A DNA stretch of 64,000 nucleotides, taken from the IMG/VR virus record IMGVR_UViG_3300025133_000040, positions 32,001 through 96,000 of that record. The stretch is one strand, 5' to 3'. This document shows positions 1 through 64,000 of this stretch, in pieces. The position numbers and the translations under genes are program-made. The notes under the pieces are model-generated. The model saw only the letters and a list, made by a program, of their open reading frames with translations, was not told the origin of the DNA and did not search any database. The stretch is from a virus. Positions within the stretch are counted from its first letter, which is position 1, and each line of letters starts with the position of its first letter.

Positions 1-397
1 CAAACTCTTCGGCAATCTTAGTGAAGGTATGGTTCTGCAACCTTCTTTCTACGACGAACCTCTCCTTGTGTGTGAGGTTTTCAGGTATAACTTCTTCTAC
101 ATTTTCCTTGGTTGTAAAAGATTCGTCACCTGATAGACCCTGGTTGCGTTCACTGTATCGCTTCTCTTTGTTTATATGGCGCATGATTTCGCCTGAGATA
201 TAGTACCAAGAGTAGGTACTGAGAGCGCTGCCTTTGCTAGGGTCGTACTTGCGTATGGCTTTTAACAAACCAATCCTCCCAAGCTGGATGTAGTCATCCA
301 ACTCAAGAGGATTTCGTGGTCTGAAAGATTTCGCAATGTGTATCACCAAACCAATGTTGTCATTGATAAGGGAATTTTCTATATCACACTGGCCCAC
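1..397 (-). CDS. RNA polymerase sigma-70 family factor (partial, runs off window start; absent from ORF track)
   Basis: Manual translation from GTG at 397: ..NDNIGLVIHIAKSF..DDYIQLGRIGLLKAIRKYDPSKGSALSTYSWYYISGEI (region 2) and LTHKERFVVERRLQNHTFTKIAEEF (region 4). Confidence 0.9.
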   Translation of the reverse strand, partial: MGQCDIENSLINDNIGLVIHIAKSFRPRNPLELDDYIQLGRIGLLKAIRKYDPSKGSALSTYSWYYISGEIMRHINKEKRYSERNQGLSGDESFTTKENVEEVIPENLTHKERFVVERRLQNHTFTKIAEEF

Positions 398-807
398 TAA
401 AAGGGAATTTTCTTCTCGTTGCCAGCACTGGCAGTTTCAGTGGTTTCGGAGTGCTCAGAGCTACCTCCGTCGTCAAGGTTTCGCTTCCTAATGGTGGTAG
501 GCTTAATGCGATTAGCCTTGATGAACACGTCAGTTCGCTTCTGCTCGTGCTTGTCTGTCCAGTCCTTGCTATCAAGTTGGCCTTCCACGAGGACAAGCTC
601 ACCCTTTTCTAGCGCCGCCACCTTTTCGGCTGAATAACCCCAGGCTGTGACACGAGCCCAAATTGTTTTGTCTACCCAGTCTCCGGTTTTCTTGTCCTTA
701 TAGCCATCGTTGATAGCCACGGAAAAGTTTGCAACCTTTGAGCTGCCAGCGTCACGAAGTTCAGGTTGGGCTCCAAGACGACCCCATACAGTTACGATAT
801 TGCACAT
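397..807 (-). CDS. ssb: single-stranded DNA-binding protein
   Basis: OB-fold motifs GRLGAQPELR, VANFSVAIN, VEGQL; C-terminal IPF tail. Confidence 0.95.
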   Translation of the reverse strand: MCNIVTVWGRLGAQPELRDAGSSKVANFSVAINDGYKDKKTGDWVDKTIWARVTAWGYSAEKVAALEKGELVLVEGQLDSKDWTDKHEQKRTDVFIKANRIKPTTIRKRNLDDGGSSEHSETTETASAGNEKKIPF

Positions 808-870
808 ATTCTAGTGCTCCCATAAAAAAAATAATTACCAGGACGTTGTTGTCCTTGGTCTGATATATTA

Positions 871-899
871 AGTGTAGACACGACCATGGTCTTTGTCAA
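871..899 (-). promoter_or_regulatory. sigma70-type promoter upstream of ssb
   Basis: TTGACA-N17-TACACT on minus strand. Confidence 0.6.
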
Positions 900-2585
900 C
901 TATAGCTGCTTAATTTTTTCCACAATAATCCCGCCACGGTCACTTTTCTTACCGCTAATCAGGATGGTGTTGTCCTCAAAGAGGTAGCCGTTGAGTTCTT
1001 CCCAGCTATCAGGGAACACAACTACGTTCTCCATGGTGCCGCTGAGGTCAGAAACCTCTAGGAACGCCATGCTAGAGCCAGGATTCTTACCGTTCTTTGT
1101 CTTAACCTGTTTAACCCTGTCGATTTGACAGGAGATAATGATAGGTGTTCGTCTGAACCCATGGTTAAACTCTCTAATATTACAGTTGGCGTTGCCAATG
1201 TCTACCCCGTCCACAGCAGATGCCGTCAGAGCCACCCCTAGGAGCCTACGTTCCTCTTGGTTAATCCACTGAGGAGTGTCCCCAAGGTCGTGAGGAGGGC
1301 TCACAACAGCCTGTAGAAAGCCTCTCACTTTGTGAAGGCGAGGTTTAGTATGGCACACAGCATCTTTTCCTGAGCCTAAAGATATGATTAATTCTAACAC
1401 ATGCTCAAGACTCTCAACCTCATGCCTCGTTCTGACTGCCGCACTACCCTCGTAGTCCTTCAGAAGAAGTAGTCGTTCCACTTTGGGCTTCTCTGTTTTG
1501 CTTACCTTGCTGTAGATAAGGTATTCATACTCCATTCTACTGCGAGATACCTTCATGTAGTCCAAGGCACCCGATTTAATCATAGCTATGACCGCCGTCT
1601 TGGTAACCCTCTGAGACAGGAAGACAAGGAACTCTACCCATGTCCACTCACCCCTTCCTTTTCCTAGCATCTTCTCAATATGGCAGGTTTTGTCTACTAC
1701 CTTATCAAATACGGAGCCACCAATTCCCTTAATGTCTACAAATCCAAAGTAAATCTTCTGATTAATTATACGGAAGTGGTCGTTTAGGTTTCGGAAGTCT
1801 GGAGCATATACGTCAACATCGTGATTACGTGCGTCATTGACTAGCTCACGAATTTCATCTTGGGGCTTTTGCTTTTCCTTGGCGTAAAACAAGTAGGAAG
1901 TGTAGAAAACCTTAGGGAAGTGAGCCTTAGCATACGCAGCTAGATAGCCGTTCACAGCATAACACACAGCGTGAGACAGGTTGAAAGAGTACCGTTGGGA
2001 CTTTTCAATCCATCCAAAAATTTGCTCAGCCTCTTCCTCTGTGACAATACCCACACTCCTACAGCCCTCCATAAACTCAAACTTGACCTTCTGCATGACC
2101 TCGACTTTTTTCTTGCCGATAGCCTTACGAAGTACGTCTGCCTGTTGAAGGTTGAATCCCGCAATATCCTTTGCTATTTGCATAGCGTTCTCTTGGTAAA
2201 TCATCTGACCAAAAGTAGAACTAAGAGCGGCCTCAAGAGCTGGATGGTAGTAGCTTATCTCTTCCTTGCCATTTTTACGGTCGATATAGTGATTGGTAAT
2301 AGACTTATCATCAATCATAGCCTCAGAACACCCAGGACGGATGATGGCAGACAATGCCGCAAGCTGTTCGATATTCTCAGGTTTAAGCTTAGAGGCGAGA
2401 GACTGACCCAGCCTACTCTCTAGTTGGAATACGCCTTTTGTTTTTCCTGATGAAATTAAATCCCATGTTCTAGTGCAGTCCAAAGGGACCACGTCTAGAC
2501 TAGGATTAAATCTTAGCTTAGGGCGACCATTAACTTCACCGCTTGTCTCAAAGCAGCAGCCGCATCCTGGGTAAGTATAGGTCAT
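900..2585 (-). CDS. dnaE: DNA polymerase III alpha subunit, C-terminal half (fingers, HhH, OB)
   Basis: GVFQLES, IIRPG, LRKAIGKK, YSFNLSHAVCY, IKGIG, MAFLEVSDLSG motifs. Confidence 0.95.
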   Translation of the reverse strand: MTYTYPGCGCCFETSGEVNGRPKLRFNPSLDVVPLDCTRTWDLISSGKTKGVFQLESRLGQSLASKLKPENIEQLAALSAIIRPGCSEAMIDDKSITNHYIDRKNGKEEISYYHPALEAALSSTFGQMIYQENAMQIAKDIAGFNLQQADVLRKAIGKKKVEVMQKVKFEFMEGCRSVGIVTEEEAEQIFGWIEKSQRYSFNLSHAVCYAVNGYLAAYAKAHFPKVFYTSYLFYAKEKQKPQDEIRELVNDARNHDVDVYAPDFRNLNDHFRIINQKIYFGFVDIKGIGGSVFDKVVDKTCHIEKMLGKGRGEWTWVEFLVFLSQRVTKTAVIAMIKSGALDYMKVSRSRMEYEYLIYSKVSKTEKPKVERLLLLKDYEGSAAVRTRHEVESLEHVLELIISLGSGKDAVCHTKPRLHKVRGFLQAVVSPPHDLGDTPQWINQEERRLLGVALTASAVDGVDIGNANCNIREFNHGFRRTPIIISCQIDRVKQVKTKNGKNPGSSMAFLEVSDLSGTMENVVVFPDSWEELNGYLFEDNTILISGKKSDRGGIIVEKIKQL

Positions 2586-3284
2586 TTATTTTTTCTTACT
2601 CTTCTTTAGGGCCTCGTGATATTCTTTAAACTTATCAACACGCGAAGCGCAATGGCGACTTAGCGTTAAGAAACGAATAATCAACTCGGCACAGTCCTGA
2701 ACATCCTTTAGGGCGTCGTGAGCGTTGGTAGCATCAATCTGAAAAAACTCACGCAACGTATCCACCTTGTAGTTAGCAGGCCCATAAGACAGCCCTTCAA
2801 ACCAGTGGTACGCCATACGTTGAACGTCAGCCATGTCACAGTCACGAGGAAAGAACATGGTTTTGATATTGTATTTGTCATTTAGCTTATTGGCAATAGG
2901 AATGTCGAAGCCACCAATGTTGGCTCCACCAGGAACAGGGGCGGTCCACATAGTGCCACCTGGATTAAACCTATTAACAAAATTAGAGAAGAGGCTCCAC
3001 GTCACGTCTTGTGAGGGAGCCTCTCTCCATGAGGTAATGATAGCATCCGTAGTTGTCTTTTGAATCCTTGCGTGCCAGCCGATAGTCTCAAGACGCTCGT
3101 CCGTTAGGTAGTCATCAATCTTGTCAATTCCAGGCGGCTTCATCATTGTGTTAAATTCCGAACCAGGGATAACCTCTAGCTTAATCGGGTCGATAACACA
3201 TGCAGCCACTTGTACCGGGTTGCAAGTCTCTGGCTTAGGACCATCGGTTTCAAAGTCAAATACGAAATACTTTCTTTTGTTCAT
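2586..3284 (-). CDS. DEDDh 3'-5' exonuclease (DnaQ/epsilon-like)
   Basis: VFDFETDG, FDIP, HDALKDV motifs. Confidence 0.9.
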   Translation of the reverse strand: MNKRKYFVFDFETDGPKPETCNPVQVAACVIDPIKLEVIPGSEFNTMMKPPGIDKIDDYLTDERLETIGWHARIQKTTTDAIITSWREAPSQDVTWSLFSNFVNRFNPGGTMWTAPVPGGANIGGFDIPIANKLNDKYNIKTMFFPRDCDMADVQRMAYHWFEGLSYGPANYKVDTLREFFQIDATNAHDALKDVQDCAELIIRFLTLSRHCASRVDKFKEYHEALKKSKKK

Positions 3285-3670
3285 TTTTTATCCTGTATTG
3301 AGTCGTAGTCAAAATCCTCTTCATCGTCTTCGTCTTCTTCAAGTGTAGGGTCTTCTACCTCTCTTGTCAAGGGGAAACCAAACAATTCTTCTACATCGTT
3401 GGTTGAATTCATCTGCTTGATAATATCTTCTGGGAATATGTCGCTGTCTACGGTCGGTTCGACACCCTTTGAGAGCGTAGTCTCAACCACGTCTATACCC
3501 TCAATCAGTTCTACCTTGGTCTTAGCTCCGAACAAGGCGTTGCCAGAGTGGCTAGTAGCATTGTACTCAGGGCAGCAACCTGCCGTCTTCCAGTAAGTCT
3601 TAACTCGTTGATATTCAATGTCATGTATTCTGAAAAATCCGTTCATTGGAACTTCTTTAAACATTAGCAT
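3281..3670 (-). CDS. hypothetical protein with acidic tail
   Basis: ORF between the dnaE halves; start trimmed to the ATG overlapping the end of dnaE-N. Confidence 0.6.
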   Translation of the reverse strand: MLMFKEVPMNGFFRIHDIEYQRVKTYWKTAGCCPEYNATSHSGNALFGAKTKVELIEGIDVVETTLSKGVEPTVDSDIFPEDIIKQMNSTNDVEELFGFPLTREVEDPTLEEDEDDEEDFDYDSIQDKK

Positions 3671-5561
3671 AGTCATAATCAGTAGTCTCTCTTTCTTTTT
3701 TGGTGTTTTGGAGAATGTCTCCAAACTCTAAAATTTCTTGTATGCCCATAATCTTGTCCAACAAGGCGATGCCTAGAATGTCTAGCTTGACCATGCCTAA
3801 GGCTTCCAGGTCATTCATTTCCATTCCGGCTACGAGCATCTTCTTTTTAGTATCATACACCATAGGGCAGTACTCTTCAAGCGGTTCTGGTGAGATAATA
3901 ACACCAGCAGCGTGCTTAGACTGGATGATTTTCGTCCCTTCCAACCGCATAGCTTGCTCAAAACGAGGCCCTAACTCGCCTGTCACGTTGCCGTTTTCAT
4001 CAATGCCGACTCCCCACTCAGCAAAATCCGCTGGTTTTTCCTCTAAGGCGAAGCGAATTAAGGAAGAATCGCCAGTTTCCTCCTTCATTTCCTGAAGTTC
4101 GCCCGCTACTTTGGCGGGGTCTGGAATTAATTTAGTGATACGATTAATGTCGTCGTTACTTAGGTCTGCATATGCCTTGAACACATCCTTTACCGCAGCA
4201 CGACCTTGCATTGTCTGGTAGGTAATCATTTGGCTAACCTTGTCGTCGCCGTACCTGTCCTTAATGTGCTGAATTACTTCCTCTCGCTTAGCAACGGGAA
4301 CGTCCATATCAATATCAGGTAGGGAGATATTATCCTCTGTATTTCTACCCTCGTTGTAGAACCTTTCAATCAGCAAACCATAAGGAATCGGGTCTACCTG
4401 TGTGATGCCAATGAGGTAAGAGATAAGACAGCCTGCGGCTGACCCACGTCCAGGTCCAGCCAACCAACCCTTATCCCTAACGAAGTTAACAATGTCTTGA
4501 CAGATTAGGAAGTACCCAGATAGGTCTGCCCCCTCAAAAATGTCAAGCTCTTTCTTAACTCGGTCGGCGTACTCTTGGTGCTTGTGTTCTGGAACCTTGC
4601 CTGCGATTAGTTTGGCCCAGCCCTCACGACATAATTGCCGTAGATACAGGTTGCTATCCATGCCGTTGGGGCAAGGAAAAGGAGGCAGGATGGGCTTCCT
4701 AGTAATTTTGAAGTCCTCAATCTTAGCATCAAGCTCCAGAGTGTTTGCCAGTTCTTCCTCAGTGTGTCCGTACTCTATCATTTCCTCGTACGAGGGGATG
4801 TGAAAGCGGTCTGAGTTGAAGAAGCAGTTAAGTTGAAACTCAGGCTTCTTGCCGTTGCGTAGGTTGGTCCCCATACCACGACACAGAAGGATGTTCTGGT
4901 CGGGTGCTTGGTCCTGAGTCGCATAGTGAGCATCGGGCGTTGCTATCACAGGGATTCCTGTTCTGCGCCCCACCTCGCGTACCATCTCAGTCACCTTACG
5001 TTGTAGTGGCTCATAGTCCGCTAAATACAACTGTGTTTCAAGGTAGAAGTTTCCCTTGCCGAACGCCTCTTGCATTTCCAGAGCTAGTCTAACACCAGCA
5101 TCCATGCCTGAGCTAATCAGCATGTTGGCTAGGCATGAGCCTAGGTGCCCACTAAAGCCTATGATGTTACCATCTAGGTATTCTTTTAACTGTTCAAACG
5201 ACAGGCGAGGGCGACGGTAGAAGTGGTCGGGGTGGTTAGATGCTGAGGTAATCTTAATCAGCTTCATCCAGCCCTTGTAGTTCTTACACAGAACAGGGAG
5301 GTGGGACATTTTAGAGTTCTCTGGTTTCTTGACAGAGGCATCTAGCTTAGAAATGTAAAGCTCGCAACCCAGAATAGGCTTCTTACCTGCGTCCCTCATA
5401 GCTTTAGAGAATTGTACCACACCGCTCACAGAACCATGGTCTGTTAGGGCACAGCTACCCGCATCAATAGCCTCAATACGTGCCGCCATCTGCTCAGGCT
5501 GAGCTAGGCCATCCAGAAGAGAGAAATGTGAGTGGCAATGGAGGGGGGTGTACTTTTTCAT
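3657..5561 (-). CDS. dnaE: DNA polymerase III alpha subunit, N-terminal half (PHP, palm, thumb)
   Basis: LHCHSHFSLLDG, LTDHG, GPGRGSAAG, PDIDMD, HAAG, KLDILG. Confidence 0.95.
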   Translation of the reverse strand: MKKYTPLHCHSHFSLLDGLAQPEQMAARIEAIDAGSCALTDHGSVSGVVQFSKAMRDAGKKPILGCELYISKLDASVKKPENSKMSHLPVLCKNYKGWMKLIKITSASNHPDHFYRRPRLSFEQLKEYLDGNIIGFSGHLGSCLANMLISSGMDAGVRLALEMQEAFGKGNFYLETQLYLADYEPLQRKVTEMVREVGRRTGIPVIATPDAHYATQDQAPDQNILLCRGMGTNLRNGKKPEFQLNCFFNSDRFHIPSYEEMIEYGHTEEELANTLELDAKIEDFKITRKPILPPFPCPNGMDSNLYLRQLCREGWAKLIAGKVPEHKHQEYADRVKKELDIFEGADLSGYFLICQDIVNFVRDKGWLAGPGRGSAAGCLISYLIGITQVDPIPYGLLIERFYNEGRNTEDNISLPDIDMDVPVAKREEVIQHIKDRYGDDKVSQMITYQTMQGRAAVKDVFKAYADLSNDDINRITKLIPDPAKVAGELQEMKEETGDSSLIRFALEEKPADFAEWGVGIDENGNVTGELGPRFEQAMRLEGTKIIQSKHAAGVIISPEPLEEYCPMVYDTKKKMLVAGMEMNDLEALGMVKLDILGIALLDKIMGIQEILEFGDILQNTKKERETTDYDYANV

Positions 5562-6217
5562 ACGTAGGTATCGCTCTTTCTAATGTTGTCGGCAGCCCAC
5601 AGGGGTTGCAGGTTTGTATAGTGAAAGCATTGCCTCTGTTGTTCGGGGTCTGTAAGGTCGAACGACGCGCATGGCCGTATGTGGTCGATGTGCCAATCGC
5701 CGTGATTGCTCCAAGACATACCTTCTGTAAATCTTTCTGCTAGGTAGTCTTTAGCGAAAGATATAGAGCATCCGACCAACGCAACTACAGACTCACTCTT
5801 GTATTCTTTTTTAATGCGCCCCGTGAAGGAGCTTCGCAGTATGGCGGTCAGTCTATATTCGGGGTCGTTTTTATACCTATCTCTCTGTAGTTTTCTTCTT
5901 CGTTTTTTATACTTGCTTGTCTGTTTGTATGCCTTGTGGGATGCGAGGTTGTCACTATACCACTTCCTGCTTTTGTCTTTTAATCTTTCTTTGTTCTCGG
6001 CGTAATATCTTCTATTCCTCTCTTTAATTTTTTCTATGTTCTTCTCTCTGTATATTTTACCTTGCTTGTGTATTTTTTTCCTGTTCTTATCCTTATATAT
6101 CTTACTAGATATGGCCACACAAGACCTACATACGTAGTAAAGCCCATCTTTATTAGCTGATTGTTTGCAAAATTCCCTAAGCTCTTTCTCAAGCTTACAC
6201 TTGGTGCAAGTTTTCAT
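5558..6217 (-). CDS. HNH homing-endonuclease-like protein
   Basis: N-terminal CxxC, basic repeats, WHIDHIRPC...HYTNLQPLWAADN. Confidence 0.85.
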   Translation of the reverse strand: MKTCTKCKLEKELREFCKQSANKDGLYYVCRSCVAISSKIYKDKNRKKIHKQGKIYREKNIEKIKERNRRYYAENKERLKDKSRKWYSDNLASHKAYKQTSKYKKRRRKLQRDRYKNDPEYRLTAILRSSFTGRIKKEYKSESVVALVGCSISFAKDYLAERFTEGMSWSNHGDWHIDHIRPCASFDLTDPEQQRQCFHYTNLQPLWAADNIRKSDTYV

Positions 6218-6426
6218 ATTTTAATATCCAAGTTAACATCGTCAACAGAAAAATAGTACGGACCTGGACCATTTTTACCAAGCTGCATTACTGGACCGCT
6301 ATATACAGTTATGCCGGTAGGATACATACCAGACTTTAGGTAAAATTCATCAATCTCTTTTTGAATAGCTATACGAATGTTCCTTTCGTATTCTCTCGTT
6401 AGGTTTGATAATTTTGATATGTCCAT
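6214..6426 (-). CDS. hypothetical protein
   Basis: ORF translationally coupled to neighbours. Confidence 0.6.
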   Translation of the reverse strand: MDISKLSNLTREYERNIRIAIQKEIDEFYLKSGMYPTGITVYSGPVMQLGKNGPGPYYFSVDDVNLDIKI

Positions 6427-6953
6427 TATTTCATCTTCCTTAGTTCTTCTAGCGTTCCTTGAAATATCACAATGCCATTTATGAGGCCGTTTTCCAGCAT
6501 CGCTTCAAACGGATTCTTCTCTAACTTGGCGACGGGGGGCTTCATTAGCTCTTGCCTATGTTCTTTAGCAAGGAACTCCCTCTCAATAATCTCTACATCC
6601 TCTTGTGTCCACGACTCAGATACTATCTTACATCTTATATCTCTAATATGTTTACCGTCCATCCACATTACTCGGTAGCGATATACGTCGGAACCTAAGA
6701 CCCTTATAGGTATCTGGTTTTTACTCTTTATCAGTCTCCATGCTATCACATGGTACATACGTTTTTCCCACCGCTTGCTTTCTTTATAGAAAATCATCTG
6801 GTCGAAGACAAGTCGGCCCTCGTCGTCATAGAAATGATTAATCTCAATCTTATCAACCACCTCTTGTAGTATTGTACCATGAAGGGGGCTGGGGTCAAGA
6901 GCAAATGAAACATTTGCCCACAAAAGAATCGCTAAGAAGAAGAACGCTCGCAT
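6426..6953 (-). CDS. hypothetical protein with N-terminal signal peptide
   Basis: hydrophobic N-terminus ending VSFA. Confidence 0.65.
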   Translation of the reverse strand: MRAFFFLAILLWANVSFALDPSPLHGTILQEVVDKIEINHFYDDEGRLVFDQMIFYKESKRWEKRMYHVIAWRLIKSKNQIPIRVLGSDVYRYRVMWMDGKHIRDIRCKIVSESWTQEDVEIIEREFLAKEHRQELMKPPVAKLEKNPFEAMLENGLINGIVIFQGTLEELRKMK

Positions 6954-7226
6954 TTAGAGCCCCCATTGGTCTTCCAAATCCTCCGCTTCGGCCTGTCTAC
7001 GCAACAGGTCATAAAACTGTGCCGCTGCTTTACAGTAGCCATCCTTGTAGTCGTCGGTCTTTAGGTTGTCTACGTCGAGGATAACATACTGAAGGCACTC
7101 CCACAGCATAGGTTGCTCCTCTTTAATTTGTAGATACCTTTCAACTTGCCAGTCCACACCGCCGTGGCTCATTGAGTTGAGGGCGCTTTCAAGGGTTTCA
7201 AATGTGACTTCCGGTAGATATGTCAT
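6954..7226 (-). CDS. hypothetical protein
   Basis: tightly packed ORF. Confidence 0.6.
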   Translation of the reverse strand: MTYLPEVTFETLESALNSMSHGGVDWQVERYLQIKEEQPMLWECLQYVILDVDNLKTDDYKDGYCKAAAQFYDLLRRQAEAEDLEDQWGL

Positions 7227-7228
7227 GC

Positions 7229-8290
7229 TTACTCCGTTGAGCCAGGGGCTTTGTACTTGGTGAAGTCATGCCCCTCACGAGTCATGTGCTTCATAATCGT
7301 GTCTACGTCACGATGTTTAAAGGTTAGTTCAAGCTGCTCACACTGTGTCATGCACTCACCATTGTTTTTATGGATAGGAGTTACAGTAGTATCCTCAAAA
7401 GTCTCTTTAGCAAACTGACAAAAGCGACAAGGGCGAAGCCAGGGCTTAACAGACCTGTCGTGCTTGACTAGGCCAGGACGTTCCATTGTTTGCATTTCAA
7501 GAATCTGCTTACGCAGTCTCTCTAGTGTGTCAGCAATGTCCTTGCGCTCAAAGAACAAAGACACAGCCTTTTCCTTGTCGTTCACATAGAAGATAGTGAC
7601 CGTCAGGGTTTCCAAGTCTGGGAACAGCTTGTATGCGGCATACTGATAGAGCCTAAGCTGAATGTCAACCATTAGGTCGGAGTACTCTTTGCGCTGACCA
7701 GTACCCCAGTCCTTTCGCTGGCCGGTTTTCCAGTCAACAATCTCGTAGTGACCAGGGCCAACCTCTGTAATGAGGTCAATGGTGCCCCTGGCAAATACGG
7801 TTCCCTTCATAATATCTCCGCACACTTCGTACTCGTAGTCTGCCCACTCACTAGGAAGTGGAAATTCAAACTGAGCCTCTGGTTGCACGATTTTAAGCTT
7901 GCGAGGGTCGTATAAGCCGTCCTTGTAATCTAGGAACGCCCATGTCCAGGTGTGGCAGTCAATACGGTCAGCATCTTGCCAGTTGTGGTGGTCAAAAGCT
8001 TTTGTGTAGTAGTCGTACACCTTGTCAACCAAGTCGTCAACGTCAATCTTATAAACGTCTGCCGTTACCTCACCAAGAAATTCGTCATCAAAATAAGTAT
8101 CTTCGCCGTTTTGCTGTGCAAGCTTAGCACACGCTAGAATTTCAAGGGCCTTGTGACAAATGGTTCCCTTGTCGGCTTTCATATTTGAGGGGCCTTCCCA
8201 GCCCAGTACGTATTCACCTACCATTTTTAGCTCGCACATCTTTTTGCCCGAAAGCATAGATGAGCGGATATAAGTTACGGGTAAGCCCAT
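7229..8290 (-). CDS. PD-(D/E)XK exonuclease (Cas4/RecB-like)
   Basis: GTICHKALE, RGTIDL, IVDWKTG, QLRLY, N- and C-terminal cysteines (CRFC). Confidence 0.85.
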   Translation of the reverse strand: MGLPVTYIRSSMLSGKKMCELKMVGEYVLGWEGPSNMKADKGTICHKALEILACAKLAQQNGEDTYFDDEFLGEVTADVYKIDVDDLVDKVYDYYTKAFDHHNWQDADRIDCHTWTWAFLDYKDGLYDPRKLKIVQPEAQFEFPLPSEWADYEYEVCGDIMKGTVFARGTIDLITEVGPGHYEIVDWKTGQRKDWGTGQRKEYSDLMVDIQLRLYQYAAYKLFPDLETLTVTIFYVNDKEKAVSLFFERKDIADTLERLRKQILEMQTMERPGLVKHDRSVKPWLRPCRFCQFAKETFEDTTVTPIHKNNGECMTQCEQLELTFKHRDVDTIMKHMTREGHDFTKYKAPGSTE

Positions 8291-8298
8291 TTAGGTCT

Positions 8299-9141
8299 CT
8301 ATTCTGTTAAGTTTTCAGGAGCATCAATCCAGCCAGCCTCGACAAGAGCCTCACCAACTGCGTTCATTTGTTCTAGTAGATTCATCTTATGGTTGTCAAT
8401 CACCCAGTCGAACTTCGACCAGTCAAACTCGTCCTTGTCTAATGCCGTCTCACTAGGGTGCTGGTCCTGCCCCTCGTAAATATCTCGGGTCAGTCGCATT
8501 ACCTTGCCCCCTGCCTTCTGGATTGCCTCAACCTCATTAGGGAAGCGACAGTCAGTAATCAGGGCTACGAGTGGTTGCTCGATTTCAATGCGTCGGATAG
8601 TGGCGTCGGCCCATACGTTATGGTACATCTTACGGAACACCTCAGTACCCACGTACTGCATGACTTCACGAGCGGTCATGGTTCCCGGCGCATGATAAGT
8701 CATCCCTAAACTATCTAGGGTTTTCTTTCCATCAATTGTGTTCCACACGTCTGCTGTGGCAACCCCAGGCATGTCCTCCCACTTTAGGTGCGTAGCACTG
8801 TTCTTCTGCTCGTCAGTACCATAGCACTGTTCACGAGTTAGGCCAAGCACGTTCACGCACACGTCTTGCTTTAGCGTGTCTGCAAAAGAGTAGCACTTGA
8901 TATAGGGGTCTAGATAGTGGGCCTTGAAGTTGTACATCGCATCGTCAACACGCTCCAAGTCGAGAATACCTGCGCTGTCTTCTTGTCCTAGGAGGTCTGT
9001 AATTTGAATCTTACCCTCTGGGGTAACGGCTACAGAACCCTTCACTATTTGTAGTGCTCTTAGCTCCCTGGCTATCAACTGATTAGCTGCTGAGTTTTTT
9101 CCAGCTTGCTTCTTACCGCTGAATCCTAGAATTTTAGTCAT
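8299..9141 (-). CDS. deoxynucleoside monophosphate kinase
   Basis: GKKQAGKN P-loop, SFADTLK, REVMQYVGTE, ITDCRFPNE, HPSE. Confidence 0.9.
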   Translation of the reverse strand: MTKILGFSGKKQAGKNSAANQLIARELRALQIVKGSVAVTPEGKIQITDLLGQEDSAGILDLERVDDAMYNFKAHYLDPYIKCYSFADTLKQDVCVNVLGLTREQCYGTDEQKNSATHLKWEDMPGVATADVWNTIDGKKTLDSLGMTYHAPGTMTAREVMQYVGTEVFRKMYHNVWADATIRRIEIEQPLVALITDCRFPNEVEAIQKAGGKVMRLTRDIYEGQDQHPSETALDKDEFDWSKFDWVIDNHKMNLLEQMNAVGEALVEAGWIDAPENLTE

Positions 9142-10309
9142 ACAAGTACGCTCCGTAAATATCTAATTGACTTAAGTATGGGTCAACGAACGCTCTTAGG
9201 TCTGGTGCTGATAGCTTACCTATGTCGTTGCCGTCTGGGGTTGCACCTATTATATTATATATATTACCACATTTGGTCTTCACATCTTCAATGAGAGTTC
9301 TACCGCCCTCATCATTGTCACCTATTACAAGTATACATAGAGCGCCGCTCTTGTCAAGTAATATTTTCTGCCCATCTTTGAGAGAGCTTCCGAAAACGGC
9401 TACGGAATTATGCACCCCAGCCTCTTCTAGCCTCCAGACATTGCCAGGGCTCTCCACGACGACGACAAGGCCGCTCTTTTTAATATGTCTCTTAGCGTAC
9501 CAAAGGTTGTAGAGGTGGTTGTCAGTCTTTAGCGTTTCACTATGCTTCCACTTGGGGTATCTCTTACACTCTCCAGAGGGGTTGTGATAGCCTTTACACT
9601 TCTCACACTCTGGATTAGTGCTACGACCACTACATCCCACCATGTAGCTATGCCACTCGTCGTAAACAGGTACTACCGTACGAGTATAGAATGGCTTTGT
9701 GGGGTCCGCACAGTAGCCAACGTCGTACTTTTCTAAGACTTCCTCACTATAAGGAGGGTCTAGGTTTAGATAGTAGGGAGACGGGATTCTAATGCCACTA
9801 TTTCGCACTTCTTCCCTACTAGGACCAGAGTCAACAACCTCGCTTTGCCGTTTCTTAGTTGCCAACCTAGAAATAAACCGTCGTCTTTCTTCTTGCTCGT
9901 CGCTAGTGTCAATATCATAGTTCTTTTTATTGACAAAGGCAGAGCACCACTCAACAGCCTCTCCAAACGACACTGTATCGTCACCCTTAGTCTCCCAATT
10001 GTATTCACAATGAGAAAGAACCCCCCGAATAAACCCTATAGGGCTATTGCAGAATACCTCTTGGCATTGTCTGGTATTACACAGCCAGTTTCCACGGTTT
10101 GAGTGACCGTCGTGAAAAACATTTAATGCGCTACCATTGTCACCGCCGTGAACAGGGCAGCAACCCACATACATCCTGTTTGTGCGGTACAAATCCAGGT
10201 TAAAGTACTGAACGACACGCTCAAAGTTATCAATAATATCATAGCCCAAGGCCAACAGCTTGGCTTGTGGCCATTTATTGGAATGGTATTCTTCCTTCGT
10301 CCTCGTCAT
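9134..10309 (-). CDS. DNA primase
   Basis: CPVH zinc finger, GCSGR, Toprim VVES...GDNDEGG. Confidence 0.9.
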   Translation of the reverse strand: MTRTKEEYHSNKWPQAKLLALGYDIIDNFERVVQYFNLDLYRTNRMYVGCCPVHGGDNGSALNVFHDGHSNRGNWLCNTRQCQEVFCNSPIGFIRGVLSHCEYNWETKGDDTVSFGEAVEWCSAFVNKKNYDIDTSDEQEERRRFISRLATKKRQSEVVDSGPSREEVRNSGIRIPSPYYLNLDPPYSEEVLEKYDVGYCADPTKPFYTRTVVPVYDEWHSYMVGCSGRSTNPECEKCKGYHNPSGECKRYPKWKHSETLKTDNHLYNLWYAKRHIKKSGLVVVVESPGNVWRLEEAGVHNSVAVFGSSLKDGQKILLDKSGALCILVIGDNDEGGRTLIEDVKTKCGNIYNIIGATPDGNDIGKLSAPDLRAFVDPYLSQLDIYGAYLYD

Positions 10310-11750
10310 CGCCGTCTTCCCTCAATGTTAAGTTATTTCGTACAGCACCTTCGTCAAGCTCAAAGCGGGTTTCACCCTCTAAGATTTGAGCACACCACCC
10401 CTTAACTTGCACGTTGATGTAGTTACCGTCCTCAATTCCACCGCCATGACGAGTCACCACAGGGCACAGCTTGTGTGTCCCGTTTTCTTCTGGGTCGTCA
10501 GACAATTCTTCTGGAGATTTCTTCTTAAAGATTGTGAAATTACTACACAGCCAGATGATTCTGTCGGAACCGGAAGCGGCCCCTGTTCCCTCGTCTTTAA
10601 TGCCGTCACGATTCAACTGCATCAGAGACAAGATAGGAACGTCGTAGCGAACAGCAAAGTTGTGCAGGCCGGTCATCATAAAGCCTAGCAACTGATACTC
10701 TTTTAGGTCTGCGCTGACGCCTTTAGAGTCCATGAGCTTAAGATAGTCGTAGAAGATAACACAGTCGTTAGCTTTTCCGTTCTCGTCGAGTCCAACCTCT
10801 TTAACAATCCACCTTCTAATCAGTGCTAGAATTTCCTCAAAAGGCATACCGGCCACAGATTTGTGGAAATAAGGTGCAGCCTTGAGTTTCTTGGCACCCT
10901 CCATAGCTTTCTGGAATGACTCGGGTTTTTGGCCAAACTTACCTGTCTCAATGTCGTTAATGCCTACGCCACTAAGCATAGCAAGAGAGCGAGCAAGGTG
11001 GTCTTCCTTGCGCATTTCCGTATCAAGGTTGAGTACTGGTAGACCATGAGTACTAGCGATATGATAGCCCATATTATCCGTTAGGAGGGTCTTACCTGTC
11101 TTAGGACGAGCGCCAATCATATTGACCGTACCTCGACGCAAGCCGCCGCCAATGCACTCGTCATAGCGAGGGAACCCTGTGGAAATACCAATCTGTTCAA
11201 CTGGATTATCGGCTAGGTGTTGAAGAAATTCCTCTGCACCATCACCTAAGACCTCTGGTTCGTTGTCGTTGTCGTTTAGCAGGGAGGTAAAGTCGAAGAT
11301 TGTGTCTTCTGCAATGCCTAGAATCTGAGCAACTGGTTCATCTCCCTTGACGTGCATCAGCTTGTTCTGTGCGTCACCAAGTTGAGAGTGCAGCAGCCTT
11401 GTAACTTGAAGCTTGCGAATCTTCGCAGCAAATGCTCTAACATTGCGTAGCTCAACAGGGAAATTCATAATGGCTTCTAGATAGCCACCTTCTGTTTTTT
11501 CAGTAAACAGGTCAGCAACACCCATCTCGTGTGCGGCAGAGTGGACAGAGGGCAGGTCAATCTTGCGGGTGTCATCGTTCTCCATAATTCGCGCTAAACA
11601 TCCGTAGAGCACAGAGTTGAAGGTCTCTGTAAAGGTATCTGCCTGCAAAATATCCGCAATGTCGTAGTAGGCATCGGAACCATGTCGGCAAATACCAGCC
11701 AAGACAGCACGCTCCGCTGCCTTATCACTTAAAATCTTAGTAGTTTTCAT
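10275..11750 (-). CDS. dnaB: replicative DNA helicase
   Basis: AERAVL, GISTGF, GARPKTGKT, FYDYLKL, QLNR. Confidence 0.95.
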   Translation of the reverse strand: MKTTKILSDKAAERAVLAGICRHGSDAYYDIADILQADTFTETFNSVLYGCLARIMENDDTRKIDLPSVHSAAHEMGVADLFTEKTEGGYLEAIMNFPVELRNVRAFAAKIRKLQVTRLLHSQLGDAQNKLMHVKGDEPVAQILGIAEDTIFDFTSLLNDNDNEPEVLGDGAEEFLQHLADNPVEQIGISTGFPRYDECIGGGLRRGTVNMIGARPKTGKTLLTDNMGYHIASTHGLPVLNLDTEMRKEDHLARSLAMLSGVGINDIETGKFGQKPESFQKAMEGAKKLKAAPYFHKSVAGMPFEEILALIRRWIVKEVGLDENGKANDCVIFYDYLKLMDSKGVSADLKEYQLLGFMMTGLHNFAVRYDVPILSLMQLNRDGIKDEGTGAASGSDRIIWLCSNFTIFKKKSPEELSDDPEENGTHKLCPVVTRHGGGIEDGNYINVQVKGWCAQILEGETRFELDEGAVRNNLTLREDGDDEDEGRIPFQ

Positions 11751-12371
11751 CTATTTTCCTCTTGTCGCACACCTATTACACACATATCTCCACTCTTTTT
11801 CCATCGCGTCATAGTGTAACATCTCCCCACCAACCCTGAATACCCTATTGCACTTATGACAGTTAATTTCTACGCCCTCATAATCCTCTCTTCTCTCTGC
11901 CGGGGCCGCGCCATTACACACTGGGTCCACCTTCTTCTGCCAAGCAGTATCTTCCTTGGCGGTGTTGCTAAATTCGTCAATATCGAATTTGTTTACTTCG
12001 TCTATGTCTTCTCTGTTGTTTGGCATGGTCTCTGTACGACCCTGTGCCTGACCCCTAGTATCTCCAGGCTTTAAGACCCTTGGCCTCTTATTCTTTCGGG
12101 TAGTAGGCCGCTGCTTCAGCTTAGGTTTTGGCGTTTCTTCTCCTGGTATTATAATACGACTTGGCTTGGAGTCAACCCTTTTATTCCTATTTTGTTTACG
12201 CTTGCTGCCGGGCTTCTTCTTGCCCGTAGGTCTTGCTGGTGCCCCTGGTTCTGCCCCACCTAGCCCCTCCATCAGCTTCATCTTCTCAGCCGGTGTTAGG
12301 GTGTCTAGTGTGTTTAGTATGTCAGCCGCAGTAATCTTACTGGGTTTTCTTTTCTGTTTTCTTTTAGCCAT
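11751..12371 (-). CDS. basic hypothetical protein with C-terminal zinc finger
   Basis: K/R-rich; CHKC...CNRC. Confidence 0.65.
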   Translation of the reverse strand: MAKRKQKRKPSKITAADILNTLDTLTPAEKMKLMEGLGGAEPGAPARPTGKKKPGSKRKQNRNKRVDSKPSRIIIPGEETPKPKLKQRPTTRKNKRPRVLKPGDTRGQAQGRTETMPNNREDIDEVNKFDIDEFSNTAKEDTAWQKKVDPVCNGAAPAERREDYEGVEINCHKCNRVFRVGGEMLHYDAMEKEWRYVCNRCATRGK

Positions 12372-12861
12372 GTTTGTTCTCCGAAACTTTAGCGATTTGA
12401 TTATCTTTCAGACTACCGGCCAAAGCTTGAAGGTGTTTTGATAAACCGTCGAGTCTAGCCTTCCTTTGCTCTGCATAGTCTTTTATTTGTATGATTTTAG
12501 CGACGACTGAGTTTTCCTTGGCGACCGCACTCATTTTGAACTCATGCGAACCAAACAGGTCTTTGATTATTCTTAGGTTGGTTGATGTTGTGCCGTATTC
12601 GTTGAGTTTTGCCTTACACCAGAGCACACGAGAGCTTTCCTTGTTCATCGCCCTGGTGAGATACCATCCGTACTGCAATAATCTATAAGATATTTCAGCA
12701 CACCCAGTGGGAGTTAGCTTAGCAAGGGCATTTCTAGGCATGTTAAGGTACTCGTCCAACTCAATCTCCATGCCGGGAGGTGCGGCAGCAGGAAGGCACA
12801 GGGCCTTTTCATAGTCGTCCAGGGCATCCTGTATAAATTGCATGTCTTCATTAACATTCAT
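12364..12861 (-). CDS. hypothetical helical protein (possible recombination mediator)
   Basis: coiled-coil-like ORF between recA and dnaB; function inferred from position only. Confidence 0.5.
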   Translation of the reverse strand: MNVNEDMQFIQDALDDYEKALCLPAAAPPGMEIELDEYLNMPRNALAKLTPTGCAEISYRLLQYGWYLTRAMNKESSRVLWCKAKLNEYGTTSTNLRIIKDLFGSHEFKMSAVAKENSVVAKIIQIKDYAEQRKARLDGLSKHLQALAGSLKDNQIAKVSENKHG

Positions 12862-13246
12862 CTAGTTTCTCCCTCATATCGCCTTCACTGTCTTTGTAGC
12901 TGAACTCAATTAATGTGATGCCGTTCAACTCGCACCACTCTTTCTTATTTCTATCGTTCTTTTTACCTGCAACAAAGTCCATCTTGCTCTTGTGAAACAT
13001 AGGGGTGAACTTGAAGTGCTGAACACCGTGAAATTCTACGGCAATATTAAGTATAGGTATAAAAATATCCAAGTACAGTGTCTTGTTCCTGACTATTGGA
13101 ATAGACACCTCTTGGAGGATGCGAACGGTCGGCCACTTCTCCCTTAACAGGGCTAGGCTGGCATTATGCCCTATGGATGCAGTCGTATGACGGTGCTCCT
13201 TTGGGGTCCACTTTACAGTCGTATCGTCTAACATTGTTACCCACAT
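12851..13246 (-). CDS. PD-(D/E)XK endonuclease (DUF559/Vsr-like)
   Basis: LYLDIFIP, AVEFHGVQH, DRNKKEWC...GITLI. Confidence 0.8.
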   Translation of the reverse strand: MWVTMLDDTTVKWTPKEHRHTTASIGHNASLALLREKWPTVRILQEVSIPIVRNKTLYLDIFIPILNIAVEFHGVQHFKFTPMFHKSKMDFVAGKKNDRNKKEWCELNGITLIEFSYKDSEGDMREKLDEC

Positions 13247-14310
13247 TAAAACCCCATCATTTCTCGTACTTGCTTGCTAATTTCAGTATATGTCTCAGGA
13301 TTTTCCCTTAGGTAGTCAGCCGCCTTGTCCTTACCCTGTGCTTTGCTCTCGTCTGGGAACGTATACCATGCACCACCCTTATTGATGATGCCAATATCAA
13401 CAGCCATGTCGATAATTTCCCACTCCTTGTCAATACCGTGATTGTACCTTAGAAATGACTCAGCCTTGCGCCCAGGAGGGCCTATAGAGGACGAGTGGCA
13501 CTTCCAATGAACGACTTGACCAATGGGATTATCGTTGTTCTCAGGCTTAAGTGTGCGGTGTGTAGCCTCAAGCTTAACATCCATCTGATATTGCAACTTA
13601 CGGCCACTAGCTTCCATCCAAGGACTCATACTCCTGCTCTGGTCAGCGATTTTATGTGTCACACCAAGGATAAGGCACTTGTTGACTGGTAGGACGTTGG
13701 ACACTTTCTTGCAGAAGCTAGAGAGCATCAGAGGAACATCGTCACGGAAGCGGTCGGCGTAGCTGGAGTCCATTCTGGAGCCACTACATAGCTGGGAGAA
13801 CGAATCTACAACAAAAATAGACCCCGGCTTAGTATTGACTAAGTGCTCTAAGATAGAGAGGTATTTCTCAGCGGTGAGAATATTCCCTGGTTCCGACTGG
13901 ATGCTAGTAAACCACCTTTCGGAGAGGTCTAGAGACTTAATGCCAGCAAGGTCTCTCGCCTTAATTCGTCCTTCAATATTGAAGAAGTAGACATGCCTGC
14001 CGTCTGGACACAAGTCGTTGGCATACTCCATTCCTTGTGCTGTTCCAGCGAAGTCGAGCCACAGAGTGGTCTTTCCTACCTTGGGAGGGCCAGTTGAGAT
14101 ACAAAAACTACCCTCTGGGATACCTCCTGCAAGCATCAGGTCAATCGCAGGACTAACTGGAATAGTAACACTTGGGTTGTCCACAATAGACTGCCCGCTA
14201 ACGAAAATTCCCTCACCAAATTCCTTAATCAAAGATGCGTCAATTGCTGGTGCAACCTTTGTGCCCCCAGAGTCCTTCGCCTTAGCCTTAGCCTTTGCCT
14301 TCTTCGCCAT
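13246..14310 (-). CDS. recA: RecA/UvsX-like recombinase
   Basis: GGIPEG, GPPKVGKT, VVDS, GGAWY..QGK. Confidence 0.9.
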   Translation of the reverse strand: MAKKAKAKAKAKDSGGTKVAPAIDASLIKEFGEGIFVSGQSIVDNPSVTIPVSPAIDLMLAGGIPEGSFCISTGPPKVGKTTLWLDFAGTAQGMEYANDLCPDGRHVYFFNIEGRIKARDLAGIKSLDLSERWFTSIQSEPGNILTAEKYLSILEHLVNTKPGSIFVVDSFSQLCSGSRMDSSYADRFRDDVPLMLSSFCKKVSNVLPVNKCLILGVTHKIADQSRSMSPWMEASGRKLQYQMDVKLEATHRTLKPENNDNPIGQVVHWKCHSSSIGPPGRKAESFLRYNHGIDKEWEIIDMAVDIGIINKGGAWYTFPDESKAQGKDKAADYLRENPETYTEISKQVREMMGF

Positions 14311-14767
14311 TCTCTATCTCCGTTAGCTTACCTAGTAACGAGCCCGTACTGCGTCGTTTCCTTGGCTTGCTTGTTACTGTTTGCTCGTTATACTCTTTTT
14401 GGTTAGTTATTGCTGCTTCTCTCTTTACTGCCTCAGCCACGACTTCTTTCTGCTTCTCTTCAATTATACGCACCAACCAAGGAGAACGCAAGCTATAAGT
14501 TTTGCGACTTCTAAAATCTTGTAGGGCACGAATGATTGCAAGCTCGTCATACTTTTTGAGAAGCTTGTTTGCTGCTGGAGTTTGATTGCGGAAGTACTTT
14601 GCCCACTCAGGTAGACGCCAAAAGCGAACGGGTAGTGCTGTTACCTCGTCCGCTTCGGCTTTTTTATAGCAAATTAATTCAACAATATATTGAGCCGCTG
14701 TTACGAACTCACCAGGGGAACTAGGGGAAGGGTACTTACACTTTTCCGTTCGTTTCGGCATTTTCAC
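14288..14767 (-). CDS. hypothetical protein
   Basis: packed ORF. Confidence 0.65.
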   Translation of the reverse strand: MKMPKRTEKCKYPSPSSPGEFVTAAQYIVELICYKKAEADEVTALPVRFWRLPEWAKYFRNQTPAANKLLKKYDELAIIRALQDFRSRKTYSLRSPWLVRIIEEKQKEVVAEAVKREAAITNQKEYNEQTVTSKPRKRRSTGSLLGKLTEIENGEEGKG

Positions 14768-15263
14768 TCATTTCCTTATAGAGGTCTTTGTAAGCCTTCT
14801 TAAGATTACGATACAACTTAAACTTTCTAGTGGCCTCGTGCTGTATTCTCATACCCACACAATCACATTGCTTTTTGTCATACAGGTTGTGGTGACCTTC
14901 TTTCCTAAATGTTCTTAGGACAGTATCAACGGAACACCCATACTCTTCATCGTCGTCACAAACAATGATGGCGTATAACCCCATGCGTCTCTGACGGTGC
15001 ATTTGTTCGTCGTAGTGAAATCCTACGTGCTTAATCCCTGGACCGTGATAGACTTCTTCTAGCTCATCGCATTTGAGCACACACTTAAAGACAAGAGCGT
15101 CTACCATAAACTTTTCAGTTTGGGTAAGTTCCTGAGGGCCGTCATACTGAGGGTCTCTCTTTAAGGCTTTAATATCAAGAGCTATCCTTGCCATCTCTGC
15201 CTTTAGGTCTTTTGCTGATGTCCACAAGGTGTTTAACTGCGTTTCGGTTGCATAGTCGTTCAT
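14736..15263 (-). CDS. hypothetical protein
   Basis: packed ORF. Confidence 0.6.
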   Translation of the reverse strand: MNDYATETQLNTLWTSAKDLKAEMARIALDIKALKRDPQYDGPQELTQTEKFMVDALVFKCVLKCDELEEVYHGPGIKHVGFHYDEQMHRQRRMGLYAIIVCDDDEEYGCSVDTVLRTFRKEGHHNLYDKKQCDCVGMRIQHEATRKFKLYRNLKKAYKDLYKEMSENAETNGKV

Positions 15264-15823
15264 TCTTTAATCTTCTTACTTTTAATATTGTAAACATTAC
15301 CACGAGCACTACGGCAAACGTCTGGAAGAGGGCGACGATTAGCACTATCGTCACTCTTTTCAGCAGCGGCAGCAGTCATAATAGACACGCCCTTAGAACC
15401 ACCCTTGGTTTCACGAATCATGTAGCTACTAACGTCCCGGCTATTAACCGCAAAAGTGTATAGCTCACGACCATCCTTGGGTAGTTCGTACAGCTTAGGG
15501 ATAGCAGAATCAAGCAACTCCCTAGCGTCGTTAGGGGAGAAGCCGTTGCGACCCATATAGGCTATCGCTTGGTCGTACATATCCTGAGGAACCTCAATAA
15601 CCTCAGCTTCCTCCTCTAGTACTGGTTCGTCTTCTTCGATTGCTTCTGCATACTGCGCTCGCACAATAGTATCAATCAAGTCTGACAGTTCAGTGTTAAC
15701 ATACTTCTCAACTGTGGGTGAGCGTCTGCCAAGTTCTTTGGCGATTTCTGAAATAGACTTGCCATCGTGAATCATACCCTGAATAGAATATTTCTCAACT
15801 TGAGTTAGGGGGCCACTAGCCAT
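15260..15823 (-). CDS. helix-turn-helix protein
   Basis: GKSISEIAKELGRRSPTV; start at TAATG overlap (15823). Confidence 0.7.
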   Translation of the reverse strand: MASGPLTQVEKYSIQGMIHDGKSISEIAKELGRRSPTVEKYVNTELSDLIDTIVRAQYAEAIEEDEPVLEEEAEVIEVPQDMYDQAIAYMGRNGFSPNDARELLDSAIPKLYELPKDGRELYTFAVNSRDVSSYMIRETKGGSKGVSIMTAAAAEKSDDSANRRPLPDVCRSARGNVYNIKSKKIKE

Positions 15824-16278
15824 TAAAATGCCTCTCTTTCCGCATTTACTAGATGCGCACGGTTCTTTGTTCTTAAAAATGCAAGGTAGCTTAGGAATGG
15901 TTTGACAGGAACGTCTGTCCATCGTAGCTCGGAGATTCCCAAGCGGGTTTTGTTGTGTTGTGCTTGCTCAGCGTCACTGGTAGGGTCAACAAAGTGGCCA
16001 CTGTTTAACTGACGGATGAACATAGAGCCACCAACCTTCATAGCACATGCTAGGTCACGGTCCTTAGCCATGATAGGGGTGCTATCTGGATACACTAGGC
16101 AATGTAGCACAGGGTTTCCGCTTTCGTCGAACGTATCGTTCTTACCAACAATCGTATAGACAATGGTCTCTGCCATGTCATCGCCTGCTGCTGCTTCAAA
16201 TGTTTCAGGCTCTTTAACCGGGCGAAAAATTGCACTATCGGCTTCGTCGTTAAAGGCTCTGTTCGGATTTCTAGCCAT
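15823..16278 (-). CDS. hypothetical protein
   Basis: packed ORF. Confidence 0.65.
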   Translation of the reverse strand: MARNPNRAFNDEADSAIFRPVKEPETFEAAAGDDMAETIVYTIVGKNDTFDESGNPVLHCLVYPDSTPIMAKDRDLACAMKVGGSMFIRQLNSGHFVDPTSDAEQAQHNKTRLGISELRWTDVPVKPFLSYLAFLRTKNRAHLVNAEREAF

Positions 16279-16651
16279 TTATATCTTTCTTTCTTTTCTT
16301 AGGACTGCGAGTTTGCTTTCTGGACGCCAGCTTATCGCCTCTTGCGTCTACAGGCACACGAGTACCACCATCTGGCATAGGCCCTTCATAAGGCTTACGC
16401 AGGTGTTCGGTATTCTCTTGGTTGATTTTGTGCTTTTCGTCTTTACTGAGCTTGTCAGTATTCACGTCGGCCTTGTGGCCTAGCGACTGGGGGATTGTGG
16501 TAGATATACTAGCACATTCAGTGTAGTTTCTAGTACATCTTTTCTTACCGCAGGATGGACAGGTAGGTCGAGAGGTGCTCGATTGGGCCATTGGATAGAC
16601 CCTCTCAAACACTGTCTCGCATTTGTCACACTCAAAATTATAAGCGGGCAT
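16271..16651 (-). CDS. FmdB-family zinc-ribbon protein
   Basis: MPAYNFECDKC...CPSCG. Confidence 0.85.
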   Translation of the reverse strand: MPAYNFECDKCETVFERVYPMAQSSTSRPTCPSCGKKRCTRNYTECASISTTIPQSLGHKADVNTDKLSKDEKHKINQENTEHLRKPYEGPMPDGGTRVPVDARGDKLASRKQTRSPKKRKKDING

Positions 16652-16654
16652 CTT

Positions 16655-16666
16655 TATTATACACCA
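16655..16666 (-). promoter_or_regulatory. GGTGTATAAT extended -10-type element (no canonical -35)
   Basis: TGGTGTATAATA just upstream of the FmdB gene; similar elements near 21553, 23920 and 27169. Confidence 0.45.
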
Positions 16667-16670
16667 ATAC

Positions 16671-17180
16671 TTAGAGGATTTGTCCTAGTAAATCATAAAA
16701 TTCCCGAGGGCTTTTAAGGGTTGTGTCCACCCCTTTGCCATCTGCCAGAGCTAGATTAGCTACAGGCCCCATGTTATTGTCTTTGCCAAGTACAATAGAG
16801 CCCTTCTCTGTACAAAAGGTAACATCTCTCCAGGTAGCGCTAACGATGTTGCCCATATTTCTCTTCAAGGCTATTAGGGTATCGTCGTTGTCGGTCCAGT
16901 GAATTTCATACCCATCCATCTCATAGGCATACTCCAAATCCTCAGTACAAAAACCATCGGGGAACAAATCCACACTCACAATTCGGACTTCGTCATCCGT
17001 TGGTGCGGCGTTAATCATTTTGCTCCTACGGAATTGACGCCACTCTCCTCTGTCTAGGTCATAGCCACTAATCAGGCCGTGATGGTGGTTTTCGGAGTTG
17101 TCAGAAGTGACATAGAGCCTACGAACAGCCCCAGGTTCGGAGCCAGCCTCGTAACGGAATTTAATTACTGTGCCTTGCAT
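16671..17180 (-). CDS. WYL-like domain protein
   Basis: IKFRY...RRLYV...ISGYDLDRGEWRQFRRSKM matches the WYL pattern. Confidence 0.6.
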   Translation of the reverse strand: MQGTVIKFRYEAGSEPGAVRRLYVTSDNSENHHHGLISGYDLDRGEWRQFRRSKMINAAPTDDEVRIVSVDLFPDGFCTEDLEYAYEMDGYEIHWTDNDDTLIALKRNMGNIVSATWRDVTFCTEKGSIVLGKDNNMGPVANLALADGKGVDTTLKSPREFYDLLGQIL

Positions 17181-17224
17181 GTGGTTTCACCCTATAGAAG
17201 AATAACGAACGTGTCATATATTCA

Positions 17225-17252
17225 AGTATAGGGCAAAACCCACACAAGTCAA
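17225..17252 (-). promoter_or_regulatory. conserved phage sigma70-type promoter
   Basis: TTGACT-N16-TATACT. Confidence 0.75.
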
Positions 17253-17935
17253 GCAATAAAAGCGTTGATTTCGTCCTCTACAGACTCGTCATCGTCGCTT
17301 TCAATGTAAGACTCACCAAGGCCAGCAGCCTCACGAGCCTCAATAATTTGCCTATATCTTTTAGTTAGATGCGGCTCCCACTCTGGTTCAATTTTGTTCC
17401 AGGGAGTTAGACCTAAGATATAGTGAGCGGAACTAGGAGCCTTGGGCCGATAGCCATTAATTAGACGGAAAGAGGTGTCTATAAGCTTGCTGTCAGCCTT
17501 CTCGCTGTTGCACGTACCGCAACATGTAACAATATTTGTCCATGTCGTGGGGCTCCCGCGCCTGTTTTGTTCCTTCCATAGCTTACGAGGGACAACATGG
17601 TCAAGAGTAAGCATGGCTATGTCAGGATACACCTCACCGCAGTACATACAAGTAGACTTATCTCTAATGTAGATATTCTTACGGGAGAATTTAATCTTGC
17701 CCTTCCTAGGCTTATACCTAGGAACCACGCCAACGGCTGGCACAGGGTATTTTCTGCCATGAGTTCCTAGAATGTACTCACTCTTGTAGAAATCAATAAC
17801 ATTAATACCCTTGCTAGGGTCTTCTGAGTATTTCCAACTGTCTTTGACAGCTTCCCTCCAGTTGAGCATACCCAAAGAAGTCCAGTCGGCGTTTAAAACT
17901 AAACACCTACCATGATTCTTCCTCGTAGTGGGCAT
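17249..17935 (-). CDS. HNH endonuclease (McrA-like)
   Basis: CLVLNAD, FSRKNIYIRD..CMYCG, LTLDHVVP, WTNIVTCCGTCN. Confidence 0.9.
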   Translation of the reverse strand: MPTTRKNHGRCLVLNADWTSLGMLNWREAVKDSWKYSEDPSKGINVIDFYKSEYILGTHGRKYPVPAVGVVPRYKPRKGKIKFSRKNIYIRDKSTCMYCGEVYPDIAMLTLDHVVPRKLWKEQNRRGSPTTWTNIVTCCGTCNSEKADSKLIDTSFRLINGYRPKAPSSAHYILGLTPWNKIEPEWEPHLTKRYRQIIEAREAAGLGESYIESDDDESVEDEINAFIA

Positions 17936-18695
17936 AACTCGGTTCGCAGATTCTCTGTACGCCATTTTCCAAATCCTCAATACGGTCCACGATTCTCTGA
18001 ACTAATTCAGAGCGGACAATGTCGTCCTTAGTCAAGTGAGAAACCCCTACACCCCTCACATCCTGCAATGTCTCAGCCAACCTCAACATACTGCCAGCTA
18101 CGCCATCATTCAGGTCTGTTTGGTCTGGGTCTCCTGTGATTACCATTGTACTACCAAATCCGATTCGAGTCAAGGCACTTTTTAGCTGTCCGTAGGAAGC
18201 ATTTTGAGCCTCGTCAAGGATAATGAAGGAGTTTTTGAATGTCCTACCCCTCATATTGCCTAGAGTACACACTTCAATGGTCTCTCTATTGAGCAATCTT
18301 CTGAAGTCGTCTTCAGTAAGGTAGTTCTTCATTTCGTCGTAGATAGGGCGTAAGAACGGCATGGTCTTCTTCTCTAATGTGCCAGGAAGAAAGCCGGTAC
18401 GTTCATTTTCGATAGTCACAAGAGGACGGGTAACGATAATCTTCTCGTAGTTACCCTTAGCTAGACCTAGGATAGCTTCTGATGCAGCTATAAAGGTTTT
18501 ACCAGTGCCAGGGGGGCCTATTGCAAACGTCACCTCATTTCGATGTATCGTTTTTAGGTAGGATTTTTGCCCTGGAGTCTTAGCCGTAACTTCCCATTGT
18601 TTTAAGTTAAGGCCAGTGTCTTCTCGTTGACTTTTTCGTTGTTTTCTGCGTGTTGGCATGGGATTGTCTCTCAAGTTAGTAGTAGTATTGTCCAT
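17907..18695 (-). CDS. phoH: PhoH-like ATPase
   Basis: GPPGTGKT, GFLPG, MRGRTF, ILDEAQN, ITGDPDQTD. Confidence 0.95.
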   Translation of the reverse strand: MDNTTTNLRDNPMPTRRKQRKSQREDTGLNLKQWEVTAKTPGQKSYLKTIHRNEVTFAIGPPGTGKTFIAASEAILGLAKGNYEKIIVTRPLVTIENERTGFLPGTLEKKTMPFLRPIYDEMKNYLTEDDFRRLLNRETIEVCTLGNMRGRTFKNSFIILDEAQNASYGQLKSALTRIGFGSTMVITGDPDQTDLNDGVAGSMLRLAETLQDVRGVGVSHLTKDDIVRSELVQRIVDRIEDLENGVQRICEPSYAHYEEESW

Positions 18696-18705
18696 CGCCC
18701 TATCC

Positions 18706-21030
18706 TTACACGATACACGCACCTCCTGCGCAGGCTATCGCCTCTTCTGGTGCTGTGTTGTCTTCCGTTTCAATCATAAGAAGGTAATCTACCTTCTGGA
18801 AGCTCTCTTTTAGGTCGCAATATCGTTTCCAGTTGTACACGTCCTTTAGGCAGTACGTCAGTTTTTTAGTGTCGTCACCAAAATATTTCTTAGCATACTT
18901 CTTTGCATTTCTCATAAAGTTTAGTCGCTTTGCAGCCAACTCAGCTATCTTGTGAAACTCTTCAACAGTTTCAGCATCGCCATCGAACGCATCCTTCCAC
19001 TGGTCATTCAGGATAAAGTCACAAGCCGCCCACAGGTCTTCGTCGAACACCTTTAAGGCGTCCTCAATAAGCCCTGAGGTCCATATAGCAGCGTCACCAT
19101 ACTCTCTCACGATTTCCTTGGAGGTGTACACAGCCGTGAACGGTGCCTGTTTGTAGTCCTTGTCGCCTGATTGGGGCAGCAAAGAGATACCGCAAAAGTA
19201 TTCTCGGTTACCGTAGATAAACTTGGAAACATCACCCCATTCATCTGGTTGGACCGTTATAGTATTACTCACATTATGACGTAGCCAGGGTTGTGTACAC
19301 AGGGATTCCCTTGTGCCTGCCTCAACCCAGTTTTGCTGAGTGCTTTTAACCAGTTTGAGTAGGTCAACAGCCGCCATTTGGTTTTTAGTCTTCGCTCCGT
19401 TAGGAACTTCAATAGGGAAGTAGATAACGTCGTCTGTTTTATTGGCTGACCACACCGATTCTTCGCACGCCTTAGGGTTCTTCATCTTGAAGAACTGATA
19501 AGGGGCTTCGTCTTTGTTGGCTTGCACCAGTCTCAAGTATCTCTTCGCATGGTGGGGGTGGATGCCTGAGCTAGTACCTAGCACACAACTTGATGTGCCT
19601 TCTGGCTTTAAGCATGTAGCACGAGCGGCTTGGTTGATGCCTATAGCCTTGGCTATCCTCTTGTTTGTGTCAAGCACAACCTGAGCACCCTCTCTTTGAA
19701 TCTTAGGGTCAAGCACAATGTCGGTCTTCTCCATTGTACCTGTCATAGAGACACCTAAAAGGGCCTCTCGTCTAAATATAGCTTCCGAAGTAGCCCCCAA
19801 GTACGGGAACGAGGTGAACCCAGCTTGGAGAGTGCCAATAATTGCTGCGGCTTTACAGCGTTCAAGGAAATCTTCTTTGTCTTTGACCGAACCAGAGTTA
19901 ATGGTACAGAGATTACATCCCTGCCAGCCAGACTTGAGGCCAATTTTTCCAAGGTCGCCTGTGTATCCTCCACCTTTGTACTTCTCCATGTAGGCGTCAT
20001 ACTTTGCTTGGTCTACCACGTCGTAGCACCAGAACTGAATCTCAACACACGGATTAAACAGGGCTTCCTCGTCGTCGGCCCAGACAAACCCAGGCTCACC
20101 AAATTGCTTTGTATGCTCAAGCAACGCATTGAACTGCTCAAAGGAAGTCTTGCCACGAATAAGGATAGCTGAGTTGTTTGAACGAGCACGCTGAGGGTTC
20201 TCCTTGCGCCAGTTGCCAGTCTTAGCCCGAGCCATTTCCAAGTCGTCAGGACTGAAGATAGCAATAGTTGCTGAGCGTCGTACGCCGCCACTTAACACAG
20301 CGTCGGAGGTGTGCATACATAAGTCGTAAGCGTCGATGGGTCGTAAGCGAGTCTGGCCATCTGTGATACAGCGGTCTAGCAGCTCACGAATCTTCTCAAG
20401 GGAATTGCGTAGGCCGTCAGGACCAGGAGCTTTACCAGTACCAGCACTCAGGCGAGCACCTTTTTCTCTAATCTTACTGTAGTCAAATTCTACCTTGCCG
20501 CACTTGTCAGGGTCGTATTCAGCAAACTCTTCCATACCCTCTTGGACACCGAAGTAATTAGTAAGCAAGACACCTAGCGCATCTGACCAGCCCTCAATAG
20601 TGTCTGGTATCTCATATGTTTTCACATTAGACTGCACGCCTACATAAAATGACGGCAGCTTAGCGACGTGGTGCTTCTGAACACTGAACCCTGCTCCACA
20701 ACCACATAGCAAGAGCCAAAAGAACTCCTGAAAGAAACGGGGGCGGTCGCAGTAGCTTGACACGCAATTAAAACAGCGAGCGTGCTTCTTCATCATTGGC
20801 TTACCGCCAAACTGCAATGCTCGCTGACTTCCTAGGACACGTTTCTTGTGGGACATGTCATACGCCCAATTAATATCTTCCTCAATATTAAATTCAGAGT
20901 ACTTGTCAAGCATCATACTTCGTACTCTGTCAATGGCTTCCTTCCAAGTCTCTCTTCTGTACTCTTTCTCTATCCACCTTGCGTACTTCGCTGTAAAGGT
21001 GTAACTCATTAGCTCTTGTGTTACCGACAT
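18706..21030 (-). CDS. nrdJ: class II (B12-dependent) ribonucleotide reductase
   Basis: FNC, GCGAGFSV, GGVRRSA, NPCVEI, KPEGT, HNVSNT, C-terminal CAGGAC. Confidence 0.9.
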   Translation of the reverse strand: MSVTQELMSYTFTAKYARWIEKEYRRETWKEAIDRVRSMMLDKYSEFNIEEDINWAYDMSHKKRVLGSQRALQFGGKPMMKKHARCFNCVSSYCDRPRFFQEFFWLLLCGCGAGFSVQKHHVAKLPSFYVGVQSNVKTYEIPDTIEGWSDALGVLLTNYFGVQEGMEEFAEYDPDKCGKVEFDYSKIREKGARLSAGTGKAPGPDGLRNSLEKIRELLDRCITDGQTRLRPIDAYDLCMHTSDAVLSGGVRRSATIAIFSPDDLEMARAKTGNWRKENPQRARSNNSAILIRGKTSFEQFNALLEHTKQFGEPGFVWADDEEALFNPCVEIQFWCYDVVDQAKYDAYMEKYKGGGYTGDLGKIGLKSGWQGCNLCTINSGSVKDKEDFLERCKAAAIIGTLQAGFTSFPYLGATSEAIFRREALLGVSMTGTMEKTDIVLDPKIQREGAQVVLDTNKRIAKAIGINQAARATCLKPEGTSSCVLGTSSGIHPHHAKRYLRLVQANKDEAPYQFFKMKNPKACEESVWSANKTDDVIYFPIEVPNGAKTKNQMAAVDLLKLVKSTQQNWVEAGTRESLCTQPWLRHNVSNTITVQPDEWGDVSKFIYGNREYFCGISLLPQSGDKDYKQAPFTAVYTSKEIVREYGDAAIWTSGLIEDALKVFDEDLWAACDFILNDQWKDAFDGDAETVEEFHKIAELAAKRLNFMRNAKKYAKKYFGDDTKKLTYCLKDVYNWKRYCDLKESFQKVDYLLMIETEDNTAPEEAIACAGGACIV

Positions 21031-21040
21031 TGTTAATCCG

Positions 21041-21310
21041 TTATGTTGTTTTCTTTGCTTGTTGTTTCTCAGCGTACTTAGATGCTTCCCTGGCTAGTTT
21101 GTCAGCGGCCTTGCCCTTAGGTAGTTCGCTCTTAGCTGCTGACGTTCTTCTTTTGTTTCTGCGGGGCTTGCCTTGATACTTAAGGTAGAAATCTGAGATT
21201 GCGCCTGCATCATCAGACCTAAGCACTTTACGTTGACCAGTAGGATTTCCTTGAGCATCTTTTACGTACAAAACCAACTCAAAGTTTTTACTATCTTGTT
21301 TTTCCTTCAT
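21041..21310 (-). CDS. hypothetical basic protein
   Basis: ORF with GAGGA RBS. Confidence 0.65.
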   Translation of the reverse strand: MKEKQDSKNFELVLYVKDAQGNPTGQRKVLRSDDAGAISDFYLKYQGKPRRNKRRTSAAKSELPKGKAADKLAREASKYAEKQQAKKTT

Positions 21311-21328
21311 ACTATATCCTCTCTAGAT

Positions 21329-21360
21329 AAAAAAAGACCCGCCACACGAGATGACGGGTC
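21329..21360 (-). terminator. intrinsic terminator
   Basis: GACCCGTCA..TGGCGGGTC hairpin followed by T7. Confidence 0.75.
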
Positions 21361-21370
21361 GTAATTTTTG

Positions 21371-21502
21371 ACAGCGACACAATTAAGTTTTGGACCTTCT
21401 GTGATACTGGGTTAAAGTTGCTCAACGGTAGTTAACACGTTTTTCTTGTCAATGTTTAAGTATCATCACGGTCCAGAGTGTGGGTCGGAGAGGTGTCGCT
21501 GT
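21371..21502 (-). ncRNA. candidate 6S-like long hairpin RNA
   Basis: ACAGCGACAC/GTGTCGCTGT stem, asymmetric bubble, TGGACC/GGTCCA and TGATACT/AGTATCA stems; promoter-like element upstream and terminator downstream. Confidence 0.45.
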
Positions 21503-21553
21503 AACGGGCGTTATTGAAAATGCTGCCGCTCTTTATGTTCCCCGACTATCTTA

Positions 21554-22150
21554 TTATACACCTGGAAAAGTCATCTCTCGGAATAACATTTTCCCAAATG
21601 CTAAGTGTTTAAATATTTCCATAAAAACTACGTAATCTTCTGTCTCTGCGGCCTTATGTGGGCGTCCAGCGTGTATCACCTCCACAACACCGGCCTGTCT
21701 CATAAGCATTGTACAGTATTCACAGGTAAGGTTGGTGACATACACCTTGGAGCCCTTAAGGGATGTTCCATTGTAGGCAGCGTTGCAGATACCGTTAGCT
21801 TCTGAGTGTACCATCCACTCATACTTAGCCTTGAGCCTACCTGTTTCATCTCTCATGTTAGGTAAAACAGAATCGTCGAAATCCCTGGGGAAACCATTGT
21901 AACCAGTGACTAGCTCTTTGTTATCCCTTACGAAGACACAGCCAACTTTTGTTTGAGCGTCATGGCTACGCTTAGCAACGTCAAAGGCCCTACCCATAAA
22001 GAAAGTGTCCCAGCAGGGCCTCTCGTGGGGGACTTGAAATTCCTTGTATTCCTCAAGGCGTTTTCTAGCTGCGGAGGATAGCTTAGGAGGTCTGCTAACA
22101 GCCCTGCCTTGCCATACCCCATCTTCTGTATAATATGATTCCCTTGCCAT
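21554..22150 (-). CDS. dCMP deaminase
   Basis: GYNG, VHSEAN, TCEYC. Confidence 0.9.
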   Translation of the reverse strand: MARESYYTEDGVWQGRAVSRPPKLSSAARKRLEEYKEFQVPHERPCWDTFFMGRAFDVAKRSHDAQTKVGCVFVRDNKELVTGYNGFPRDFDDSVLPNMRDETGRLKAKYEWMVHSEANGICNAAYNGTSLKGSKVYVTNLTCEYCTMLMRQAGVVEVIHAGRPHKAAETEDYVVFMEIFKHLAFGKMLFREMTFPGV

Positions 22151-22156
22151 GTCTAA

Positions 22157-22184
22157 AGTATAGACTTGGAACCCTTAAAGTCAA
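22157..22184 (-). promoter_or_regulatory. conserved phage sigma70-type promoter
   Basis: TTGACT-N16-TATACT. Confidence 0.7.
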
Positions 22185-22567
22185 GCTTGTTTTTCTCTTC
22201 TGCGGTATTTATTCCAGAACACCCAACCACCCACACGTAGGGCTGCCCAGCAAAGAAATGCTTGGAACTTATTGGCGTGATGGCTGCCAGCGATGGCGCA
22301 CTTATACCAGATACTATCAGCACGATAGCGAGAAACCTTGCCGGTTTCATAAAGATGGTCGTGAACGACTCCAGCGATGTCAACCTTAGACCATCGCACC
22401 ACCCCCCGGCCAAACCAGGGGATGCTGCTATAATCTGTTGTAAAATTCTCTGGAACTATAATGGTTATTCCGTCTACTTTAACAGCCAAGACACGAAGCA
22501 AACGACGCCTGCCGTTGCCTAGTCTTTCTATTCGTAGCGGCCCACTGATAAGTTGTGCTTCTTCCAT
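22181..22567 (-). CDS. DUF1353 domain protein
   Basis: VPENFTTDYSSIP, AGVVHDHLY, AD, LRVGG. Confidence 0.85.
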   Translation of the reverse strand: MEEAQLISGPLRIERLGNGRRRLLRVLAVKVDGITIIVPENFTTDYSSIPWFGRGVVRWSKVDIAGVVHDHLYETGKVSRYRADSIWYKCAIAGSHHANKFQAFLCWAALRVGGWVFWNKYRRREKQA

Positions 22568-22569
22568 GG

Positions 22570-22995
22570 TTAGCTAAATACTTGAAAGGCGTTAAGAATT
22601 AGACCAATTACCAAGCCTATAACACTAACAACAGAGGTGATACCTACTACGGTAGCGTACATATTAGAAATTCCTAATGTGTTTTTATCTACCTTATCTT
22701 CAAGCTCACCCATCTCCTGTCTGTAGTTACTTTCTACAGACATTTGAAGCTCATATATTTTCTTGACAAAGTCAACACGAAATGCGTTGAGTGCTTCTTG
22801 AATTTTTACGGCATCTGCTGTTCTAGCTTTGGCTTCTTCACGTACAGTAATATCAATCCTCTCCAACTCTTGGAGGATTAACCTTTTATACTCTACGAAA
22901 TTATCTGCTTTATCGGGCATCGACTTACTTTCGGGTTGCTTATCTGGTTTTCTAGACATAATATCTGCCCACAAAAAAAATATCGGCAGCCTCAT
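22570..22995 (-). CDS. coiled-coil protein with C-terminal transmembrane helix
   Basis: hydrophobic C-terminus; true start probably at MSRK. Confidence 0.65.
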   Translation of the reverse strand: MRLPIFFLWADIMSRKPDKQPESKSMPDKADNFVEYKRLILQELERIDITVREEAKARTADAVKIQEALNAFRVDFVKKIYELQMSVESNYRQEMGELEDKVDKNTLGISNMYATVVGITSVVSVIGLVIGLILNAFQVFS

Positions 22996-23013
22996 ATTTC
23001 AGAGACTACCGAT
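22973..23013 (-). terminator. intrinsic terminator
   Basis: TATCGGTAG..CTGCCGATA hairpin followed by T8. Confidence 0.6.
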
Positions 23014-23020
23014 ACCCATA

Positions 23021-23848
23021 TTAACCTACAGTCTTAGCGCTGTAATCATCCTGCTCAGGCAATGGCTTACCTGTACGGTAAACTAGCTCGCCAGGAATGG
23101 CTAAGGTTGGTGCAGCAGCATTGTCAGTACCCATCGTGGATGCGTCGTCCGCAACCGTTGGGGCAGTAGAGAATGTACCGCTGTAGATGTTCCAGTAACC
23201 AGCACGAATGGCTGTAGCTACACGATTGGTTCGCATGTGTTCTAGCTTGTGGATAGAACGACGAACGCCGAAGTCACTTGCGCCAGAGCGAAGGACTGTG
23301 TTAGACTGACCTGCAAGGGTAGTCGTAACCTTACGCATAACATAAGCACCAGCCGTCATCGTGGCAAAATTGCCAGCAGCAGCTCGGTACGCCAAGGTTC
23401 CTTCACCTAGACCGTCACTAGGAAGGTCAGTAGTGAAAGTGTTAGTGGTCTCTGCGGTAACCCGCTGAGGACCATGGTAGATACTATTAGTATCTGACAC
23501 ATTGATAATATCACCAACACTTAGAACGTGGCTTGCCAATGTGTAGACAGAGAAACCGCCAGCGGTTGCAGCAACACTAGTAACAGCCACAGAAGCACCC
23601 CACTGAGCAGAACCAACATTGATGCCGCCAAGTACCAAGGAGCCGTAATGAGGACGACCACGGTCGCCAAAGGGAACGTCGGTCATGCCGATGCTCGTTG
23701 TTCCACCAGTACCTAGACCAGTAGCTCGACCCTTGTTGAGGTCGGTTGTGCTTGCACCTGAGGCTGAGCCTGCGGTGTCATAATAATCGTTGCCTGCGGA
23801 AGGATTTACCAACAGGTAAGGGTCGTAAAGACCGAAATGGCCACCCAT
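23021..23848 (-). CDS. G/S/T/A-rich hypothetical protein, probably virion structural
   Basis: composition and beta-rich HVLSVGDII motif; own RBS and terminator. Confidence 0.6.
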   Translation of the reverse strand: MGGHFGLYDPYLLVNPSAGNDYYDTAGSASGASTTDLNKGRATGLGTGGTTSIGMTDVPFGDRGRPHYGSLVLGGINVGSAQWGASVAVTSVAATAGGFSVYTLASHVLSVGDIINVSDTNSIYHGPQRVTAETTNTFTTDLPSDGLGEGTLAYRAAAGNFATMTAGAYVMRKVTTTLAGQSNTVLRSGASDFGVRRSIHKLEHMRTNRVATAIRAGYWNIYSGTFSTAPTVADDASTMGTDNAAAPTLAIPGELVYRTGKPLPEQDDYSAKTVG

Positions 23849-23883
23849 AATACTACTCTTTCTTAAAGTAGTTAATCAAGTTC

Positions 23884-24534
23884 CTAGTGTGTCCTATCTT
23901 TTGAGTTCCTGTTCATACTATTATACACCGCCATTGGCGATTGGAAGTTAATTCCATATATATTAGATGTCTTTACAGTGTCATATTGGTTTGACTTCCA
24001 GATTTTCCCGTTAGTTATGCAGGATACTCCGTACTTTTCCTGCAATTCTAAGGCCCATAGCAGGTTGTCAGAAAAATCGTCAAGAAAATTCCCATTAGAC
24101 GGGTAGAAATACTCAACCCCCAGGTCGCACGCAATAGCCGTCACTTCGTAGATGGTCTTACTATCCATGGCGCGATAGTCTAGCATGACCCTGAGGGTAG
24201 ACCCGTGCTCCTCACACACCTTCCTCTGGGACTCTATATCGTCGGCAACCAGCTCAAGTTTGCGGTTGGCCGTCCATACGGTGGGTATGACCAGATTGAT
24301 GGCGTTGGCCCCTCGCCTAATAGCAGAAAGGGCTGAGTGGCTACGGACAGACGACTCCAGGGTGTTCACTTCTGCCGCAATATCTATATCTTTTTTGACC
24401 ACCTCGCGGAACAAAGGGATAAAAAACGGGCTCGTAAGTACGCTATTGCACCCTAGCTCTATAGACTGGAAGAAGCCCTGTAGGGCATCATCCTCTTTAA
24501 GGTCTCTTCCTTTGATTGTTACTTCCTTATACAC
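23884..24534 (-). CDS. degenerate deoxyribose-phosphate aldolase (DeoC)-like TIM barrel
   Basis: GANAINLV, LRVMLD, GVEYFYPSNG align to GADEIDMV, LKVILE, GADFIKTSTG but lack the catalytic D/K/K. Confidence 0.65.
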   Translation of the reverse strand: MYKEVTIKGRDLKEDDALQGFFQSIELGCNSVLTSPFFIPLFREVVKKDIDIAAEVNTLESSVRSHSALSAIRRGANAINLVIPTVWTANRKLELVADDIESQRKVCEEHGSTLRVMLDYRAMDSKTIYEVTAIACDLGVEYFYPSNGNFLDDFSDNLLWALELQEKYGVSCITNGKIWKSNQYDTVKTSNIYGINFQSPMAVYNSMNRNSKDRTH

Positions 24535-25228
24535 TTAGCACTTTCTCCCTAGCCTTGGCTGTAGTCTCATACCCTTCGTCACCGATTACGCCGTCAGCAA
24601 AACCATAATAGACCGCCTCTTTAGCGGTGAGCCACCACTCCTCTTTCAGGTCCATCTTCTTCTGAAGGAACGTCTTAACGGCCTTTTCCCCCATGTTTCT
24701 TTCCTTGAAGTATTCACCACCAACGCACACTCTAACGTAGTTGTCAAGCATAACGTCACAGGTCTTCTTTAGTTGCTCGGCCTCGGTTAGGAACTGCTTA
24801 GAGGTTCCAACCATACCTGCGCTACCATGGTGAATCATAAAAGAACAATTAGGCATCAACAGCCTTGTGTCTGCTGCCTGCATCATAATGCTGCTCATAG
24901 AAACAGCCCAGCCATGAGAGATAGACAGGATGTGGCAGGTAGAATGGGCAATGGCATCGTATATAGCCATCCCGTAGGGCCACTCACCACCAGTACAACA
25001 GAAGTGTACTGTTATGGGTTCACTATCAAAGGCTTCCAGGTATCTCAGATTCTTTATAAAGACATTAGCCACGCTAAAATCTATACCTGATTCTAAGCTT
25101 TCATCGTCGTAAGATTCTGAGTTAACGAATATCTCTTTGGAGTCTATATGAATACCTTGATTGTGCATTACTTCCAGCGCCCCGTGCCTCTGGGGTACTG
25201 TTCTTTTCTTTACACTAGGTATTGCCAT
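24527..25228 (-). CDS. clpP: ClpP-like protease
   Basis: GGE..GMAIYDAI, AVSMSS, FMIHHG, LTAKEAVYYGFAD. Confidence 0.9.
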   Translation of the reverse strand: MAIPSVKKRTVPQRHGALEVMHNQGIHIDSKEIFVNSESYDDESLESGIDFSVANVFIKNLRYLEAFDSEPITVHFCCTGGEWPYGMAIYDAIAHSTCHILSISHGWAVSMSSIMMQAADTRLLMPNCSFMIHHGSAGMVGTSKQFLTEAEQLKKTCDVMLDNYVRVCVGGEYFKERNMGEKAVKTFLQKKMDLKEEWWLTAKEAVYYGFADGVIGDEGYETTAKAREKVLSV

Positions 25229-25763
25229 TTTTTACTCCGTCCGTTTCCTTAGTTGTCTCGTCCAACAACCACGGAACAGATGATGGGTCTTGAGCACTGA
25301 GCAAGTCAGTGATGCGCTTACGGCTCCTCTTCTGTTGGTGGGGCTTGGTCTCTAGATTTTTAAAGTGCTCGTCAACTTGCTTGCTAATGCTGCTAAACAC
25401 CTCACTGGGCTTGAATAGCTTACCTACGGCGATTCTCATACGTAAAGGAGACATAACCTCAAAGGACTCGACGCCTAAAGTTTCTGATACAATTTCACAA
25501 ATCGGATAGCTAATATTAAAGGAGGTATGACCCTGCCAAAAATTCATAATATCCATAAGAGCCCTAGGGCCAACGAGAGGTATGACGCCATGGTCACTAA
25601 TTAGAACTCTGTGTTTTTTACCTACAGGGTGAGGCCCATCAAGGGGTTCGCCTTCAAATTCGTCGTCAAGTCTATCGTCTGCGTCTGGGTCATAGTCAAA
25701 CTCTGTGTCGTCAGCAAATGGGCTTGCCCACTTCTCCCAAACGATTAGGTTTTTATTTTTCAT
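25215..25763 (-). CDS. hypothetical protein
   Basis: packed ORF. Confidence 0.65.
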   Translation of the reverse strand: MKNKNLIVWEKWASPFADDTEFDYDPDADDRLDDEFEGEPLDGPHPVGKKHRVLISDHGVIPLVGPRALMDIMNFWQGHTSFNISYPICEIVSETLGVESFEVMSPLRMRIAVGKLFKPSEVFSSISKQVDEHFKNLETKPHQQKRSRKRITDLLSAQDPSSVPWLLDETTKETDGVKNGNT

Positions 25764-26677
25764 TATACCGCTACCTCTCCGAAGTCAAGTTTAGAGTGAG
25801 GATTATAGTCAATTAGTTCCGTCTTGTCGTGTGTCCAATCAAAGATGCTGAATTGTTTTTCCTCTGGATGCAGCTTCAACTTAGGTAGTTGTCGCGGCTT
25901 CCTCTTTAGCTGTTCCTTCGCAACTTCAATCTGATTCTCATAGATGTGTGCATCACATAGGGTGCCGCTCAGATTTCCAGGCTTAAGCCCCGAGTCCTTA
26001 CATAGTAGCTCCAATAGGAGCCCGTAACTTGCGATGTTGAACGGTACGCCCAGCATCATGTCGCATGAACGCTGCGTCCAGTGTAGGCTTAGTTCGCCAT
26101 CAATGTGTGTTAGTATCCACATAAGGTGGCAGGGCGGTAGGGCCATAGCCTGAATCTGGCTAGGGTTCCACGCACTCACTACTAGTCGTCGGTCGTCAGG
26201 ATTGTTTTCTAGTTTGCTTACCACTTGCTTGAGCTGGTCGATGCCTTTTAACTGGCCGTCACAACCCTCACTATAGACTTCGTTCCATTTGCGCCACTGG
26301 TAGCCATAGATGGGTCCAAGGTCATCCACTCTTTTTTGTATTTTTTTTCTGTTTGGAAACGGGTAGTCAATACCATTATTGATAACATTTAAATCCCCAT
26401 GAACTATCCTGTCAACCTCTACAGGATTGGCCCACTCGTCCCATATCTTACACTTGCGTTTCTGATACCAAGACTTAGAGGTGATACCCCCTATGAACCC
26501 CTCTAGCTCAACAGCCATGGTTCGGAAGGCAAGCTTCTTAGTCGTGCAAGCAGGGAAGCCCTCGTGCATCTCATGTGAGAAGAACTGGTTGGGACATACT
26601 ATGGTCTTACCGGCTCGTGTGTCCTTGGGCTTACCCTTGGACAGGATATTGTCTACAATGTCAAGATACTGCTGCAT
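25763..26677 (-). CDS. thyA: thymidylate synthase
   Basis: LGPIYGYQWR, RRLVVSAWNP, MALPPCH, QRSCD, GVPFNIASY. Confidence 0.97.
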   Translation of the reverse strand: MQQYLDIVDNILSKGKPKDTRAGKTIVCPNQFFSHEMHEGFPACTTKKLAFRTMAVELEGFIGGITSKSWYQKRKCKIWDEWANPVEVDRIVHGDLNVINNGIDYPFPNRKKIQKRVDDLGPIYGYQWRKWNEVYSEGCDGQLKGIDQLKQVVSKLENNPDDRRLVVSAWNPSQIQAMALPPCHLMWILTHIDGELSLHWTQRSCDMMLGVPFNIASYGLLLELLCKDSGLKPGNLSGTLCDAHIYENQIEVAKEQLKRKPRQLPKLKLHPEEKQFSIFDWTHDKTELIDYNPHSKLDFGEVAV

Positions 26678-26679
26678 GT

Positions 26680-27150
26680 TTAGTCCTTTGTGTGCTCAGC
26701 GTCGTGAGCAAACTTCTTAAGGGTTGACTGGGCATTGATGACTGGCTGGTGAACCGAAAGGTTCTCAGTATCCTGCCAGCTTACAATTATTTGCCTTACA
26801 AAATCCTTGAGGTCTGGCTGCCCTAAGACAACGTCAACCAACGTCTTATAGATTACCTCGTTGAACTCGCCATTGGTAACATCAGCCACCAACTGCCCAA
26901 GCCTGGAGGCCGTTCTATTCATGTCTTCCTCAGGACACCACACCACATTAATGCGAGCCTGATGTGACCTATCTACATAGAAGGTTACACCGCATATCAT
27001 ATCCTCAGAGCCTAAACTATTTTGCCCTGCCTCTTCTGCTGCCTCACCTTGTTCTTCTATGTATTTCTGCACATTGTACTGCTGAACAACCTCGTCTGTA
27101 GTGGGAACATCGAATCCAAGTAGGTTATTAAAAAATCTTTCCCAAGCCAA
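26680..27150 (-). CDS. hypothetical protein
   Basis: ORF with GGGAGA RBS. Confidence 0.6.
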   Translation of the reverse strand: MAWERFFNNLLGFDVPTTDEVVQQYNVQKYIEEQGEAAEEAGQNSLGSEDMICGVTFYVDRSHQARINVVWCPEEDMNRTASRLGQLVADVTNGEFNEVIYKTLVDVVLGQPDLKDFVRQIIVSWQDTENLSVHQPVINAQSTLKKFAHDAEHTKD

Positions 27151-27184
27151 AGTACTCTCCCTTATATGTTATACACCTATAAAA

Positions 27185-27685
27185 CTAGCTAATTGACCAT
27201 AGCTGTAGTAGCTCATCTCGCACTCTTTCTGGGTGTAGCGTGGAGAAATTAATAAAAACCTCGTCCATTATATGGTCCATGTCATACAGGCAGAGGGTGG
27301 CGTTACCGTCACCCCCCGCTGTAATAAGCCTCTTTGGTGGGTTGTCCTCTACGAATCGTTTAAGCTCTTTAACGGATGCGATGTATAGGTCTGTCACCAT
27401 GTGAGCCCAGAAATTAGCGGTGGTTGCACCTAAGCCACTAGGCTTACCTGACTTAGGATTGAAAGTTTCGATTGCTATATTACCACTACGGTTAGCATAA
27501 ATATCGTACTTGACTTCTGTTGTGAAGCCTTTGTCCTTATCTATAGTAGAAGTTATATCAAAGAATTTTCTTTTATTTACTGGTCCCTCATTAAGCTCGG
27601 ACGGGAACCCCGCCTCTTCGTAGAGCTTAAGCACAGCGTTCTCTGCTGTCTTACCGATTGCTAAATCACGAGTCCACGCCGACAT
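27185..27685 (-). CDS. PD-(D/E)XK-type nuclease
   Basis: FDI...EVKYD...SGNIAIE...PSGL. Confidence 0.7.
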   Translation of the reverse strand: MSAWTRDLAIGKTAENAVLKLYEEAGFPSELNEGPVNKRKFFDITSTIDKDKGFTTEVKYDIYANRSGNIAIETFNPKSGKPSGLGATTANFWAHMVTDLYIASVKELKRFVEDNPPKRLITAGGDGNATLCLYDMDHIMDEVFINFSTLHPERVRDELLQLWSIS

Positions 27686-28298
27686 AGGCAGCCAATCCTT
27701 TCATTTTTTCTTTTGCTTTTTTAATAGATAGTCGCACAGCTTCTCTTGTCACCCCTTTTTCACAGGCAATGTCTTGCAATGTCCTATTCTCTATATAGTA
27801 ATTATAGGCACAACTATGCTGCTTGTCAGTTAATTTATCGTCGGAAAGCAAAAATTCAACAAACTCCTTGTTCTCCACGTCTTTTGCTGTCTTTGTGGAG
27901 TCTTCATCTGGGTCAGCAATTATTGAGAGTAGCTCTTGAGAGTCTTCTCCGCTCCCCATTAGTGTGTGCAAGGACTTAACCTGTTTCTTATAGGCTCTTT
28001 TACGTCTAGTTAGGTATCCACACACAGCATACCTTGCCATGGACTTGCGATAGCCTTCTTTGCTGCCTCGCCCGTCAAAGTTCCAATCACTTAACATAAT
28101 TTGCGTAGTAATGTTTGCCATAGCATCGTCGTTGCTTAAAATTTCATTCGATGCTTGGTAGCCAAATTCACTTCTCATTGAAATGACTAAGTATCGTGCA
28201 ATTTTTTGGTATTCATCTAGGCTCAGGTCTACTTGACCTTTCTTATCTTCTTTAAAATTATTACCAACGTAGCCTAGTGTAGCAATGTCAAGATTCAT
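27666..28298 (-). CDS. sigma-70-like factor (region 4 HTH)
   Basis: LTDKQ...RTLQDIACEKGVTREAVRL; divergent region 2. Confidence 0.7.
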   Translation of the reverse strand: MNLDIATLGYVGNNFKEDKKGQVDLSLDEYQKIARYLVISMRSEFGYQASNEILSNDDAMANITTQIMLSDWNFDGRGSKEGYRKSMARYAVCGYLTRRKRAYKKQVKSLHTLMGSGEDSQELLSIIADPDEDSTKTAKDVENKEFVEFLLSDDKLTDKQHSCAYNYYIENRTLQDIACEKGVTREAVRLSIKKAKEKMKGLAAYVGVDS

Positions 28299-28696
28299 TC
28301 GTTTCTCCCATAAAATAAAGCGTTACCAACCATAATGTCCTGTAAGTCTTGTTTTCCTATGTCCTGTTGTGACACCGTTGCGGTATCAATCAATTGATAG
28401 TTGTACTCGTACTCTTCTTCAACGAGTCCAAAATATATAGCCCAACTAGGGGGGTCGTCCATGTCGTCTATCCACGTAGTTGCATTATCGTCAGATAGAA
28501 CGTCTAATCTTAACCATTTTCCAGTTGGTCTTTTAACAGTCATGTCGGTGTCGTAGTACACCGGGAAGTTGTGCAACCCTTTCGGAAGGTGCATGTCTTT
28601 CAAAGATATGCCCATCTGCAACTCAAGCGCTGCCATTCTAATGGCGTTGTTAATTTCCCCTTTGTTGTCGGGGTGAGTCACAATTGCTATAGTCAT
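28295..28696 (-). CDS. hypothetical protein
   Basis: packed ORF. Confidence 0.6.
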   Translation of the reverse strand: MTIAIVTHPDNKGEINNAIRMAALELQMGISLKDMHLPKGLHNFPVYYDTDMTVKRPTGKWLRLDVLSDDNATTWIDDMDDPPSWAIYFGLVEEEYEYNYQLIDTATVSQQDIGKQDLQDIMVGNALFYGRNE

Positions 28697-29781
28697 TATA
28701 CAGTAACTCCCATTGAAGTCAATAGGGTTTTTGCGGTATTTTCCCAGGAGAATCGCCCTGCTGTCACGATTCCTTGGGGGTTGTCTGGCCTATTTTTATA
28801 ACAGAATCTCATATGTTCGATAAGTTGCTCCTCTTGGTCGAGGTCAAAGTCCATCCACTCTCCCTGCCCATGGAACCAGATACCATCATAGGCATCTTCT
28901 AGGCCATCGCTGGGCTCAATCAAAAAGGAATTGTCAGCATCGCAGTACTCAGTATGCGCAGAGTAGTTCGTTGTGATGACTGGCTTACCACACGACATCA
29001 TTTCAAGTAGCTCCATATTCCAGCCCTCAGCACGAGCAGGGAAAACCCCACAGTCTACCGTTGCCATAGCCGCAGCAACGTCTTTATGTCCTTTTACTGC
29101 CGGTAAAACATGTATCTTGCTCGCCAAGGACAACGTGCTATACTGGTTGAGCCAACCCCTTGTCTGTCCAGGTGTTAGGAATGGGTTGTGAGGCATCATT
29201 ATGAGCCTTACGTTGTCTGTTTTATTAAACGCCTTGTCGAAGCACCTGCCAAGTGTGTCGTGCCCCTTGCGCTTCTCCCACTTGCCAATGTTGAAGAAGG
29301 TATATTCATCCTCTGGTTTAAACAAGGTCGTCAGTTCGTCCGTACGGGCCTCTGCGTTGAACACACTACTGTCTACGCCTAAAGGCACAACATCGGCTTT
29401 TCTACCTATCTGCTCCTCTATGATTGAGGCAGCCCAAGAGGAGCACACTGTGAGCCTGTCGGGAAATCCAAGGTGGTGCTTTTCTATATCGTTGAATTTA
29501 TTCAACTCAAAGATTGGCATGGCAGTATACTCGCCACGACCTACTCTATTGGCTAGGTCAAACTGGTGCCAGATTTGCAGAGTAGGGGCGTCGTAGTCAA
29601 ACTCGTTGGCGTTGGCAGCACAGCCGTTAAGGAAGTCTAGTTCCTCCTTGGTGTCTGCCTGTATGTTCCCCTTGGAGAATAAGGACACCTTGTGGTCTAG
29701 CTTGTGAAGGGCGTCGATAATATATTTAGTAGCAATGCCGTAGCCAGTATTGCTAGTACTTCCCATAAGATTTATATTCAT
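28696..29781 (-). CDS. glycosyltransferase family 4 (GT-B)
   Basis: TGYG, VVPLGVD, KRKG, RAEGWNMELLEMMSCGKPVI. Confidence 0.9.
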   Translation of the reverse strand: MNINLMGSTSNTGYGIATKYIIDALHKLDHKVSLFSKGNIQADTKEELDFLNGCAANANEFDYDAPTLQIWHQFDLANRVGRGEYTAMPIFELNKFNDIEKHHLGFPDRLTVCSSWAASIIEEQIGRKADVVPLGVDSSVFNAEARTDELTTLFKPEDEYTFFNIGKWEKRKGHDTLGRCFDKAFNKTDNVRLIMMPHNPFLTPGQTRGWLNQYSTLSLASKIHVLPAVKGHKDVAAAMATVDCGVFPARAEGWNMELLEMMSCGKPVITTNYSAHTEYCDADNSFLIEPSDGLEDAYDGIWFHGQGEWMDFDLDQEEQLIEHMRFCYKNRPDNPQGIVTAGRFSWENTAKTLLTSMGVTV

Positions 29782-30824
29782 TCCTCGTTCGCCTCGCACA
29801 TTAGCTTGCTTACTGTTTCATTAAACTCTGAAAAGTGGGTCGTTCCAATCTCTTCGTAGCCCACAACAGGGCCAGACAGCCTACCCTGTGCCATCAGGTT
29901 GACTACAGAACTAACAGGGAACGCTGTAGCCATTTGCATAGCGCTGAACCTCTTGTTTGCCACAACATACTTTGACACAAAATTCCTGTCCACATCCACA
30001 TGGAACACGACCTTATCGTCCTCTTCTGTCCTTTCAGCGTCTAGTATGTCGCAAACATACTTAGGAGGAATATCAGACTTAATTAATAGAGACATAGCGG
30101 CGTGGTGTCCAAGCCATCTGACTGTCTTGTACTCGCAGTCCTCAACCCCTTTCTTAAGCATACTGTCAATAGTATGGGAGGCACCACCACTAGTGCGGAA
30201 ACACTCATACTGTCCCTCTCCCGGCCACGAGGACGTAACCTTAGCATAGCCGCTCATACCGGGAGCCTTAAGAACCTCCCCTCCTTTTAGTACAACGCAA
30301 TCGTCTTTATATTCGTTGATAAGCCCATCGGCAGACCAAGTCCTTTTATAGTTATAAACCTTTCGCTCGTCATACTTAGCAGGAATACCTCCGCACAGCA
30401 TTACAACCTTTTTAACCGGCTCACCCCTTGGTAAACCATATAACATTTCAGCCACAATATTAACCCAGCCAGGAGCGAGGCCCTGGTCTGTTGCTGCGAT
30501 TCCCCCTCTAAGCTTAGCAAACTTATTAATGTCGGACGACGTTTTTACGTGCCCTCCAAGGTCAACGTAGGGAACACCCTGAGAGATAGCGTCTATAGCC
30601 ACCTTAAGGTTTTGATGGTACGGCATAGCAGACACAACTACCGCAACATCGTTGTGCTCATTTATTTTAAATTCATCATACACTCTAGGGAAGTCTACGT
30701 TGGGACCACCGGGATATGATGTGTCCACACCAACAGTATGATAGCCTAGCTGCTTCAAGGCCCAGCAGATTGCTTGACCCATGTTGCCGTTCGCTCCGTA
30801 TACTACAATTTTCTTATCTTTCAT
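29778..30824 (-). CDS. saccharopine dehydrogenase / lysine 6-dehydrogenase family oxidoreductase
   Basis: GANGNMG Rossmann motif, YVDLGG, GLAPG, CGGIP, TWSADGLINEY, YKTVRWLGH. Confidence 0.85.
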   Translation of the reverse strand: MKDKKIVVYGANGNMGQAICWALKQLGYHTVGVDTSYPGGPNVDFPRVYDEFKINEHNDVAVVVSAMPYHQNLKVAIDAISQGVPYVDLGGHVKTSSDINKFAKLRGGIAATDQGLAPGWVNIVAEMLYGLPRGEPVKKVVMLCGGIPAKYDERKVYNYKRTWSADGLINEYKDDCVVLKGGEVLKAPGMSGYAKVTSSWPGEGQYECFRTSGGASHTIDSMLKKGVEDCEYKTVRWLGHHAAMSLLIKSDIPPKYVCDILDAERTEEDDKVVFHVDVDRNFVSKYVVANKRFSAMQMATAFPVSSVVNLMAQGRLSGPVVGYEEIGTTHFSEFNETVSKLMCEANEE

Positions 30825-31176
30825 TGAGTATCTCCTTAAACTCTGGGAGGTCGCCGTTCTTTTTAACGCACTCATCTTCGTAGAGGTGCATAAGCCTGCG
30901 TCTCATCTCGTCTTCCATGTCTGGGAAGACACCAAGAGCGTCGGACAAGCTTGTATAGCCAAGCTTTCCTTCTGGGAAAAATGTTTGAAGCCACAACCGA
31001 CTAACGAAGTAGTTAAATGCGCCCTTAACCTTGCCGGAAGGAACGGTCTTAAGAATCTCAGAAATATCTTCAATCCCAGGCTGAGAGCGAGAGCTAATAG
31101 CCCCACACCACTGAGATAAGAAACCAATCTGGTCTTTGATGTGTTGTCTGTCTTTTTTTGGCTCAATGTATGGCAT
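30814..31176 (-). CDS. conserved phage hypothetical protein
   Basis: MPYI...NY...RR..YED...NGD pattern common in phages. Confidence 0.7.
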   Translation of the reverse strand: MPYIEPKKDRQHIKDQIGFLSQWCGAISSRSQPGIEDISEILKTVPSGKVKGAFNYFVSRLWLQTFFPEGKLGYTSLSDALGVFPDMEDEMRRRLMHLYEDECVKKNGDLPEFKEILNER

Positions 31177-31535
31177 TATAATTCCTCCAGTATCTTTCCA
31201 AGTTGTTCTTCTTCATCTCTTCGTAATGCCTCTATGCAGTTTGCACGAGCACAGCTAAGGGCCTTCTGATATAGCTGAGACGACAGGCGTTTAAACTCAA
31301 CAGTTGTTTTGTAGATTGTTTTTCCGTCTATTTTTATATGAATGACTTCGGTACGATTCGTAGACGAGAACACGGTCCTTTTCAACCCAACGCATTTACC
31401 ACTCTCGCTTTTGGCTACTATTACTTCCTCGCTTGCGTTTGAAAATTTCCAATCTAGATTGCCAAGAACCATAAAAAATTTACATCTATTAGTTGCCATG
31501 CGTAGTCCTAATTTCCCTATAGGTGCCAGAGGCAC
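31176..31535 (-). CDS. hypothetical protein
   Basis: packed ORF; start probably at MATN. Confidence 0.5.
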   Translation of the reverse strand: MPLAPIGKLGLRMATNRCKFFMVLGNLDWKFSNASEEVIVAKSESGKCVGLKRTVFSSTNRTEVIHIKIDGKTIYKTTVEFKRLSSQLYQKALSCARANCIEALRRDEEEQLGKILEEL

Positions 31536-32475
31536 TTTTCATAAACAGTGAATGAGTCAAAGGCTTCGACCCCTTACGAACCTGAACACCGTCAAGCAAG
31601 CTGCCATCCGTAATGCCCGTTGATATAAAAGCACAGTCGCCCCTCACTAGGTCGTTTTCGTTTAAAATCTCTCCGCACTTAACAAACCTTGAACTACCGT
31701 CCATCATTCGCTCAACTTCTTCCATCTCAAAGCCCCCTCCAAGGCACTTAACTGCGGCAGCAGAAATAACAGCCTCAGGTGCGCCGCCGATACCACAGTA
31801 CAGGTCGATGCCAGAGTTAGGTAGACACGTAGCGATAGAGGCATTAACATCACAGTCTTGAATAAGTTTAATCCTACAGCCAATTCCCCTTAGTAGTTCA
31901 ATGCTGTGTCCGTTACGCGGCCTATCAAGCATACACACCGTAACTTCATTAACCTGCTTCTTTAGCGCGTCAGCCACCATGGTAGCTACCTCACTAATAG
32001 GAAAATCAAGCTGGTGGTACTTGTCGCCTCCGTACCTGTTGTCAATGTATTTCTTAGTGCGAGGTCCATAGCACATCTTCATTACGTAGTGAGCCTCGGT
32101 TGTGTACATCGTGTCAGGGCCAGAGAAAGCCATTACAGAACTAGCCTCAGGCCCACCTTTAGAGGTTTGAGTTGTGCCGTCTACAGGGTCTACAGCAATG
32201 TCATAGATTTTCTCCCACTGAGAGTCTTTCTTATTAACATACTTACCAACGCCTCTGTACTCGCCAACCCACTCACCGTCAAAGAGCCCAGGAGCCTCGT
32301 CCTTCTTACCCTCACCAATAACAATCTTACCACAGATAGGCATACGGTTGAGTCTGTCTCGCATTGCCTCTGTTGCCGCCCCATCTGCCCCGTTCTTATC
32401 CCCGCCACCAATGTAGGACGACGCCGCAATAGCAGCCGCTTCTGTCACCCTAATTAAATCTAACGAAAAATTCAT
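31489..32475 (-). CDS. glpX: class II fructose-1,6-bisphosphatase
   Basis: RVTEAAA, IVIGEG..DEAP, DIAVDPVDGT, LDRPR, GIGGAPE, TGITDG. Confidence 0.95.
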   Translation of the reverse strand: MNFSLDLIRVTEAAAIAASSYIGGGDKNGADGAATEAMRDRLNRMPICGKIVIGEGKKDEAPGLFDGEWVGEYRGVGKYVNKKDSQWEKIYDIAVDPVDGTTQTSKGGPEASSVMAFSGPDTMYTTEAHYVMKMCYGPRTKKYIDNRYGGDKYHQLDFPISEVATMVADALKKQVNEVTVCMLDRPRNGHSIELLRGIGCRIKLIQDCDVNASIATCLPNSGIDLYCGIGGAPEAVISAAAVKCLGGGFEMEEVERMMDGSSRFVKCGEILNENDLVRGDCAFISTGITDGSLLDGVQVRKGSKPLTHSLFMKSASGTYREIRTTHGN

Positions 32476-33003
32476 CTAGCTGTCCTTTTTTCTGCTGTCA
32501 ATTCCACAGTCCCAACATTGTTTTTGTCCTAGCTTTAGATTGCGCGTGGATACGTGCAACTCATTACCACACTCACACTTGCAGAGCCACTTGGCTGAGC
32601 GGTTGTGGGTTGTATTATACGAACCGTCCTGTCTTAGTACGGTCAATTTGTTAAACACCTTACCTGTAAGGTCTAGTTTGTTGTGTCCACCCCGGCGACC
32701 CCTGTTTGGCCCAGCCCCGCAAGAGAAGTCAAGGTCGTTATCAGCAATCTTCTGCTTAATAACGCGATGGCTAAGGCCGCTTGCCCTAGCTAGACTGGGA
32801 ATGGTGCGATACCTCACCCCATCATGCTCTACGTCAATGATGCTAGACTTATGTAGCCTGTCTCGGCTAACGATAAGTTCAGGAGGATACTCGTGCTTTA
32901 TTCTGTCACGAATAACTCGCTTATTTATATACGGGTAGTCCTTGTGGATTTGACTAATCGTATTATAAGTTTTACCATTGATTGTAATTGAAAAACGAAA
33001 CAT
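32476..33003 (-). CDS. homing-endonuclease-associated DNA-binding protein
   Basis: DLTGKVFNKLTV...WLCKCECGN repeat-type module; no nuclease domain seen. Confidence 0.65.
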   Translation of the reverse strand: MFRFSITINGKTYNTISQIHKDYPYINKRVIRDRIKHEYPPELIVSRDRLHKSSIIDVEHDGVRYRTIPSLARASGLSHRVIKQKIADNDLDFSCGAGPNRGRRGGHNKLDLTGKVFNKLTVLRQDGSYNTTHNRSAKWLCKCECGNELHVSTRNLKLGQKQCWDCGIDSRKKDS

Positions 33004-33043
33004 TAATGCTCACCATATAAGTTATGTGACTATCCATACATAA

Positions 33044-33071
33044 AGTATACACGAAAGTGCGACGGAGTCAA
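33044..33071 (-). promoter_or_regulatory. conserved phage sigma70-type promoter
   Basis: TTGACT-N16-TATACT. Confidence 0.75.
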
Positions 33072-33078
33072 GTAGAAA

Positions 33079-33426
33079 TCACCTATTATCTCCATCCCCT
33101 TTTAAGGTGCCCTTTTCTTTTCTCTTCTTTAATTTATCCAGGTTGTCCCTAAACACGTCGTCCAGATTAACCCCTAGCTCCGTAGCCGTCTGAGCCAGAT
33201 ACCATGCTACGTCTCCCAGCTCGCCAACCAGGGCCTCCCTCTTGCCTGCCTCAAGGACGCCGTCGCTATCCCTAAGCACCTTCTTTGTCTTGTTGGCTAT
33301 CTCGCCAGCCTCACCCGCGAGTCCTAGAACGGTGTAGACTAGTCCACCAATCTCTCCTGCGCCGGGGTAGATTGCTGTTTGCGCTGTCCTGCTTTGGTAG
33401 TCTGATGCTTGCATCTGTCTCTCCAT
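33079..33426 (-). CDS. MazG-like nucleotide pyrophosphohydrolase
   Basis: LGLAGEAGE, ELGDVAWY, GDGDNR. Confidence 0.92.
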   Translation of the reverse strand: MERQMQASDYQSRTAQTAIYPGAGEIGGLVYTVLGLAGEAGEIANKTKKVLRDSDGVLEAGKREALVGELGDVAWYLAQTATELGVNLDDVFRDNLDKLKKRKEKGTLKGDGDNR

Positions 33427-33477
33427 GTAAAAAAGGGCCTGTCGGAACAGACCCAGAGGTAAAACGAATAATATGAT

Positions 33478-34059
33478 TTAATAACCAAAGACTTCAAAGT
33501 CTTTAGCCCATGTGGTTTTGATATACTCTTTAACTTCTGGTGTTAATAGCTGGTCGTAGTCTGGACTTGGATTCACATTGTATTGAGGCAGCGAGAAGGT
33601 AATGCCCAACTCGTCCCCTATGGCTGTGAGGTCTTGCTCTAGACTCTCAAATCTAACCCATCTAGTTATGAGGTCTCGTCCTCCATACCTTAGATAGGTG
33701 TGCTGGAAGCCCGCTTGGTTGCCTCTAAACTTAAGGAAGGCTAGGAAGTCTATGTTGGTTGCTATGTTGTGCCAGGGGTGACTTTCGTTTCGCTGACAGT
33801 AGCGATAGAACGAGGCTAGCCTAGTGTAGGGGTTTCTGACAGAGGCGAAGACAATACCAAGACTGCTAAAGTAGTCCCACCCATTCTTAGCTACGAAGTG
33901 CTGAGGGTGATAGTGGTCTAGATTGGAGCCTTGAAAATACAGAATATTATGATGCGGCTCTAGGGCTTTTTTAATGCTGGAGCCACCAGTTTTTTCCATG
34001 TGAAAGAACGCTGCTACGTACTTGTTCTTACGGTAGTAATCTCTTTTAGTAGCTTTCAT
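33478..34059 (-). CDS. sulfotransferase family protein
   Basis: FHMEKTGGSS, VRNPYTRLASFY, RFESLEQD, KDFEVFGY. Confidence 0.85.
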   Translation of the reverse strand: MKATKRDYYRKNKYVAAFFHMEKTGGSSIKKALEPHHNILYFQGSNLDHYHPQHFVAKNGWDYFSSLGIVFASVRNPYTRLASFYRYCQRNESHPWHNIATNIDFLAFLKFRGNQAGFQHTYLRYGGRDLITRWVRFESLEQDLTAIGDELGITFSLPQYNVNPSPDYDQLLTPEVKEYIKTTWAKDFEVFGY

Positions 34060-34068
34060 ACTATCCAT

Positions 34069-34097
34069 CAAAAAAAGTGGACCCCCGAAGGGGTCCA
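34069..34097 (-). terminator. intrinsic terminator ending the tRNA/ncRNA transcript
   Basis: TGGACCCC TTCG GGGGTCCA followed by T-run. Confidence 0.8.
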
Positions 34098-34109
34098 TAA
34101 AATTTCCCA

Positions 34110-34272
34110 AGCCACCCTTTGAGTAGAACGTATCCCCCAAAGTCACCGTACACAGTACAACTATTACCACCTACCGGCGAAAGTAAGGGTCGAGGGTTCG
34201 CCCTGTTATAAGACCACGCTGATAGAACCCGCAGGTAGCTAGGCGTGCTTAGTACAGACCCTCACATAGTTG
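34110..34272 (-). ncRNA. candidate pseudoknotted ncRNA
   Basis: CAACTAT/ATAGTTG, GTGAGGGTC/GACCCTTAC, GCTACCTGC/GTAGGTGGT, GGCGAA/TTCGCC. Confidence 0.4.
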
Positions 34273-34274
34273 AG

Positions 34275-34348
34275 TAGGTTACCAGGGAGTCGAACCCTGC
34301 ACATCTGCCTTATAAGAGCAGCCTCCCCAACCGGAGGAGCCGTAACCC
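34275..34348 (-). tRNA. tRNA-Ile(UAU)
   Basis: cloverleaf; loop CTTATAA; GTTCGAC T-loop. Confidence 0.8.
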
Positions 34349-34354
34349 AAAATC

Positions 34355-34657
34355 TTATTCTTCTTCCATCTCTTTAAGTCTTAAGCACTCAGCGACAGGA
34401 CCATCGTAAAATTCCAAGTCAACGTCCAGGCTAGAGCACTTGTAGTTGCACATGTCGTCCATAGAAATCAGATAAGGACAATCACCACACCAAAGCTCGC
34501 CGCAAACGACTGCGCCCTCAGGCATGTTAATGTTCAAAACCTTGTCATAGCACTTCTTACATACGTCATACTCAATTGTCTTGTCCTTGGCTGGACAACG
34601 ACACTGGCCCATTAGTATTCCACATTGCTTGCAGACTGTTTTAATGTGTTCAGACAT
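34355..34657 (-). CDS. small Cys-rich protein
   Basis: multiple CxxC. Confidence 0.6.
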   Translation of the reverse strand: MSEHIKTVCKQCGILMGQCRCPAKDKTIEYDVCKKCYDKVLNINMPEGAVVCGELWCGDCPYLISMDDMCNYKCSSLDVDLEFYDGPVAECLRLKEMEEE

Positions 34658-34865
34658 TAGTCTGCCTATTTCAAAAGATGGACAATGTACATACGATAGC
34701 CTTTTTCGTCAACCCTAATTAGGGCGGTGCGTTGGCTGGCGCTTGGAATAGCCCCTACGGCTTCTCTCTTGGTGTCGTACTCAGCAGTACGAATACCTTT
34801 TCCACCGTTGGCTACAGTACGAACTTTGTACTTCATCGTTCTTCTCCGGTTAAAATCCTAGTGAG

Positions 34866-34935
34866 TACCAACGGAAGGAATTGAACCTTTCTCACAACGC
34901 CTTATGAAAGCGTGCTCCCGCCTCGGGTCGCTGGT
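34866..34935 (-). tRNA. tRNA-Met/Ile2(CAU)
   Basis: loop TTCATAA; short D-arm. Confidence 0.75.
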
Positions 34936-34939
34936 AAAG

Positions 34940-35021
34940 CAGCGGGTGAGGGAATCGAACTCTCGCGCCCTTACGACGACTGTTTTCAAGACAGTTTAGC
35001 ACGCCAACTGCAATACCCGCT
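34940..35021 (-). tRNA. tRNA-Ser(UGA)
   Basis: loop CTTGAAA; long variable arm; G73. Confidence 0.85.
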
Positions 35022-35025
35022 GTAG

Positions 35026-35097
35026 CTGGCCCCGAAGGATTTGCACCTTCGCGAAGACATTCAGAGTGTCTCATGCTACTGTTACATCAGGGACCAG
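35026..35097 (-). tRNA. tRNA-Gln(CUG)
   Basis: loop CTCTGAA; variant T-loop TGCAAAT. Confidence 0.8.
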
Positions 35098-35100
35098 TAA

Positions 35101-35684
35101 AAAAGAGAGCTTTAGCAGTTTATTCTCTCAGCTTGTGAGGTCAACCTGTTGGTTGACCACTACACGACCTATAACAGCCTTCGCAAGCTTCACCCCTGTC
35201 GTTGCAGCTTTAGACCGCACGCAACAGCACGTTAAATTAGTGGTAGTTGTTCTGGACTTGGTGATTGGTGGTTGCAGCCACCGAACCCCTCATTCGTAAA
35301 TCTTCAAAGCCTGGGAAGCCAATCCGATTTACCCCTTGCGGGCAGCGTCACCAACTTTCGCCGGTAACCGTAGGCACTTCCACCTACCACTATGGTATTT
35401 TATTTCCCAGATTCATATTAGCGATGAACCGATGACGTACATCAGGAAAACACCCAAAAACTATCGTTCCTTCAAGCAGACACTTGGGATGGCACCCACG
35501 CTCTTGCTGTTCAGCTACTAGGTGATTTCTGTAATGCCACTTACATACTCCACCACGCACCACGACACTGTTAGGGCGATGGTAAGCCCCTCCAACGTAC
35601 ACGCTTTCGTCTATGCTGCAAGCAGCTTGGTCACCCGTCATACCGAAAGGGTAAACCAGTTTAAAGTCCCGACGACAGTGGGAC
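35101..35684 (-). ncRNA. large structured RNA, ROOL-like (~580 nt)
   Basis: ~580-nt stretch between tRNAs with no credible ORF, dense hairpins (GGTTACCGGCGAAAGTTGGTGAC, GGTCAACC/GGTTGACC, TAGTGGTAG/CTACCACTA); size, context and remembered motifs fit ROOL. Confidence 0.55.
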
Positions 35685-35686
35685 AG

Positions 35687-35755
35687 AGCCTACATCCGGT
35701 GTCGAACCGGATAGTCGTCTTTACAAGAGACAACGCTGGAGCCGCCAGTGTAGGC
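35687..35755 (-). tRNA. tRNA-Thr(UGU), shortened D-arm
   Basis: loop CTTGTAA; ~69 nt. Confidence 0.75.
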
Positions 35756-35949
35756 TAATTTCGTTCTTCTTCTGGTCGCCAGTGCTCCCAGTTTATTTCA
35801 GTCCAACAATCGCTGTAGTCTTCCGTACAGCGTTCTTCCTCCGTATACTCGTTGTGACAATTAGGACACTCGCCACCGTTCCAGTCTTGTATTATTCCAA
35901 CCTCGTGCCCGCACCTTGGACAGTCTAGTTCATAATCAAATTCTTCCAT
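35755..35949 (-). CDS. small zinc-ribbon protein
   Basis: CPRC...CPNC. Confidence 0.6.
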   Translation of the reverse strand: MEEFDYELDCPRCGHEVGIIQDWNGGECPNCHNEYTEEERCTEDYSDCWTEINWEHWRPEEERN

Positions 35950-35981
35950 GTCACTTCCTTAGGTTTTGCGAAGCAAAACAG

Positions 35982-36048
35982 AGCCTTAGTTCGGAGTCGA
36001 ACCGAATTAGAAACATTACGAGTGTCTCTGTCCACCATGGACTAAGGC
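35982..36048 (-). tRNA. tRNA-Thr(CGU), shortened D-arm
   Basis: loop CTCGTAA; ~67 nt. Confidence 0.7.
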
Positions 36049-36056
36049 GACGTGAG

Positions 36057-36141
36057 CGGTTGGAACAGGAATCGAACCTGCAAGCCCCCGAAGGACTACT
36101 TACTTTCCAAGTAAGGTGCTCTGCCTATTAGCTACCCAACC
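36057..36141 (-). tRNA. tRNA-Ser(GGA)
   Basis: loop TTGGAAA; long variable arm. Confidence 0.85.
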
Positions 36142-36145
36142 AAAG

Positions 36146-36213
36146 TAGCTCGTGAGGGAGTCGAACCCACGCTATCGGATTAGGAATCCAATGCCCCATC
36201 CTCGGGACAAGCT
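36146..36213 (-). tRNA. tRNA-Arg(CCU), shortened D-arm
   Basis: loop TTCCTAA. Confidence 0.75.
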
Positions 36214-36218
36214 AAATT

Positions 36219-36350
36219 GCCCACTGTCGTGGGCTCTATCCACCACCGTGAATAGATAAAACCATTGATGCGTTGAGTCTGTCATACTGCGCATCTTTAT
36301 ACGACTCAACCCACATAAGTGACAGCTTACGGGTCTGGTTGTCGTGGTTT
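36219..36350 (-). ncRNA. candidate multiply pseudoknotted small RNA
   Basis: strand TGACAG-ACTCAAC-GCATC complements upstream CTGTCA, GTTGAGT, GATGC in crossing order; closed by AAACCA/TGGTTT. Confidence 0.45.
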
Positions 36351-36352
36351 AG

Positions 36353-36424
36353 TAGGCAATAAAGGAATCGAACCTTTGTTTTCTGCTTGTAAAACAGATG
36401 TACTGGCCATTGTACGAATCGCCC
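36353..36424 (-). tRNA. tRNA-Val(UAC)
   Basis: loop TTTACAA. Confidence 0.88.
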
Positions 36425-36467
36425 AGAGGCGACAGTCTACGGGACTTACCCTCAACTGTCTATATAT

Positions 36468-36495
36468 AGTATACACCTAAACCGCCTCAAGTCAA
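36468..36495 (-). promoter_or_regulatory. conserved promoter driving the 34-36 kb tRNA/ncRNA operon
   Basis: TTGACT-N16-TATACT. Confidence 0.8.
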
Positions 36496-36666
36496 GGTGT
36501 ATTTTGAATATTTTTCATATTCCGTTCTTCTTATCTGCCGCCCTTTTGGCAGCCTCATAGTTAGTATATGACGCCCAGGTGAAACGACGAGTATCGTTGT
36601 CCCAAATCTTCCACGCCACAGTACTGTGAACCCCGTCCCAAATATCTTTTACAATATATCTAAGCA

Positions 36667-37293
36667 TTAGTGATACGAAGTCCCTTTGTCGTGGTGGTCT
36701 ACACTTTCAGGCTCTATGTGCCTCATGTACTCCACAATGTCATCCAGTAGCATTGGGGTGTACCTTTCAGAGTTAGGACCATGACAGTCCATGCCCACGT
36801 CCATCTGCCTGCCACAATCCCTAGTGTAGGTGCCATGACAGTGACCATATAGGTTGATAGACCCTCGACCTACCTCGTTCCACGACCCCAGAGGATAGTG
36901 ACCCATGGTAATCAGCTTCTTACCGTGTCTAAACTCTCGGTATCGTCTGATGGTGGAGAAATGCTTGGTGTGCGCCTCTCCCTTGAACTTACGATTCTCT
37001 GGGTCTAGAGTGTCGTCGTGGTTACCTAGTAACAGGTGAATCGTACGGCACTTGATTCGCGCACGCATCCCAGGAATGTCCCTCGGACCCATGGCGAAGT
37101 CGCCCAGGTGAATCAGGGTATCGCCCTCACCAACAACGCTGTTGATGTTGTCGATAATGGTGCTATCCATCTCGTCCACAGAAGCGAAGTCTCGGTAGCC
37201 CTTATCCCAGGAGGACAAAGCAGGCCCGCTGATATTTACATGGCCGAAGTGAGTATCGGCGGTTACAAAGATTTTATTCATTCTATTCTCCAT
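36667..37293 (-). CDS. calcineurin-like metallophosphoesterase
   Basis: DTHFGH, LGD, GNHD, HYP, GHCH. Confidence 0.92.
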   Translation of the reverse strand: MENRMNKIFVTADTHFGHVNISGPALSSWDKGYRDFASVDEMDSTIIDNINSVVGEGDTLIHLGDFAMGPRDIPGMRARIKCRTIHLLLGNHDDTLDPENRKFKGEAHTKHFSTIRRYREFRHGKKLITMGHYPLGSWNEVGRGSINLYGHCHGTYTRDCGRQMDVGMDCHGPNSERYTPMLLDDIVEYMRHIEPESVDHHDKGTSYH

Positions 37294-38323
37294 GCTTTAA
37301 AGCATACTTGTTGCTGATGACCTTGAAAGACAGGGGCTTTCCCAATACCTCGTTCCAGCCACCGCCATTAGCTAGGCGAACCACGATTCCTTCAGCGCGA
37401 CTGCCGTTAGCGTACTTGGTTTCGTCAGCTAGTTCTAGCAGGCCCTCTAGTGTCCAAGTAGGACACTCCTCGTCTGCTGGGCCTAGGTAGCACAGGTCTA
37501 CCATGGTAAGCTCATATTCCTCACAGAACTTTTTGGTCTGACGGTAGTTCAGAGTGTAGTCCTCTTCAATATCGAACACGTTGAATACCCTGAACTCAGG
37601 CTCTTTCAAGCCCTCTCGGTTGTTCTGAATACCAGGACCAACAATCTCACCCTGTACGACGCAGTTGTCGGGCAGAGCGGCAAGTGAATACTTTAAAGCC
37701 ATCCTACCGTAGACACCACCGTCAATCTTTAGCTCCATATTGCGTGAGCAAATACGAAAATGATTGTCTTCCATAATATAGGTAGCAGATGTACCGTCAT
37801 GCTTAACAGAGATATAGACTTCCTTACCCTGAATCTTTTCAATGAGAGAAGGTAGGTTCTGAATCCTTTCCTCGTCTGTCTTTGAGACCAAGTGAGTAGG
37901 GAAGTGACCAATAGCATCTGCTGACTGAGGTGCGGGCTTCTCGTACTTGAGCACTTCCAGTGCCTCGGTTACGTCGTCGCCTTCTGTTACTAGAGGTCGC
38001 ACAGGAACAGTCCAAGTTACTCCCTCGTCCTCAACTTCTTCTAATCTATCTAGAACAGATAACGGAAAACAAATTCCCTGTGAAACTACACCACGTAGCT
38101 TGATTGTCTTGACTCTGAACTGCTTGTTCCGAAGGAACTCAAACTCTGGTCGCTCTGGAAGGATAGAATCCAACGCCACGTAGACGCAGAGGTCACCCTC
38201 TTTGAACTCGCCCTTCTTGGCGACCACGGTCCAGCCTAGTACCTTGATTAGCTCTAGGCTATCAGCATTGTCATGTGGCAGTACAGAGGCCACCCTTTGA
38301 ATTGTTGCTAGTTTGTTACTCAT
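37283..38323 (-). CDS. RNA ligase, DRB0094/Rnl5 family
   Basis: N-terminal OB (HDNADSLE), KTDEERIQN, KHDGTS, QGE, EGIV, SFKVIS. Confidence 0.92.
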   Translation of the reverse strand: MSNKLATIQRVASVLPHDNADSLELIKVLGWTVVAKKGEFKEGDLCVYVALDSILPERPEFEFLRNKQFRVKTIKLRGVVSQGICFPLSVLDRLEEVEDEGVTWTVPVRPLVTEGDDVTEALEVLKYEKPAPQSADAIGHFPTHLVSKTDEERIQNLPSLIEKIQGKEVYISVKHDGTSATYIMEDNHFRICSRNMELKIDGGVYGRMALKYSLAALPDNCVVQGEIVGPGIQNNREGLKEPEFRVFNVFDIEEDYTLNYRQTKKFCEEYELTMVDLCYLGPADEECPTWTLEGLLELADETKYANGSRAEGIVVRLANGGGWNEVLGKPLSFKVISNKYALKHGE

Positions 38324-38522
38324 ATTCTATTACTACCTCAAAATGCGTCATTGTTGGAAAGTTTTCAGGTCGAATTCTCGCACCGACTCCTAGAAGTCCC
38401 GTAAGCATACTGTCACGGGGTTCTTCAATGCCATTGTAGGACTGGTGGATTTGCCTCTCACTCATAATGACTATGTCTTTATGGAAATGTTCTTTGTTGA
38501 ACGCCCTGATTACTACACGCAT
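38316..38522 (-). CDS. hypothetical protein
   Basis: packed small ORF. Confidence 0.5.
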   Translation of the reverse strand: MRVVIRAFNKEHFHKDIVIMSERQIHQSYNGIEEPRDSMLTGLLGVGARIRPENFPTMTHFEVVIEYE

Positions 38523-38735
38523 TTAATTTCCCTCAATATACGCAAGCACTCGCTTACGTTTCTGACATATCTCACAATCGCACCAACCACTGTCACCTCT
38601 TTCAGTGTGTGGACAGGGATTAGCAACAAGCTCATAGAGGTCGTAAGCAAATTCGTTCATTCGCATCCTCTTATTGGTCGCCTCTAGCTTTTCCCTTAGT
38701 CCCTCAAAGGCTGTTCCCTCGTAAGATATGCCCAT
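38523..38735 (-). CDS. hypothetical protein
   Basis: packed small ORF, Cys cluster. Confidence 0.5.
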   Translation of the reverse strand: MGISYEGTAFEGLREKLEATNKRMRMNEFAYDLYELVANPCPHTERGDSGWCDCEICQKRKRVLAYIEGN

Positions 38736-38744
38736 TGTACCACC

Positions 38745-38960
38745 TTATTCCTCGGAGTCAACCGTTTTTGGGTGTAAAATCTGGTCAACAAGTCTTTTTC
38801 TTGTCGGCAGGTCGATGTAGGGACTAGTAGCCGTACTCCTAGCGAGCATCTCTCGGCTAATCTTGTCGTCTCTAACCGTATTGTAGTTGTCCATGCAGCA
38901 CTTCTTGAACTTCTTCTTACTGCCACACCCACACAATGAATTTCTTCCACGTTTTTGCAT
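38745..38960 (-). CDS. SEC-C motif protein
   Basis: GRNSLCGCGSKKKFKKCC. Confidence 0.8.
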   Translation of the reverse strand: MQKRGRNSLCGCGSKKKFKKCCMDNYNTVRDDKISREMLARSTATSPYIDLPTRKRLVDQILHPKTVDSEE

Positions 38961-38967
38961 AGTCTTG

Positions 38968-39522
38968 CTACCTTTGATTGAGTTGGTTTATCTTATTTAA
39001 ACTAGGGAAGCTCATAGAAGCCGGTGGCTTCTCATTTTTATACTTAGCCACGAGCACCTTACGTGCTTCAATGTCTTTCAGCGTCTCTTGGAACCTCGCC
39101 TCTGATTCCTCTTGCCACTTCTTTCTCTTAGTAATTTTCTCGGGGCTATAAATCTTACGATATATAGGAAGCTCGTCAATAGACCCGAGAGGTACATAAG
39201 CCACTACCCACCAATACATTCCATCCTCGCTCTCAAGCATCAGAGAATAGCCATCTTCATCACGGCAAAAGTTATGGAACTCATTCCACCTTGTGTAGCT
39301 TTGCACCCAGTCACACGCTAGAAGTTCCTCAACGGTTTCAAACTCGAAAGTTTCTTTGTTGGACTCACTAACATCTACAAAATTAGGGTAGTGTTTCTTA
39401 GCCTTATGCACTGAGCACCTCCTCAATCTTACCCCTAATGGAAGACGTAGGCTCCCACTTGCTGTGCATGTTCTTAATGGTTTCAAGAGGCACACCGTGA
39501 GAAGTGTGGCCCACACACGCAA
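38968..39522 (-). CDS. hypothetical protein (true start probably near 39410)
   Basis: fills the gap after the kinase; 5' extension overlaps it. Confidence 0.5.
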   Translation of the reverse strand: MRVWATLLTVCLLKPLRTCTASGSLRLPLGVRLRRCSVHKAKKHYPNFVDVSESNKETFEFETVEELLACDWVQSYTRWNEFHNFCRDEDGYSLMLESEDGMYWWVVAYVPLGSIDELPIYRKIYSPEKITKRKKWQEESEARFQETLKDIEARKVLVAKYKNEKPPASMSFPSLNKINQLNQR

Positions 39523-39904
39523 TAGGGTCGTACCGCCAAGAGGTATCAGGCTCTAGCACTTCTACCTCGTAGCCGTACTTCTTAGCCAGCAACACGTAGG
39601 GCTTGATTTCCTTCCAAGTGATATTGGTGTTGTCAATAATCACCGTATTCGTAGGGGGTAGCACTTCGTCTACCATATACTCCTCGGCTCGTTCTTTGTT
39701 CCAGGCATGAGCCTCACCAATCCTTCGCATGTTGAAGTCGTAGTGCCCGTCAGGACGTAGCCAGTAGCTATCAGTAGAGCAGACGCGAGACGACCAGTTC
39801 ATGCTCACCCCTAGTTCGCCAGCAGTCGCACGTCTAAACTCGTTCACAGCGGTGCTCTTACCGCTTCCAGGTAAGCCCCTGGCAATAATTAATCGCTTCT
39901 TCAT
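39404..39904 (-). CDS. P-loop polynucleotide kinase-like protein (AAA_33/N4BP2-type)
   Basis: RGLPGSGKST, STD, IIDNTN, HGVP. Confidence 0.88.
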   Translation of the reverse strand: MKKRLIIARGLPGSGKSTAVNEFRRATAGELGVSMNWSSRVCSTDSYWLRPDGHYDFNMRRIGEAHAWNKERAEEYMVDEVLPPTNTVIIDNTNITWKEIKPYVLLAKKYGYEVEVLEPDTSWRYDPIACVGHTSHGVPLETIKNMHSKWEPTSSIRGKIEEVLSA

Positions 39905-39905
39905 T

Positions 39906-41012
39906 TTAGTTTTCCTTATCAGCCTGGGGCTTTACCATCTTCCAAATGGCCTCGGAGTAATCCTTGCCATCAATTATCATAAACACTAGGTTGCGGTACT
40001 TATAGTTGGTCATTCGCTGAGCAATAGCCTTGCGATTACCCTTATGCTTGGTCACCTCTAAGTACTTCGCCTTGGCCTCGGCCTCGATAGTGTCGTACTC
40101 AGCCTGGAAACCATTAGCCATGTCCATAACATAAGTATAGAACTCGTCCGGTACTTTGTCAAGCCACTTATTTAAATCTTGGTTGTGCCGAAGCTGTTCC
40201 CACACTCTCTTAGGGGTTACGCCCGTCATAATCTTGTGCAGCCTACAGTACTCGTCGAACTTAAACTTCATGCGGAAGTTCTTGAGCGTTGGGTAAACCA
40301 GGACGTAGCCCTCTTCGTTTTCAGGCTGGTCCAGAGTCTCCAACTGAGACAAGTAGTTCGCACCTTCTAAGGGCTCGATGGAATTCCAACCAGCCTTCTT
40401 AGCCTTCTCGAATAAGTCCCAGCGGTCCTGACCGTCCCAGTTTTCAGTGACAGCAAGTAGCCGTAGCTCCTCAGTGTCGCCGTAGTCTAGAACGATGCGG
40501 TTCTCTGGGTAGATAATTTCTACCAGATATGTACATTCGGTGTCACAACCTTCAAGAATCTCGTCGTAGTCACGTAGCATCTCACGACCCTTGTACGCCT
40601 GTGGAGACGCAAAGGAACCACGAGTAGCAATGTCCCACCGACCCTGCATTGGGCTGAAGAAGACCACGCCTAAGGAACCATCCATCTTTGGGTAAGCCTT
40701 GAAGGGCTCAGCATGGATGCGACCTAGGAATTCCTGGTACTTCATACCGTACAGGTGCTTGGTCCGGTTACGGATAACTGGAATCTCACCCACGTTGAAG
40801 AACTTGGTGAACGGTCGAGCAACAATGTTGTTGCGGTGGTCTAAGACCAAACCACGACACATCATGGTAGCTTCGTCCCACTTGGCTTCAATCTGAGTGT
40901 TCGTTGTGTAGTTATAGATAAAGAGCGTGTCTTTTGGGTGTTCACGTACGGATACGTAGCCCTGCGATACACGCTCCTGAATCTTTTCTAGTAAGTTGTT
41001 TTCAAGTCTCAT
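39906..41012 (-). CDS. T4 Rnl1-like RNA ligase
   Basis: IYNY, CRGL, PFTKFFN, KMDGS, ATRGSF, EGYV, MKFK. Confidence 0.92.
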   Translation of the reverse strand: MRLENNLLEKIQERVSQGYVSVREHPKDTLFIYNYTTNTQIEAKWDEATMMCRGLVLDHRNNIVARPFTKFFNVGEIPVIRNRTKHLYGMKYQEFLGRIHAEPFKAYPKMDGSLGVVFFSPMQGRWDIATRGSFASPQAYKGREMLRDYDEILEGCDTECTYLVEIIYPENRIVLDYGDTEELRLLAVTENWDGQDRWDLFEKAKKAGWNSIEPLEGANYLSQLETLDQPENEEGYVLVYPTLKNFRMKFKFDEYCRLHKIMTGVTPKRVWEQLRHNQDLNKWLDKVPDEFYTYVMDMANGFQAEYDTIEAEAKAKYLEVTKHKGNRKAIAQRMTNYKYRNLVFMIIDGKDYSEAIWKMVKPQADKEN

Positions 41013-41022
41013 AACTTCATCC

Positions 41023-41385
41023 TTATAACCAGGGCTTCTCACCCATCTTTACCCGAACATCATTACCTATCTTGCGAGAGTATTCAATCATCTGTTTGGT
41101 TCCACGGCTTTTACCGTCCCAAAACGCAACAGTAGCATCGGCATAGTCTGCCATCTCAATGTTGCGTAGTATTCCAGCCTTCTTTCCTAGGCCATCCCAG
41201 TCTGCGGGACATCTCTTGACCGCAATCCCTCTTTCGTTGGCCCACTTCTCCCCTAGTGTATCTGCCCCTCTAGCACAACCGCAAACTACTTCTGTAACAT
41301 TGCCGTTTGTGTTGAGGTAATCCATACAACTAGAAAGATAATCATAGTCTTTAAAATCTCTGGAACCTACTATTGCCACTCGCAT
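41023..41385 (-). CDS. SLOG-family (DUF2493/YspA-like) protein
   Basis: IVGSR, GCARGAD, AG..RN, FWDGKSRGT. Confidence 0.88.
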   Translation of the reverse strand: MRVAIVGSRDFKDYDYLSSCMDYLNTNGNVTEVVCGCARGADTLGEKWANERGIAVKRCPADWDGLGKKAGILRNIEMADYADATVAFWDGKSRGTKQMIEYSRKIGNDVRVKMGEKPWL

Positions 41386-41398
41386 AAATGTCCCGCCC

Positions 41399-41986
41399 TT
41401 AAAATTGAATCCTGTTCATCTTGTTCTGTTCTACGTGTGCATCATACAGCGTGTTGTAGTTAAACACCCTGCCAACGTCGTCGTACGCTTGTCTCATTTG
41501 ATTGGCGCATTTTCTCGGCGTCATCCTGCCAGTAGCAGTACATAGCCCTGGACATAGGATGCTTTGAATTTCGTTGAAATCCTCGTCAAAACTTAGAGCA
41601 GCACGAAATGCTAGGTAGGCATTGATTGTATTACTAACATCCTCTGGGACTCTCATAGTTGGAGCACAGATAAGATGAGGTAATGCACAGCCAAGCGTTG
41701 GAACAATCATAGCTTCGCCCACTAGAAGCTCTCCGTTGACAAGAGACCTTAACTCATGTTGTAGTCTAACCTGTAGGTCCGTACCAAAGTAGTTGGTGTA
41801 CACTTGGTCGATGCCACCGTCCATAAACCCGAAGGAATTAGCTGGGCTAATCACAGCGTCGGCATCCATGTGTTCGCCTGGGGCAAAAATCTTACCGTGG
41901 CTAATGTGTACGTTGTCACAACCTTTGAACGCTCTCGTCCACTCAGCTACTAGGCTGAGGTTTAAGTCTCTAAGATAAATTTCCAT
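41399..41986 (-). CDS. macrodomain (ADP-ribose processing) protein
   Basis: DAVISPANSFGFMDGGID, APTMRVP, PGLCT. Confidence 0.9.
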   Translation of the reverse strand: MEIYLRDLNLSLVAEWTRAFKGCDNVHISHGKIFAPGEHMDADAVISPANSFGFMDGGIDQVYTNYFGTDLQVRLQHELRSLVNGELLVGEAMIVPTLGCALPHLICAPTMRVPEDVSNTINAYLAFRAALSFDEDFNEIQSILCPGLCTATGRMTPRKCANQMRQAYDDVGRVFNYNTLYDAHVEQNKMNRIQF

Positions 41987-42918
41987 TAGTATGATTTGTC
42001 CTCTCGGTATCTGTCACTCGAAATTTTAGCAGTACCATTGTCTTGATACTCTTCCCACTCATCCACCGCTGCGCGAGACACATGCTCAACGATAGCGTCG
42101 TTGTTACACATGTACATGCCAGCGCAGGAGAAGGAGCCAATCTCCAAGACCTTTGTCCTACCGGACTTGGTCCTACAAACATCTAAACTCCACACTCTGT
42201 CGGGTGAGTAGTCTAAGCTATCAACCACCCCTTGAGCGTACTTCCAGGTCTCAGCCTCCTCGCCAAGCTCTGTTCTTGTTGGCCTGTACTTAGACCCAGC
42301 GATAACTTTGTCGCCCACCACCACGAACCTGTATTCTGCCACAACATTTACCGGATAGGTAATGATGCACAACTCGTTATCAGGAACGTCATAGAAACCC
42401 AGCGTTTCTAGGTCTCTCTCAAAGTGTTCCTTCTGTACAGCCTGACCAGTGAAAATCTTATTGCCTGCATCGGGCCTGATGAACACGGTATTAGACTGGC
42501 CGAATGTTTTAAAAATGAATTCCTTCTGACGTAGTAGGTCTCCGTAAGGGAGAATCATATACTCGTCGCCATTAAGTAGTTCGCTCTTGAACTTAGGGTA
42601 GTAGTTGACACACCTGAACGCATCCCAGTTACAATACACACCAGGAATCCACTTGGCTTCCTTGCGAATCATATCACAGAACTGAATCGACCCACGAATA
42701 ACTACGCAGTCATCGTCGTCGAAGAAGTCCAGGTAGTTCTTCTTCATGTTTCTAAACTCGTTGGAGGGGAAGGACGCATACAGAAGACCCTCTTTGAGCT
42801 TCTGTTCCTCCTCCTCGTCGAGTGACTTGTATATTATATCATACTTCGCCAAGGACGCAAGTAGTTCTGTCTCATTTTCTTCAAATACTAGGCTTTCAAT
42901 CAACCACTTAGCTTTCAT
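41986..42918 (-). CDS. ATP-grasp protein (R2K/DUF4343-like)
   Basis: VFIRP...KIFTG, EYRFVV, LDV, VLEI. Confidence 0.8.
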   Translation of the reverse strand: MKAKWLIESLVFEENETELLASLAKYDIIYKSLDEEEEQKLKEGLLYASFPSNEFRNMKKNYLDFFDDDDCVVIRGSIQFCDMIRKEAKWIPGVYCNWDAFRCVNYYPKFKSELLNGDEYMILPYGDLLRQKEFIFKTFGQSNTVFIRPDAGNKIFTGQAVQKEHFERDLETLGFYDVPDNELCIITYPVNVVAEYRFVVVGDKVIAGSKYRPTRTELGEEAETWKYAQGVVDSLDYSPDRVWSLDVCRTKSGRTKVLEIGSFSCAGMYMCNNDAIVEHVSRAAVDEWEEYQDNGTAKISSDRYREDKSY

Positions 42919-42922
42919 CGCG

Positions 42923-43300
42923 TCAGTCCTTCAAAATTAAATGTCCGAATGTTAAATGAAACGGGAACTTAAGTTCCGACCTGAGCCCTAACTCAGCCCT
43001 TATGTCTGAAAGGGTGGGGCAGAACACAGGAAGCCAAAACATCCCGTCTCGATTCTGTGGGCTACCGTACTCAAACTCTACTGTGTCTCCCTCGTACTTC
43101 CCCCAGTGCTGGGGGTACACAGGGCTTTCGTAAGTCCCCGCCACCAATGTAATGTGCGGCTCTCGCTTGCCAGGGTTTAGTCTGCGCGTCTTGTTCTTTG
43201 CCAGCCAATATAGGTGACGATAGTACTTGAGGATGCTCGGGTCAACCAGGACCAGTGCCCAGGAACGTCCATACGTGATGGTTCCAGTTGTCTTATACAT
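42923..43300 (-). CDS. 2H phosphoesterase
   Basis: two HxT motifs (PHITL, FHLTF). Confidence 0.75.
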   Translation of the reverse strand: MYKTTGTITYGRSWALVLVDPSILKYYRHLYWLAKNKTRRLNPGKREPHITLVAGTYESPVYPQHWGKYEGDTVEFEYGSPQNRDGMFWLPVFCPTLSDIRAELGLRSELKFPFHLTFGHLILKD

Positions 43301-43304
43301 GTTT

Positions 43305-43562
43305 CTATCCAGAGCATGGTAGTATCTCAAAGCCCTCTAGTTTAATTTCTCCAGTGGTTTTTACGCGACCACCGTCACAAAAATTGCCTAGCTTATGCCT
43401 CGTCATACACTCTTCAAAAGCGGCTCTCACACCATTTAGAACCTCCTCGTCTCTTTCTGTTTCCCCATAACAAAATTGCATAACACTATGGATGGCCTGT
43501 ACCTCGTTATAGTCTAACCCAAACTCAAATTCGTCTGGAATCTCTGCGTAGTGTCTAGCCAT
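43305..43562 (-). CDS. hypothetical protein
   Basis: packed ORF. Confidence 0.55.
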   Translation of the reverse strand: MARHYAEIPDEFEFGLDYNEVQAIHSVMQFCYGETERDEEVLNGVRAAFEECMTRHKLGNFCDGGRVKTTGEIKLEGFEILPCSG

Positions 43563-43783
43563 TATGCTTCTTTCACCCCACCTATATGCTCAGGAAACTT
43601 CCAAACGTCCATTGCCCAGTCAGTATCGGCATACATATGCCCATAATCAAGCCCTGCGTAATCACATATGACCTTGACTGCGTCGATAGCACCCAGGTTG
43701 TCGCCCTCAGCAACCAGCTTGTTGCAAATGTAGACGCCAACCCTAGGGCCGTGCTCTTGTTCTACTATAGTAATGTCACTCAT
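43562..43783 (-). CDS. hypothetical protein
   Basis: packed ORF. Confidence 0.55.
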   Translation of the reverse strand: MSDITIVEQEHGPRVGVYICNKLVAEGDNLGAIDAVKVICDYAGLDYGHMYADTDWAMDVWKFPEHIGGVKEA

Positions 43784-43936
43784 TAGCCATTTTTCCTATA
43801 TAATATCCCTGCAAGGAGTTGCAAAGTGCCACTAAAGAGCAGGCAACACCCGCCCCTGGCATGTCCTCTACAACAATCAGCCCGTACGAAATCATAAAAC
43901 AATTTAATAGTATCATAAGATATGATGCCGCAACCA

Positions 43937-44296
43937 TTAGCAGAGTACCTCCATCTCAATATCATTATTATGGTAGTAGGTAATCTCCCACTCAGTCCTA
44001 AGCAGGCGGTCGTCGAGCAGTTCAACGCCCCTTAGTTGAGCGTCGTTAGAGTCTAACAACTCACAGAATTTAGTTACTTCTGACTGCCGACCGACCTTAA
44101 ACCTGCGTACAGAATGACCCGTAGGCTTCTTATCCACAGGACAAATCTCATACAGACTAATGGAAAATTCCTTACCGTTTATAGGGTGAATCACCACGGC
44201 ATCCCTAACCGCCTCAAACCGCACGAACTCATATACGGTGTCATACCTGTCTACAACAAGGTCTCCCGCTACTAAATCACCAATGAATTTAACCAT
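43937..44296 (-). CDS. hypothetical protein
   Basis: packed ORF. Confidence 0.55.
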   Translation of the reverse strand: MVKFIGDLVAGDLVVDRYDTVYEFVRFEAVRDAVVIHPINGKEFSISLYEICPVDKKPTGHSVRRFKVGRQSEVTKFCELLDSNDAQLRGVELLDDRLLRTEWEITYYHNNDIEMEVLC

Positions 44297-44799
44297 TCAT
44301 TTGCCTCTTCCTGTGGAACCGCGTTCATGTCCTCGGCAGGAGGGGTAACGAACCTCCCTAGCCGCCCTAACTTCTTGCCTGCCCCATTCTCGTCAACGTC
44401 TCCGACAACGACGATAGGGCGACCTCTTGTGATTAGCTTCCAGTAACCTAGGAACGCCTTACCAGGGGTAGAAGTCAGTGCAGCCACGCAAGAGTAGCCC
44501 GCATTGATAACCCTGATAGCGTCCCAGACTCCCTCAACAACGAACAGAGTCTCGGTCTCATAGAAATGTTCAAGCCCCCACAGCATACAGTAGGACTTGT
44601 TAGCCTTGTTGATGTAACGACCGCCAATCTCGTTGCTTCGCAGCTTAGGAGCGGCCCAGTTGTATCGGGAGTATCCTAGGAGTTTGCCGTTTCCCAAGGT
44701 TCAGAGAGGAAACCTTACGATTTCCTCCTTCCAGTCCACCCAGCAGCGGATTCTGTCTGTCAGTCCTCGCTCTGTTAGATGGTCTTTGAAGTTATTCAT
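44272..44799 (-). pseudogene. Toprim/primase-like gene with in-frame TGA at 44701-44703
   Basis: ATG at 44799 directly after the promoter reads ..VRFPL*TLGNGKLLGY.. then VVEGVWDA and GDVDENG. Confidence 0.65.
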
Positions 44800-44805
44800 A
44801 CCTAT

Positions 44806-44833
44806 AGTATACACTAAAGCGTGGTGGAGTCAA
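44806..44833 (-). promoter_or_regulatory. conserved promoter heading the RNA-repair region
   Basis: TTGACT-N16-TATACT. Confidence 0.8.
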
Positions 44834-44842
44834 GCGAATCCA

Positions 44843-44868
44843 TAAAAAAAGCCCAGGAAAACCTGGGC
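44843..44868 (-). terminator. intrinsic terminator
   Basis: GCCCAGG TTTT CCTGGGC followed by T-run. Confidence 0.8.
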
Positions 44869-44895
44869 CTCTCCACTTTATTTGCAGTTAAGTGT

Positions 44896-45237
44896 TTAAT
44901 CGAAATCAGCATCGGGGTTTATTTTAAATCTAAGGATGCTTGCGTTACACCTGTCGTTATCGTAGACAACACCGATTGCTCCCCAGTTCGACTCGTCTAT
45001 CCCGCATAGCCCGTTCAGTATCCCCACCAAACCAACAGCATCGCCCCCGTTTTTATCCATAACTTGACAGGTGGGGTGGTTGCTGAGTGCTTTAGTGCAA
45101 GGGATTCTAATGTCCACAAGGGAGCCTATAGCCCTTCTGTCTGCACGTACAAGGCTATTGAGATAGTCAACCATCCTCATCGCTAGTTCTTTGTCGAGAG
45201 ACATTGGTTCTTCCTTATGCGTCGTCGGAAATATCAA
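44896..45237 (-). CDS. hypothetical protein
   Basis: ORF; start probably at MSLD. Confidence 0.6.
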   Translation of the reverse strand: MIFPTTHKEEPMSLDKELAMRMVDYLNSLVRADRRAIGSLVDIRIPCTKALSNHPTCQVMDKNGGDAVGLVGILNGLCGIDESNWGAIGVVYDNDRCNASILRFKINPDADFD

Positions 45238-45460
45238 TCACAATCTTAAGAGGTAGCTCGTCAACTTGACCAAGTAAGAAACCACGAATAGTAGCATCGT
45301 CCTTGTCTGCTCTTACAAGCTTGACACTCATGCCGTCTTGAAGGTCGAGGATAAAGTCTTTGATTAGCCCCTTGACTTCGTCAATTCCTTCATCGGCCTT
45401 AGACATTGTGCCGTGAGCGTGCTGCTCTAGTCCGTCTAATCTTCTACGTAATCTTCCCAT
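45215..45460 (-). CDS. hypothetical protein
   Basis: packed ORF. Confidence 0.55.
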   Translation of the reverse strand: MGRLRRRLDGLEQHAHGTMSKADEGIDEVKGLIKDFILDLQDGMSVKLVRADKDDATIRGFLLGQVDELPLKIVIDISDDA

Positions 45461-46110
45461 GTCGTTTCCTTTTGGTTAGCGTCTGAAGACAAGCCTGCGA
45501 TACGTTCCTCGTAAGGCATGTGACTCCAATGATGTATAAAACCCTTCTCGTTCCTGTGTTTCTTATGGACGTTCCACTTGCTGTCCAACCACCCTACTAA
45601 ATCTGTGTACTTGTTTTTCTCTAGAAGATTATAAGGTGAATGAATTTGGTATCCAATCAGCCTAAGGAAGGATGACTGCTCCCACATGGAACCGTATATA
45701 TATGTGGTCCATATCTTATCTAGCAACTCTAAGGTTGCGGCTGTGTTTTTAACTACGAGCACACCAGTATTTGGACACGCTTCGTCGCTTTCTAGTAGCT
45801 GATTCACCATGTTAATGGGTTTGCCTGTGACTTCAGACGCTATATCTTTTGATAGATTAACTATCACGGCGTCACAGTCCAGCCAAAAAACAGTGTCGAA
45901 CCCTTCTAGTATCGCTTCTTTTATTAGTGGGATTTTTGACCAAGCAGGCTTCCTCCCCTTACTACGACCAGAGAAAGACCCGCCCCTAACGGAGCGGAAG
46001 TCGTAGCTATGTCTAAGTGCGTATGTTCGAGCGACTGGCTCTGTTATGTCTAGAAAACTTAAGTGTTGCTCTCCAGACGCACCCATTAGTAGTAGCTTTT
46101 TATCATTCAT
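45436..46110 (-). CDS. glycosyltransferase family 34-like
   Basis: YALRHSY, WSKIP, FWLDCDA, NTGV, WEQ. Confidence 0.85.
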   Translation of the reverse strand: MNDKKLLLMGASGEQHLSFLDITEPVARTYALRHSYDFRSVRGGSFSGRSKGRKPAWSKIPLIKEAILEGFDTVFWLDCDAVIVNLSKDIASEVTGKPINMVNQLLESDEACPNTGVLVVKNTAATLELLDKIWTTYIYGSMWEQSSFLRLIGYQIHSPYNLLEKNKYTDLVGWLDSKWNVHKKHRNEKGFIHHWSHMPYEERIAGLSSDANQKETTWEDYVED

Positions 46111-46113
46111 AAG

Positions 46114-46202
46114 CAGTTGGGAAGGGAATTGAACCCTCAGGACGCTAACGCGCCCAACAGATTAGCAATCTGCCGCACCTCACCAATGTGTGCCGCCCAA
46201 CT
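46114..46202 (-). tRNA. tRNA-Ser(GCU)
   Basis: loop TTGCTAA; long variable arm. Confidence 0.85.
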
Positions 46203-46308
46203 AAAAATCAACGGTGGTTAACCCGTCTAGGCCCTCTTCGGGTCGGCCATATGAACCTTTGTATACATCACAGCGTTCCACTTGTGAGAGGTTAGTAGTG
46301 TTATCGCA

Positions 46309-46992
46309 CTACTTTTCGAGGGTAGGCTTAAGCCTAAGCCCCAGGTCGTTCAAGTCAAACAAAACTTGGTCAAGACCAAACTCACTTAGTAAGCCCAGGG
46401 TCTTGTAGGTGTTACACATGAAAGCCTTAAGCAACTCCTCTCGGACTCGCTCAACAGATACTTCCGCAACCTTGGGAGCAAGAGCATAGATAGCCCCATA
46501 AACACCGTAAGAAAAATCCATGTCCTTGGTAACTGCGAAGCGAATGGCTCGCAGGATACGCAAGTAGTCTTCTTCAAACCGTTCCCTAGGGGTGCCAACA
46601 CACCGGATGATGCCAGCCTTAAGGTCAGACTGACCGCCGTGCGGGTCGATGTAACGACCGCTCTCATCCTTAGCGATTGCGTTCATGGTAAAGTCACGAC
46701 GCGCGAGGTCGTCCTCTAGGGTGCCCATCTCGACACTCTCTGGGCGACGACCATCGTAGTAGTCCCCGTCCTTACGAGAACACACGAAGTCACAAGCACC
46801 CATACCAGGAACCTTGGCTCGGATGGTAAGGTACTCTTCCTTCTCAAGGAAAATCTCACCGCCTCGCCGCTCAATCTCAGCCTTCATAGCTGCGTAGGAA
46901 GGACCGACTACGGTGTAGTCAATGTCCTTGGATTTCAGCCCAAGGATTTCGTCCCGTACGTAACCGCCGACTTTGTAGAATTCGATGCTCAT
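46309..46992 (-). CDS. class II tRNA nucleotidyltransferase (CCA-adding), short form
   Basis: VGGYVRD, KDIDY, DLARRDFTMNA, EDYLRILRAIRF, VSVERVREE. Confidence 0.92.
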   Translation of the reverse strand: MSIEFYKVGGYVRDEILGLKSKDIDYTVVGPSYAAMKAEIERRGGEIFLEKEEYLTIRAKVPGMGACDFVCSRKDGDYYDGRRPESVEMGTLEDDLARRDFTMNAIAKDESGRYIDPHGGQSDLKAGIIRCVGTPRERFEEDYLRILRAIRFAVTKDMDFSYGVYGAIYALAPKVAEVSVERVREELLKAFMCNTYKTLGLLSEFGLDQVLFDLNDLGLRLKPTLEK

Positions 46993-47183
46993 TGTATTAC
47001 TTCCTCAATCAACCTTAGTCGTTGTCCTGAGAGGTCTTCAACCCCTATTAAATCTTGCAACTCTAAATCAAAAAGCTCTGGATGTTCTTGAGGGTCAAAG
47101 GTAATACTTAGCAGTCTACCATCTTTGTCCCTTACAATGTCCATGCTACCACCATAGTAAGTATGAAATGACCCACTCCGCAC
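46989..47183 (-). CDS. hypothetical protein
   Basis: small packed ORF. Confidence 0.45.
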   Translation of the reverse strand: MRSGSFHTYYGGSMDIVRDKDGRLLSITFDPQEHPELFDLELQDLIGVEDLSGQRLRLIEEVIQ

Positions 47184-47452
47184 CCCAGAAGCCTAGGCCA
47201 GCGGCCCAGCCAAGTAAATGAAAGAGACCAAACGCCTCCACCGTATGTCGTAAAGGGCCTTTTTTCTTCTCAGGTTCTTTCCACTTTGCCATCTGCCTCG
47301 TCCTCACAATGTTCACATGGTTCTATCCAACTATCGTCGCAGGAAGCGTGAGGAACACCCTCTCTACACCAGCCACAAACAACCACCTCTTTTGTGTCCC
47401 AGCAAAATGGACACTCGTCTCGTCCTTTTATTTTTAATCCAATCATACCTAC

Positions 47453-47480
47453 AGTATACAGTGGATTCTGTTAGAGTCAA
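47453..47480 (-). promoter_or_regulatory. conserved phage sigma70-type promoter
   Basis: TTGACT-N16-TATACT. Confidence 0.75.
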
Positions 47481-48079
47481 CCCCTGTACCAAAAATATCT
47501 TCGGCACTTAGCCTTGGACATGATTATGTCCGCTCCAATGTCCTTCTCGTGCCACCAAGTGAACGTGTAAGACACGGTCTCGGTCCTTGTCGCTGTCCTG
47601 TACTCACTAGAAGGAACACTCTTCCATCTGGAAACCCATCGCTCTAGGTCTACCCTGACTTGCGCTTTCTTCTTTTCGTCCCACACCATGACGTGATATG
47701 GCTGTGCATACTCATAGAGAACCCTCTTGCACACCTCGTAGGTATACTCATAGGACTCCCTGTGGTCGTCTAGACGGAAAGGAATGTCGTGTTCGTAGCA
47801 GTAGTCATATAGCTGCCACATTTTTTCTTGATTATCTAGGTCAAAGTCGAGGCTGTGTTTATTGACACGACCATCGTCTCTGTATTGTTTCTTTCGCTTA
47901 CGCTTCCACTTCCAACTCTTTTGTGGTGTGGAAGCTGGAATGTCATCGTAAGTGTGGGGAAGCTGACTCCTGTGTCGCTTGCCTCTGACGTATCGCTTGT
48001 ACTCAACGTCGCTGTTTGCCTTGCGCTCTGACGTAGTCTTCGGCCTACGGTAGCCACCACCATGACGGTGTCGTCTCAT
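47477..48079 (-). CDS. basic hypothetical protein
   Basis: AGGAG RBS; R/K-rich N-terminus. Confidence 0.65.
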   Translation of the reverse strand: MRRHRHGGGYRRPKTTSERKANSDVEYKRYVRGKRHRSQLPHTYDDIPASTPQKSWKWKRKRKKQYRDDGRVNKHSLDFDLDNQEKMWQLYDYCYEHDIPFRLDDHRESYEYTYEVCKRVLYEYAQPYHVMVWDEKKKAQVRVDLERWVSRWKSVPSSEYRTATRTETVSYTFTWWHEKDIGADIIMSKAKCRRYFWYRG

Positions 48080-48338
48080 AACGGACTCCTTGATTAAAGA
48101 TTAATAGTGTTACCTAAAAATCATCGGAAGCCCCTTTGTTAAGTCTTGTCATTGTCTCTTTGCTTTAGTTTTTTCCAGTATCTTTTGTTTTTAATTCTTC
48201 TTAGAGCTTTAGCGTGCTCTTTTTGAGACTCCATCACATCCTCAACACTTTTGTTTTTTAGTATGCTAGGAAGCTTCTTCTTTTCCATGGTTGTTCCTCG
48301 AAAATTTTTTTTAAGAGCAAAGCTCCAAAGGGCTACTT

Positions 48339-48668
48339 TTAGTATTCTGTCTTGCCGCCGTCAACCTGTCCGTCAGAATAACTTTCACCATTGATTATAA
48401 CCGTGGTGCCAACGTCTTTAATCTGAACAGCCTTAATCGCAGGCTTCTTCTCAGGAGCAACAGGCTTAGGCTCTGGCTTTGGCTCTGGCTTCACTACATC
48501 CACTTGAACCTCAGGAACCACAACTGGCACCTCGATAGGAGTAATGCTAAGGTTGTACCCAAGCATAGCTGATAGTGCAACTGCTGTGAACCAAGCCGTC
48601 TTTGCTTTCTCCCATTGGTCAAAAGCCCAAACCTTAATAGTTTCAACCCAATCTTTTTTCTTAGTCAT
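48339..48668 (-). CDS. membrane-anchored hypothetical protein
   Basis: TM segment followed by KPEP repeats. Confidence 0.6.
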   Translation of the reverse strand: MTKKKDWVETIKVWAFDQWEKAKTAWFTAVALSAMLGYNLSITPIEVPVVVPEVQVDVVKPEPKPEPKPVAPEKKPAIKAVQIKDVGTTVIINGESYSDGQVDGGKTEY

Positions 48669-48913
48669 TTCAGTGAATCTCCAGTATTCTTTCTGTGACC
48701 ACGAATCATCTTATTGATGTCGGGAACCTCGTCAATCTCGTTACTACCAACTCCTACAATCTCCCAGCCGCCTACCCAGGAACCATCGTCTTGTTTTATC
48801 TTGACGATTCGCCCCATCGAAGCAAAGCCAGAAGGAATCCACGCTACTTGTTTCATTATACCCGAACCCTCTGGTCGAGTCAAGGTGCATTGTTTGTATT
48901 TTTTCTTAGCCAT
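48665..48913 (-). CDS. hypothetical protein
   Basis: packed ORF. Confidence 0.6.
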   Translation of the reverse strand: MAKKKYKQCTLTRPEGSGIMKQVAWIPSGFASMGRIVKIKQDDGSWVGGWEIVGVGSNEIDEVPDINKMIRGHRKNTGDSLK

Positions 48914-49340
48914 AAGTCAACTCAAAAAACTCTCTCTTTAGGAAGTATGTTTGCTTGTTAGGGAGAAGGACTTTGTCTCGTCTCCATGAGTCTTTTAGTA
49001 TTGGTATCGCGCTTCTGTGGCATACCCAGAGGTGTGTGCTTGGTTTATTATCATAGATAGGGACCAGCATAGTCTTACTTCTGTTTAACCGTGTGAAGAC
49101 GTTGAAGTCTATGTCTGTGAAGCTTACTAGGGGGCTCACCCAGCACACCAAAGGGTAGTGATGGAGGGCTTTTATAACGGTGGCAACGCGACTCCAATAG
49201 GGGTTGCGATGGGTCATTACTAGCTCAGAGTGCCAGTGGAGAGAGTGTCTCTCAGCGTACTCAATTATGCCCGGCAGATTCTTCTTGCCGACCTTCCTCT
49301 GTCGCCCTACCGCACCTGTTAAGATGAGCTTGTTCGTCAT
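48906..49340 (-). CDS. degenerate GT34-like hypothetical protein
   Basis: YAERH...PYWSRV resembles 45436-46110; start trimmed to avoid the tRNA. Confidence 0.5.
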   Translation of the reverse strand: MTNKLILTGAVGRQRKVGKKNLPGIIEYAERHSLHWHSELVMTHRNPYWSRVATVIKALHHYPLVCWVSPLVSFTDIDFNVFTRLNRSKTMLVPIYDNKPSTHLWVCHRSAIPILKDSWRRDKVLLPNKQTYFLKREFFELTYG

Positions 49341-49375
49341 TCTTTTGTTGGCTCTATCATAGAAATTATCATAAG

Positions 49376-49444
49376 TAGCTAGTGAAGGAGTCGAACCTTC
49401 CAACCAAGTTTCGTAAACTCGGTGCCCCATCCCGAGGACCAGCC
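49376..49444 (-). tRNA. tRNA-Arg(ACG), shortened D-arm
   Basis: loop TTACGAA. Confidence 0.8.
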
Positions 49445-49495
49445 ATAGAGAGGGCTATGCCGCCCCCTCGTTGTACCGATTTTCAAGTCGATACG

Positions 49496-49720
49496 CTATC
49501 TTCTTCGCCACCTGCCAAACAACCTGTTGTTAGGCTTCTTGGCCACAGGCTTAGGAGTTGGCTTTTTCACTTCTGGCTTCACTACGACCTCTTCCACTAC
49601 AGGTGGGGCGAACTCATAGCTGACATTAACTACTGGGTTCATGTCGTACGAAACCGGAGACATGTCATATGCTAGTCCGACCGCAACTAGTACGGCGACA
49701 ACATTAATTATCTTATACAC
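49496..49720 (-). CDS. small membrane/secreted protein
   Basis: N-terminal hydrophobic segment, basic tail. Confidence 0.55.
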   Translation of the reverse strand: MYKIINVVAVLVAVGLAYDMSPVSYDMNPVVNVSYEFAPPVVEEVVVKPEVKKPTPKPVAKKPNNRLFGRWRRR

Positions 49721-49721
49721 T

Positions 49722-50699
49722 TTACGCCTCGCTTAGCTCAAGGACACGGTTAGCCGTGTCATACACTAGCTCCCTGTTGTATCCTCTCACAGAAGCAACA
49801 ACATAACCGCCCCCACCATTAATCATAGACTGAGAAATCTTAGGGCGAACAAAGAACGAGCCATCAGGTTGCTCGTGCCTCTTAGGTCCACCGTTCCATT
49901 CTCCCCAGCTATTCTGAATTAAAAATAGAGGTCCACCGTATTTTTGGTGAGCGTAATCCGTATCGTCTACACCAATCCAAGCCATAGCGTGATTCCACCC
50001 GCCCCCTCGCTCGCACAAGCCGTCCTCATTACGAGTTGACCTAAATCCGTAGCCAGAACACATAGGAATACCAAAACCCATAGCTAAGGCATCAATAGCC
50101 TCGTCCATAGACTTGACATTAAACACACGCATTGCCTTGTTCGTTGCCGCAATCTTATTAAGCCAAGCTGGGGTGCTTGAGCCTCCCCAGTTATGACCGA
50201 TACGACTGTTGTAACGACTCAAGTCAACAGAATTTCTTCCGTCTTCATACTTGTCACGGACCAGGAATCCACCTGGACCTTTTTGTGAGACGTACATAGC
50301 CAAACGCGAACAGTTCGCACCTTGACCACGATGCCCACGGTAACCGTAAATGTTTTCCGTAGCAAATCGCCCCTTGTACGTGGTCTCACCAAACATAGCG
50401 TCGATACAATAGTCCATCATACCGCCGTTACGAGTAGCGTGACTCACGCAGTCACCCGTCGTCTGACTCTCATAACCGCCGAAGTCGGGGTCTAGAGTCA
50501 ACGCTGCCTTATATGGCAATGACAATCGCCCCTTACCACGACCCTTGGCACCTGGAAAGGCGTCATAGAATCGTGGGGTAACCGTTCTCATAGCAGCATA
50601 AGACGCTGTATCATGTATAACCCCTTTGAAACCACCATCATAAATGTCTAGTAGTTGCTTTGGCGTAGGGGCGAAGTCATAATCTATGAAATTTGGCAT
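49722..50699 (-). CDS. papain-like (C1) cysteine peptidase
   Basis: QTTGDCVSHA, HAMAWIG, IQNSWG. Confidence 0.85.
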   Translation of the reverse strand: MPNFIDYDFAPTPKQLLDIYDGGFKGVIHDTASYAAMRTVTPRFYDAFPGAKGRGKGRLSLPYKAALTLDPDFGGYESQTTGDCVSHATRNGGMMDYCIDAMFGETTYKGRFATENIYGYRGHRGQGANCSRLAMYVSQKGPGGFLVRDKYEDGRNSVDLSRYNSRIGHNWGGSSTPAWLNKIAATNKAMRVFNVKSMDEAIDALAMGFGIPMCSGYGFRSTRNEDGLCERGGGWNHAMAWIGVDDTDYAHQKYGGPLFLIQNSWGEWNGGPKRHEQPDGSFFVRPKISQSMINGGGGYVVASVRGYNRELVYDTANRVLELSEA

Positions 50700-50702
50700 G
50701 GG

Positions 50703-51104
50703 TTACGCTGTTGCTCCAAAATCATAATCAACTGCGGGAGTCATAGCGGCCACGCCTTCATCATAAAGGGCAGACAACTCTTCTTCGCTCTTAGTTGCGG
50801 CCTTGTCAATCATGGCCTGAGCAGCGCGCTTTACGTTTCTACGACCGCGAACACCCATCGTCTTACGAACGTGAATCCGCAAACCAACCTGCTGTAGGCG
50901 AGAGGGGTTACCTGCTGCCTGCACAAAGTTATTTCGATTCTCTTGGCAACCCTGGATAAGTTCCATAATCACCTCGATGATAGCCATAATACCAGTAATA
51001 CTACCGTAGCCACCTTCGTTACAATCTTCACAAACTTCTTCTGCAAATGCTTCAATACTCATTTTACTTCTCCAAAACTTCGACAACTTGTTTAAAGGCT
51101 GCAA
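50703..51104 (-). CDS. hypothetical protein
   Basis: packed ORF; start probably at MSIE. Confidence 0.6.
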   Translation of the reverse strand: MQPLNKLSKFWRSKMSIEAFAEEVCEDCNEGGYGSITGIMAIIEVIMELIQGCQENRNNFVQAAGNPSRLQQVGLRIHVRKTMGVRGRRNVKRAAQAMIDKAATKSEEELSALYDEGVAAMTPAVDYDFGATA

Positions 51105-51810
51105 CGTGACCGTCGAGGTCAGACGCTTTCAAGCCCTGTTCTTTAAAAGCCTTACCTAGTCCAGGCCAGAATCCTGCCCACGATTTAAGTGCGGCACTAG
51201 GAAGGGCAGTAGCAACTCGCACCTTCGCTTCATTTACCATTGTTGCTGCGTCCCATGCTTCTGGGTTCGCTTCAACTTCTTGGCAGATATTAGCATAAAC
51301 ATCTGCAACCTTACCCTTAAACGTCAGCCCAGCCTCGTCAACCTTAGTTAAAGCAGCGGTAATCTTTTGCTTAAAGGCGTTGCTTGGGTTTGGGTTGGGG
51401 TTGGGGTTTGGATTGGGGTTTGGATTAGGATTGGGGTTGGGAGACGGACCAGAACCTAAAACCTCAATAGTAGCAAAGTGCTCATTATATTGAATGTTTT
51501 TCTTAAGGTCTGGAACACTGGTGCCATCGGGCTTCCAGTCTGGGTCAACCTTAACGTCAACCGAGATTGTAGTAAGCCTAATCTCGTACTTACCGGGAGG
51601 AGCCCAAACGTGAAGGCCCCTGCCGCTATCTACCACAATCTTTACTGCCGGACTAGGCACATTCCAAATATAAACATCAGCCTCAGCTTGTGCCTCGACA
51701 ATGATAGGCTTATGCGCATCAACCTTGTCTGGGGCACTAATTTGCGCACTCACCGGCACTGAAACCAGCATCATAATAGAAGCCAATAGTCCGATAGTCC
51801 ACTTTTTCAT
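51064..51810 (-). CDS. secreted protein with Pro-Asn linker
   Basis: signal peptide, Ig-like WAPPGKY segment, (PN)n linker. Confidence 0.7.
   Translation of the reverse strand: MKKWTIGLLASIMMLVSVPVSAQISAPDKVDAHKPIIVEAQAEADVYIWNVPSPAVKIVVDSGRGLHVWAPPGKYEIRLTTISVDVKVDPDWKPDGTSVPDLKKNIQYNEHFATIEVLGSGPSPNPNPNPNPNPNPNPNPNPSNAFKQKITAALTKVDEAGLTFKGKVADVYANICQEVEANPEAWDAATMVNEAKVRVATALPSAALKSWAGFWPGLGKAFKEQGLKASDLDGHVAAFKQVVEVLEK
51385..51441. repeat. degenerate hexanucleotide repeat encoding (PN)n
   Basis: gggttt/gggttg/ggatt units. Confidence 0.8.
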
Positions 51811-51904
51811 AGTTATCTCCTAGTTACGTAGCGGCACAACAATCCGTCCTAGCTCGCTACCATTTTCACAAACCCGCTGCTCCTAACAGCGGACATTAAT
51901 TAAG

Positions 51905-51968
51905 AGAGGAAGGACGGAATCGAACCGTTTGACATTGGAGTTGCAATCCAACGCCCCGCCACGAGGCA
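51905..51968 (-). pseudogene. tRNA-Cys(GCA) lacking a matching 5' acceptor strand
   Basis: D, anticodon (TTGCAAC) and T arms present; 3' strand CTTCCTC has no partner because the upstream ORF stop abuts it. Confidence 0.6.
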
Positions 51969-52541
51969 TTAGTCTCCGACCTCTGATACTACCTTATCAT
52001 ACCCCTTAAACTTAGTTTGCAGGCCCCTTTTGGCTGCCACAACATTTTCAAGGTCGAAAAGCGTGAGTTTTCCCTTATATACACCCATATTCTGTTTTAT
52101 GCAGTCTGGGAAACACATTTTCGTTTCTTTCGTCCTCTCGCAGAGAAGACCAATCATCTGAGCCCACTGGTGTTCGTTGTTTAGTCTTTTGGCCTTGTGC
52201 ATTACGTAGCCACGAACATCTGCGTCATCATCAAGTATAACGCCAACAAGGGCAGAGGTCAAGGTGGAATCGTAAAATTCTGAAAGGACTCCGTCTAGGA
52301 TGTTGCTTGCCCATAAAAAATCTTTAGCCCATAATTTATATATTGTATCACCTCTAGCAAAAAGCTCTCTACGGTATATAATGTTGCGAGTCTTATATCC
52401 AGTTCCCCATGGTTCCGGCCCCTTCTTAGTAACTAGTCTCGCTGTTTCTTCGTAGCGGAACGTCTCGTAGCCGTGAGCGGCCAACATCATCACAATTGGA
52501 ATGAACTTGTCGTCATTTGTGGTGAGGCTTGGTCTTCGCAT
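51969..52541 (-). CDS. protein-kinase-like fold hypothetical protein
   Basis: IYKLW, GYVM, DCIKQN..LFDLE resemble kinase catalytic motifs. Confidence 0.5.
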   Translation of the reverse strand: MRRPSLTTNDDKFIPIVMMLAAHGYETFRYEETARLVTKKGPEPWGTGYKTRNIIYRRELFARGDTIYKLWAKDFLWASNILDGVLSEFYDSTLTSALVGVILDDDADVRGYVMHKAKRLNNEHQWAQMIGLLCERTKETKMCFPDCIKQNMGVYKGKLTLFDLENVVAAKRGLQTKFKGYDKVVSEVGD

Positions 52542-52728
52542 CTAGAAACGCCTTATATTTAGCCCGGTAGACTTGAAACGCATCGTCTTTTGATGTATGT
52601 TTAGAACATCTTAATGTAAGACGGCTGATTGCTGGTTGGCAGCAGCAAGTTCCATCCCCTAAAGTGTGTTGGCAAACGGGCTTGAATTCTTCTATTAGTT
52701 GTTTTATTGTCTTGCCTGTGTCTGTCAT
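52513..52728 (-). CDS. small Cys-rich protein
   Basis: CQH..C..CSKH. Confidence 0.55.
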   Translation of the reverse strand: MTDTGKTIKQLIEEFKPVCQHTLGDGTCCCQPAISRLTLRCSKHTSKDDAFQVYRAKYKAFLDAKTKPHHK

Positions 52729-52800
52729 CTCATTTTGTAAAAAAAATTTTTTGACGATTTGGTTTAAACGGCTACTTTTAGAGCTTCGCTCTTAAATAAA

Positions 52801-53059
52801 AAGGCGAATCGTCTGACATTCGTCTAGGCTTTTCAGCCTTCCCCACCATTACGTGAATGTGGCAATTACTCACCACCCAAAGATGCACTAACCCGACTAT
52901 CACTAGGTCGCTCACGCCCTAAGTCTGTTTAGCTTGCACGCATTGTGGTACAAGCGGCCTAAGCCTCCCACAAGGAGCGATTGTGCCCTGAACTTGTCCT
53001 CTAGGTGCTACGCACCCAGCGTCAGACTATATAGCCAGGGTTCTGTAAATTCGTCTCAT
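52801..53059 (-). ncRNA. circularly permuted RNase P RNA-like gene
   Basis: 5'-ACAGAACCCTGGCT (CR-V/P4 3' strand), GTCTGAC (P2), P3 hairpin, GAGGACAAGTTCAGGG (CR-I), ..., GGAAGGC-hairpin, TAGACGAAT (CR-IV), GTCAGAC (P2'); own promoter. Confidence 0.75.
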
Positions 53060-53065
53060 GTCTAA

Positions 53066-53093
53066 AGTATACACTAGAACGGGCTGGAGTCAA
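53066..53093 (-). promoter_or_regulatory. conserved promoter of the RNase P-like RNA
   Basis: TTGACT-N16-TATACT. Confidence 0.8.
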
Positions 53094-53104
53094 CCTTATT
53101 CCAT

Positions 53105-53126
53105 AAAAAAAGCCACCTTTCGGTGA
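53105..53126 (-). terminator. intrinsic terminator of the tRNA operon
   Basis: GTCACC GAAA GGTGGC followed by T7. Confidence 0.8.
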
Positions 53127-53132
53127 CTTAAG

Positions 53133-53205
53133 AGCAGTTAGAGGGAGTCGAACCCGTCGTCTAAGCATCGGCAATGCCTTGTAATGACCGTTATACGATA
53201 ACTGC
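53133..53205 (-). tRNA. tRNA-Gly(GCC)
   Basis: loop TTGCCGA. Confidence 0.82.
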
Positions 53206-53209
53206 TTAG

Positions 53210-53280
53210 TAGGCCATAATGGAATCGAACCATCGTCATCTGCACGTCAAGCAGATATTCTACCATTGAAATAATGGCCC
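53210..53280 (-). tRNA. tRNA-Val(GAC)
   Basis: loop TTGACGT. Confidence 0.85.
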
Positions 53281-53284
53281 AAAG

Positions 53285-53356
53285 TGCGACTGCTCGGTAC
53301 TGCCCCGAGTTCTCTGAGTTGGAAGCCCAGCGTTCTACTATTTCTACTACAATCGC
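53285..53356 (-). tRNA. tRNA-Gly(UCC)
   Basis: loop CTTCCAA; variant T-loop GGCAGTA. Confidence 0.75.
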
Positions 53357-53368
53357 GTGGTTAATCTT

Positions 53369-53515
53369 TTATCTAGCTCTATATGTCGTAGTTTCACCAC
53401 AAGACCGACACCTGAAAAACGTCCTAAACTCAGACGACGGCGAAATGTCAACCATGTTAAAAGAATTACAGTCCTTGCAGACCGGAATAAACTTTCTTAG
53501 CAGTTTATAAAACAT
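53369..53515 (-). CDS. 48-aa zinc-ribbon protein (not in ORF track)
   Basis: AGGAAAG RBS; MFYKLLRKFIPVCKDC...CRSCGETTTYRAR. Confidence 0.55.
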   Translation of the reverse strand: MFYKLLRKFIPVCKDCNSFNMVDISPSSEFRTFFRCRSCGETTTYRAR

Positions 53516-53533
53516 ATCTTTCCTTTCCTTAAG

Positions 53534-53605
53534 TGGGTCGCCGGGGAGTCGAACCCCGTCCTATTTCGTTAAGAGCGAAAAATGCAACCATTACACCTGC
53601 AACCC
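53534..53605 (-). tRNA. tRNA-Lys(CUU)
   Basis: loop CTCTTAA. Confidence 0.88.
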
Positions 53606-53609
53606 AAAG

Positions 53610-53680
53610 AGCCTCTGACTGGAATCGAACCAGTGTTTTCTCGATACCAACGAGATGCACTACCATTGTACTACAGAGGC
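53610..53680 (-). tRNA. tRNA-Thr(GGU)
   Basis: loop TTGGTAT. Confidence 0.88.
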
Positions 53681-53685
53681 TTAAG

Positions 53686-53757
53686 TACCCCGCCTCGGAA
53701 TCGAACCGAGTCCTAACTGGTTAAAAGCCAGCAATGCTACCATGACACTCACAGGGC
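53686..53757 (-). tRNA. tRNA-Lys(UUU)
   Basis: loop CTTTTAA. Confidence 0.85.
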
Positions 53758-53767
53758 AAAATAAAAA

Positions 53768-53919
53768 GGGTCAATGAGACTATAATCACCATGAGTAATC
53801 TTTTGTTGTCGTACTCACAACGTCCGTTGGACGATTTACGCCTCCGAAGAGAACTCCTGCCAGGGAGTCGATTAACAACGTGTCCACCTACCAAGTAGGT
53901 AATCACTCGCGACTGCAAT
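53768..53919 (-). ncRNA. candidate multi-stem ncRNA
   Basis: GAGTGATT/GATTACTC enclosing ACCTAC/GTAGGT, ACTCC/GGAGT, a TTCG hairpin and CGTCC/GGACG. Confidence 0.4.
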
Positions 53920-53924
53920 ATTTA

Positions 53925-54600
53925 AGAGCCTGCGTTAGCTCTATCTAAACAACTACTCAACCGCATCCATTAACTCTGCCTTGCGAGCAGTTCAACTCCG
54001 CTAGGAGTTTAGTCGCTTTCCTCGATTAACTTGATTGACCTTGCGAGTCGCCCAAGTCAGTATTACCCCGAAGGGCTACCGAATTAAGTCGCTTTCGTTG
54101 TCTAGTGTGTCAGGACTTTTGCTTTGGTTAAAAATACAGGAATCGAACCCATACAGATTGTTTGATACAACAATTGCCCTACCGTTAGGCTAATTTTCAT
54201 TTGGCGAGAGACGTGCTGACACAGTTGCTCCATATCCTTTTGGGATGCAGAATACAACACGCCTCTCTGTACAGAGTCTTGCGGACTCTTATACCGTAGT
54301 TCAAGAGAAGGTGTGCCCCCTCTCTCTCATACTACCACATCCCACTTGTTTGCAGCTTGCAGAATGTAGTTACTGTTCCTTCCTCAGAAGTAAACTGTTA
54401 AATCCCTATCCCAGGCTATCACCTCTGGGAAGTAGTCGATAGTGTTACCCTCGTGCTACTTTCAGGCAGTCGTTCTTCCTATTGCCCATTACAGGACAAC
54501 AAGGAAAGGTCAGCTTGAATGAATGGACTCTTACGAGCGACAGCTTGCCACGCTGCCTTTGGGGAGATTGCTCTCCTTACCCTAATGACTTCATACAGCC
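53925..54600 (-). ncRNA. GOLLD-like large RNA with embedded tRNA-like element
   Basis: GTGTTGTATTCTGCATCCCAAAAGGATATGGAGCAAC..GCACG domain, GCAAAAGT, repeated GAAAGCGACT and CTCGCAAGG; lies inside the tRNA array; family from remembered consensus. Confidence 0.6.
54125..54199 (-). other. tRNA-like element with 8-nt aberrant anticodon loop and encoded CCA
   Basis: normal acceptor/D/T arms; loop TGTATCAA. Confidence 0.65.
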
Positions 54601-54603
54601 AAG

Positions 54604-54671
54604 TGGAGGTACAGGAAATCGAATCCTGCTATCTTCTCTGCCAGAGAAAAATCTTGCCCACAAGCACCCCC
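54604..54671 (-). tRNA. tRNA-Ala(GGC), shortened D-arm
   Basis: G3-U70; loop CTGGCAG. Confidence 0.78.
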
Positions 54672-54741
54672 GTATCACTGATTCGTCCAGGCTGGCTCAG
54701 TGAAAGCCTTTTTAAATTCAACCGCCGCTGGCGGTGAACAG

Positions 54742-54814
54742 TGGACACAAAGGGAATCGAACCCTACACAACCGCATTGCAAGTGCAGTTCGCCCCCTTG
54801 GAACATGTGCGCCC
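54742..54814 (-). tRNA. tRNA-Ala(UGC)
   Basis: G3-U70; loop CTTGCAA. Confidence 0.85.
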
Positions 54815-55192
54815 TTAGTTTAGCACCCTGTCCAGCCACCAGTGCCAGTCAGGAAACTCTTCGTATAACTCGTATCTACACAGTATTCGCTCTCGAATAT
54901 CTGTGTTCCACATTGCTACAGTAACGTCCATCCAGTGCTTTCCAACAGCGTAGCCGTTGTACTTGTCGCCTGTCTGTTGGAATAACCCGAGTCTGAGGTC
55001 TCCCTCGCCACGAGATTCCCAGAGGAACATCGCAACCGCAGCGTCGTCGGAAAAGTCTAACACCTCAGACTCACCAGCGAAGTACTGGTAAATAGGCTGT
55101 ATCCTTCTCCATTTCGTTGACGGCTTCGCCATCAACTCAACAACTTCTATGCCCGCAGGCACAATCAACCTCAGAGACAGACCACGCTTCAC
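54815..55192 (-). CDS. hypothetical protein
   Basis: ORF in tRNA array; start probably at MAKP. Confidence 0.55.
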   Translation of the reverse strand: MKRGLSLRLIVPAGIEVVELMAKPSTKWRRIQPIYQYFAGESEVLDFSDDAAVAMFLWESRGEGDLRLGLFQQTGDKYNGYAVGKHWMDVTVAMWNTDIRERILCRYELYEEFPDWHWWLDRVLN

Positions 55193-55439
55193 GCCTTCCT
55201 AGCTTGATAACTTCATTGATTTTCTCAGACTCTACGATGCAACAAGCCATAAACCAAGCCTGAAACGCACCTTCGTCGTCCTTGAAAGCATATGCCATCT
55301 TAGCACACCGCTTAGCAAAGGCTTGAACATCATCTGTTCTCGCTGAAAAATCTGTCTCTGTCAGCAACTCAATCATTGCTCCACCTTTATTCGGTGAAGA
55401 GTTGTCGCTGTGAATATATGTCTCTATAAGTCCAGGCAT
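55137..55439 (-). CDS. hypothetical protein
   Basis: ORF in tRNA array. Confidence 0.5.
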   Translation of the reverse strand: MPGLIETYIHSDNSSPNKGGAMIELLTETDFSARTDDVQAFAKRCAKMAYAFKDDEGAFQAWFMACCIVESEKINEVIKLGRREAWSVSEVDCACGHRSC

Positions 55440-55448
55440 TAGGCCACC

Positions 55449-55616
55449 TTAAATCCAATCGTGATATTCCCGCTTTCCTGTGTACCCGCTGTATTCCCAA
55501 TTGCATGTCAAGCACTTCTCCCAGTCGCCAGAGCTATCACGCTCGTGCTCGGAGTCGATACATTGCTGCATCGTTGTCTCTTCACAGTTTTCGCAGTATC
55601 GTTCATCATAATACAT
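55449..55616 (-). CDS. small zinc-ribbon protein
   Basis: CENC...CLTC; start trimmed to avoid the tRNA. Confidence 0.55.
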   Translation of the reverse strand: MYYDERYCENCEETTMQQCIDSEHERDSSGDWEKCLTCNWEYSGYTGKREYHDWI

Positions 55617-55619
55617 AAG

Positions 55620-55690
55620 TAGTCTTCCAGGGAGTCGAACCCCGCCAATCACCTTATCAGGGTGAGTCGCTCAACCAGAGCGCGAAGACC
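55620..55690 (-). tRNA. tRNA-Ile(GAU)
   Basis: loop CTGATAA. Confidence 0.82.
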
Positions 55691-55691
55691 A

Positions 55692-55779
55692 TGGGGGAAG
55701 GCTGGGGATTTGAACCCACATTCTCCCATATGATAGCTTGTATCACAGGGCGCATTAACCACATATGCTATGCCCGACC
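55692..55779 (-). other. tRNA-like element with elongated anticodon arm and encoded CCA
   Basis: D and T arms normal; CCC-TGTGATA-CAAGC-TATCATA-TGGG replaces the anticodon arm. Confidence 0.6.
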
Positions 55780-55784
55780 AAAAG

Positions 55785-55857
55785 GGTGATATGAGGGGGT
55801 TGAACCCTACTCTTCCTCGTTCACAGCGAGGCGTGCGACCGCTACACTAATACCACC
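55785..55857 (-). tRNA. tRNA-His(GUG)
   Basis: loop CTGTGAA; G-1:C73. Confidence 0.88.
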
Positions 55858-55863
55858 ATAAAG

Positions 55864-55933
55864 CAGGCTGTTGAGGAGTCGAACCCCATTCATTCGGGTT
55901 GGAACCGAAGACCTCTCCCAGGAGGAACAGCCT
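55864..55933 (-). tRNA. tRNA-Trp(CCA)
   Basis: loop TTCCAAC; G73. Confidence 0.8.
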
Positions 55934-55943
55934 GTGATACTTC

Positions 55944-56300
55944 CTAATTAGGAAGCACTAATTTGTTTCCTGGTACAGCGATTTGAGGCTTCTCAAACAC
56001 CATAGCCAAGTACATCTCTTCAATTTCTTCAATTGGTTTTCCGCTTTGCAGGACGTGCTCAGTGGAAATGTCAATTCTATCTTCTTCTGTCCTCAACAGA
56101 GGAAACGGCTTAGCGAGCGCCGGTCCCTGCTCTGTCTCAATGAACTGATAAGCATACTTAAGCCTTATCCGTCCCTGTGTTTTACCACCGTCGTCCACGC
56201 CAATAATGTCGTGCCCAGCTAGTGTCTTGACATATACTAAACTGTTTTCAACTTCAGTATAACTAGGCTTCTTTACTTGCGTATCCTCTGGCATCTGCAC
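55944..56300 (-). CDS. hypothetical protein (Sm-like fold possible)
   Basis: VKTLAGHDIIG N-terminus; tail IAVPGNKLVLP. Confidence 0.55.
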   Translation of the reverse strand: MQMPEDTQVKKPSYTEVENSLVYVKTLAGHDIIGVDDGGKTQGRIRLKYAYQFIETEQGPALAKPFPLLRTEEDRIDISTEHVLQSGKPIEEIEEMYLAMVFEKPQIAVPGNKLVLPN

Positions 56301-56434
56301 TTCCTTTGTCGTAATCGACCTGTGATGTATCCTGTTAGTCCAATGCCACTAGCGAAGCTTAGTAACATAATTTCAAAAAACCCACCACAAATACATGATA
56401 GTAACATTAGTTAAAGTCCTTGTGTTGAGCTTAG

Positions 56435-56506
56435 TAGCGCGACGGGGAATTGAACCCCGGTCTCAAGGTTGAAAACCTAGTATCCTAACCACTAGACGAC
56501 CGCGCC
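56435..56506 (-). tRNA. tRNA-Glu(UUC)
   Basis: loop TTTTCAA. Confidence 0.9.
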
Positions 56507-56517
56507 TTACTTCTTTA

Positions 56518-56545
56518 ATTATACACCTAAGTCGGCTGGAGTCAA
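56518..56545 (-). promoter_or_regulatory. conserved promoter of tRNA operon
   Basis: TTGACT-N16-TATAAT. Confidence 0.8.
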
Positions 56546-56762
56546 GTCTTCACTTAAAAGAATTTTCTTAACTGCGTCGGCCAACTCAAGGCCCGTCTCT
56601 TTTCTCTCAGCATCCTCCGCAAGCAACTCACCCTTAAGGTGACCATCACAATAACACTCGTAAGCAAACTCGCTGTAGTCCTTTGGTTGAGTCATAAGCT
56701 CCTTACCAAACACCCCATGAGTAAGACCCGTCATCGTATAGCTTAGCTTCTGCTTCTTCATT
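56519..56762 (-). CDS. hypothetical protein
   Basis: ORF from MKKQK. Confidence 0.5.
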
Positions 56763-56786
56763 GCTTTCCCTTTCCTGTGCCTCAAG

Positions 56787-56858
56787 TAACCCATCTCAGA
56801 ATCGAACTGAGTCTTAAAGGTTCAAAACCTCGCGTGCGAACCATTACACTAATGGGTA
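56787..56858 (-). tRNA. tRNA-Gln(UUG)
   Basis: loop TTTTGAA. Confidence 0.82.
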
Positions 56859-56871
56859 GTAATGCTACAAG

Positions 56872-56945
56872 TAAGAGCGGTGGGAATCGAACCCACACTA
56901 TACGGAATTTAAACCCGCTCCCTCTTCCATTTGGGGCACGCTCTC
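56872..56945 (-). tRNA. tRNA-Leu(UAA), short variable loop
   Basis: loop TTTAAAT; 5-nt variable region. Confidence 0.78.
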
Positions 56946-56946
56946 A

Positions 56947-57016
56947 TGGCAGTCGCAAATGGTCTCTCACCACTATCTCCCCTGGCCTGGGGCATTTTGC
57001 TTTAAACTACACGACT
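56947..57016 (-). other. tRNA-like element with aberrant anticodon arm and encoded CCA
   Basis: AGTCGTG/TGCGACT-G-CCA; CCCC-AGGCCA-GGGG arm; T-loop TGAGAGA. Confidence 0.55.
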
Positions 57017-57020
57017 AAAG

Positions 57021-57092
57021 TAGGGACAGTTGGACTCGCACCAACAACCTCTGGCTTTTGAAACCAGTGCTCTACTATTTGGCTATGCCCCC
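57021..57092 (-). tRNA. tRNA-Leu(CAA), short variable loop
   Basis: loop TTCAAAA; T-loop TGCGAGT. Confidence 0.78.
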
Positions 57093-57097
57093 TTAAG

Positions 57098-57169
57098 TAG
57101 TGACGGCGGGACTCGCACCCGCAACCTCCTGTTCCTAAAACAGGTGCTCTACTATTTGGCTACGTCACC
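57098..57169 (-). tRNA. tRNA-Leu(UAG), short variable loop
   Basis: loop TTTAGGA; T-loop TGCGAGT. Confidence 0.78.
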
Positions 57170-57176
57170 ATAATTA

Positions 57177-57245
57177 TAACACTACAGGATTCGAGACCTG
57201 CACCTCCTCCGCTCATGGAGACGAACCTCAATTAGTCTAAGTGCC
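57177..57245 (-). pseudogene. degenerate tRNA (possibly Leu-GAG)
   Basis: 6-nt loop ATGAGC; irregular T-loop and D-arm. Confidence 0.45.
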
Positions 57246-57251
57246 ATAAAG

Positions 57252-57323
57252 CTGCCGCTGCGGGAGTTGCACCCACATTTCCCTGATGTTTGTCAGGTTG
57301 CCCTACTGTTGGACGAAGCGACA
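57252..57323 (-). other. tRNA-like element with 6-nt loop CAAACA
   Basis: paired acceptor, D and T arms; no U33-type anticodon loop. Confidence 0.55.
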
Positions 57324-57328
57324 TCAAA

Positions 57329-57438
57329 GCAACTCTGTACCATCCCAACATACGCTTTCGCAAGACAGACTACAGGAAGGTGGTAAGCCGTATCCTGCGT
57401 ACTTTTCATCTCATCACGCCGTATGCGGGCAAAGCCGC
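57329..57438 (-). ncRNA. candidate long imperfect hairpin RNA
   Basis: GCGGCTTTG/CAGAGTTGC, CATACG/CGTATG, GCAGGA/TCCTGT. Confidence 0.35.
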
Positions 57439-57441
57439 AAG

Positions 57442-57514
57442 CTCTCAGTCCAGGTAACGCTCCTGGCAACATCTGGTTAACAGCCAGCGCCGTTCACTTG
57501 CTCGGTCACTGAGA
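57442..57514 (-). tRNA. tRNA-Asn(GUU)
   Basis: loop CTGTTAA; G73; variant T-loop AGCGTTA. Confidence 0.78.
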
Positions 57515-57538
57515 GTGTTGTGTCATGCTTGTTCTTAA

Positions 57539-57566
57539 AGTATAACACGGTTTCAGTTGGGGTCAA
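57539..57566 (-). promoter_or_regulatory. conserved promoter of tRNA operon
   Basis: TTGACC-N16-TATACT. Confidence 0.75.
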
Positions 57567-57568
57567 CC

Positions 57569-58528
57569 CTAATCTTGAGGATATGTCCAACAATTTTCAC
57601 ATGGTGTTCCCTTTAGGTCTTTGGAAAGCATTGCCTTCCTCAAATCCTGGTACTTCTGGCTATGCCAAGCCTCCATAAATGTCACTTCGTTTAAATCACC
57701 CATATCAAACTCATGGGTATGATTGAAACAACAACCAGACATTTTACCGTCCCATGTGATTCTCGCCTCCCTAAAGAGAGCGAAGCATAAATCGGTCGTA
57801 AACGGTGCCCCGTAGCGACCAAAGTTTCCGATGACGGGCTTCTTACCCATCGCCTCCATCTGTTCTAAATTAAGACCCGCCTGAGAGTACAAAGGAAGCC
57901 AGTAGTGCTCGTCCACATAGGGCCTCAGCTCTGCCACACTCTCTTCCATCTTCTCAAACTGCTCACCGTCATAGCGGATACTAGACAGGTACAAGCCACA
58001 GTCAGCCCCAAGTTCTTCTCGTACAGCGTATGCGTCCTTAATGTTCTGGACCACTATATGAAAGTTTTTACCTGGAACTCTAGCCATTTCCTCAAACTGT
58101 TCTTCGTCTGAGCTGTTGAAACTAAACTTCAGACTGTCAAGTCCAGCCTCCATGCACTTTCTAACTGTTTCTTTCTTAGCTAACCGTCCGTTGGTTGTTA
58201 AGAATACATATGGGAACTTACAAACATTCTTAGCGTAATCAATTGCTTCCGGCAACCACTTACACAAGAATGACTCCCCTAGGAAAAACAACCCAATCTC
58301 TTCTACTCCGCTATCCCTTGCGTCTTTAACAGCCTTCTTAAAAAACTCTTTGTCCATTTCTGATTGCTCTCGCAACTTCAATGCCGTAGCGCAAAAGCTA
58401 CATCGAAAATCACAATGAGCAGTAAGCTCGATTTTCAAGGCGTGTGGACAAGGAGGCGTAACTGATTGACACTCTTCTGGAATTACCGTCACATTGTCAA
58501 TTTTATCAGTGATTGTTCTTTTTTCCAC
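57569..58528 (-). CDS. radical SAM/SPASM protein
   Basis: CDFRCSFC, GE, TTNG, C-terminal CC and CENC. Confidence 0.92.
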   Translation of the reverse strand: MEKRTITDKIDNVTVIPEECQSVTPPCPHALKIELTAHCDFRCSFCATALKLREQSEMDKEFFKKAVKDARDSGVEEIGLFFLGESFLCKWLPEAIDYAKNVCKFPYVFLTTNGRLAKKETVRKCMEAGLDSLKFSFNSSDEEQFEEMARVPGKNFHIVVQNIKDAYAVREELGADCGLYLSSIRYDGEQFEKMEESVAELRPYVDEHYWLPLYSQAGLNLEQMEAMGKKPVIGNFGRYGAPFTTDLCFALFREARITWDGKMSGCCFNHTHEFDMGDLNEVTFMEAWHSQKYQDLRKAMLSKDLKGTPCENCWTYPQD

Positions 58529-58541
58529 GCTTAGTTCCTTA

Positions 58542-58811
58542 TTATTCGTCGAGTTCCGATACTATAATACATTTATTAGTATCTGTATATTCCGAACCCG
58601 CAGTCATTGCTCCAGGCCCTTCAACTCCGCTGTAGTAATAGCTTTGATTAATGGCACTAATGCCATTTGATACGTTTTCTAGCTCGTTAAGCATAGCAGT
58701 ACGAACACTTGTCAAACCTGTCACTAACCCCGCCACCAATATGCCGCTAAGCATAATATATTCAGCAGAAATAATCCCGCCGATTTCATCGTTCCATAGT
58801 CTTTGTAGCAT
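58542..58811 (-). CDS. Flp-type (type IVb/Tad) pilin-like protein, planctomycete type
   Basis: LWNDEIG|GIISAEY + hydrophobic helix + EL..V...I..INQSY. Confidence 0.8.
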   Translation of the reverse strand: MLQRLWNDEIGGIISAEYIMLSGILVAGLVTGLTSVRTAMLNELENVSNGISAINQSYYYSGVEGPGAMTAGSEYTDTNKCIIVSELDE

Positions 58812-58847
58812 GACTTATGTCTCTCTATATTAATAATTAATTGCAAG

Positions 58848-58916
58848 TTTGACCGCAGGAATCGAACCTGCCCCTCCTACTACGAGCAGGCGTGCTACCA
58901 CCATACACTTGGTCGC
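58848..58916 (-). pseudogene. degenerate tRNA-like element
   Basis: D and T arms present; shortened anticodon arm CCTGCTCGTAGTAGG; partial acceptor. Confidence 0.5.
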
Positions 58917-58918
58917 AG

Positions 58919-58990
58919 TAGGGTATCGGAGAGTCGAACTCCGCGCTCCCTGCTCCCAAAGCAGGTGTCACACCCCGCGACTTATACCCT
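58919..58990 (-). tRNA. tRNA-Pro(UGG)
   Basis: loop TTTGGGA. Confidence 0.82.
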
Positions 58991-58994
58991 AGAC

Positions 58995-59252
58995 TTATCT
59001 TTTACTAACAGATGGGCCATAAACCCCTCCGCTAATCCTCCAAAGTTTCTTAGCCTTTCTTAAGGAGGTAGCAAATTCATCAGCTTCTTCCTTTGTTGGA
59101 AAAGCTTCTACTTCTTTATTTAGTTCTCCAAGAACCCCATAATTACAAAACCAAATCGACCCCCAAGTTACATACCAAAGTTGAATTGCTTCAACCGTGT
59201 GTGTTTCATTGGAGACCAAGGTCTCAATCTTTTTCTTCTTAAACGGCCACAT
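58995..59252 (-). CDS. hypothetical protein
   Basis: ORF from MWPFKKK with AAGG RBS. Confidence 0.6.
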   Translation of the reverse strand: MWPFKKKKIETLVSNETHTVEAIQLWYVTWGSIWFCNYGVLGELNKEVEAFPTKEEADEFATSLRKAKKLWRISGGVYGPSVSKR

Positions 59253-59301
59253 AGCAACCTTTCTTTCCTGTTTCAAATTCCTAGGTGAGCAAAGCTCACA
59301 G

Positions 59302-59386
59302 TGAGAAGTAAGGGAATCGAACCCCCTGCCGCCACCGCACATATTAATGGCCAGTGGGCTACAACCACCGATGCGGAATACCTCTC
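59302..59386 (-). tRNA. tRNA-Tyr(GUA) lacking a D-stem
   Basis: loop TTGTAGC; 10-nt D-replacement CCGCAT complementary to GTGCGG in the enlarged variable arm. Confidence 0.7.
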
Positions 59387-59396
59387 ATGTTTTGCC

Positions 59397-59514
59397 AATA
59401 GTTACCGTCCACGGTTCTCTAGTAACTATTTATTCCTGATGATTCAGAGCAACCCGAACCAGCTCTCAGCCTTTATCAGCGAACTTTCATAACTACCTAC
59501 CGTCAGCAGTTATT
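59397..59514 (-). ncRNA. candidate structured RNA
   Basis: ATAACTGC/GTAGTTAT, CTGAT/ATCAG junction, AATAGTTAC/GTAACTATT. Confidence 0.35.
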
Positions 59515-59523
59515 ACAAGCAAG

Positions 59524-59596
59524 CCACCTAGACGGGAGTCGAACCCGCAACGCTCCGGTAGACAACCGGACCCCATTACCGTATGGGCTCTAGGCG
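59524..59596 (-). tRNA. tRNA-Asp(GUC)
   Basis: loop TTGTCTA; G73. Confidence 0.82.
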
Positions 59597-59620
59597 AAAT
59601 AAGTGAGCGTTAGCTCACAG

Positions 59621-59692
59621 TAGGCAACCAGGGAATCGAACCCCATCCGATGCGTCCGAAGCGCATTGTGCTATCCATCACACCCGTCACCC
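59621..59692 (-). tRNA. tRNA-Arg(UCG)
   Basis: loop CTTCGGA. Confidence 0.82.
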
Positions 59693-59696
59693 AAAG

Positions 59697-59769
59697 TGGT
59701 GCCCTAGGGAATCGAACCCTACTACGCCGAACTTCAACCGGCTGCCGTCACCAGATTAGCTAGGACACC
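59697..59769 (-). tRNA. tRNA-Phe(GAA)
   Basis: loop TTGAAGT. Confidence 0.85.
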
Positions 59770-59788
59770 ATAATATTCATGTTCAAAC

Positions 59789-60028
59789 TTACCCATGACC
59801 ATTACTGTCCTCTTGCAAGGACTTGTAATGTTCTTTACTCTTTTTCTGCCAAAAGGACACTTGGCCTACCGCAATCGGAAAGAAGTCATAGACTTCAACC
59901 AAGTTCTCGTAGGTAAAATGGGCATATGAAGGAAACTCACTACCCATAGGTCTGTAGACCCCGCCGTGTTCCTCAACATACTCAAAAATACAGCTATCAT
60001 CAGGTCTCACTAAGTATCTCGCCTTCAT
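59789..60028 (-). CDS. hypothetical protein
   Basis: ORF in tRNA array. Confidence 0.55.
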   Translation of the reverse strand: MKARYLVRPDDSCIFEYVEEHGGVYRPMGSEFPSYAHFTYENLVEVYDFFPIAVGQVSFWQKKSKEHYKSLQEDSNGHG

Positions 60029-60374
60029 TGGATGGTCTCACCCTCATGCCCAGTAATTGCAGGCATAAACGCTCTTGCAAGCTCAGCTCGCCGTTCTGCC
60101 CAATCATCTTTAGACTTGCTAAAAACAGCCATTAAGCTATCTGCACACTCCAAAGCCAACTCAAACGCATCTACTGAACCATCGCTCATACATATTTTCC
60201 TTTTATGTTATAGCTAAGGCACCTTCGTTAGGGTGCTAAAATGAAAAAAGCGTCACCAATTATGCTGCGCGGAGGTCCGTACCCTTATCGGCCCCATTAT
60301 CATTACCATGATAAAAGGCGAGACGTTCGGGTTTTTGGGCCAACGGCCATAAATTGATTAAAGTATTCATAGAG

Positions 60375-60446
60375 CATCCGGTAGGGGAGTCGAACCCCTG
60401 TCCGCTGATAGAGAATCAGCTATCCTAGCCACTAGACGAACCGGAC
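60375..60446 (-). tRNA. tRNA-Glu(CUC)
   Basis: loop TTCTCTA. Confidence 0.88.
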
Positions 60447-60483
60447 AAAAGTGAGGAGAAGCTTTCTTCTCCTGACTATTATA

Positions 60484-60511
60484 AGTATACACCCAAAACG
60501 CCTGGAGTCAA
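60484..60511 (-). promoter_or_regulatory. conserved promoter of tRNA operon
   Basis: TTGACT-N16-TATACT. Confidence 0.8.
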
Positions 60512-60945
60512 CTATAATTCAGAAAAACTTTTTCACGAACCATTGGATAGTAGTCCCCAGTAACGCCAGTAGCCCTAAATCCCATCTTTTTAAGGAACAA
60601 CTGACCCCTTAAATTATCGTCCCGAACCTCAAATTCGATACGATTGCGACTAGGACGAAACTTTGCCAACATTTTATCCATCATTCTTGTGCCAACCTTC
60701 CGGCGGCGAAAATCCTCATGGACAGCAAATGTTATCATATAATACTTTTCTTTCATAAGCTCGTAAAGCATATAGCCAGCAAGCTCATCATTTAATGTCG
60801 CAACCAGTCCGATACAGTTCCTTCTTTTAAGTATGTCGGTAAATTCCTGTCGCGTCATAGGGTCGTCAAAACACATCCACTCCGTCTGAGAAACCCAATC
60901 CATATCCGCTGCAATCATCCACCTCATAAAAAACTTGTCGGTCAT
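60508..60945 (-). CDS. rimI: RimI-like GNAT acetyltransferase
   Basis: RWMI..DM, RNCIG, GYMLYEL, FAVH..FRRRKVG, EVR..N..QLF...GF. Confidence 0.85.
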   Translation of the reverse strand: MTDKFFMRWMIAADMDWVSQTEWMCFDDPMTRQEFTDILKRRNCIGLVATLNDELAGYMLYELMKEKYYMITFAVHEDFRRRKVGTRMMDKMLAKFRPSRNRIEFEVRDDNLRGQLFLKKMGFRATGVTGDYYPMVREKVFLNYS

Positions 60946-60986
60946 CGTTGCTTGTCTCCATGATTATACAGGTAATCCAGCTAGGG

Positions 60987-61571
60987 TCAAGGGAGTATTC
61001 TCACTTTTCCCAAATCAATTTGCTTTTGAATGTATGCCGCCTCTTTTCCCCAGTTGTGCCCCCTGGACCCAACCCCGCTTTTTGGGTAGTAGTGCTTGAA
61101 CTGCCCCTTATACCCCTCCACGTAGTCAAACCCAGTGATATAAAAGGGCCTATCTAACACATCACAGAAGTACCCTATAGCTAATACACCTACAGAGCAC
61201 CACTCCTTGCTTGGTTGGTTTATTCCTACTGCCTCACCAATTTTCTGACAGAACCCCGAACCCACATGTACGTATTTTTTATTATAGATGTTTCGTACGT
61301 TCTTAGCTCGTCCGTTCATAGACGCTGTGCCGCTACAATATGTGACAAAATTTATTACCTTTTTCAGGTCTGGAGCCTTACACCAATGAACGTCGTGGGT
61401 CGAGCGACGACAAAAGTAGTCAACTCGCTCGCCGCAGTCCCTCTCGAAACCCTTAACAACATAGTTGTTCATGCGAGACACAACACCAAAGGAATCAATC
61501 ACCTCTCCCTTTCTCTTGTCTTTCAGGGTGGAGCCGTTACCAACTAGAATAAGCGTCTTTGAATAACTCAT
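60987..61571 (-). CDS. GT29 (sialyltransferase)-like protein
   Basis: LVGNG...GEVIDSF.VV.RMN...D.G sialylmotif-L-like; SVG, GFD, HY, HNW..E. Confidence 0.75.
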   Translation of the reverse strand: MSYSKTLILVGNGSTLKDKRKGEVIDSFGVVSRMNNYVVKGFERDCGERVDYFCRRSTHDVHWCKAPDLKKVINFVTYCSGTASMNGRAKNVRNIYNKKYVHVGSGFCQKIGEAVGINQPSKEWCSVGVLAIGYFCDVLDRPFYITGFDYVEGYKGQFKHYYPKSGVGSRGHNWGKEAAYIQKQIDLGKVRILP

Positions 61572-62286
61572 AATCCTCTCTTGTGTCTATTGACGGGAAT
61601 TTCTCTGATACAATACATTTTATACTGAGCCCTTCTTCCATCCAGTGTAATTGCTCTAGGTTTTCTTCATAGGCTGCACTATATTCAAGAGGAGGGCCTA
61701 GTCGTTGTATCTCTTTCAATGTTGAGTACTTGAATCCGTAAATTCCGCTATGAATCCACCTAGATTCTGCGTTGTATGGAATTGGGGCACGAGAGAAATA
61801 CATGGCCTCATCGTCACAATCCATAACCACTTTGACCATATTGGGGTTAGTGTGGTCTGAGTCGCTATCTAGATAGGCTAGGGTGGCTATTTGAGGTAGT
61901 AGGGGCTCATCGTGACTTAGTGTGCTAACAATCCAATTGAGGTACTTCTCACCCTGCTCAGGCTTAAGGATGCAATCCCCCTGGACGTTGATGACAATAT
62001 CATCGTCTTGGAGATTAAGTGTCCTTACGGCCTCAATCACGCGAGATGTTCCTGAGTCATGCGTGTAGGTCATTACACAATTACCGTCAAAGGCTTTAAC
62101 AGCGTGGTCTATTTCTACGTCTTCAGTAGCCACAAACACATACTTAGACTTAAAGCCCTTTACACCCTCGTATGCGTGTTGAATTAGGGGTTTACCCGTT
62201 TCTGCCAAGAGCATCTTGCCTGACAGTCTCTTGCTGTTCAACCTTGCCGGGAGCACTACTATTGTCCACGGATTCCTTCTTCTCAT
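61537..62286 (-). CDS. kdsB: CMP-KDO synthetase
   Basis: PARLNSKRLSGK, SGTSR, INVQGD, VKVV, YFSRAPIP, LEQL. Confidence 0.9.
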   Translation of the reverse strand: MRRRNPWTIVVLPARLNSKRLSGKMLLAETGKPLIQHAYEGVKGFKSKYVFVATEDVEIDHAVKAFDGNCVMTYTHDSGTSRVIEAVRTLNLQDDDIVINVQGDCILKPEQGEKYLNWIVSTLSHDEPLLPQIATLAYLDSDSDHTNPNMVKVVMDCDDEAMYFSRAPIPYNAESRWIHSGIYGFKYSTLKEIQRLGPPLEYSAAYEENLEQLHWMEEGLSIKCIVSEKFPSIDTREDYELFKDAYSSW

Positions 62287-62650
62287 TCTTCATTCCTCCG
62301 AAAGTTAATCTTTCAATATCATTTGGGTCCAAGTCATTCGTCCAATAAACCTCAAGACACTGACAATCTGTACTTGCCTCAAACTTATGGAAGACGCCTG
62401 GAGGGACATCTGTAAACTGCCCCGCTTCCAGCACAGTTACATCTTCACCTGCCTCCCTATAGATTATAACACGAAGTGAACCTGAAATCAAGAAGAATCT
62501 GTTCCATTTTTGATTGTGGCAATGTTGGGAGCAAAATCCACCTTCTTTGATTTTAAGGTAATGTACCTCTGATTGGGGGCCACAGAAGATGCACTGGGTA
62601 TGACCCCAGAATTTGGACTGGATGGCACCAGCTAGTGTTTTATGGCTCAT
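62192..62650 (-). CDS. cupin domain protein
   Basis: KFWG, CSQHCH, VPPGVFHKF. Confidence 0.8.
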   Translation of the reverse strand: MSHKTLAGAIQSKFWGHTQCIFCGPQSEVHYLKIKEGGFCSQHCHNQKWNRFFLISGSLRVIIYREAGEDVTVLEAGQFTDVPPGVFHKFEASTDCQCLEVYWTNDLDPNDIERLTFGGMKNEKKESVDNSSAPGKVEQQETVRQDALGRNG

Positions 62651-62652
62651 TC

Positions 62653-63207
62653 TTACTTCCTCTCTGCAACAATACGAATAATACAAGGGTCTTCACTTGC
62701 AATTGCTGAAAAGCCATTTCTTTCTGACAGGTAAGTTACATTATAGTTTCTACTTATAAGCTTTTCTAAGAATCGTTGACAATTAATCAAGCGACGATAG
62801 TGGGTGGTATCAGGAACTTCACCTTTGTCAGACCTCATTTCAGCAAATAGCCGTCCTCGACACCAGCCCAATAGCAAGTCTTCTGAGTCTGAATCCATTG
62901 CGTGGAACCCAAAACGACAATACAGCACGTCTGGGGAGCCATTAGTTAAAATATACTGTTCCGCTGTAAACCTTAAAAAAGAAGCACAGCCCATTCCATT
63001 CGGCTTATTAGACGGGTCCACCCCCTTTATGGATGAGCAGTAGTTAGAAAGTACATATGTGTCCCTACCGTCTCCGCAGCACATATCGACGACCTTTTTG
63101 CCCTTAAGTATGTCTGCATAGTTTGACACAACCCACTTAGCAAATCCGCTAGGCTCTTTAGGTTTGTGGGTCTTATAGTACTCAACCCAATACTCATTGC
63201 TGTGCAT
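62653..63207 (-). CDS. class I SAM-dependent methyltransferase
   Basis: VDMCCGDGRD, YCRF.FHA, HYRR. Confidence 0.82.
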   Translation of the reverse strand: MHSNEYWVEYYKTHKPKEPSGFAKWVVSNYADILKGKKVVDMCCGDGRDTYVLSNYCSSIKGVDPSNKPNGMGCASFLRFTAEQYILTNGSPDVLYCRFGFHAMDSDSEDLLLGWCRGRLFAEMRSDKGEVPDTTHYRRLINCQRFLEKLISRNYNVTYLSERNGFSAIASEDPCIIRIVAERK

Positions 63208-63706
63208 GATGTCCCTTTTTAGGTGTCTTCCAGTCTAATCCATACAGCCTATCAAAGTAGGCTGTCGGACACGAAACAGTGTTAAATGTTCTGCCGCAAA
63301 AATCTACAGTCCCAAATTCATCTAGTTGCCACTGAGGAATACTGTATTTCATACATTGATACTTCTCGTTTTTTAACTCAAACATATAAATATCCATAGG
63401 GATTTTATCAGCGACAATTGTTAAAATCTCTTTAGTCTGCCTAACTAATTGATAAGAGGTCTCTTTAATGGCTTGTACTATTTTGTCTGCGTCGTCGTGG
63501 AAAATAGCAACATCTATATCTAGGTCGTGCGAAATAAATTTTTTATCGCGACAGGCTGCCAAGGCCGTTCCAAACACCAGCCAATGTTGCACCTCACAGC
63601 TATCGAACAGTTCCGACACGCCTAGTAAAAACCTTGAAGCGTCCTTGTGGTTTAGCTCATTGTTTCTTTGATATACTTTAATCTTTTGCCTAAGTGCCTT
63701 GTCCAT
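63194..63706 (-). CDS. LicD-family nucleotidyl/phosphotransferase
   Basis: GTALAACRD..FI.HDLDID, YG.DW.TP. Confidence 0.85.
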   Translation of the reverse strand: MDKALRQKIKVYQRNNELNHKDASRFLLGVSELFDSCEVQHWLVFGTALAACRDKKFISHDLDIDVAIFHDDADKIVQAIKETSYQLVRQTKEILTIVADKIPMDIYMFELKNEKYQCMKYSIPQWQLDEFGTVDFCGRTFNTVSCPTAYFDRLYGLDWKTPKKGHHAQQ

Positions 63707-64000
63707 TATACCGCTCCGCTACTCCAATGTGTTCCTTTGTTGTGCTTAATATATGGAGCAAATGACCCATGCGCAACAACATGGCCCGTAGGGGTTGGTT
63801 TTTTAACCACGTCTCTCGCGTTGTGTTTACCGTCTTTAAGAACCTCCCACAACATCCAGGCTTCGTCCCATCTCTCGTACTTACGAAATTCACCGCTGGC
63901 GAATCGTCCTTGCATCTCTGATATGATTTCGCTGTGCGCTTTAAATACCCAAAAGCCAGTTTCCGTGCCTACCTTAGCCCTACGACGTGTCGGACCCATA
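63706..64000 (-). CDS. C-terminal part of a probable glycosyltransferase-like protein (runs off window)
   Basis: ETGF..F, WD, H.KG pattern; context. Confidence 0.45.
   Translation of the reverse strand, partial: MGPTRRRAKVGTETGFWVFKAHSEIISEMQGRFASGEFRKYERWDEAWMLWEVLKDGKHNARDVVKKPTPTGHVVAHGSFAPYIKHNKGTHWSSGAV

Follow-up and report, generated by a model that had tools for sequence, protein, structure and literature searches.

A tRNA-rich island with a circularly permuted miniature RNase P RNA in an uncultured marine phage

A 112-kb record of an uncultured marine phage, analysed here over a window of 64,000 nucleotides, carries tRNA genes together with a ribozyme for the 5' end, a CCA enzyme for the 3' end and proteins for healing and sealing, whose predicted functions are complementary. 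We read the region as a modular island that would aid translation and counter host defence in a large marine phage, with no closed pathway, and give this reading a probability of roughly 60%. The phage protein toolkit is familiar and the ribozyme is the unfamiliar part; our literature search found no paper on a phage RNase P RNA and none on a natural permuted RNase P RNA. The initial annotation had proposed a self-contained system of tRNA production, maturation and repair. Most of its components were recovered as real parts with complementary functions, but its tRNA count, amino-acid count and second phosphoesterase were not, nor was the self-containment. The coordinates are listed in Table 1. 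CheckV estimated the completeness of this record at 74% and that of the relatives G001 and G008 at 84% and 79%, so the gene absences reported below are not certain; the estimated genome of about 150 kb falls below the jumbo-phage class.

Table 1. Coordinates of the features of the island in the window
Feature	Position	Strand	Evidence or remark
tRNA cluster 1: Ile-UAU, Ser-UGA, Gln-CUG, Thr-UGU, Thr-CGU, Ser-GGA, Arg-CCU, Val-UAC	34274-36424	-	ARAGORN, Rfam, N-C-T 3' ends
Unclassified structured RNA, ~590 nt	35097-35685	-	between tRNA-Thr(UGU) and tRNA-Gln(CUG)
Calcineurin-like metallophosphoesterase	36667-37293	-	PF00149, 25.3 bits (cut-off 21.5)
NgrRnl-type (Rnl5) RNA ligase, N-terminal OB domain	37283-38323	-	PF21189 + PF09414
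P-loop polynucleotide kinase, T4 Pnk kinase domain-like	39404-39904	-	PF13671, 43 bits
Rnl1-type (T4 RnlA-like) tRNA ligase	39906-41042	-	PF09511, 59.8 bits
Accessory block peculiar to this phage	41023-43330	-	Pfam
SLOG/YAcAr	41023-41385	-	Pfam
Macro	41399-41986	-	Pfam
R2K ATP-grasp	41986-42918	-	Pfam
Weak 2H phosphoesterase	42923-43330	-	Pfam, 21.9 bits (cut-off 27)
tRNA-Ser(GCU)	46113-46202	-	directly downstream of CCA enzyme gene
Class II CCA-adding enzyme, truncated, 227 aa	46309-46992	-	PF01743 + PF12627
tRNA-Arg(ACG)	49375-49444	-	ARAGORN; 70 nt, short D-arm
RNase P-like RNA	~52800-53059	-	circularly permuted miniature type A, without P1
1: new terminal helix, 5' strand	53053-53048	-
2: J2/4 and P4 3' strand	53046-53033	-
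3: P2 5' strand	53027-53021	-
4: P3 hairpin	53019-53001	-
5: CR-I and P4 5' strand	53000-52986	-	bulged U
6: reduced S-domain			between CR-I/P4 5' strand and P15/16
7: P15/16	~52933-52887	-	GGGUU
8: P18	52838-52827	-	GAAA loop
9: CR-IV	52826-52817	-
10: P2 3' strand	52817-52811	-
11: terminal helix, 3' strand	52810-52805	-	then T-run
RNase P RNA promoter	53066-53093	-	TTGACT-N16-TATACT
tRNA cluster 2: Gly-GCC, Val-GAC, Gly-UCC, Lys-CUU, Thr-GGU, Lys-UUU	53132-53757	-
GOLLD RNA (Rfam core)	53774-54267	-	RF02032, 171.1 bits (gathering score 150)
tRNA clusters 3 and 4: Ala, Ile-GAU, His, Trp, Glu-UUC, Gln-UUG, Leu-UAA, Leu-CAA, Leu-UAG	54741-57169	-	ARAGORN, Rfam; small ORFs interspersed
Three marginal tRNA-shaped elements	57175-57514	-	relaxed-threshold ARAGORN only
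tRNA cluster 5: Pro, Asp, Arg-UCG, Phe, Glu-CUC	58918-60446	-	ARAGORN, Rfam

tRNA genes, 3' ends and promoters

The 30 tRNAs identified by ARAGORN occupy only the minus strand, from 34274 to 60446, and Rfam alone added a Gly-UCC gene with an odd T-loop (53285-53356, cluster 2), giving a robust minus-strand set of 31 between 34.2 and 60.5 kb. The 34 intact tRNAs for 19 amino acids that had been annotated were not reproduced. Seven further tRNAs, several of which have a 6-nt anticodon loop or a non-canonical T-loop, require a relaxed ARAGORN threshold, at which the number reaches at most 38; among the robust genes 16 amino acids are represented (a marginal Asn would make 17), with no tRNA for Met, Cys or Tyr, so that 19 is not reached. 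The three marginal elements of Table 1, two with 6-nt anticodon loops (57175-57247 and 57251-57323) and one Asn-GUU-like with a non-canonical T-loop (57441-57514), gave no Rfam tRNA match at E<=1.

The near-total absence of encoded CCA was borne out: 29 of the 30 ARAGORN genes end in N73-C74-T75, that is, the discriminator followed by C and T, and the sole CCA encoded among tRNA-shaped elements belongs to an insert within the GOLLD RNA. Across the three related phages the rule holds in G000, the present record (29/30 and the tmRNA), in G001 (33/34 and the tmRNA) and in G008 (33/35), and its extension to tmRNA points to a common processing constraint. Many of the tRNAs are divergent, four of the ARAGORN set having no Rfam match at E<=1 and several others scoring 26-33 bits; the Leu tRNAs are without a long variable arm, and short D-arms occur in some tRNAs, including several of cluster 1 (68-70 nt). 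The single promoter type that had been claimed, TTGACY-N16-TATAMT, was found in 13 copies where 0.01 would be expected, each of them on the minus strand, and is used throughout the window rather than by tRNA units alone; these promoters look like those of the host sigma-70 type. A tmRNA gene following the N-C-T rule was also observed just beyond the window edge.

The permuted miniature RNase P RNA

The RNase P-like RNA was matched by no Rfam model, lying below every Rfam threshold, and its identification as a real RNase P RNA is based on a rotated two-piece profile match and on covariation in P2. The profile was made from six normal-order miniature RNase P RNAs of other phage tRNA arrays, which match RF00010 end to end (E 3e-20 to 1e-13) with scores of 53-73 bits that fall short of the gathering score of 100. 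By nhmmer, profile positions 18-214 corresponded to 53021-52817 of the window (E 1e-8) and positions 193-241 to 53076-53030 (E 8e-4), in rotated order, and once rotated the RNA aligned with the phage RNase P RNAs over its whole length. P2 covaries in all eight RNAs, with 6-7 Watson-Crick pairs formed by six different sequences. P1 is cleanly replaced by a linker of about 5 nt, with no leftover P1 strands or spacer, J3/4 has an extra C and the specificity domain is nearly absent.

A second permuted copy (L003) has the same element order despite two insertions, and its terminal helix differs wholly in sequence with pairing kept, the helices having been checked in both the window and L003. Two phages that are only 65-70% identical in collinear blocks share CR-I, CR-IV, CR-V and the bulged U of P4 without change, and P2, P3, P18 and the terminal helix vary in sequence between them with pairing maintained. 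An independent marine-metagenome contig from 2017 covers the gene with a single change inside the RNA, by which one A-U pair of P2 becomes G-U; a minority contig variant omits 124 nt of the gene. The promoter of the ribozyme stands just past the terminator hairpin (53129-53110) of the upstream tRNA unit, and all phage RNase P RNAs found sit within or beside a tRNA array. Since CCA is encoded in tRNAs of five of the six other phages bearing miniature RNase P RNAs, the ribozyme is not restricted to phages with CCA-less genes. In its 5' leader, a stretch AGAC-ATG-AGACGAA resembles CR-IV/P2'.

CCA-adding and RNA repair enzymes

The annotated CCA nucleotidyltransferase was confirmed by matches to phrog_2244 and phrog_24229 (~1e-50), by alignment with the 404-aa Bacillus enzyme 1MIV over residues 22-225 (6e-30) and by the motifs GGxVRD...DxD, RRDFTMNA and EDxxRxxRAxRF; it is reduced to the head and neck domains.

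Both RNA ligases and the kinase also proved to be present. The Rnl1-type ligase (phrog_562, 3.9e-61) is kept in G001 (53% identity) and G008 (37%), as is the kinase directly downstream of it, which matches PDB 1LY1 (3e-4) and is devoid of a HAD phosphatase domain. The NgrRnl-type ligase (phrog_968, 2e-69; full-length match to PDB 5COT, 2.5e-42) has no counterpart in G001 or G008. Of the two phosphoesterases claimed, the metallophosphoesterase, kept in G001 (46% identity) and G008 (52%), was retained as a candidate for the enzyme healing 2',3'-cyclic phosphate or 3'-phosphate ends, and the 2H protein was dropped as scoring below its Pfam cut-off. G001 and G008 contain homologues, at other positions, of this 2H-like protein alone among those of the accessory block. 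Other ORFs interleaved with the tRNAs encode glycosyltransferase, GNAT, sulfotransferase, primase-like and radical SAM proteins; one ORF is possibly papain-like, as a lead only.

Large structured RNAs

Two RNAs account for the large ornate RNAs of the initial annotation. The GOLLD RNA encloses a tRNA-like insert (54125-54199) in which CCA is encoded and the anticodon loop is of 6 nt, and ORF-poor sequence extends beyond its core up to ~54600. The unclassified RNA of about 590 nt ends in a hairpin and T-run. It aligns over 590 nt with G008 48630-49205 at 77% identity, and the lengths of the indels are not divisible by three; RNAalifold gave 175 pairs, 32 of them with compensatory double changes, and the folding z-score was -2.5. 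The ROOL-like identity given to it in the initial annotation was ruled out, there being no Rfam/ROOL match even at E 10.

Distribution among related phages

Co-occurrence of the components across relatives, as expected for a whole tRNA life cycle, was found in part only. The collinear relative G001 has the permuted RNase P RNA, and the CCA enzyme, the second ligase, Macro, R2K, SLOG and GOLLD were not found in it; G008 has the CCA enzyme, and RNase P RNA and GOLLD were undetectable there. Only the tRNAs, tmRNA, Rnl1, kinase and phosphoesterase are common to all three related phages, and over the relatives and the other phages with RNase P RNAs the CCA enzyme occurs in 3/7, Rnl1 in 2/7 and GOLLD in 2/7. 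To judge from gene content, the parts are mixed and matched across related phages and form no single fixed system. Because G001 and G008 have the same N-C-T tRNA ends, the phage CCA enzyme and ribozyme appear to be unneeded for CCA-less tRNAs. Self-containment is further contradicted by the absence of RnpA from all eight phage records searched, of an RNase Z-type metallo-beta-lactamase match (Lactamase_B_2) from this record and of an aminoacyl synthetase from the ORFs scanned, and by the host-type promoters.

Comparison with known systems

As in T4, the phage tRNAs, some of them without CCA, are accompanied by a polynucleotide kinase, an Rnl1-type ligase and a function that heals 3' ends. The ligase of the island is like T4 RnlA by Pfam and PHROG, and its kinase is like the kinase domain of T4 Pnk (PDB 1LY1). 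In T4, Pnkp and Rnl1 repair tRNA cut by the anticodon nuclease PrrC. Here, however, the kinase and phosphatase functions are split between two proteins, with a calcineurin-type metallophosphoesterase in place of the HAD domain of T4 Pnkp, and about 31 tRNAs are present instead of eight. T4 depends on host RNase P and is not known to have an RNase P RNA of its own.

With type A RNase P RNA (RF00010; E. coli M1 RNA) the ribozyme shares the bulged U of P4, J3/4 GAGGA..AG, J2/4 ACAGAA, J18/2 AGAcGAAUG, P2, P3, P15/16 with GGGUU and P18 with a GNRA loop. It differs in its rotated gene order, broken between P2' and J2/4, in the ~5-nt linker for P1 and the new terminal helix, and in its length of ~260 nt against ~370 nt, the specificity domain being almost gone and no Rfam match obtained. 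The type T RNA of Pyrobaculum and engineered circularly permuted or minimal RNase P RNAs, in which the specificity domain is mostly lost or the ends are relocated, still cleave pre-tRNA; unlike the window RNA, type T is archaeal and not permuted, and all permuted RNase P RNAs that we know of are laboratory-made. The GOLLD RNA is like known members (RF02032) in exceeding the gathering threshold, lying in a phage tRNA region and enclosing a tRNA-like element, and is ordinary save for its insert, the only CCA-encoding tRNA-shaped element of the phage.

For jumbo phages this protein toolkit has been described before: a survey of their counter-defence genes (Iyer et al. 2021, PMC7824862) lists tRNA arrays, Rnl1/Rnl2, kinases, phosphoesterases and CCA-adding enzyme as well as Macro, 2H, YAcAr-SLOG and R2K ATP-grasp proteins, which covers every protein family of this island. 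RNase P occurs nowhere in that article (0 occurrences), and the present phage, with ~150 kb estimated, differs from those jumbo phages in adding the ribozyme and two large structured RNAs.

Proposed function and alternative explanations

Under the modular reading, the ribozyme would adopt the catalytic core of a normal RNase P RNA, with the P4 3' strand, located at the RNA 5' end, pairing with CR-I ~45 nt downstream, P2 closing between nucleotide ~33 and the RNA 3' end and the new terminal helix standing for P1. It would probably partner host RnpA and cleave 5' leaders; where tRNAs lie 3-5 nt apart, the same cut would leave a C-U-U-type trailer on the upstream tRNA, to be removed by host nucleases before the phage or host CCA enzyme finishes the 3' end. 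tRNAs cut by host anticodon nucleases would be resealed by the kinase, phosphoesterase and Rnl1, the NgrRnl-type ligase presumably being nick-sealing. Each module would increase capacity and robustness, and every one would be losable. Such a kit could plausibly permit odd tRNA shapes; several of the tRNAs have short D-arms or non-canonical T-loops, and the specificity domain of the ribozyme is nearly absent.

Against this reading stand the sub-threshold Rfam scores of the ribozyme, its extra C in J3/4 and its near-absent specificity domain, the minority variant with the 124-nt skip, the estimated incompleteness of the records, and the like tRNA genes of relatives in which the RNase P RNA (G008) or the CCA enzyme (G001) was not detected. 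The co-location may also reflect simply a region of accessory genes, with many ORFs unrelated to tRNA nearby. In that case the tRNAs would mainly fit phage codon usage to a differing host tRNA pool and the repair and maturation genes would be unlinked passengers, as the patchy co-occurrence, the interspersed ORFs and the window-wide promoter type would allow; we consider this unlikely, since Rnl1 adjoins the kinase and both are retained with the phosphoesterase in all three relatives, the phage RNase P RNAs all lie within or beside tRNA arrays, and tmRNA obeys the N-C-T rule, suggesting a shared processing constraint. A closed orthogonal life cycle, in which the phage tRNAs, with CCA-less, short-D-arm forms that host enzymes handle poorly, would require a permuted RNase P and a CCA enzyme specialised for them, is distinctly unlikely. 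The invariant N-C-T ends, the divergent tRNAs with their short D-arms and reduced Leu variable arms, and a ribozyme largely devoid of the elbow-reading domain agree with it, as does the retained GGGUU of L15, which could pair with C74-U75; it is opposed by the equal tRNA ends of relatives in which the CCA enzyme or RNase P RNA was not detected, by the missing RnpA, Lactamase_B_2 and synthetase and the host-type promoters, and by the CCA encoded in tRNAs of most other phages with such ribozymes.

It is very unlikely that the RNase P-like RNA has no part in tRNA processing and is instead a regulatory RNA, a decaying tandem-duplication remnant or a decoy that would bind host RnpA and so deprive host tRNA maturation of it. 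A partial tandem duplication could yield the rotated order and the CR-IV/P2'-like remnant in the leader, and the failure to match Rfam, the absence from G008 and the minor variant with the 124-nt skip would fit; but a duplication remnant would be expected to keep leftover strands and a spacer instead of the clean linker for P1, the catalytic-core nucleotides conserved between the two phages would be needless for a decoy, and the helices that vary yet still pair, together with the RNA's own promoter and T-run, speak against these readings.

A circularly permuted RNase P RNA among the tRNA genes

The 416-nt candidate at 52720-53135 gave no RNase P match in Rfam, either at the gathering threshold (100 bits for RF00010) or at E<=10, and plain motif scans with the CR-I and CR-V sequences of E. 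coli returned chance-level results. Because a covariance model cannot align a rotated RNA, a profile of normal-order relatives was used instead. Exact-word scans of IMG/VR with the P4 strands of the candidate led to six phage contigs carrying the same motifs in normal order. The RNAs on these contigs are 250-298 nt long, all lie in or beside tRNA arrays, and match RF00010 positions 1-367 with E values of 3e-20 to 1e-13 and 53-73 bits, below the gathering score. Two of the six belong to complete jumbo-phage records with direct terminal repeats (358 and 488 kb).

The standard type A RNA has the order P1-P2-P3-P4...P18-P2'-P4'-P1', in which P1 joins both ends. The six-sequence profile HMM matched the window twice, with positions 18-214 at 53021-52817 (E 1e-8) and positions 193-241 at 53076-53030 (E 8e-4), so that the end of the model lies upstream of its start; profile positions 1-17 and 242-254, which form P1, have no counterpart. 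Unlike bacterial type A RNase P RNA (RF00010), the window RNA is thus rotated in order and without P1. The six normal-order sequences were rotated by script and aligned with the permuted pair, that is, the window RNA and a second permuted copy (L003) located in the related phage G001. All eight RNAs aligned over their full length, and the permuted pair has a linker of about 5 nt where the normal forms have the P1 hairpin. P2 comprises 6-7 Watson-Crick pairs in 8/8 RNAs with six different sequences, and its 3' strand lies at the very 3' end of both permuted RNAs, 210 and 420 nt from its partner. The catalytic-core sequences CR-I, CR-IV and CR-V are present in the window RNA as ACAGAACCCUGGCU, GAGGAcAAGUUCAGGG and UAGACGAAUG, and its P4 has eight pairs around a bulged U, a feature shared with bacterial RNase P. 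The specificity domain (P7-P14) reads the T/D-loop elbow of tRNA. In L009, one of the normal-order RNAs, 14 + 11 + 26 nt fill 15 + 15 + 110 consensus positions that are unprinted in the Rfam alignment, and the window RNA is similarly short, with almost none of the specificity domain of RF00010.

The window covers bases 32001-96000 of an IMG/VR virus record of 111,831 bp (G000). G001 is collinear with this record, with 65-70% identity in aligned blocks. Its permuted copy is identical to the window RNA in CR-I and CR-V and near-identical in CR-IV (CAGATTAATG vs TAGACGAATG), contains two insertions of about 65 and 190 nt, and shows compensatory changes in P2, P3 and P18. The terminal helix between 5' leader and 3' tail is wholly different in sequence, GACTAAG/CTTAGTC in L003 vs CGAATT/GATTCG in the window. 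The sole metagenome polymorphism inside the RNA turns an A-U pair of P2 into G-U. A pattern scan of IMG/VR for more permuted copies (ACAGAACCC...GAGGA..AGTYC) returned 31 loci, all chance or coding except L003. The metagenome scan yielded only one near-identical strain (L179) and one close relative with a different, expanded P3, cut by the contig end (L178), so that the covariation seen among permuted RNAs comes from two lineages.

The arrangement is not explained by misassembly in a single sample, since 51900-54800 was found almost word for word in marine metagenome runs of several independent studies and a single 8,296-nt contig from one 2017 run spans 52763-53400 with two differences. The public runs listed for this stretch included no RNA run, and the contigs are of DNA. 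As judged from sequence comparison, the window RNA at about 52800-53059 (minus strand) is a genuine, conserved, circularly permuted derivative of the phage miniature type-A RNase P RNA family, and we infer that it would be catalytic. The RNase P-like RNA that the initial annotation placed among the tRNAs is borne out by the profile matches in rotated order, the P2 covariation and the CR motifs.

Two variants were also observed. In L178:71-145, two hairpins take the place of P3 and the flanking core is identical to that of the window RNase P RNA; P3 appears to be a hot spot of variation. In two metagenome runs, a minority contig with about 6% of the local depth runs directly from 52858 into 52983 and skips 124 nt of the RNase P RNA gene (52859-52982); it could come from a deletion variant or from a relative.

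tRNA genes and their 3' ends

ARAGORN identified 30 tRNA genes between 34274 and 60446, and Rfam added one at 53285-53356, which folds as Gly-UCC with a non-canonical T-loop. Seven further tRNA-shaped elements appeared at a relaxed ARAGORN threshold, none of which matched the Rfam tRNA model at E<=1. The robust set serves 16 amino acids instead of the 19 originally listed; Met, Cys and Tyr are missing here and present in the relatives G001 and G008. Divergent tRNAs are numerous: four of the ARAGORN genes lack an Rfam match at E<=1, several others score only 26-33 bits, and short D-arms occur in five tRNAs of 68-71 nt. Bacterial tRNA-Leu is expected to have a long variable arm, but the Leu-anticodon tRNAs of the window (UAA, CAA and UAG; 56871-57169) are 73-75 nt long with a 5-nt variable loop. 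The Leu-anticodon tRNAs of G001 (92895-93292) are short too, and G008 has both short and 86-nt forms.

Discriminator-C-T (N73-C74-T75) ends 29/30 ARAGORN genes, and the only encoded CCA is in a non-decoding tRNA-like insert inside the GOLLD RNA, in agreement with the earlier statement that these tRNAs essentially lack encoded CCA. The same rule holds for 33/34 tRNAs of G001 (L141-L147) and 33/35 of G008 (L190-L195), and extends to the tmRNA genes of G000 and G001. All three phages have an unvarying C74, whereas L007, a CCA-less phage with a normal-order RNase P RNA, mixes C and T there. The invariant N73-C74-T75 boundary points to a possible common 3'-end or RNase P recognition signal. Gaps between neighbouring tRNAs are often just 3-5 nt (C-T-T-T or C-T-T-A-A), so that one 5'-end cut also sets a short trailer on the preceding tRNA. 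From the invariant N-C-U ends, shared by about 100 genes for tRNA and tmRNA across the three phages, follows a simple, bench-testable hypothesis on 3'-end recognition.

The tmRNA of G000 was missed by the tmRNA mode of ARAGORN and found with Rfam. tmRNAs were also seen in G001 and G008, the latter with a long repeated tag. The two adjacent elements with 6-nt anticodon loops cannot decode normally; they lie directly downstream of tRNA-Leu(UAG), and a similar element occurs in G001 at 100056-100126.

Large structured RNAs

GOLLD (RF02032) was recovered with 171.1 bits against a gathering score of 150 over model positions 1-416. GOLLD RNAs are known to enclose tRNA-like elements, and the window copy does so too. 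The second large RNA, of about 590 nt, has no Rfam family and no blastn match among deposited phage genomes. A stretch of G008 matches it with 77% identity over the full 590 nt, with indels that are not multiples of three, and both copies follow tRNA-Thr(UGU). Of the 175 pairs in the consensus fold, 32 are preserved although both partners have changed. In G001 the RNA is absent and its two flanking tRNAs adjoin. The second RNA is a genuine large structured RNA that belongs to no known class. Large ornate RNAs, as annotated, are thus found in the region, without the ROOL-like label: no ROOL match was obtained at E<=10 on 35090-35690 or at E<=1 on 33000-62000.

RNA processing and repair proteins

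The CCA nucleotidyltransferase, two RNA ligases and kinase of the initial annotation were all recovered by Pfam, PHROG and PDB matches. In class II CCA-adding enzymes, motif D (EDxxR) supplies the templating residues, and the body and tail domains hold the tRNA. The phage enzyme has intact head-domain motifs A and B and neck motif D (GGYVRD..DID, RRDFTMNA and EDYLRILRAIRF), and its alignment to the 404-aa Bacillus 1MIV is confined to residues 22-225; it ends at residue 227, and body and tail are missing. A short phage family of this kind exists (phrog_24229, profile length 245). The Rnl1-type ligase matches phrog_562 at 3.9e-61 over its full length. The other ligase has an N-terminal OB domain followed by the nucleotidyltransferase domain and matches 5COT at 2.5e-42 (residues 3-344); it is related along its whole length to the nick-sealing RNA ligase of Naegleria. 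The only solved relatives of the kinase are T4 polynucleotide kinase (kinase domains of 1LY1 and 1LTQ, residues 2-141, E 3e-4), a weak but specific match. T4 Pnkp has a fused HAD-type 3'-phosphatase domain, whereas the phage kinase lacks one and a separate metallophosphoesterase gene is present instead. Of the two phosphoesterases proposed, this calcineurin-type protein stands and the 2H protein is sub-threshold.

Coordinates of RNA and protein features (window positions unless a contig is named)
Feature	Location	Strand	Evidence
tRNA-shaped elements, 6-nt anticodon loops	57175-57247 and 57251-57323	-	relaxed ARAGORN
Asn-GUU-like element, odd T-loop	57441-57514	-	relaxed ARAGORN
tmRNA	G000:C1:98083-98437, ~2.1 kb past window end	-	Rfam RF00023, 119 bits
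Unclassified structured RNA, ~590 nt, GNRA loops	35097-35685; also L196:3976-4580	- (window copy)	
Normal-order miniature RNase P RNAs (IMG/VR phage contigs)	L004:9176-9433, L007:2370-2619, L009:5643-5907, L015:1723-1975, L019:1305-1602, L113:5460-5711		
Class II CCA-adding enzyme, head and neck only, 227 aa	46309-46992	-	1MIV match, E 6e-30
Rnl1-type (T4 RnlA) ligase	39906-41042	-	PF09511, 59.8 bits vs cut-off 28.3
Rnl5/NgrRnl RNA ligase	37283-38323	-	PF21189, 105 bits; PF09414, 70 bits
P-loop 5'-kinase, 166 aa	39404-39904, directly downstream of Rnl1	-	PF13671, 43 bits
Calcineurin-type metallophosphoesterase	36667-37293	-	
SLOG/YAcAr, Macro, R2K ATP-grasp and sub-threshold 2H protein	41023-43330	-	

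Distribution of the components and reading of the region

Components in the three related phages
Component	G000	G001 (84% complete)	G008 (79% complete)
tRNAs	30	34	35
tmRNA	yes	yes	yes
Rnl1, kinase, metallophosphoesterase	yes	yes	yes
Permuted RNase P RNA	yes	yes	none detectable (nhmmer E>1)
CCA enzyme	yes	no	yes (71% identical)
NgrRnl-type ligase, Macro, R2K, SLOG	yes	no	no
GOLLD	yes	no	no
~590-nt RNA	yes	no	yes

Co-occurrence across relatives, which had been proposed as a check, holds for part of the set: Rnl1, kinase and metallophosphoesterase are kept in all three phages, but the CCA enzyme was not found in G001, where the interval syntenic to the CCA block of G000 measures only about 1 kb, and the RNase P RNA is undetected in G008. 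Seven other phages have an RNase P RNA; of these, 3/7 also carry the CCA enzyme, 2/7 Rnl1 and 2/7 GOLLD, and tRNA genes with encoded CCA were found in 5/6 of the normal-order phages. This patchy distribution indicates separable modules. In the genomes compared, phage RNase P RNA goes with tRNA arrays rather than with CCA-less genes or the CCA enzyme.

RnpA (PF00825) was absent from G000 (74% complete, CheckV) and from the seven other records with RNase P RNA, so that the RNA would have to use a protein of the host or act without protein, and no Lactamase_B_2 or RNase Z-type fold was found in G000. Every gene of the region lies on the minus strand, as do all 13 copies of TTGACY-N16-TATAMT in the window (0.01 expected), often with TG before the motif. 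Seven copies lie inside or at the edge of the tRNA region, five upstream of it and one just beyond; one directly precedes the RNase P-like RNA. The single promoter type described earlier is therefore real but not tRNA-specific, being a general host-type promoter of the phage. Most parts of the self-contained system once claimed are present; separable modules, host-type promoters and the missing RnpA and RNase Z-type fold speak against self-containment. The most fitting reading is an island of modules for tRNA provisioning, maturation and repair, for which the host supplies transcription, RnpA, 3' trimming, modification and charging. Comparison with the relatives sets a limit here: the components are interchangeable modules and are not inherited together as a single machine.

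A more ambitious reading, to which we give only about one chance in five, is that this lineage has reorganised the first steps of tRNA maturation around an active ribozyme of its own, naturally circularly permuted, P1-less and with almost no specificity domain. The retained L15 GGGUU motif would read the invariant C74-U75 of pre-tRNAs and pre-tmRNA through C-G plus U-G pairs, and CCA-less, oddly shaped phage tRNAs would be processed without waiting for CCA addition. Such a ribozyme would give the phage a maturation route that still works when host RNase P is limiting or shut down. If active, the RNA would rank with the smallest RNase P RNAs of bacterial type, serve as a natural test case of circular permutation in RNA and give a handle on the host contributions needed for phage tRNA maturation.

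That phages use tRNA arrays with repair enzymes to counter defences is textbook knowledge, and the protein side of the island is known biology. To our knowledge, RNase P has so far been treated as a strictly cellular enzyme borrowed by phages, and our literature search turned up no description of an RNase P RNA that is encoded by a phage or naturally permuted. The new elements here are a phage gene for an RNase P ribozyme in rotated order, gene ends that are invariantly N-C-U, and the unclassified 590-nt RNA. The island and the six normal-order relatives indicate that reduced RNase P ribozyme genes are encoded by large phages themselves, and that in at least one phage lineage the gene has been rotated. 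The same protein repertoire has been described for jumbo phages, and RNase P is unmentioned there (PMC7824862).

Other open reading frames of the region

Megablast found no match to 36600-52800 among deposited phage genomes. ORFs unrelated to tRNA are interleaved with the components, namely a glycosyltransferase, a GNAT protein, a sulfotransferase, a primase-like fragment, a radical-SAM/SPASM protein and unknowns. For two conserved ORFs, the Protein Atlas gave leads also unrelated to tRNA, weak and papain-like for 49722-50699 and Ig/PKD-like for 51064-51810. The radical-SAM/SPASM gene (57569-58528, minus strand) lies within the tRNA array with its own promoter (57566-57539) and is absent in G001 and G008; its product could be an RNA- or peptide-modifying enzyme.

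Follow-up and report, generated by a model that had tools for sequence, protein, structure and literature searches.

Locus and tRNA operon

The window (the whole stretch of DNA that was analysed, 64,000 nt) covers positions 32,001 to 96,000 of the IMG/VR virus record IMGVR_UViG_3300025133_000040, whose full length is 111,831 bp. The phage context is given by genes for a split DnaE-like polymerase, a primase, a helicase, a ribonucleotide reductase and an Rnl1-type ligase. The two polymerase ORFs correspond to consecutive parts of one PHROG profile; the stretch of about 1 kb between them may be an intervening element. The polymerases of phage isolates reach 34% identity to it at the most. For glpX, no close relative was found in the genome contig collection. 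In the window, ARAGORN assigns 30 tRNA genes to the minus strand. The coordinates of all features are given in Table 1.

The local tRNA block is flanked by a promoter-like site and a terminator-like hairpin (consensus scan only). Another promoter-like site, inside the RNA described below (35144-35117), was rejected: it is not kept in homologs. The positions of tRNA-Thr and tRNA-Gln delimit a spacer of 589 nt (35097-35685, minus strand), called the RNA below. This agrees with the preliminary description, which had placed a unit of about 580 nt between the same two tRNA genes (35101-35684) and had seen no credible ORF in it. The ORFs that overlap the RNA are just 31-83 aa long. The longest stop-free stretch of the window copy in the sense of the RNA is 97 aa; it is missing from the homologs that are 77% identical, whose longest frames lie on the opposite strand and in other places. 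The indels that separate the two clades of copies are of 1, 2, 3 and 6 nt and break the frame. No open frame common to the copies was found when the window was compared with its homologs.

Homologs and conservation

Related contigs were fetched via the neighbouring metallophosphoesterase gene, and the RNA was then located in them by nhmmer and blastn. Full-length homologs were found in 4 further contigs (3 further distinct sequences). They span positions 1-588 of the RNA: L096:5020-5608, 97% identical to the window copy; L016:12247-12823 (an identical copy is found in L026) and L017:12162-12738, both at 77%. The comparative set is made of 4 distinct sequences in 2 clades, essentially a single deep evolutionary contrast.

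Across 12 kb, only the tRNAs (72-85%), the phosphoesterase gene (64% in nucleotides, 52% in amino acids) and the RNA (77%) are alignable between the clades. The RNA is conserved over its entire length at roughly the level of the tRNAs; adjacent genes have diverged or are lost. L096 lacks tRNA-Gln, tRNA-Ser(tga), the 346-aa RNA ligase, a 64-aa zinc-ribbon ORF and the tRNA-Thr(tgt) of the window, and retains the RNA at 97% despite these losses. These losses, together with the retention of the RNA in both clades, indicate that it acts as an independent, selected module. Conservation within the RNA is uneven. A stretch of about 115 nt (columns 204-320) is near-invariant, and one 20-nt hairpin (columns 528-547, 35139-35158) contains 16 of the 24 changes that distinguish L096 from the window. 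This hypervariable hairpin is re-written between copies and is still a hairpin in every copy.

On the upstream side, the conservation sets in with the first base past a tRNA or tRNA-like unit: tRNA-Thr(UGU) for the window copy, a degenerate unit resembling Thr(UGU) for L096 and, for L016/L017, a tRNA-like unit of about 113 nt. On the downstream side, it runs to the last base before the next tRNA, which for the window copy is Gln and for L016/L017 Met(CAU). A tRNA or tRNA-like unit thus adjoins both ends in all copies (RNA length, 577-589 nt). In L096, the Thr(UGU)-like unit (4950-5019) and a downstream tRNA-like stretch (5609-5680) are both left uncalled by ARAGORN. The unit directly upstream of the RNA in the other clade (L016:12132-12246, L017:12053-12161) resembles a tRNA in its T-arm and acceptor end. 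It is not called by ARAGORN, and its Rfam match to tRNA-Sec is weak (15.5 bits); perhaps it is a tRNA that has degenerated or carries an insert. As read from these sequences, the tRNAs turn over around a fixed RNA, those that flank it in L096 being replaced.

The RNA lies about 1 kb from the metallophosphoesterase gene, which is kept in both clades, and Rnl-type ligases adjoin. Besides the phosphoesterase, only a 50-aa ORF (27%, E = 0.005) and a sulfotransferase-like gene (28%) are found near the RNA in both clades.

The 346-aa RNA ligase (PHA02142 OB-fold and RNA_ligase) is missing from L096, which is otherwise 95-97% identical; most of the sulfotransferase-like gene is also missing from this contig. 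A small element located after tRNA-Val, in the window and in L096, carries a hairpin whose sequence complements the loop of the 5' hairpin of the RNA (35672-35682). A conserved two-piece interaction between them is not supported: L016/L017 show neither conservation of the element sequence nor the complementarity.

Table 1. Features of the RNA, its operon and the neighbouring region (window positions a)
Feature	Position	Strand	Description b	Source
Whole structured RNA	35097..35685	-	589 nt; full-length conservation in L096, L016/L026 and L017	
5' hairpin H1	35666..35684	-	Cols 2-20; 5 bp, 9-nt loop; one loop base varies, rest invariant	
Hairpin H3	35627..35659	-	Cols 27-59; 5' strand (cols 27-43) alternatively in 17-bp helix	
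H4, single strand AUAGA(C/U)GAAAG, H5 enclosing H6	35555..35626	-	Single strand conserved	
Two-tier hairpin H7/H8	35521..35554	-	Invariant loop GUGGCA (35535-35540); 6/9 pairs double-changed	
Hairpin H9/H10	35475..35508	-	Invariant loop UGCCAU (35489-35494)	
GAUA-loop hairpin H11 and three-way junction H12-H15	35394..35471	-	Most conserved block, ~98% between clades	
Large multi-junction domain	35238..35392	-	H16 closes H17 and H22; 10 pairs double-changed; H17 contains H18 (GAAA loop), H19 (GCAA/GAAA loop) and H20-H21; followed by a 17-nt single strand	
Long irregular hairpin H23	35192..35232	-	Cols 454-494; tip variable	
3' three-way domain H24-H26	35130..35189	-	Includes the hypervariable hairpin	
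Terminal hairpin H28	35097..35129	-	6 bp, conserved 13-nt loop AUAAACUGCUAAA; then U6-9 tract up to the next tRNA	
tRNA-Thr(UGU)	35686..35755	-	Abuts the 5' end of the RNA; without encoded CCA	ARAGORN
tRNA-Gln(CUG)	35025..35096	-	Starts one base past the 3' end of the RNA; RNase P cut here would set this end	ARAGORN
Promoter-like site TTGACT-16-TATACT	36468..36495	-	Upstream of tRNA-Val; likely polycistron start	Consensus scan only
Strong terminator-like hairpin and T-run	34078..34097	-	Likely polycistron end	Consensus scan only
Element after tRNA-Val	36219..36350	-		
Sulfotransferase-like gene	33478..34170			
Metallophosphoesterase gene	36667..37293			
346-aa RNA ligase gene	37283..38323	-		
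DnaE-like polymerase ORFs	900..2585, 3657..5561	-		
GOLLD	53774..54267	-	171 bits, full model	Rfam RF02032
tRNA-like unit in GOLLD	54125..54199		'tRNA-???' (ARAGORN); Rfam tRNA model, 48.9 bits	ARAGORN, Rfam
a An alignment column c lies at window position 35686-c. b Cols, alignment columns.

Consensus fold

The consensus fold of the four sequences (RNAalifold) has 160 pairs in 28 helices, and 31 pairs carry compensatory double changes. Only two clades are known and the fold is therefore provisional. The structure was derived from the sequences that were also used for covariation scoring. Of all cells, 98.9% are paired, vs 38-48% in controls with the 3' partners shifted by 1-3 columns; the pairs altered on both sides are 31, vs 1-9 in these controls. 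The observed covariation score was reached by 0 of 500 shuffles. Ten helices of at least 9 bp can be formed by each of the four sequences, vs about one after column shuffling. Single sequences fold only modestly better than their shuffles (z = -2.47 and -2.32), and the strong evidence is that from the comparison of copies. The dense pairing claimed in the preliminary description is thus borne out by the consensus pairs, at single-sequence z values of only -2.3 to -2.5, and the de novo covariation search that it proposed gave a positive result across the two clades.

The helices H6 (5/5 pairs changed on both sides) and H8 are wholly re-written between the clades and are still paired around conserved loops. 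The loop of H6 could form a candidate pseudoknot with columns 123-127, in which the pair 103:127 changes from A-U to U-A. The fold has about five junctions, this candidate pseudoknot and one candidate loop-loop pairing (topology from two clades only). The ends are closed by a 4-bp A/U helix only, and the domains of the two-clade consensus are mostly local and serial. GAAA, GCAA/GAAA and GAUA loops are present. The GUGGCA and UGCCAU loops are complementary and are a candidate 6-bp loop-loop contact, proposed from their sequences; both are invariant, so this pairing is without covariation support. It could form within a single molecule. The loop of H28 exceeds the size limit of the terminator scan.

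Several alignment columns fit two alternative partners. Columns 27-43 have two conserved, mutually exclusive ones: the local hairpin H3 and a 17-bp helix with columns 345-362 (35643-35659 with 35324-35341, minus strand), which competes with two locally supported hairpins. Covariation at 29:57 favours H3; covariation at 29:360 favours the long-range helix. Forced folds of the two differ by -2.5 to +9 kcal/mol and are near-isoenergetic in all four sequences. This bistable region may, according to the folding model, be a conformational switch.

Comparison with ROOL, GOLLD and other RNA families

ROOL and GOLLD RNAs are found near phage tRNA islands and form RNA-only cages (PMC5737381; 10.1101/2024.12.08.627333). 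In the ROOL cage, a loop pairing first taken as intramolecular joins protomers (PMC5737381; 10.1101/2024.12.08.627333).

The ROOL model RF03087 (gathering score, 99.1 bits) has no match at E <= 10 in the window region 34900-35900 or in L016:12132-12823. No candidate was found with it in the whole virus record, and 50 related phage records, among them those bearing the RNA, were without a match at E <= 1. The ROOL of L. salivarius pMP118, used as a positive control, scores 130.4 bits, which indicates that the search works. E-values in the scans of both clades' copies were scaled by 4227 families, so that weak local similarity to ROOL would go unlisted. For the reciprocal search, three covariance models were built from the RNA: R1, columns 178-292; R2, columns 293-449; R3, columns 60-177 (together, columns 60-449). 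R1 scores 132 bits on the window block 35394-35471 and 133-134 bits in homologs; R2 scores 188.5 bits. With filters off, nothing significant was found by R1-R3 in the pMP118 ROOL, a single representative (best score, 4.7 bits, wrong strand). A profile search with nhmmer --max gave no match to the same ROOL. Of the two options given in the preliminary description, a large RNA of a new class is supported by the conservation, the tRNA flanks and the heavy structure of the RNA; the other, a ROOL that had diverged, is not upheld by RF03087 or by the reciprocal models.

The motifs that the preliminary description likened to ROOL do occur in the ROOL consensus, as words of 5-7 nt, but partly out of order and some in another structural context. 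The short words found in the ROOL consensus are the GUGGcA loop with its UgCCA partner, AGUAGC, ugggCUUuga and GAAUA. GUAAAUC and AGGCU are covarying stem strands in the phage RNA; the ROOL consensus has UAAuCAAUC in a hairpin loop and CUUuga in an internal loop. A blastn search of phages with the pMP118 ROOL found no further ROOL examples.

The phage RNA resembles ROOL in its length (about 580 nt), its presence in phages or prophages beside tRNA genes, its many predicted helices and several multi-helix junctions, its candidate loop pairings of pseudoknot type, its variable segment and the absence of an evident protein partner. In ROOL, a long helix joins the two ends of the molecule, long-range helices are nested within one another, and there are six multi-stem junctions and three pseudoknots; the phage RNA is predicted, from two clades, to be made mostly of serial domains, without a long AU-rich closing helix or deeply nested long-range helices. 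The sources also differ: Firmicutes and rumen samples for ROOL, uncultured phages for the RNA. No covariance-model or profile similarity was found in either direction (one ROOL in the reciprocal direction).

A GOLLD RNA is located elsewhere in the window (RF02032), which confirms the GOLLD-like RNA that the preliminary description mentions for this genome; it holds a tRNA-like unit. This is the sole GOLLD match of the window: the GOLLD model has no match at E <= 10 at 35097-35685. R1 and R2 have no match in the window GOLLD. The RNA is like GOLLD in being a large, ornate RNA of phage tRNA arrays, with one of each in the same genome; it differs in being shorter, without an embedded tRNA and without a GOLLD match at its locus. 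GOLLD was not found in the three virus records that carry the 77% homologs, which are fragmentary (13-79% complete). On present data, the RNA and GOLLD are not obligatorily linked.

Among all Rfam 15 families (4227 models), only noise was found in the RNA: DAOA-AS1_2 (14 bits) and isrN (13 bits). No tRNA or tRNA-like module was found inside it by ARAGORN or the Rfam tRNA model. Highly expressed ncRNAs that adjoin tRNA genes in Kayvirus phage K and its relatives have been likened to GOLLD/ROOL (PMC10383478). The RNA is similar to these in being an unclassified long phage RNA adjoining tRNA genes. RF03087 has no match in phage K.

Wider searches

No sequence resembling the RNA was found by blastn in 50,697 phage records. 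IMG/VR was scanned with five patterns (two exact 16-mers, a loop-pair pattern, a structure-aware loop/junction pattern and a pattern with 20 specified bases); only the three known contigs and chance or coding matches were found. No copy was found in one scan of the genome contig collection or in the loci fetched via the neighbouring RNA ligase; a protein-anchored metagenome scan and an nhmmer search of the full set of 300 loci gave none beyond those already known. Among 50 related phage records searched whole, R1 matches only G013, G014 and G023; two matches of 18 bits in G026 were rejected as terminator hairpins.

Other tRNA-flanked, ORF-poor gaps (L038, L049, L037, L031) were also rejected: Rfam finds only tRNAs and a tmRNA in them, and R2 finds nothing. 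Two of these gaps, of about 700 nt each, lie in a 219-kb phage (L038:14157-14890 and 14963-15630) and have no Rfam match. The former folds well (z = -5.6) and has an RBS, small ORFs and a terminator; it therefore probably corresponds to small genes. In L021, the syntenic slot between tRNA-Thr and tRNA-Met contains an open frame of 288 aa instead of the RNA.

Proposed nature and role of the RNA

The RNA is very probably a functional structured RNA. Since every match expected of a ROOL member failed, it probably belongs to a new family among the large RNAs of phage tRNA islands. The reading retained, with a probability of about 0.7, is that of a new and rare family of large (577-589 nt) structured ncRNAs located in a tRNA operon of uncultured phages and known from two clades. 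It is ROOL/GOLLD-like in its size, complexity, niche and variable module, and a demonstrable member of neither family.

During tRNA maturation, RNase P cuts the 5' side of the tRNA and 3'-end processing trims its 3' side. The RNA would be co-transcribed with the tRNAs of the operon and, judging from its exact fit between them, is likely to be released by their processing: its 3' end would result from RNase P cutting of the downstream tRNA and its 5' end from 3' maturation of the upstream tRNA. A stand-alone RNA would then accumulate, with about five multi-helix domains that would be joined by GNRA-type tetraloops, the pseudoknot and the GUGGCA/UGCCAU loop pairing. By analogy with ROOL and GOLLD, its most likely role would be that of an RNA-only architectural particle acting during the takeover of tRNA and translation by the phage, possibly with self-association.

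To our knowledge, ROOL and GOLLD are the only natural RNAs that form protein-free closed cages. By the same analogy, a homo-oligomer is a tentative proposal, with the odds rather against it. The joining of protomers by a loop pairing in ROOL makes GUGGCA/UGCCAU the obvious candidate for a similar contact, by analogy only. A still more speculative proposal is that phage tRNA islands hold a third family of self-assembling particles made of RNA only, independent of ROOL and GOLLD and represented by this RNA, in which GUGGCA/UGCCAU and perhaps the 17-bp pairing would be protomer contacts and the hypervariable hairpin would face the surface or a cargo.

Alternative explanations

The RNA could be a true ROOL so divergent that its domains are rearranged past detection by the Rfam model. 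ROOL has a mean length of 581 nt and lies in phage tRNA islands, the same setting. The two also have in common AUAGACG followed by a hairpin, a two-tier hairpin that bears a GUGGcA loop, its UgCCA partner further downstream, AGUAGC, and UUGAAG followed by a GNRA-type hairpin, and the E-value scaling mentioned above could hide weak local similarity. However, RF03087 is silent on both clades, in the virus record and in the related records, at a sensitivity that gives 130 bits for the control; R1-R3 and nhmmer --max are blank on the pMP118 ROOL; part of the shared words, such as GUAAAUC and AGGCU, stand in other contexts, and the predicted topology is mostly of serial domains. This origin is thus held to be unlikely. 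The RNA could also be part of a protein system or a decoy for one, i.e. a scaffold for the adjacent RNA-repair enzymes (phosphoesterase, kinase, ligases) or a sponge for host defence nucleases that target tRNAs, instead of an assembly of RNA alone. Its conserved proximity to the metallophosphoesterase gene and the adjoining ligases agree with this, as do a fast-evolving hairpin within a nearly frozen RNA and two near-isoenergetic pairings suggestive of a switch. Yet L096 keeps the RNA without the 346-aa ligase and most of the sulfotransferase-like gene, little else than the phosphoesterase recurs beside it (the 50-aa ORF and the sulfotransferase-like gene), and the RNA shows no internal tRNA-like module. 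Such a role is equally improbable.

Less probable than either is a part of the tRNA precursor that acts in cis, for example on the order of processing, on stability or on partial termination, and is broken down once the tRNAs have been processed. The RNA does lie inside the operon, with a hairpin and U-tract just before the next tRNA, but this hairpin has a weak stem and a loop of 13 nt, the flanking tRNAs vary between copies while the RNA is constant, and a length of 589 nt, 28 helices and some 115 nt of near-invariant sequence are far more than any known function of a spacer needs. The chance that the sequence is not a functional RNA (but neutral spacer, or the decayed remains of tRNA genes or of a protein gene) is negligible: the single-sequence z of only about -2.4 would suit it, whereas 77% full-length identity amid unalignable non-tRNA flanks, 31 double-compensated pairs, and the absence of both an internal tRNA model match and a common frame speak against it. 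The new family of structured ncRNAs is the reading that is kept.

Significance

As a member of such a family, the RNA would be a third, unrelated large RNA in the niche of the phage tRNA operon, in the same genome as a GOLLD. This would point to a general need of phages that is met by different RNAs. The RNA is small enough for transcription and cryo-EM, and its complementary loops, bistable helix and hypervariable hairpin can each be mutated. It would thereby serve as a comparator for the question of what ROOL and GOLLD do.

Follow-up and report, generated by a model that had tools for sequence, protein, structure and literature searches.

RNase P RNA is among the few universal ribozymes and, to our knowledge, the 5′-to-3′ succession of its elements is regarded as fixed, as is its P1 helix, with all annotation models depending on both. 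A short unit within a tRNA array of an uncultured marine phage raises the question of whether such an RNA might also be encoded by a virus, in a circularly permuted order and with P1 missing, as a first-pass annotation of the sequence had proposed. The stretch of DNA that we analysed (64,000 nt at its full length, hereafter the window) comes from an IMG/VR viral contig of 111.8 kb with a completeness estimate of 74%, and encodes a split DNA polymerase III alpha, DnaB, a primase, a class II ribonucleotide reductase and an RNA ligase family protein (PF09511). Among cultured phages, the closest Pol III alpha reached 34% identity and none lay above this value. The array around the unit holds 30 or more tRNA genes, which are spaced 3–4 nt apart; 29 of 30 tRNA genes lack an encoded CCA. 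The same phage carries a GOLLD RNA (171 bits), a large RNA of unknown function.

The unit lies directly beyond a terminator (53129–53110, minus strand) that follows a tRNA-Gly gene, and extends for ~264 nt from promoter to terminator on the minus strand, from 53059 to 52796; herein, nt 1 of the RNA is A53059 and nt 264 is position 52796. Upstream of it is a sigma-70-type promoter (53066–53093, minus strand) made up of TTGACT (53093–53088), a 16-nt spacer and TATACT (53071–53066), which matches the consensus at 10 of 12 positions, and the inferred transcription start is near A53059. Our scan found both the promoter and the terminator, in the arrangement that the first-pass annotation had described. 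At the other end, the U-run UUUUAU (RNA nt 259–264, ending at 52796) forms the 3′ boundary of the unit. A contig from a related phage (L268, see below) and the metagenome runs X7 and X11 are identical to the window through this U-run and diverge completely from 52794 onward, and given this break in the sequence right after the U-run we regard the unit as a self-contained module that ends there. The unit is non-coding, with short ORFs only and no family matches, and its homologue differs from it by compensatory changes and large indels; a coding reading of the unit was rejected. No RNA run was present among the public runs listed as carrying the unit. The claim of an independently transcribed, structured RNA is supported.

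Beyond the window we found two assembled copies, as well as variants in marine and subsurface metagenome runs. The first copy, L268, is on a 10-kb metagenome contig from a related phage that has the same tRNA-Gly, terminator, promoter (identical in sequence) and RNA, the latter with a single substitution relative to the window that keeps a GNRA loop (GUAA to GCAA). The second copy, L014, is located in a 126-kb record that is the nearest relative by Pol III alpha (63% identity). At least 12 runs of marine metagenomes, which come from 12 studies, carry the unit, the public runs with the unit being mostly marine metagenomes, and a comparison of four metagenome runs with the unit yielded two more natural variants. 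Exact and degenerate pattern scans of viral, metagenome and genome contigs gave only the window’s own contig, L268 and L014 as real occurrences, the other matches in these scans being due to chance or to the 3′ ends of ordinary RNase P RNAs. When run on 50 related IMG/VR records, a covariance model for the 5′ module (R3) found the RNA in the record of L014 only, and it was absent from the remaining 49, four of which are 95–100% complete; a candidate in G120 (R3, 12.9 bits) was discarded as noise. A synteny search with the downstream 190-aa ORF returned the L014 record alone, RF00010 found nothing in the 50 relatives (i.e., no RNase P RNA in normal order that could serve as a bridge), and in a blastn search against phage records the unit had no match. 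Separately, the L014 copy was seen to contain a 98-codon ORF preceded by a good ribosome-binding site (GGAGG and a 7-nt spacer), which spans two L014 expansions and the homologous segments between them, and whose frame is closed by UAA in the window. This ORF had no relative among 5.8 billion protein clusters, and its PHROG matches were weak.

Read from 5′ to 3′, the RNA was claimed to carry the landmarks of the RNase P catalytic domain in rotated order (CR-V, the P2 5′ strand, P3 and CR-I, followed later by CR-IV and the P2 3′ strand), and every one of the named elements was located on the minus strand at the coordinates proposed for it. The first is the 5′ strand of an end-closing helix (RNA nt 4–11, AGACGAAU, 53049–53056), which pairs with 52802–52809. 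It precedes a CR-V-like element (RNA nt 14–27, ACAGAACCCUGGCU, 53033–53046; DNA ACAGAACCCTGGCT) composed of a J2/4-like ACAGAA and the 3′ strand of P4, CCCUGGCU. Next comes the linker AUAUA (RNA nt 28–32, DNA ATATA at 53032–53028), whose 5 nt close the position of P1, in agreement with the earlier description of a 5-nt linker in place of this helix, and which is identical in L014. The 5′ strand of P2, GUCUGAC (RNA nt 33–39, 53021–53027), is a perfect 7-bp complement of 52811–52817 and is followed by the P3 hairpin (RNA nt 41–59, 53001–53019). The CR-I-like element GAGGA[C]AAG[U]UC[A]GGG (GAGGACAAGUUCAGGG; RNA nt 59–74, 52986–53001; DNA GAGGACAAGTTCAGGG), comprising J3/4 and the 5′ strand of P4 with a bulged U68, is identical in L014. 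A non-canonical middle domain of 147 nt (RNA nt 75–221, 52839–52985), with helices h1, hX, h3, h4, Ha and Hb, separates this 5′ module from a P18-like hairpin, GGCU-GAAA-AGCC (RNA nt 222–233, 52827–52838), that has a GNRA loop and corresponds to GGC-GAAA-GCC in L014. The hairpin is followed by the CR-IV-like J18/2 sequence UAGACGAAU(G) (RNA nt 234–242, 52818–52826; DNA TAGACGAAT), by the 3′ strand of P2, GUCAGAC (RNA nt 243–249, 52811–52817), which is the perfect complement of GTCTGAC, and by the 3′ strand of the end helix, AUUCGCCU (RNA nt 251–258, 52802–52809), the partner of 53049–53056.

The two new ends of the RNA had been suggested to pair where P19 would be, and this was borne out: AGACGAAT and ATTCGCCT (53056–53049 with 52809–52802) form 7 of 8 pairs, with one A.C mismatch. 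In genuine type-A RNAs, a P19 hairpin is frequently seen at exactly this site, with the P2 3′ strand before it and ACAGAA after it; this applies also to the phylum sampled around G001. The 5′ strand of the end helix is also an exact copy of the CR-IV core, placed directly before ACAGAA; AGACGAAU accordingly occurs twice in the window, and its counterparts in L014 are GACUAAG and GAUUAAU. The 3′ tail is able to pair with either copy of the CR-IV core, and the alternative pairing of the tail with the CR-IV copy gives a weak terminator-like hairpin (−4.4 kcal/mol).

The predicted fold was assessed by comparing the copies pair by pair, using an anchor-based numbering for the tally, since the three-copy MAFFT alignment was mis-registered by the insertions in L014. 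Between the window and L014, 42 of the 60 proposed pairs are unchanged, 7 have changed on one side and still pair, and 10 have changed on both sides and still pair, the single non-standard pair being the A.C of the window’s end helix, which is A-U in L014. P2 is GUCUGAC/GUCAGAC in the window and GACUAAC/GUUAGUC in L014, which amounts to two double compensatory changes. The end helix of L014 (GACUAAG/CUUAGUC) likewise has two double changes and a repaired A.C mismatch, and in the X14 variant the 5′ strand of this helix, GGCGAAU, is a perfect complement of the 3′ strand. P3 exists in three natural versions, all of them hairpins: 8 bp in the window, 9 bp with a CUCG loop in L014, and 16 bp in runs X11 and X13 (an 18-nt insertion plus 2 substitutions). 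When folded in isolation, the 5′ module adopts as its minimum free energy structure the proposed 8-bp P4 (nt 20–27 with 66–74), with U68 bulged and P3 enclosed, in line with the P4 that the first-pass annotation had drawn. Three further pairings, of GUCUG with ACAGAC (nt 133–137), of AAUCG with CGAUU, and an 8-bp hairpin GCUUGUAC/GUGCAAGC, were rejected as not being kept in L014.

P4 itself does not differ between the window and L014; the P4-forming motifs and the linker are 100% identical in the two copies, and the flanking helices have diverged. As judged from these alignments, the putative active-site strands are the most conserved parts of the RNA. In run X14, the changes C20U and G74A convert the closing P4 pair C20–G74 to U–A, an observation that comes from one 151-nt contig with a depth of only 2, so that covariation in P4 remains a single and thin observation. 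The contig has six mismatches in ~136 nt, and we estimate the chance of a complementary base appearing at the exact partner position at ~1%. C20–G74 is the homologue of E. coli C353–G74, and in genuine RNase P the corresponding pair, made by the base that follows ACAGAA and the third base beyond CCGG, is found as C-G, A-U, G-C or U-A. Covariation of P2 and P4 in homologues had been put forward as a check on the original claim; it was found for P2, with the two double changes in L014, and in part for P4, with one compensatory change in X14 and an invariant helix between the window and L014. The assembled copies and the run variants support the proposed fold, and the comparison as a whole shows that the RNA, as predicted, has the P2–P3–P4 pseudoknot topology of the RNase P catalytic core in circularly permuted form.

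To what extent the individual motifs resemble RNase P was quantified with position matrices. We collected ~90 genuine type-A RNase P RNAs from three phyla, and matrices for CR-I, CR-IV and CR-V were derived only from 48–54 genuine type-A RNAs, with a 5-bit penalty for indels. The CR-V-like sequence scores 17.3 bits with one inserted U (p = 1.2e-4 per 264-nt window), the CR-IV-like sequence CCUAGACGAAUG (canonical AGNNNAAU) scores 13.8 of 18.6 bits (p = 2.9e-3 per 264-nt window), and the CR-I-like sequence (canonical GAGGAAAGUCC) scores 11.8 of 27.6 bits with two insertions (p = 3.3e-3 per 264-nt window). The product of the three p-values is ~1e-9 per window, with the order of the motifs, P2 and P4 not included. 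Two motif thresholds at once were reached in no background window, whether among 68,000 Markov-simulated ones or among 20,936 real ones. The real background put the claim at a disadvantage, since many of its loci had been selected for matches to these very motifs. In terms of these matrices, the motif likeness of the candidate RNA to RNase P is beyond chance.

Model-based searches gave a different picture, as none of them recognised the unit. No RNase P family of Rfam (RF00010, RF00011, RF00373, RF02357) matched the unit, the whole window or L014 at E ≤ 10, nor did any other Rfam family match the unit at this cutoff, and RF00010 found nothing in either phage record (G000, G096). With nhmmer, neither ordinary profiles of 35–57 genuine RNAs nor a profile of 35 genuine RNAs that had been rotated and deprived of P1 matched at the locus. 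Two further covariance models were built from genuine RNase P only, on segments that are contiguous under rotation, namely P18–CR-IV–P2 3′ (R1) and P2 5′–P3–CR-I (R2). R1 had no match at the locus, and the best match of R2 in the window fell on the proposed P3, but with 9.8 bits and E = 2.2. A P1 helix that joins the ends is absent, its place being taken by the AUAUA loop, and the ends pair at the P19 position instead. The failure of the models is explained by the extra C in J3/4, the extra A-U pair in distal P4, the 3–4-bp P18 and the non-canonical middle domain. Given that a model score, P1 and an S-domain were all looked for in the RNA and none was found, we do not file it as a member of an RNase P family.

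The middle domain is the part of the RNA in which the earlier reading held up least. A compact S-domain had been described there, yet neither CR-II nor CR-III could be recognised, and there was no profile or covariance-model signal for either of them in the unit. The domain does have helices that are conserved and that covary with L014. Helix h1 (nt 87–92/112–117) encloses a variable hairpin of 10 nt in the window and 72 nt in L014; hX (nt 80–84/148–152) is pseudoknot-like, with its second strand in the loop of hairpin h3; Ha (nt 184–201) is a GNRA hairpin; and Hb (nt 205–216) is a 3-bp hairpin with the conserved loop GUAAUG. Relative to L014 there is one double change each in h1, hX, h3 and Hb, two double and three single changes in Ha, and three single changes in h4, and the expansions of L014 (62 and 146 nt) are confined to two peripheral sites. 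None of h1, hX, h3, h4, Ha and Hb could be mapped to P5–P15, and no P5, P15/L15 or J5/15 could be assigned. The hairpin at 52827–52838 had been taken for a minimal P15, an assignment that we replace with P18 on account of its position and its GNRA loop. In the genuine RNAs (alignment A2, 35 RNAs), the module order is a GNRA-capped P18, C[CU]AGA[UGC][GAU]AAU[GA] and the P2 3′ strand; CCUAGACGAAUG agrees with the consensus of these 35 RNAs, directly after a GNRA hairpin and before the P2 3′ strand, and GGCU-GAAA-AGCC-UAGACGAAUG-GUCAGAC fits the genuine P18–CR-IV–P2 3′ module, which is why the hairpin is read as P18 and not as P15. The P18 of the phage (3–4 bp) is far shorter than the genuine P18 (8 bp), which accounts for the missing score of R1.

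These observations bear on whether the RNA descends from RNase P at all. It could instead belong to a new class of structured phage RNA that resembles RNase P by chance or convergence, for example a scaffold, a regulator or the partner of a protein, with some other function in the tRNA or RNA-repair neighbourhood. Such an origin would explain why all RNase P profiles and covariance models fail and why the greater part of the RNA (147 nt) follows a conserved architecture of its own with no RNase P counterpart; the alignment of CR-I needs two insertions, and the same phage carries further large RNAs whose function is unknown, GOLLD among them. We nevertheless consider it unlikely, though well worth keeping in mind, given that the joint motif probability of ~1e-9 is reached before motif order, the perfect P2 next to CR-IV and a P4 with its bulged U are considered, that the invariant parts are exactly the strands of the RNase P active site, that the sole variable pair of P4 is variable in genuine RNase P too, and that the ends pair at the site of P19. 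Counting against descent from RNase P, alongside the failure of the models, are a core that departs from every genuine RNA examined, the single thin observation of P4 covariation, a family with just two diverged members and no normal-order RNase P RNA in the relatives as a bridge, and the 98-codon ORF in the L014 copy. On this balance of sequence evidence, we lean slightly towards the unit being a permuted, highly derived relative of bacterial type-A RNase P RNA that acts as a ribozyme.

Descent from RNase P would also be compatible with a loss of catalysis, in which case the RNA could retain a core that binds protein and substrate and titrate host RnpA or pre-tRNAs, as a decoy or sponge, or could regulate the RNase P of the host in the course of infection. 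Consistent with this, the core is altered (an extra C in J3/4 and a P4 that is one pair longer), P1, P5, P15 and the S-domain have disappeared, RnpA is not encoded by the phage, and the 3′ tail can sequester CR-IV. We hold such a role to be improbable. Conservation is highest in ACAGAA, the bulged U, GAGGA..AAG and AGAYGAAU, as would be expected for catalysis more than for binding alone, and RNase P RNAs poor in S-domain, for example the type T RNA of Pyrobaculum and the yeast mitochondrial RPM1, are active.

If the RNA is a ribozyme, the gene content around it hints at its substrates. The tRNA genes are only 3–4 nt apart and so require a precise endonuclease, and because 29 of 30 tRNAs have no CCA, the GGU loop of L15 would have no target to bind. 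PF00825 (RnpA) is absent from both phage records (G000, G096), for which reason a host protein partner is assumed. The tRNA array and the RNA ligase fit a reading in which pre-tRNAs are cleaved. Under the mechanism that we propose, the RNA would be transcribed from its own promoter to the U-run; ACAGAA-CCCUGGCU, normally at the 3′ end, would pair locally with AAG[U]UCAGGG into a P4 with the bulged U; a 5-nt loop would stand in place of P1, P2 would form over a long range, and the 5′ and 3′ ends would be paired at the P19 site. The RNA, probably together with host RnpA, may then cleave the 5′ leaders of the tightly packed, CCA-less phage pre-tRNAs, and a 147-nt module specific to this lineage, which has two GNRA hairpins, would have taken the place of the specificity domain and the CCA-binding L15. 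A tandem duplication whose outer parts were later lost probably gave rise to the permutation, as suggested by the copy of the CR-IV core that is kept at the 5′ end directly before ACAGAA. Taken with all of its parts, that is, a natural virus-encoded permuted ribozyme with P1 looped, the ends in P19, a specificity domain exchanged for a phage module suited to CCA-less, back-to-back pre-tRNAs and RnpA of the host as partner, this account strikes us as evenly poised between true and false.

The pairing of both ends in one helix, and the RNA ligase family protein (PF09511) encoded in the window, are also what might be seen if only the gene were permuted and the working RNA were not linear-permuted, for instance if its ends were joined into a circle, possibly by the phage RNA ligase, or if it were processed further. 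Permuted tRNA genes of algae do mature through circular intermediates. The end helix alone would be enough to hold a permuted RNA together, as it is in engineered permuted RNase P RNAs, and we rate a circular or further processed product as very improbable.

Our literature search found no published virus-encoded RNase P RNA and no natural permuted RNase P RNA. Should the phage RNA prove active, it would mean that, in nature, the core of RNase P can withstand being rotated, losing P1 and having its specificity domain replaced, that phages can carry their own tRNA-processing ribozyme alongside their tRNA arrays, and that standard covariance models systematically miss such genes. It would in addition offer a compact natural scaffold of 264 nt for studies of the minimal catalytic core.

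Compared with bacterial type-A RNase P RNA (rnpB, the M1 RNA of E. coli; RF00010), the phage RNA shares ACAGAA in J2/4, the bulged U of P4, GAGGA..AAG in J3/4, AGAYGAAUG in J18/2 directly after a GNRA-capped hairpin, a 7-bp P2, a variable P3, a helix at the position of P19 and covariation of the same P4 pair. It differs in its rotated order, with the new ends in the P19 loop and P1 reduced to a 5-nt loop, in the extra C of J3/4, the extra A-U pair of P4 and a P18 of 3–4 bp, and in the absence of P5, P15/L15, P6–P17 and the S-domain (P7–P14, CR-II/III), and it receives no model score. The type T RNA of Pyrobaculum (RF02357) and yeast RPM1 resemble the phage RNA in keeping the core of P4, CR-I and CR-V with a specificity domain that is mostly lost or unrecognisable, but they retain P1 and the normal 5′-to-3′ order, whereas the phage RNA is rotated, has a 147-nt module of its own and is not matched by RF02357. 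Engineered permuted RNase P RNAs and the natural two-piece permuted tmRNAs are similar in principle: like the phage RNA as we predict it, they reach the same fold from a rotated order, with the old ends looped and the new ends in a peripheral helix, although the former are laboratory constructs and the latter are a different RNA that is cut into two pieces.

The RNase P-like RNA (about 264 nt, nt 1 being A53059) contains two short stretches that could take part in alternative pairings. The first is a conserved 8-mer, GUCGGGUU, which occupies nt 163-170 and is identical in L014, the diverged copy of the RNA carried by a relative phage. This element can pair with AACCC of the 3′ strand of the core helix P4 (window 52894-52897 with 53038-53042, minus strand), and minimum free energy folding of the full-length RNA favours this pairing over P4. 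It may represent an alternative conformer. The second is the 8-mer AGACGAAU, present twice in the RNA (minus strand), at window 53049-53056, where it forms the 5′ strand of the helix joining the RNA's ends, and at 52818-52825, where it forms the core of the conserved motif CR-IV. The 3′ tail of the RNA is able to pair with either copy, and a similar likeness between end-helix strand and CR-IV is seen in L014 (GACUAAG vs GAUUAAU). The doubled 8-mer may have been left behind by a tandem duplication, or it may serve as a conformational switch.

The L014 copy also harbors a 98-codon ORF (L014 2935-3231, minus strand; GGAGG, 7-nt spacer, ATG) that spans both expansions of the RNA. Its product, coiled-coil-like at the start and rich in Cys and His towards the end, is an orphan, with no relatives among 5.8 billion clusters and only weak PHROG matches. 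The equivalent frame in the window is closed by UAA.

Elsewhere in the window, DNA polymerase III alpha is divided between two minus-strand ORFs (900-5561), one with the PHP and NTPase domains (3657-5561) and one with the finger, HhH and OB domains (900-2585). They lie ~1 kb apart, and the gap holds a 232-aa ORF (2586-3284, minus strand).

Across all tRNA genes of the window (34274-60446, minus strand), CCA is not encoded in 29 of 30, and the discriminator is followed by C and then U in nearly all; U is the most frequent base at position −1, and adjacent tRNAs are often separated by just 3-4 nt. Rfam detected a further tRNA at 53285-53356 (minus strand, 38 bits), absent from the ARAGORN list, and the matching slot in L268, a contig from a near-identical phage, is occupied by tRNA-Gly(tcc), immediately upstream of tRNA-Val. 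The tRNA-Sec model gave two more tRNA-like signals, both weak (25-26 bits) and on the minus strand, at 51908-51977 and 59302-59387, each within a gap that is otherwise unassigned.

The array also includes a GOLLD RNA (RF02032, 171 bits; 53774-54267, minus strand), within which a tRNA-like element is embedded (54125-54199, minus strand). This element is the only one in the window to combine an encoded CCA with an abnormal anticodon loop. Since no GOLLD was detected at the gathering threshold in L268, this RNA appears to be present in one close relative and missing from another.
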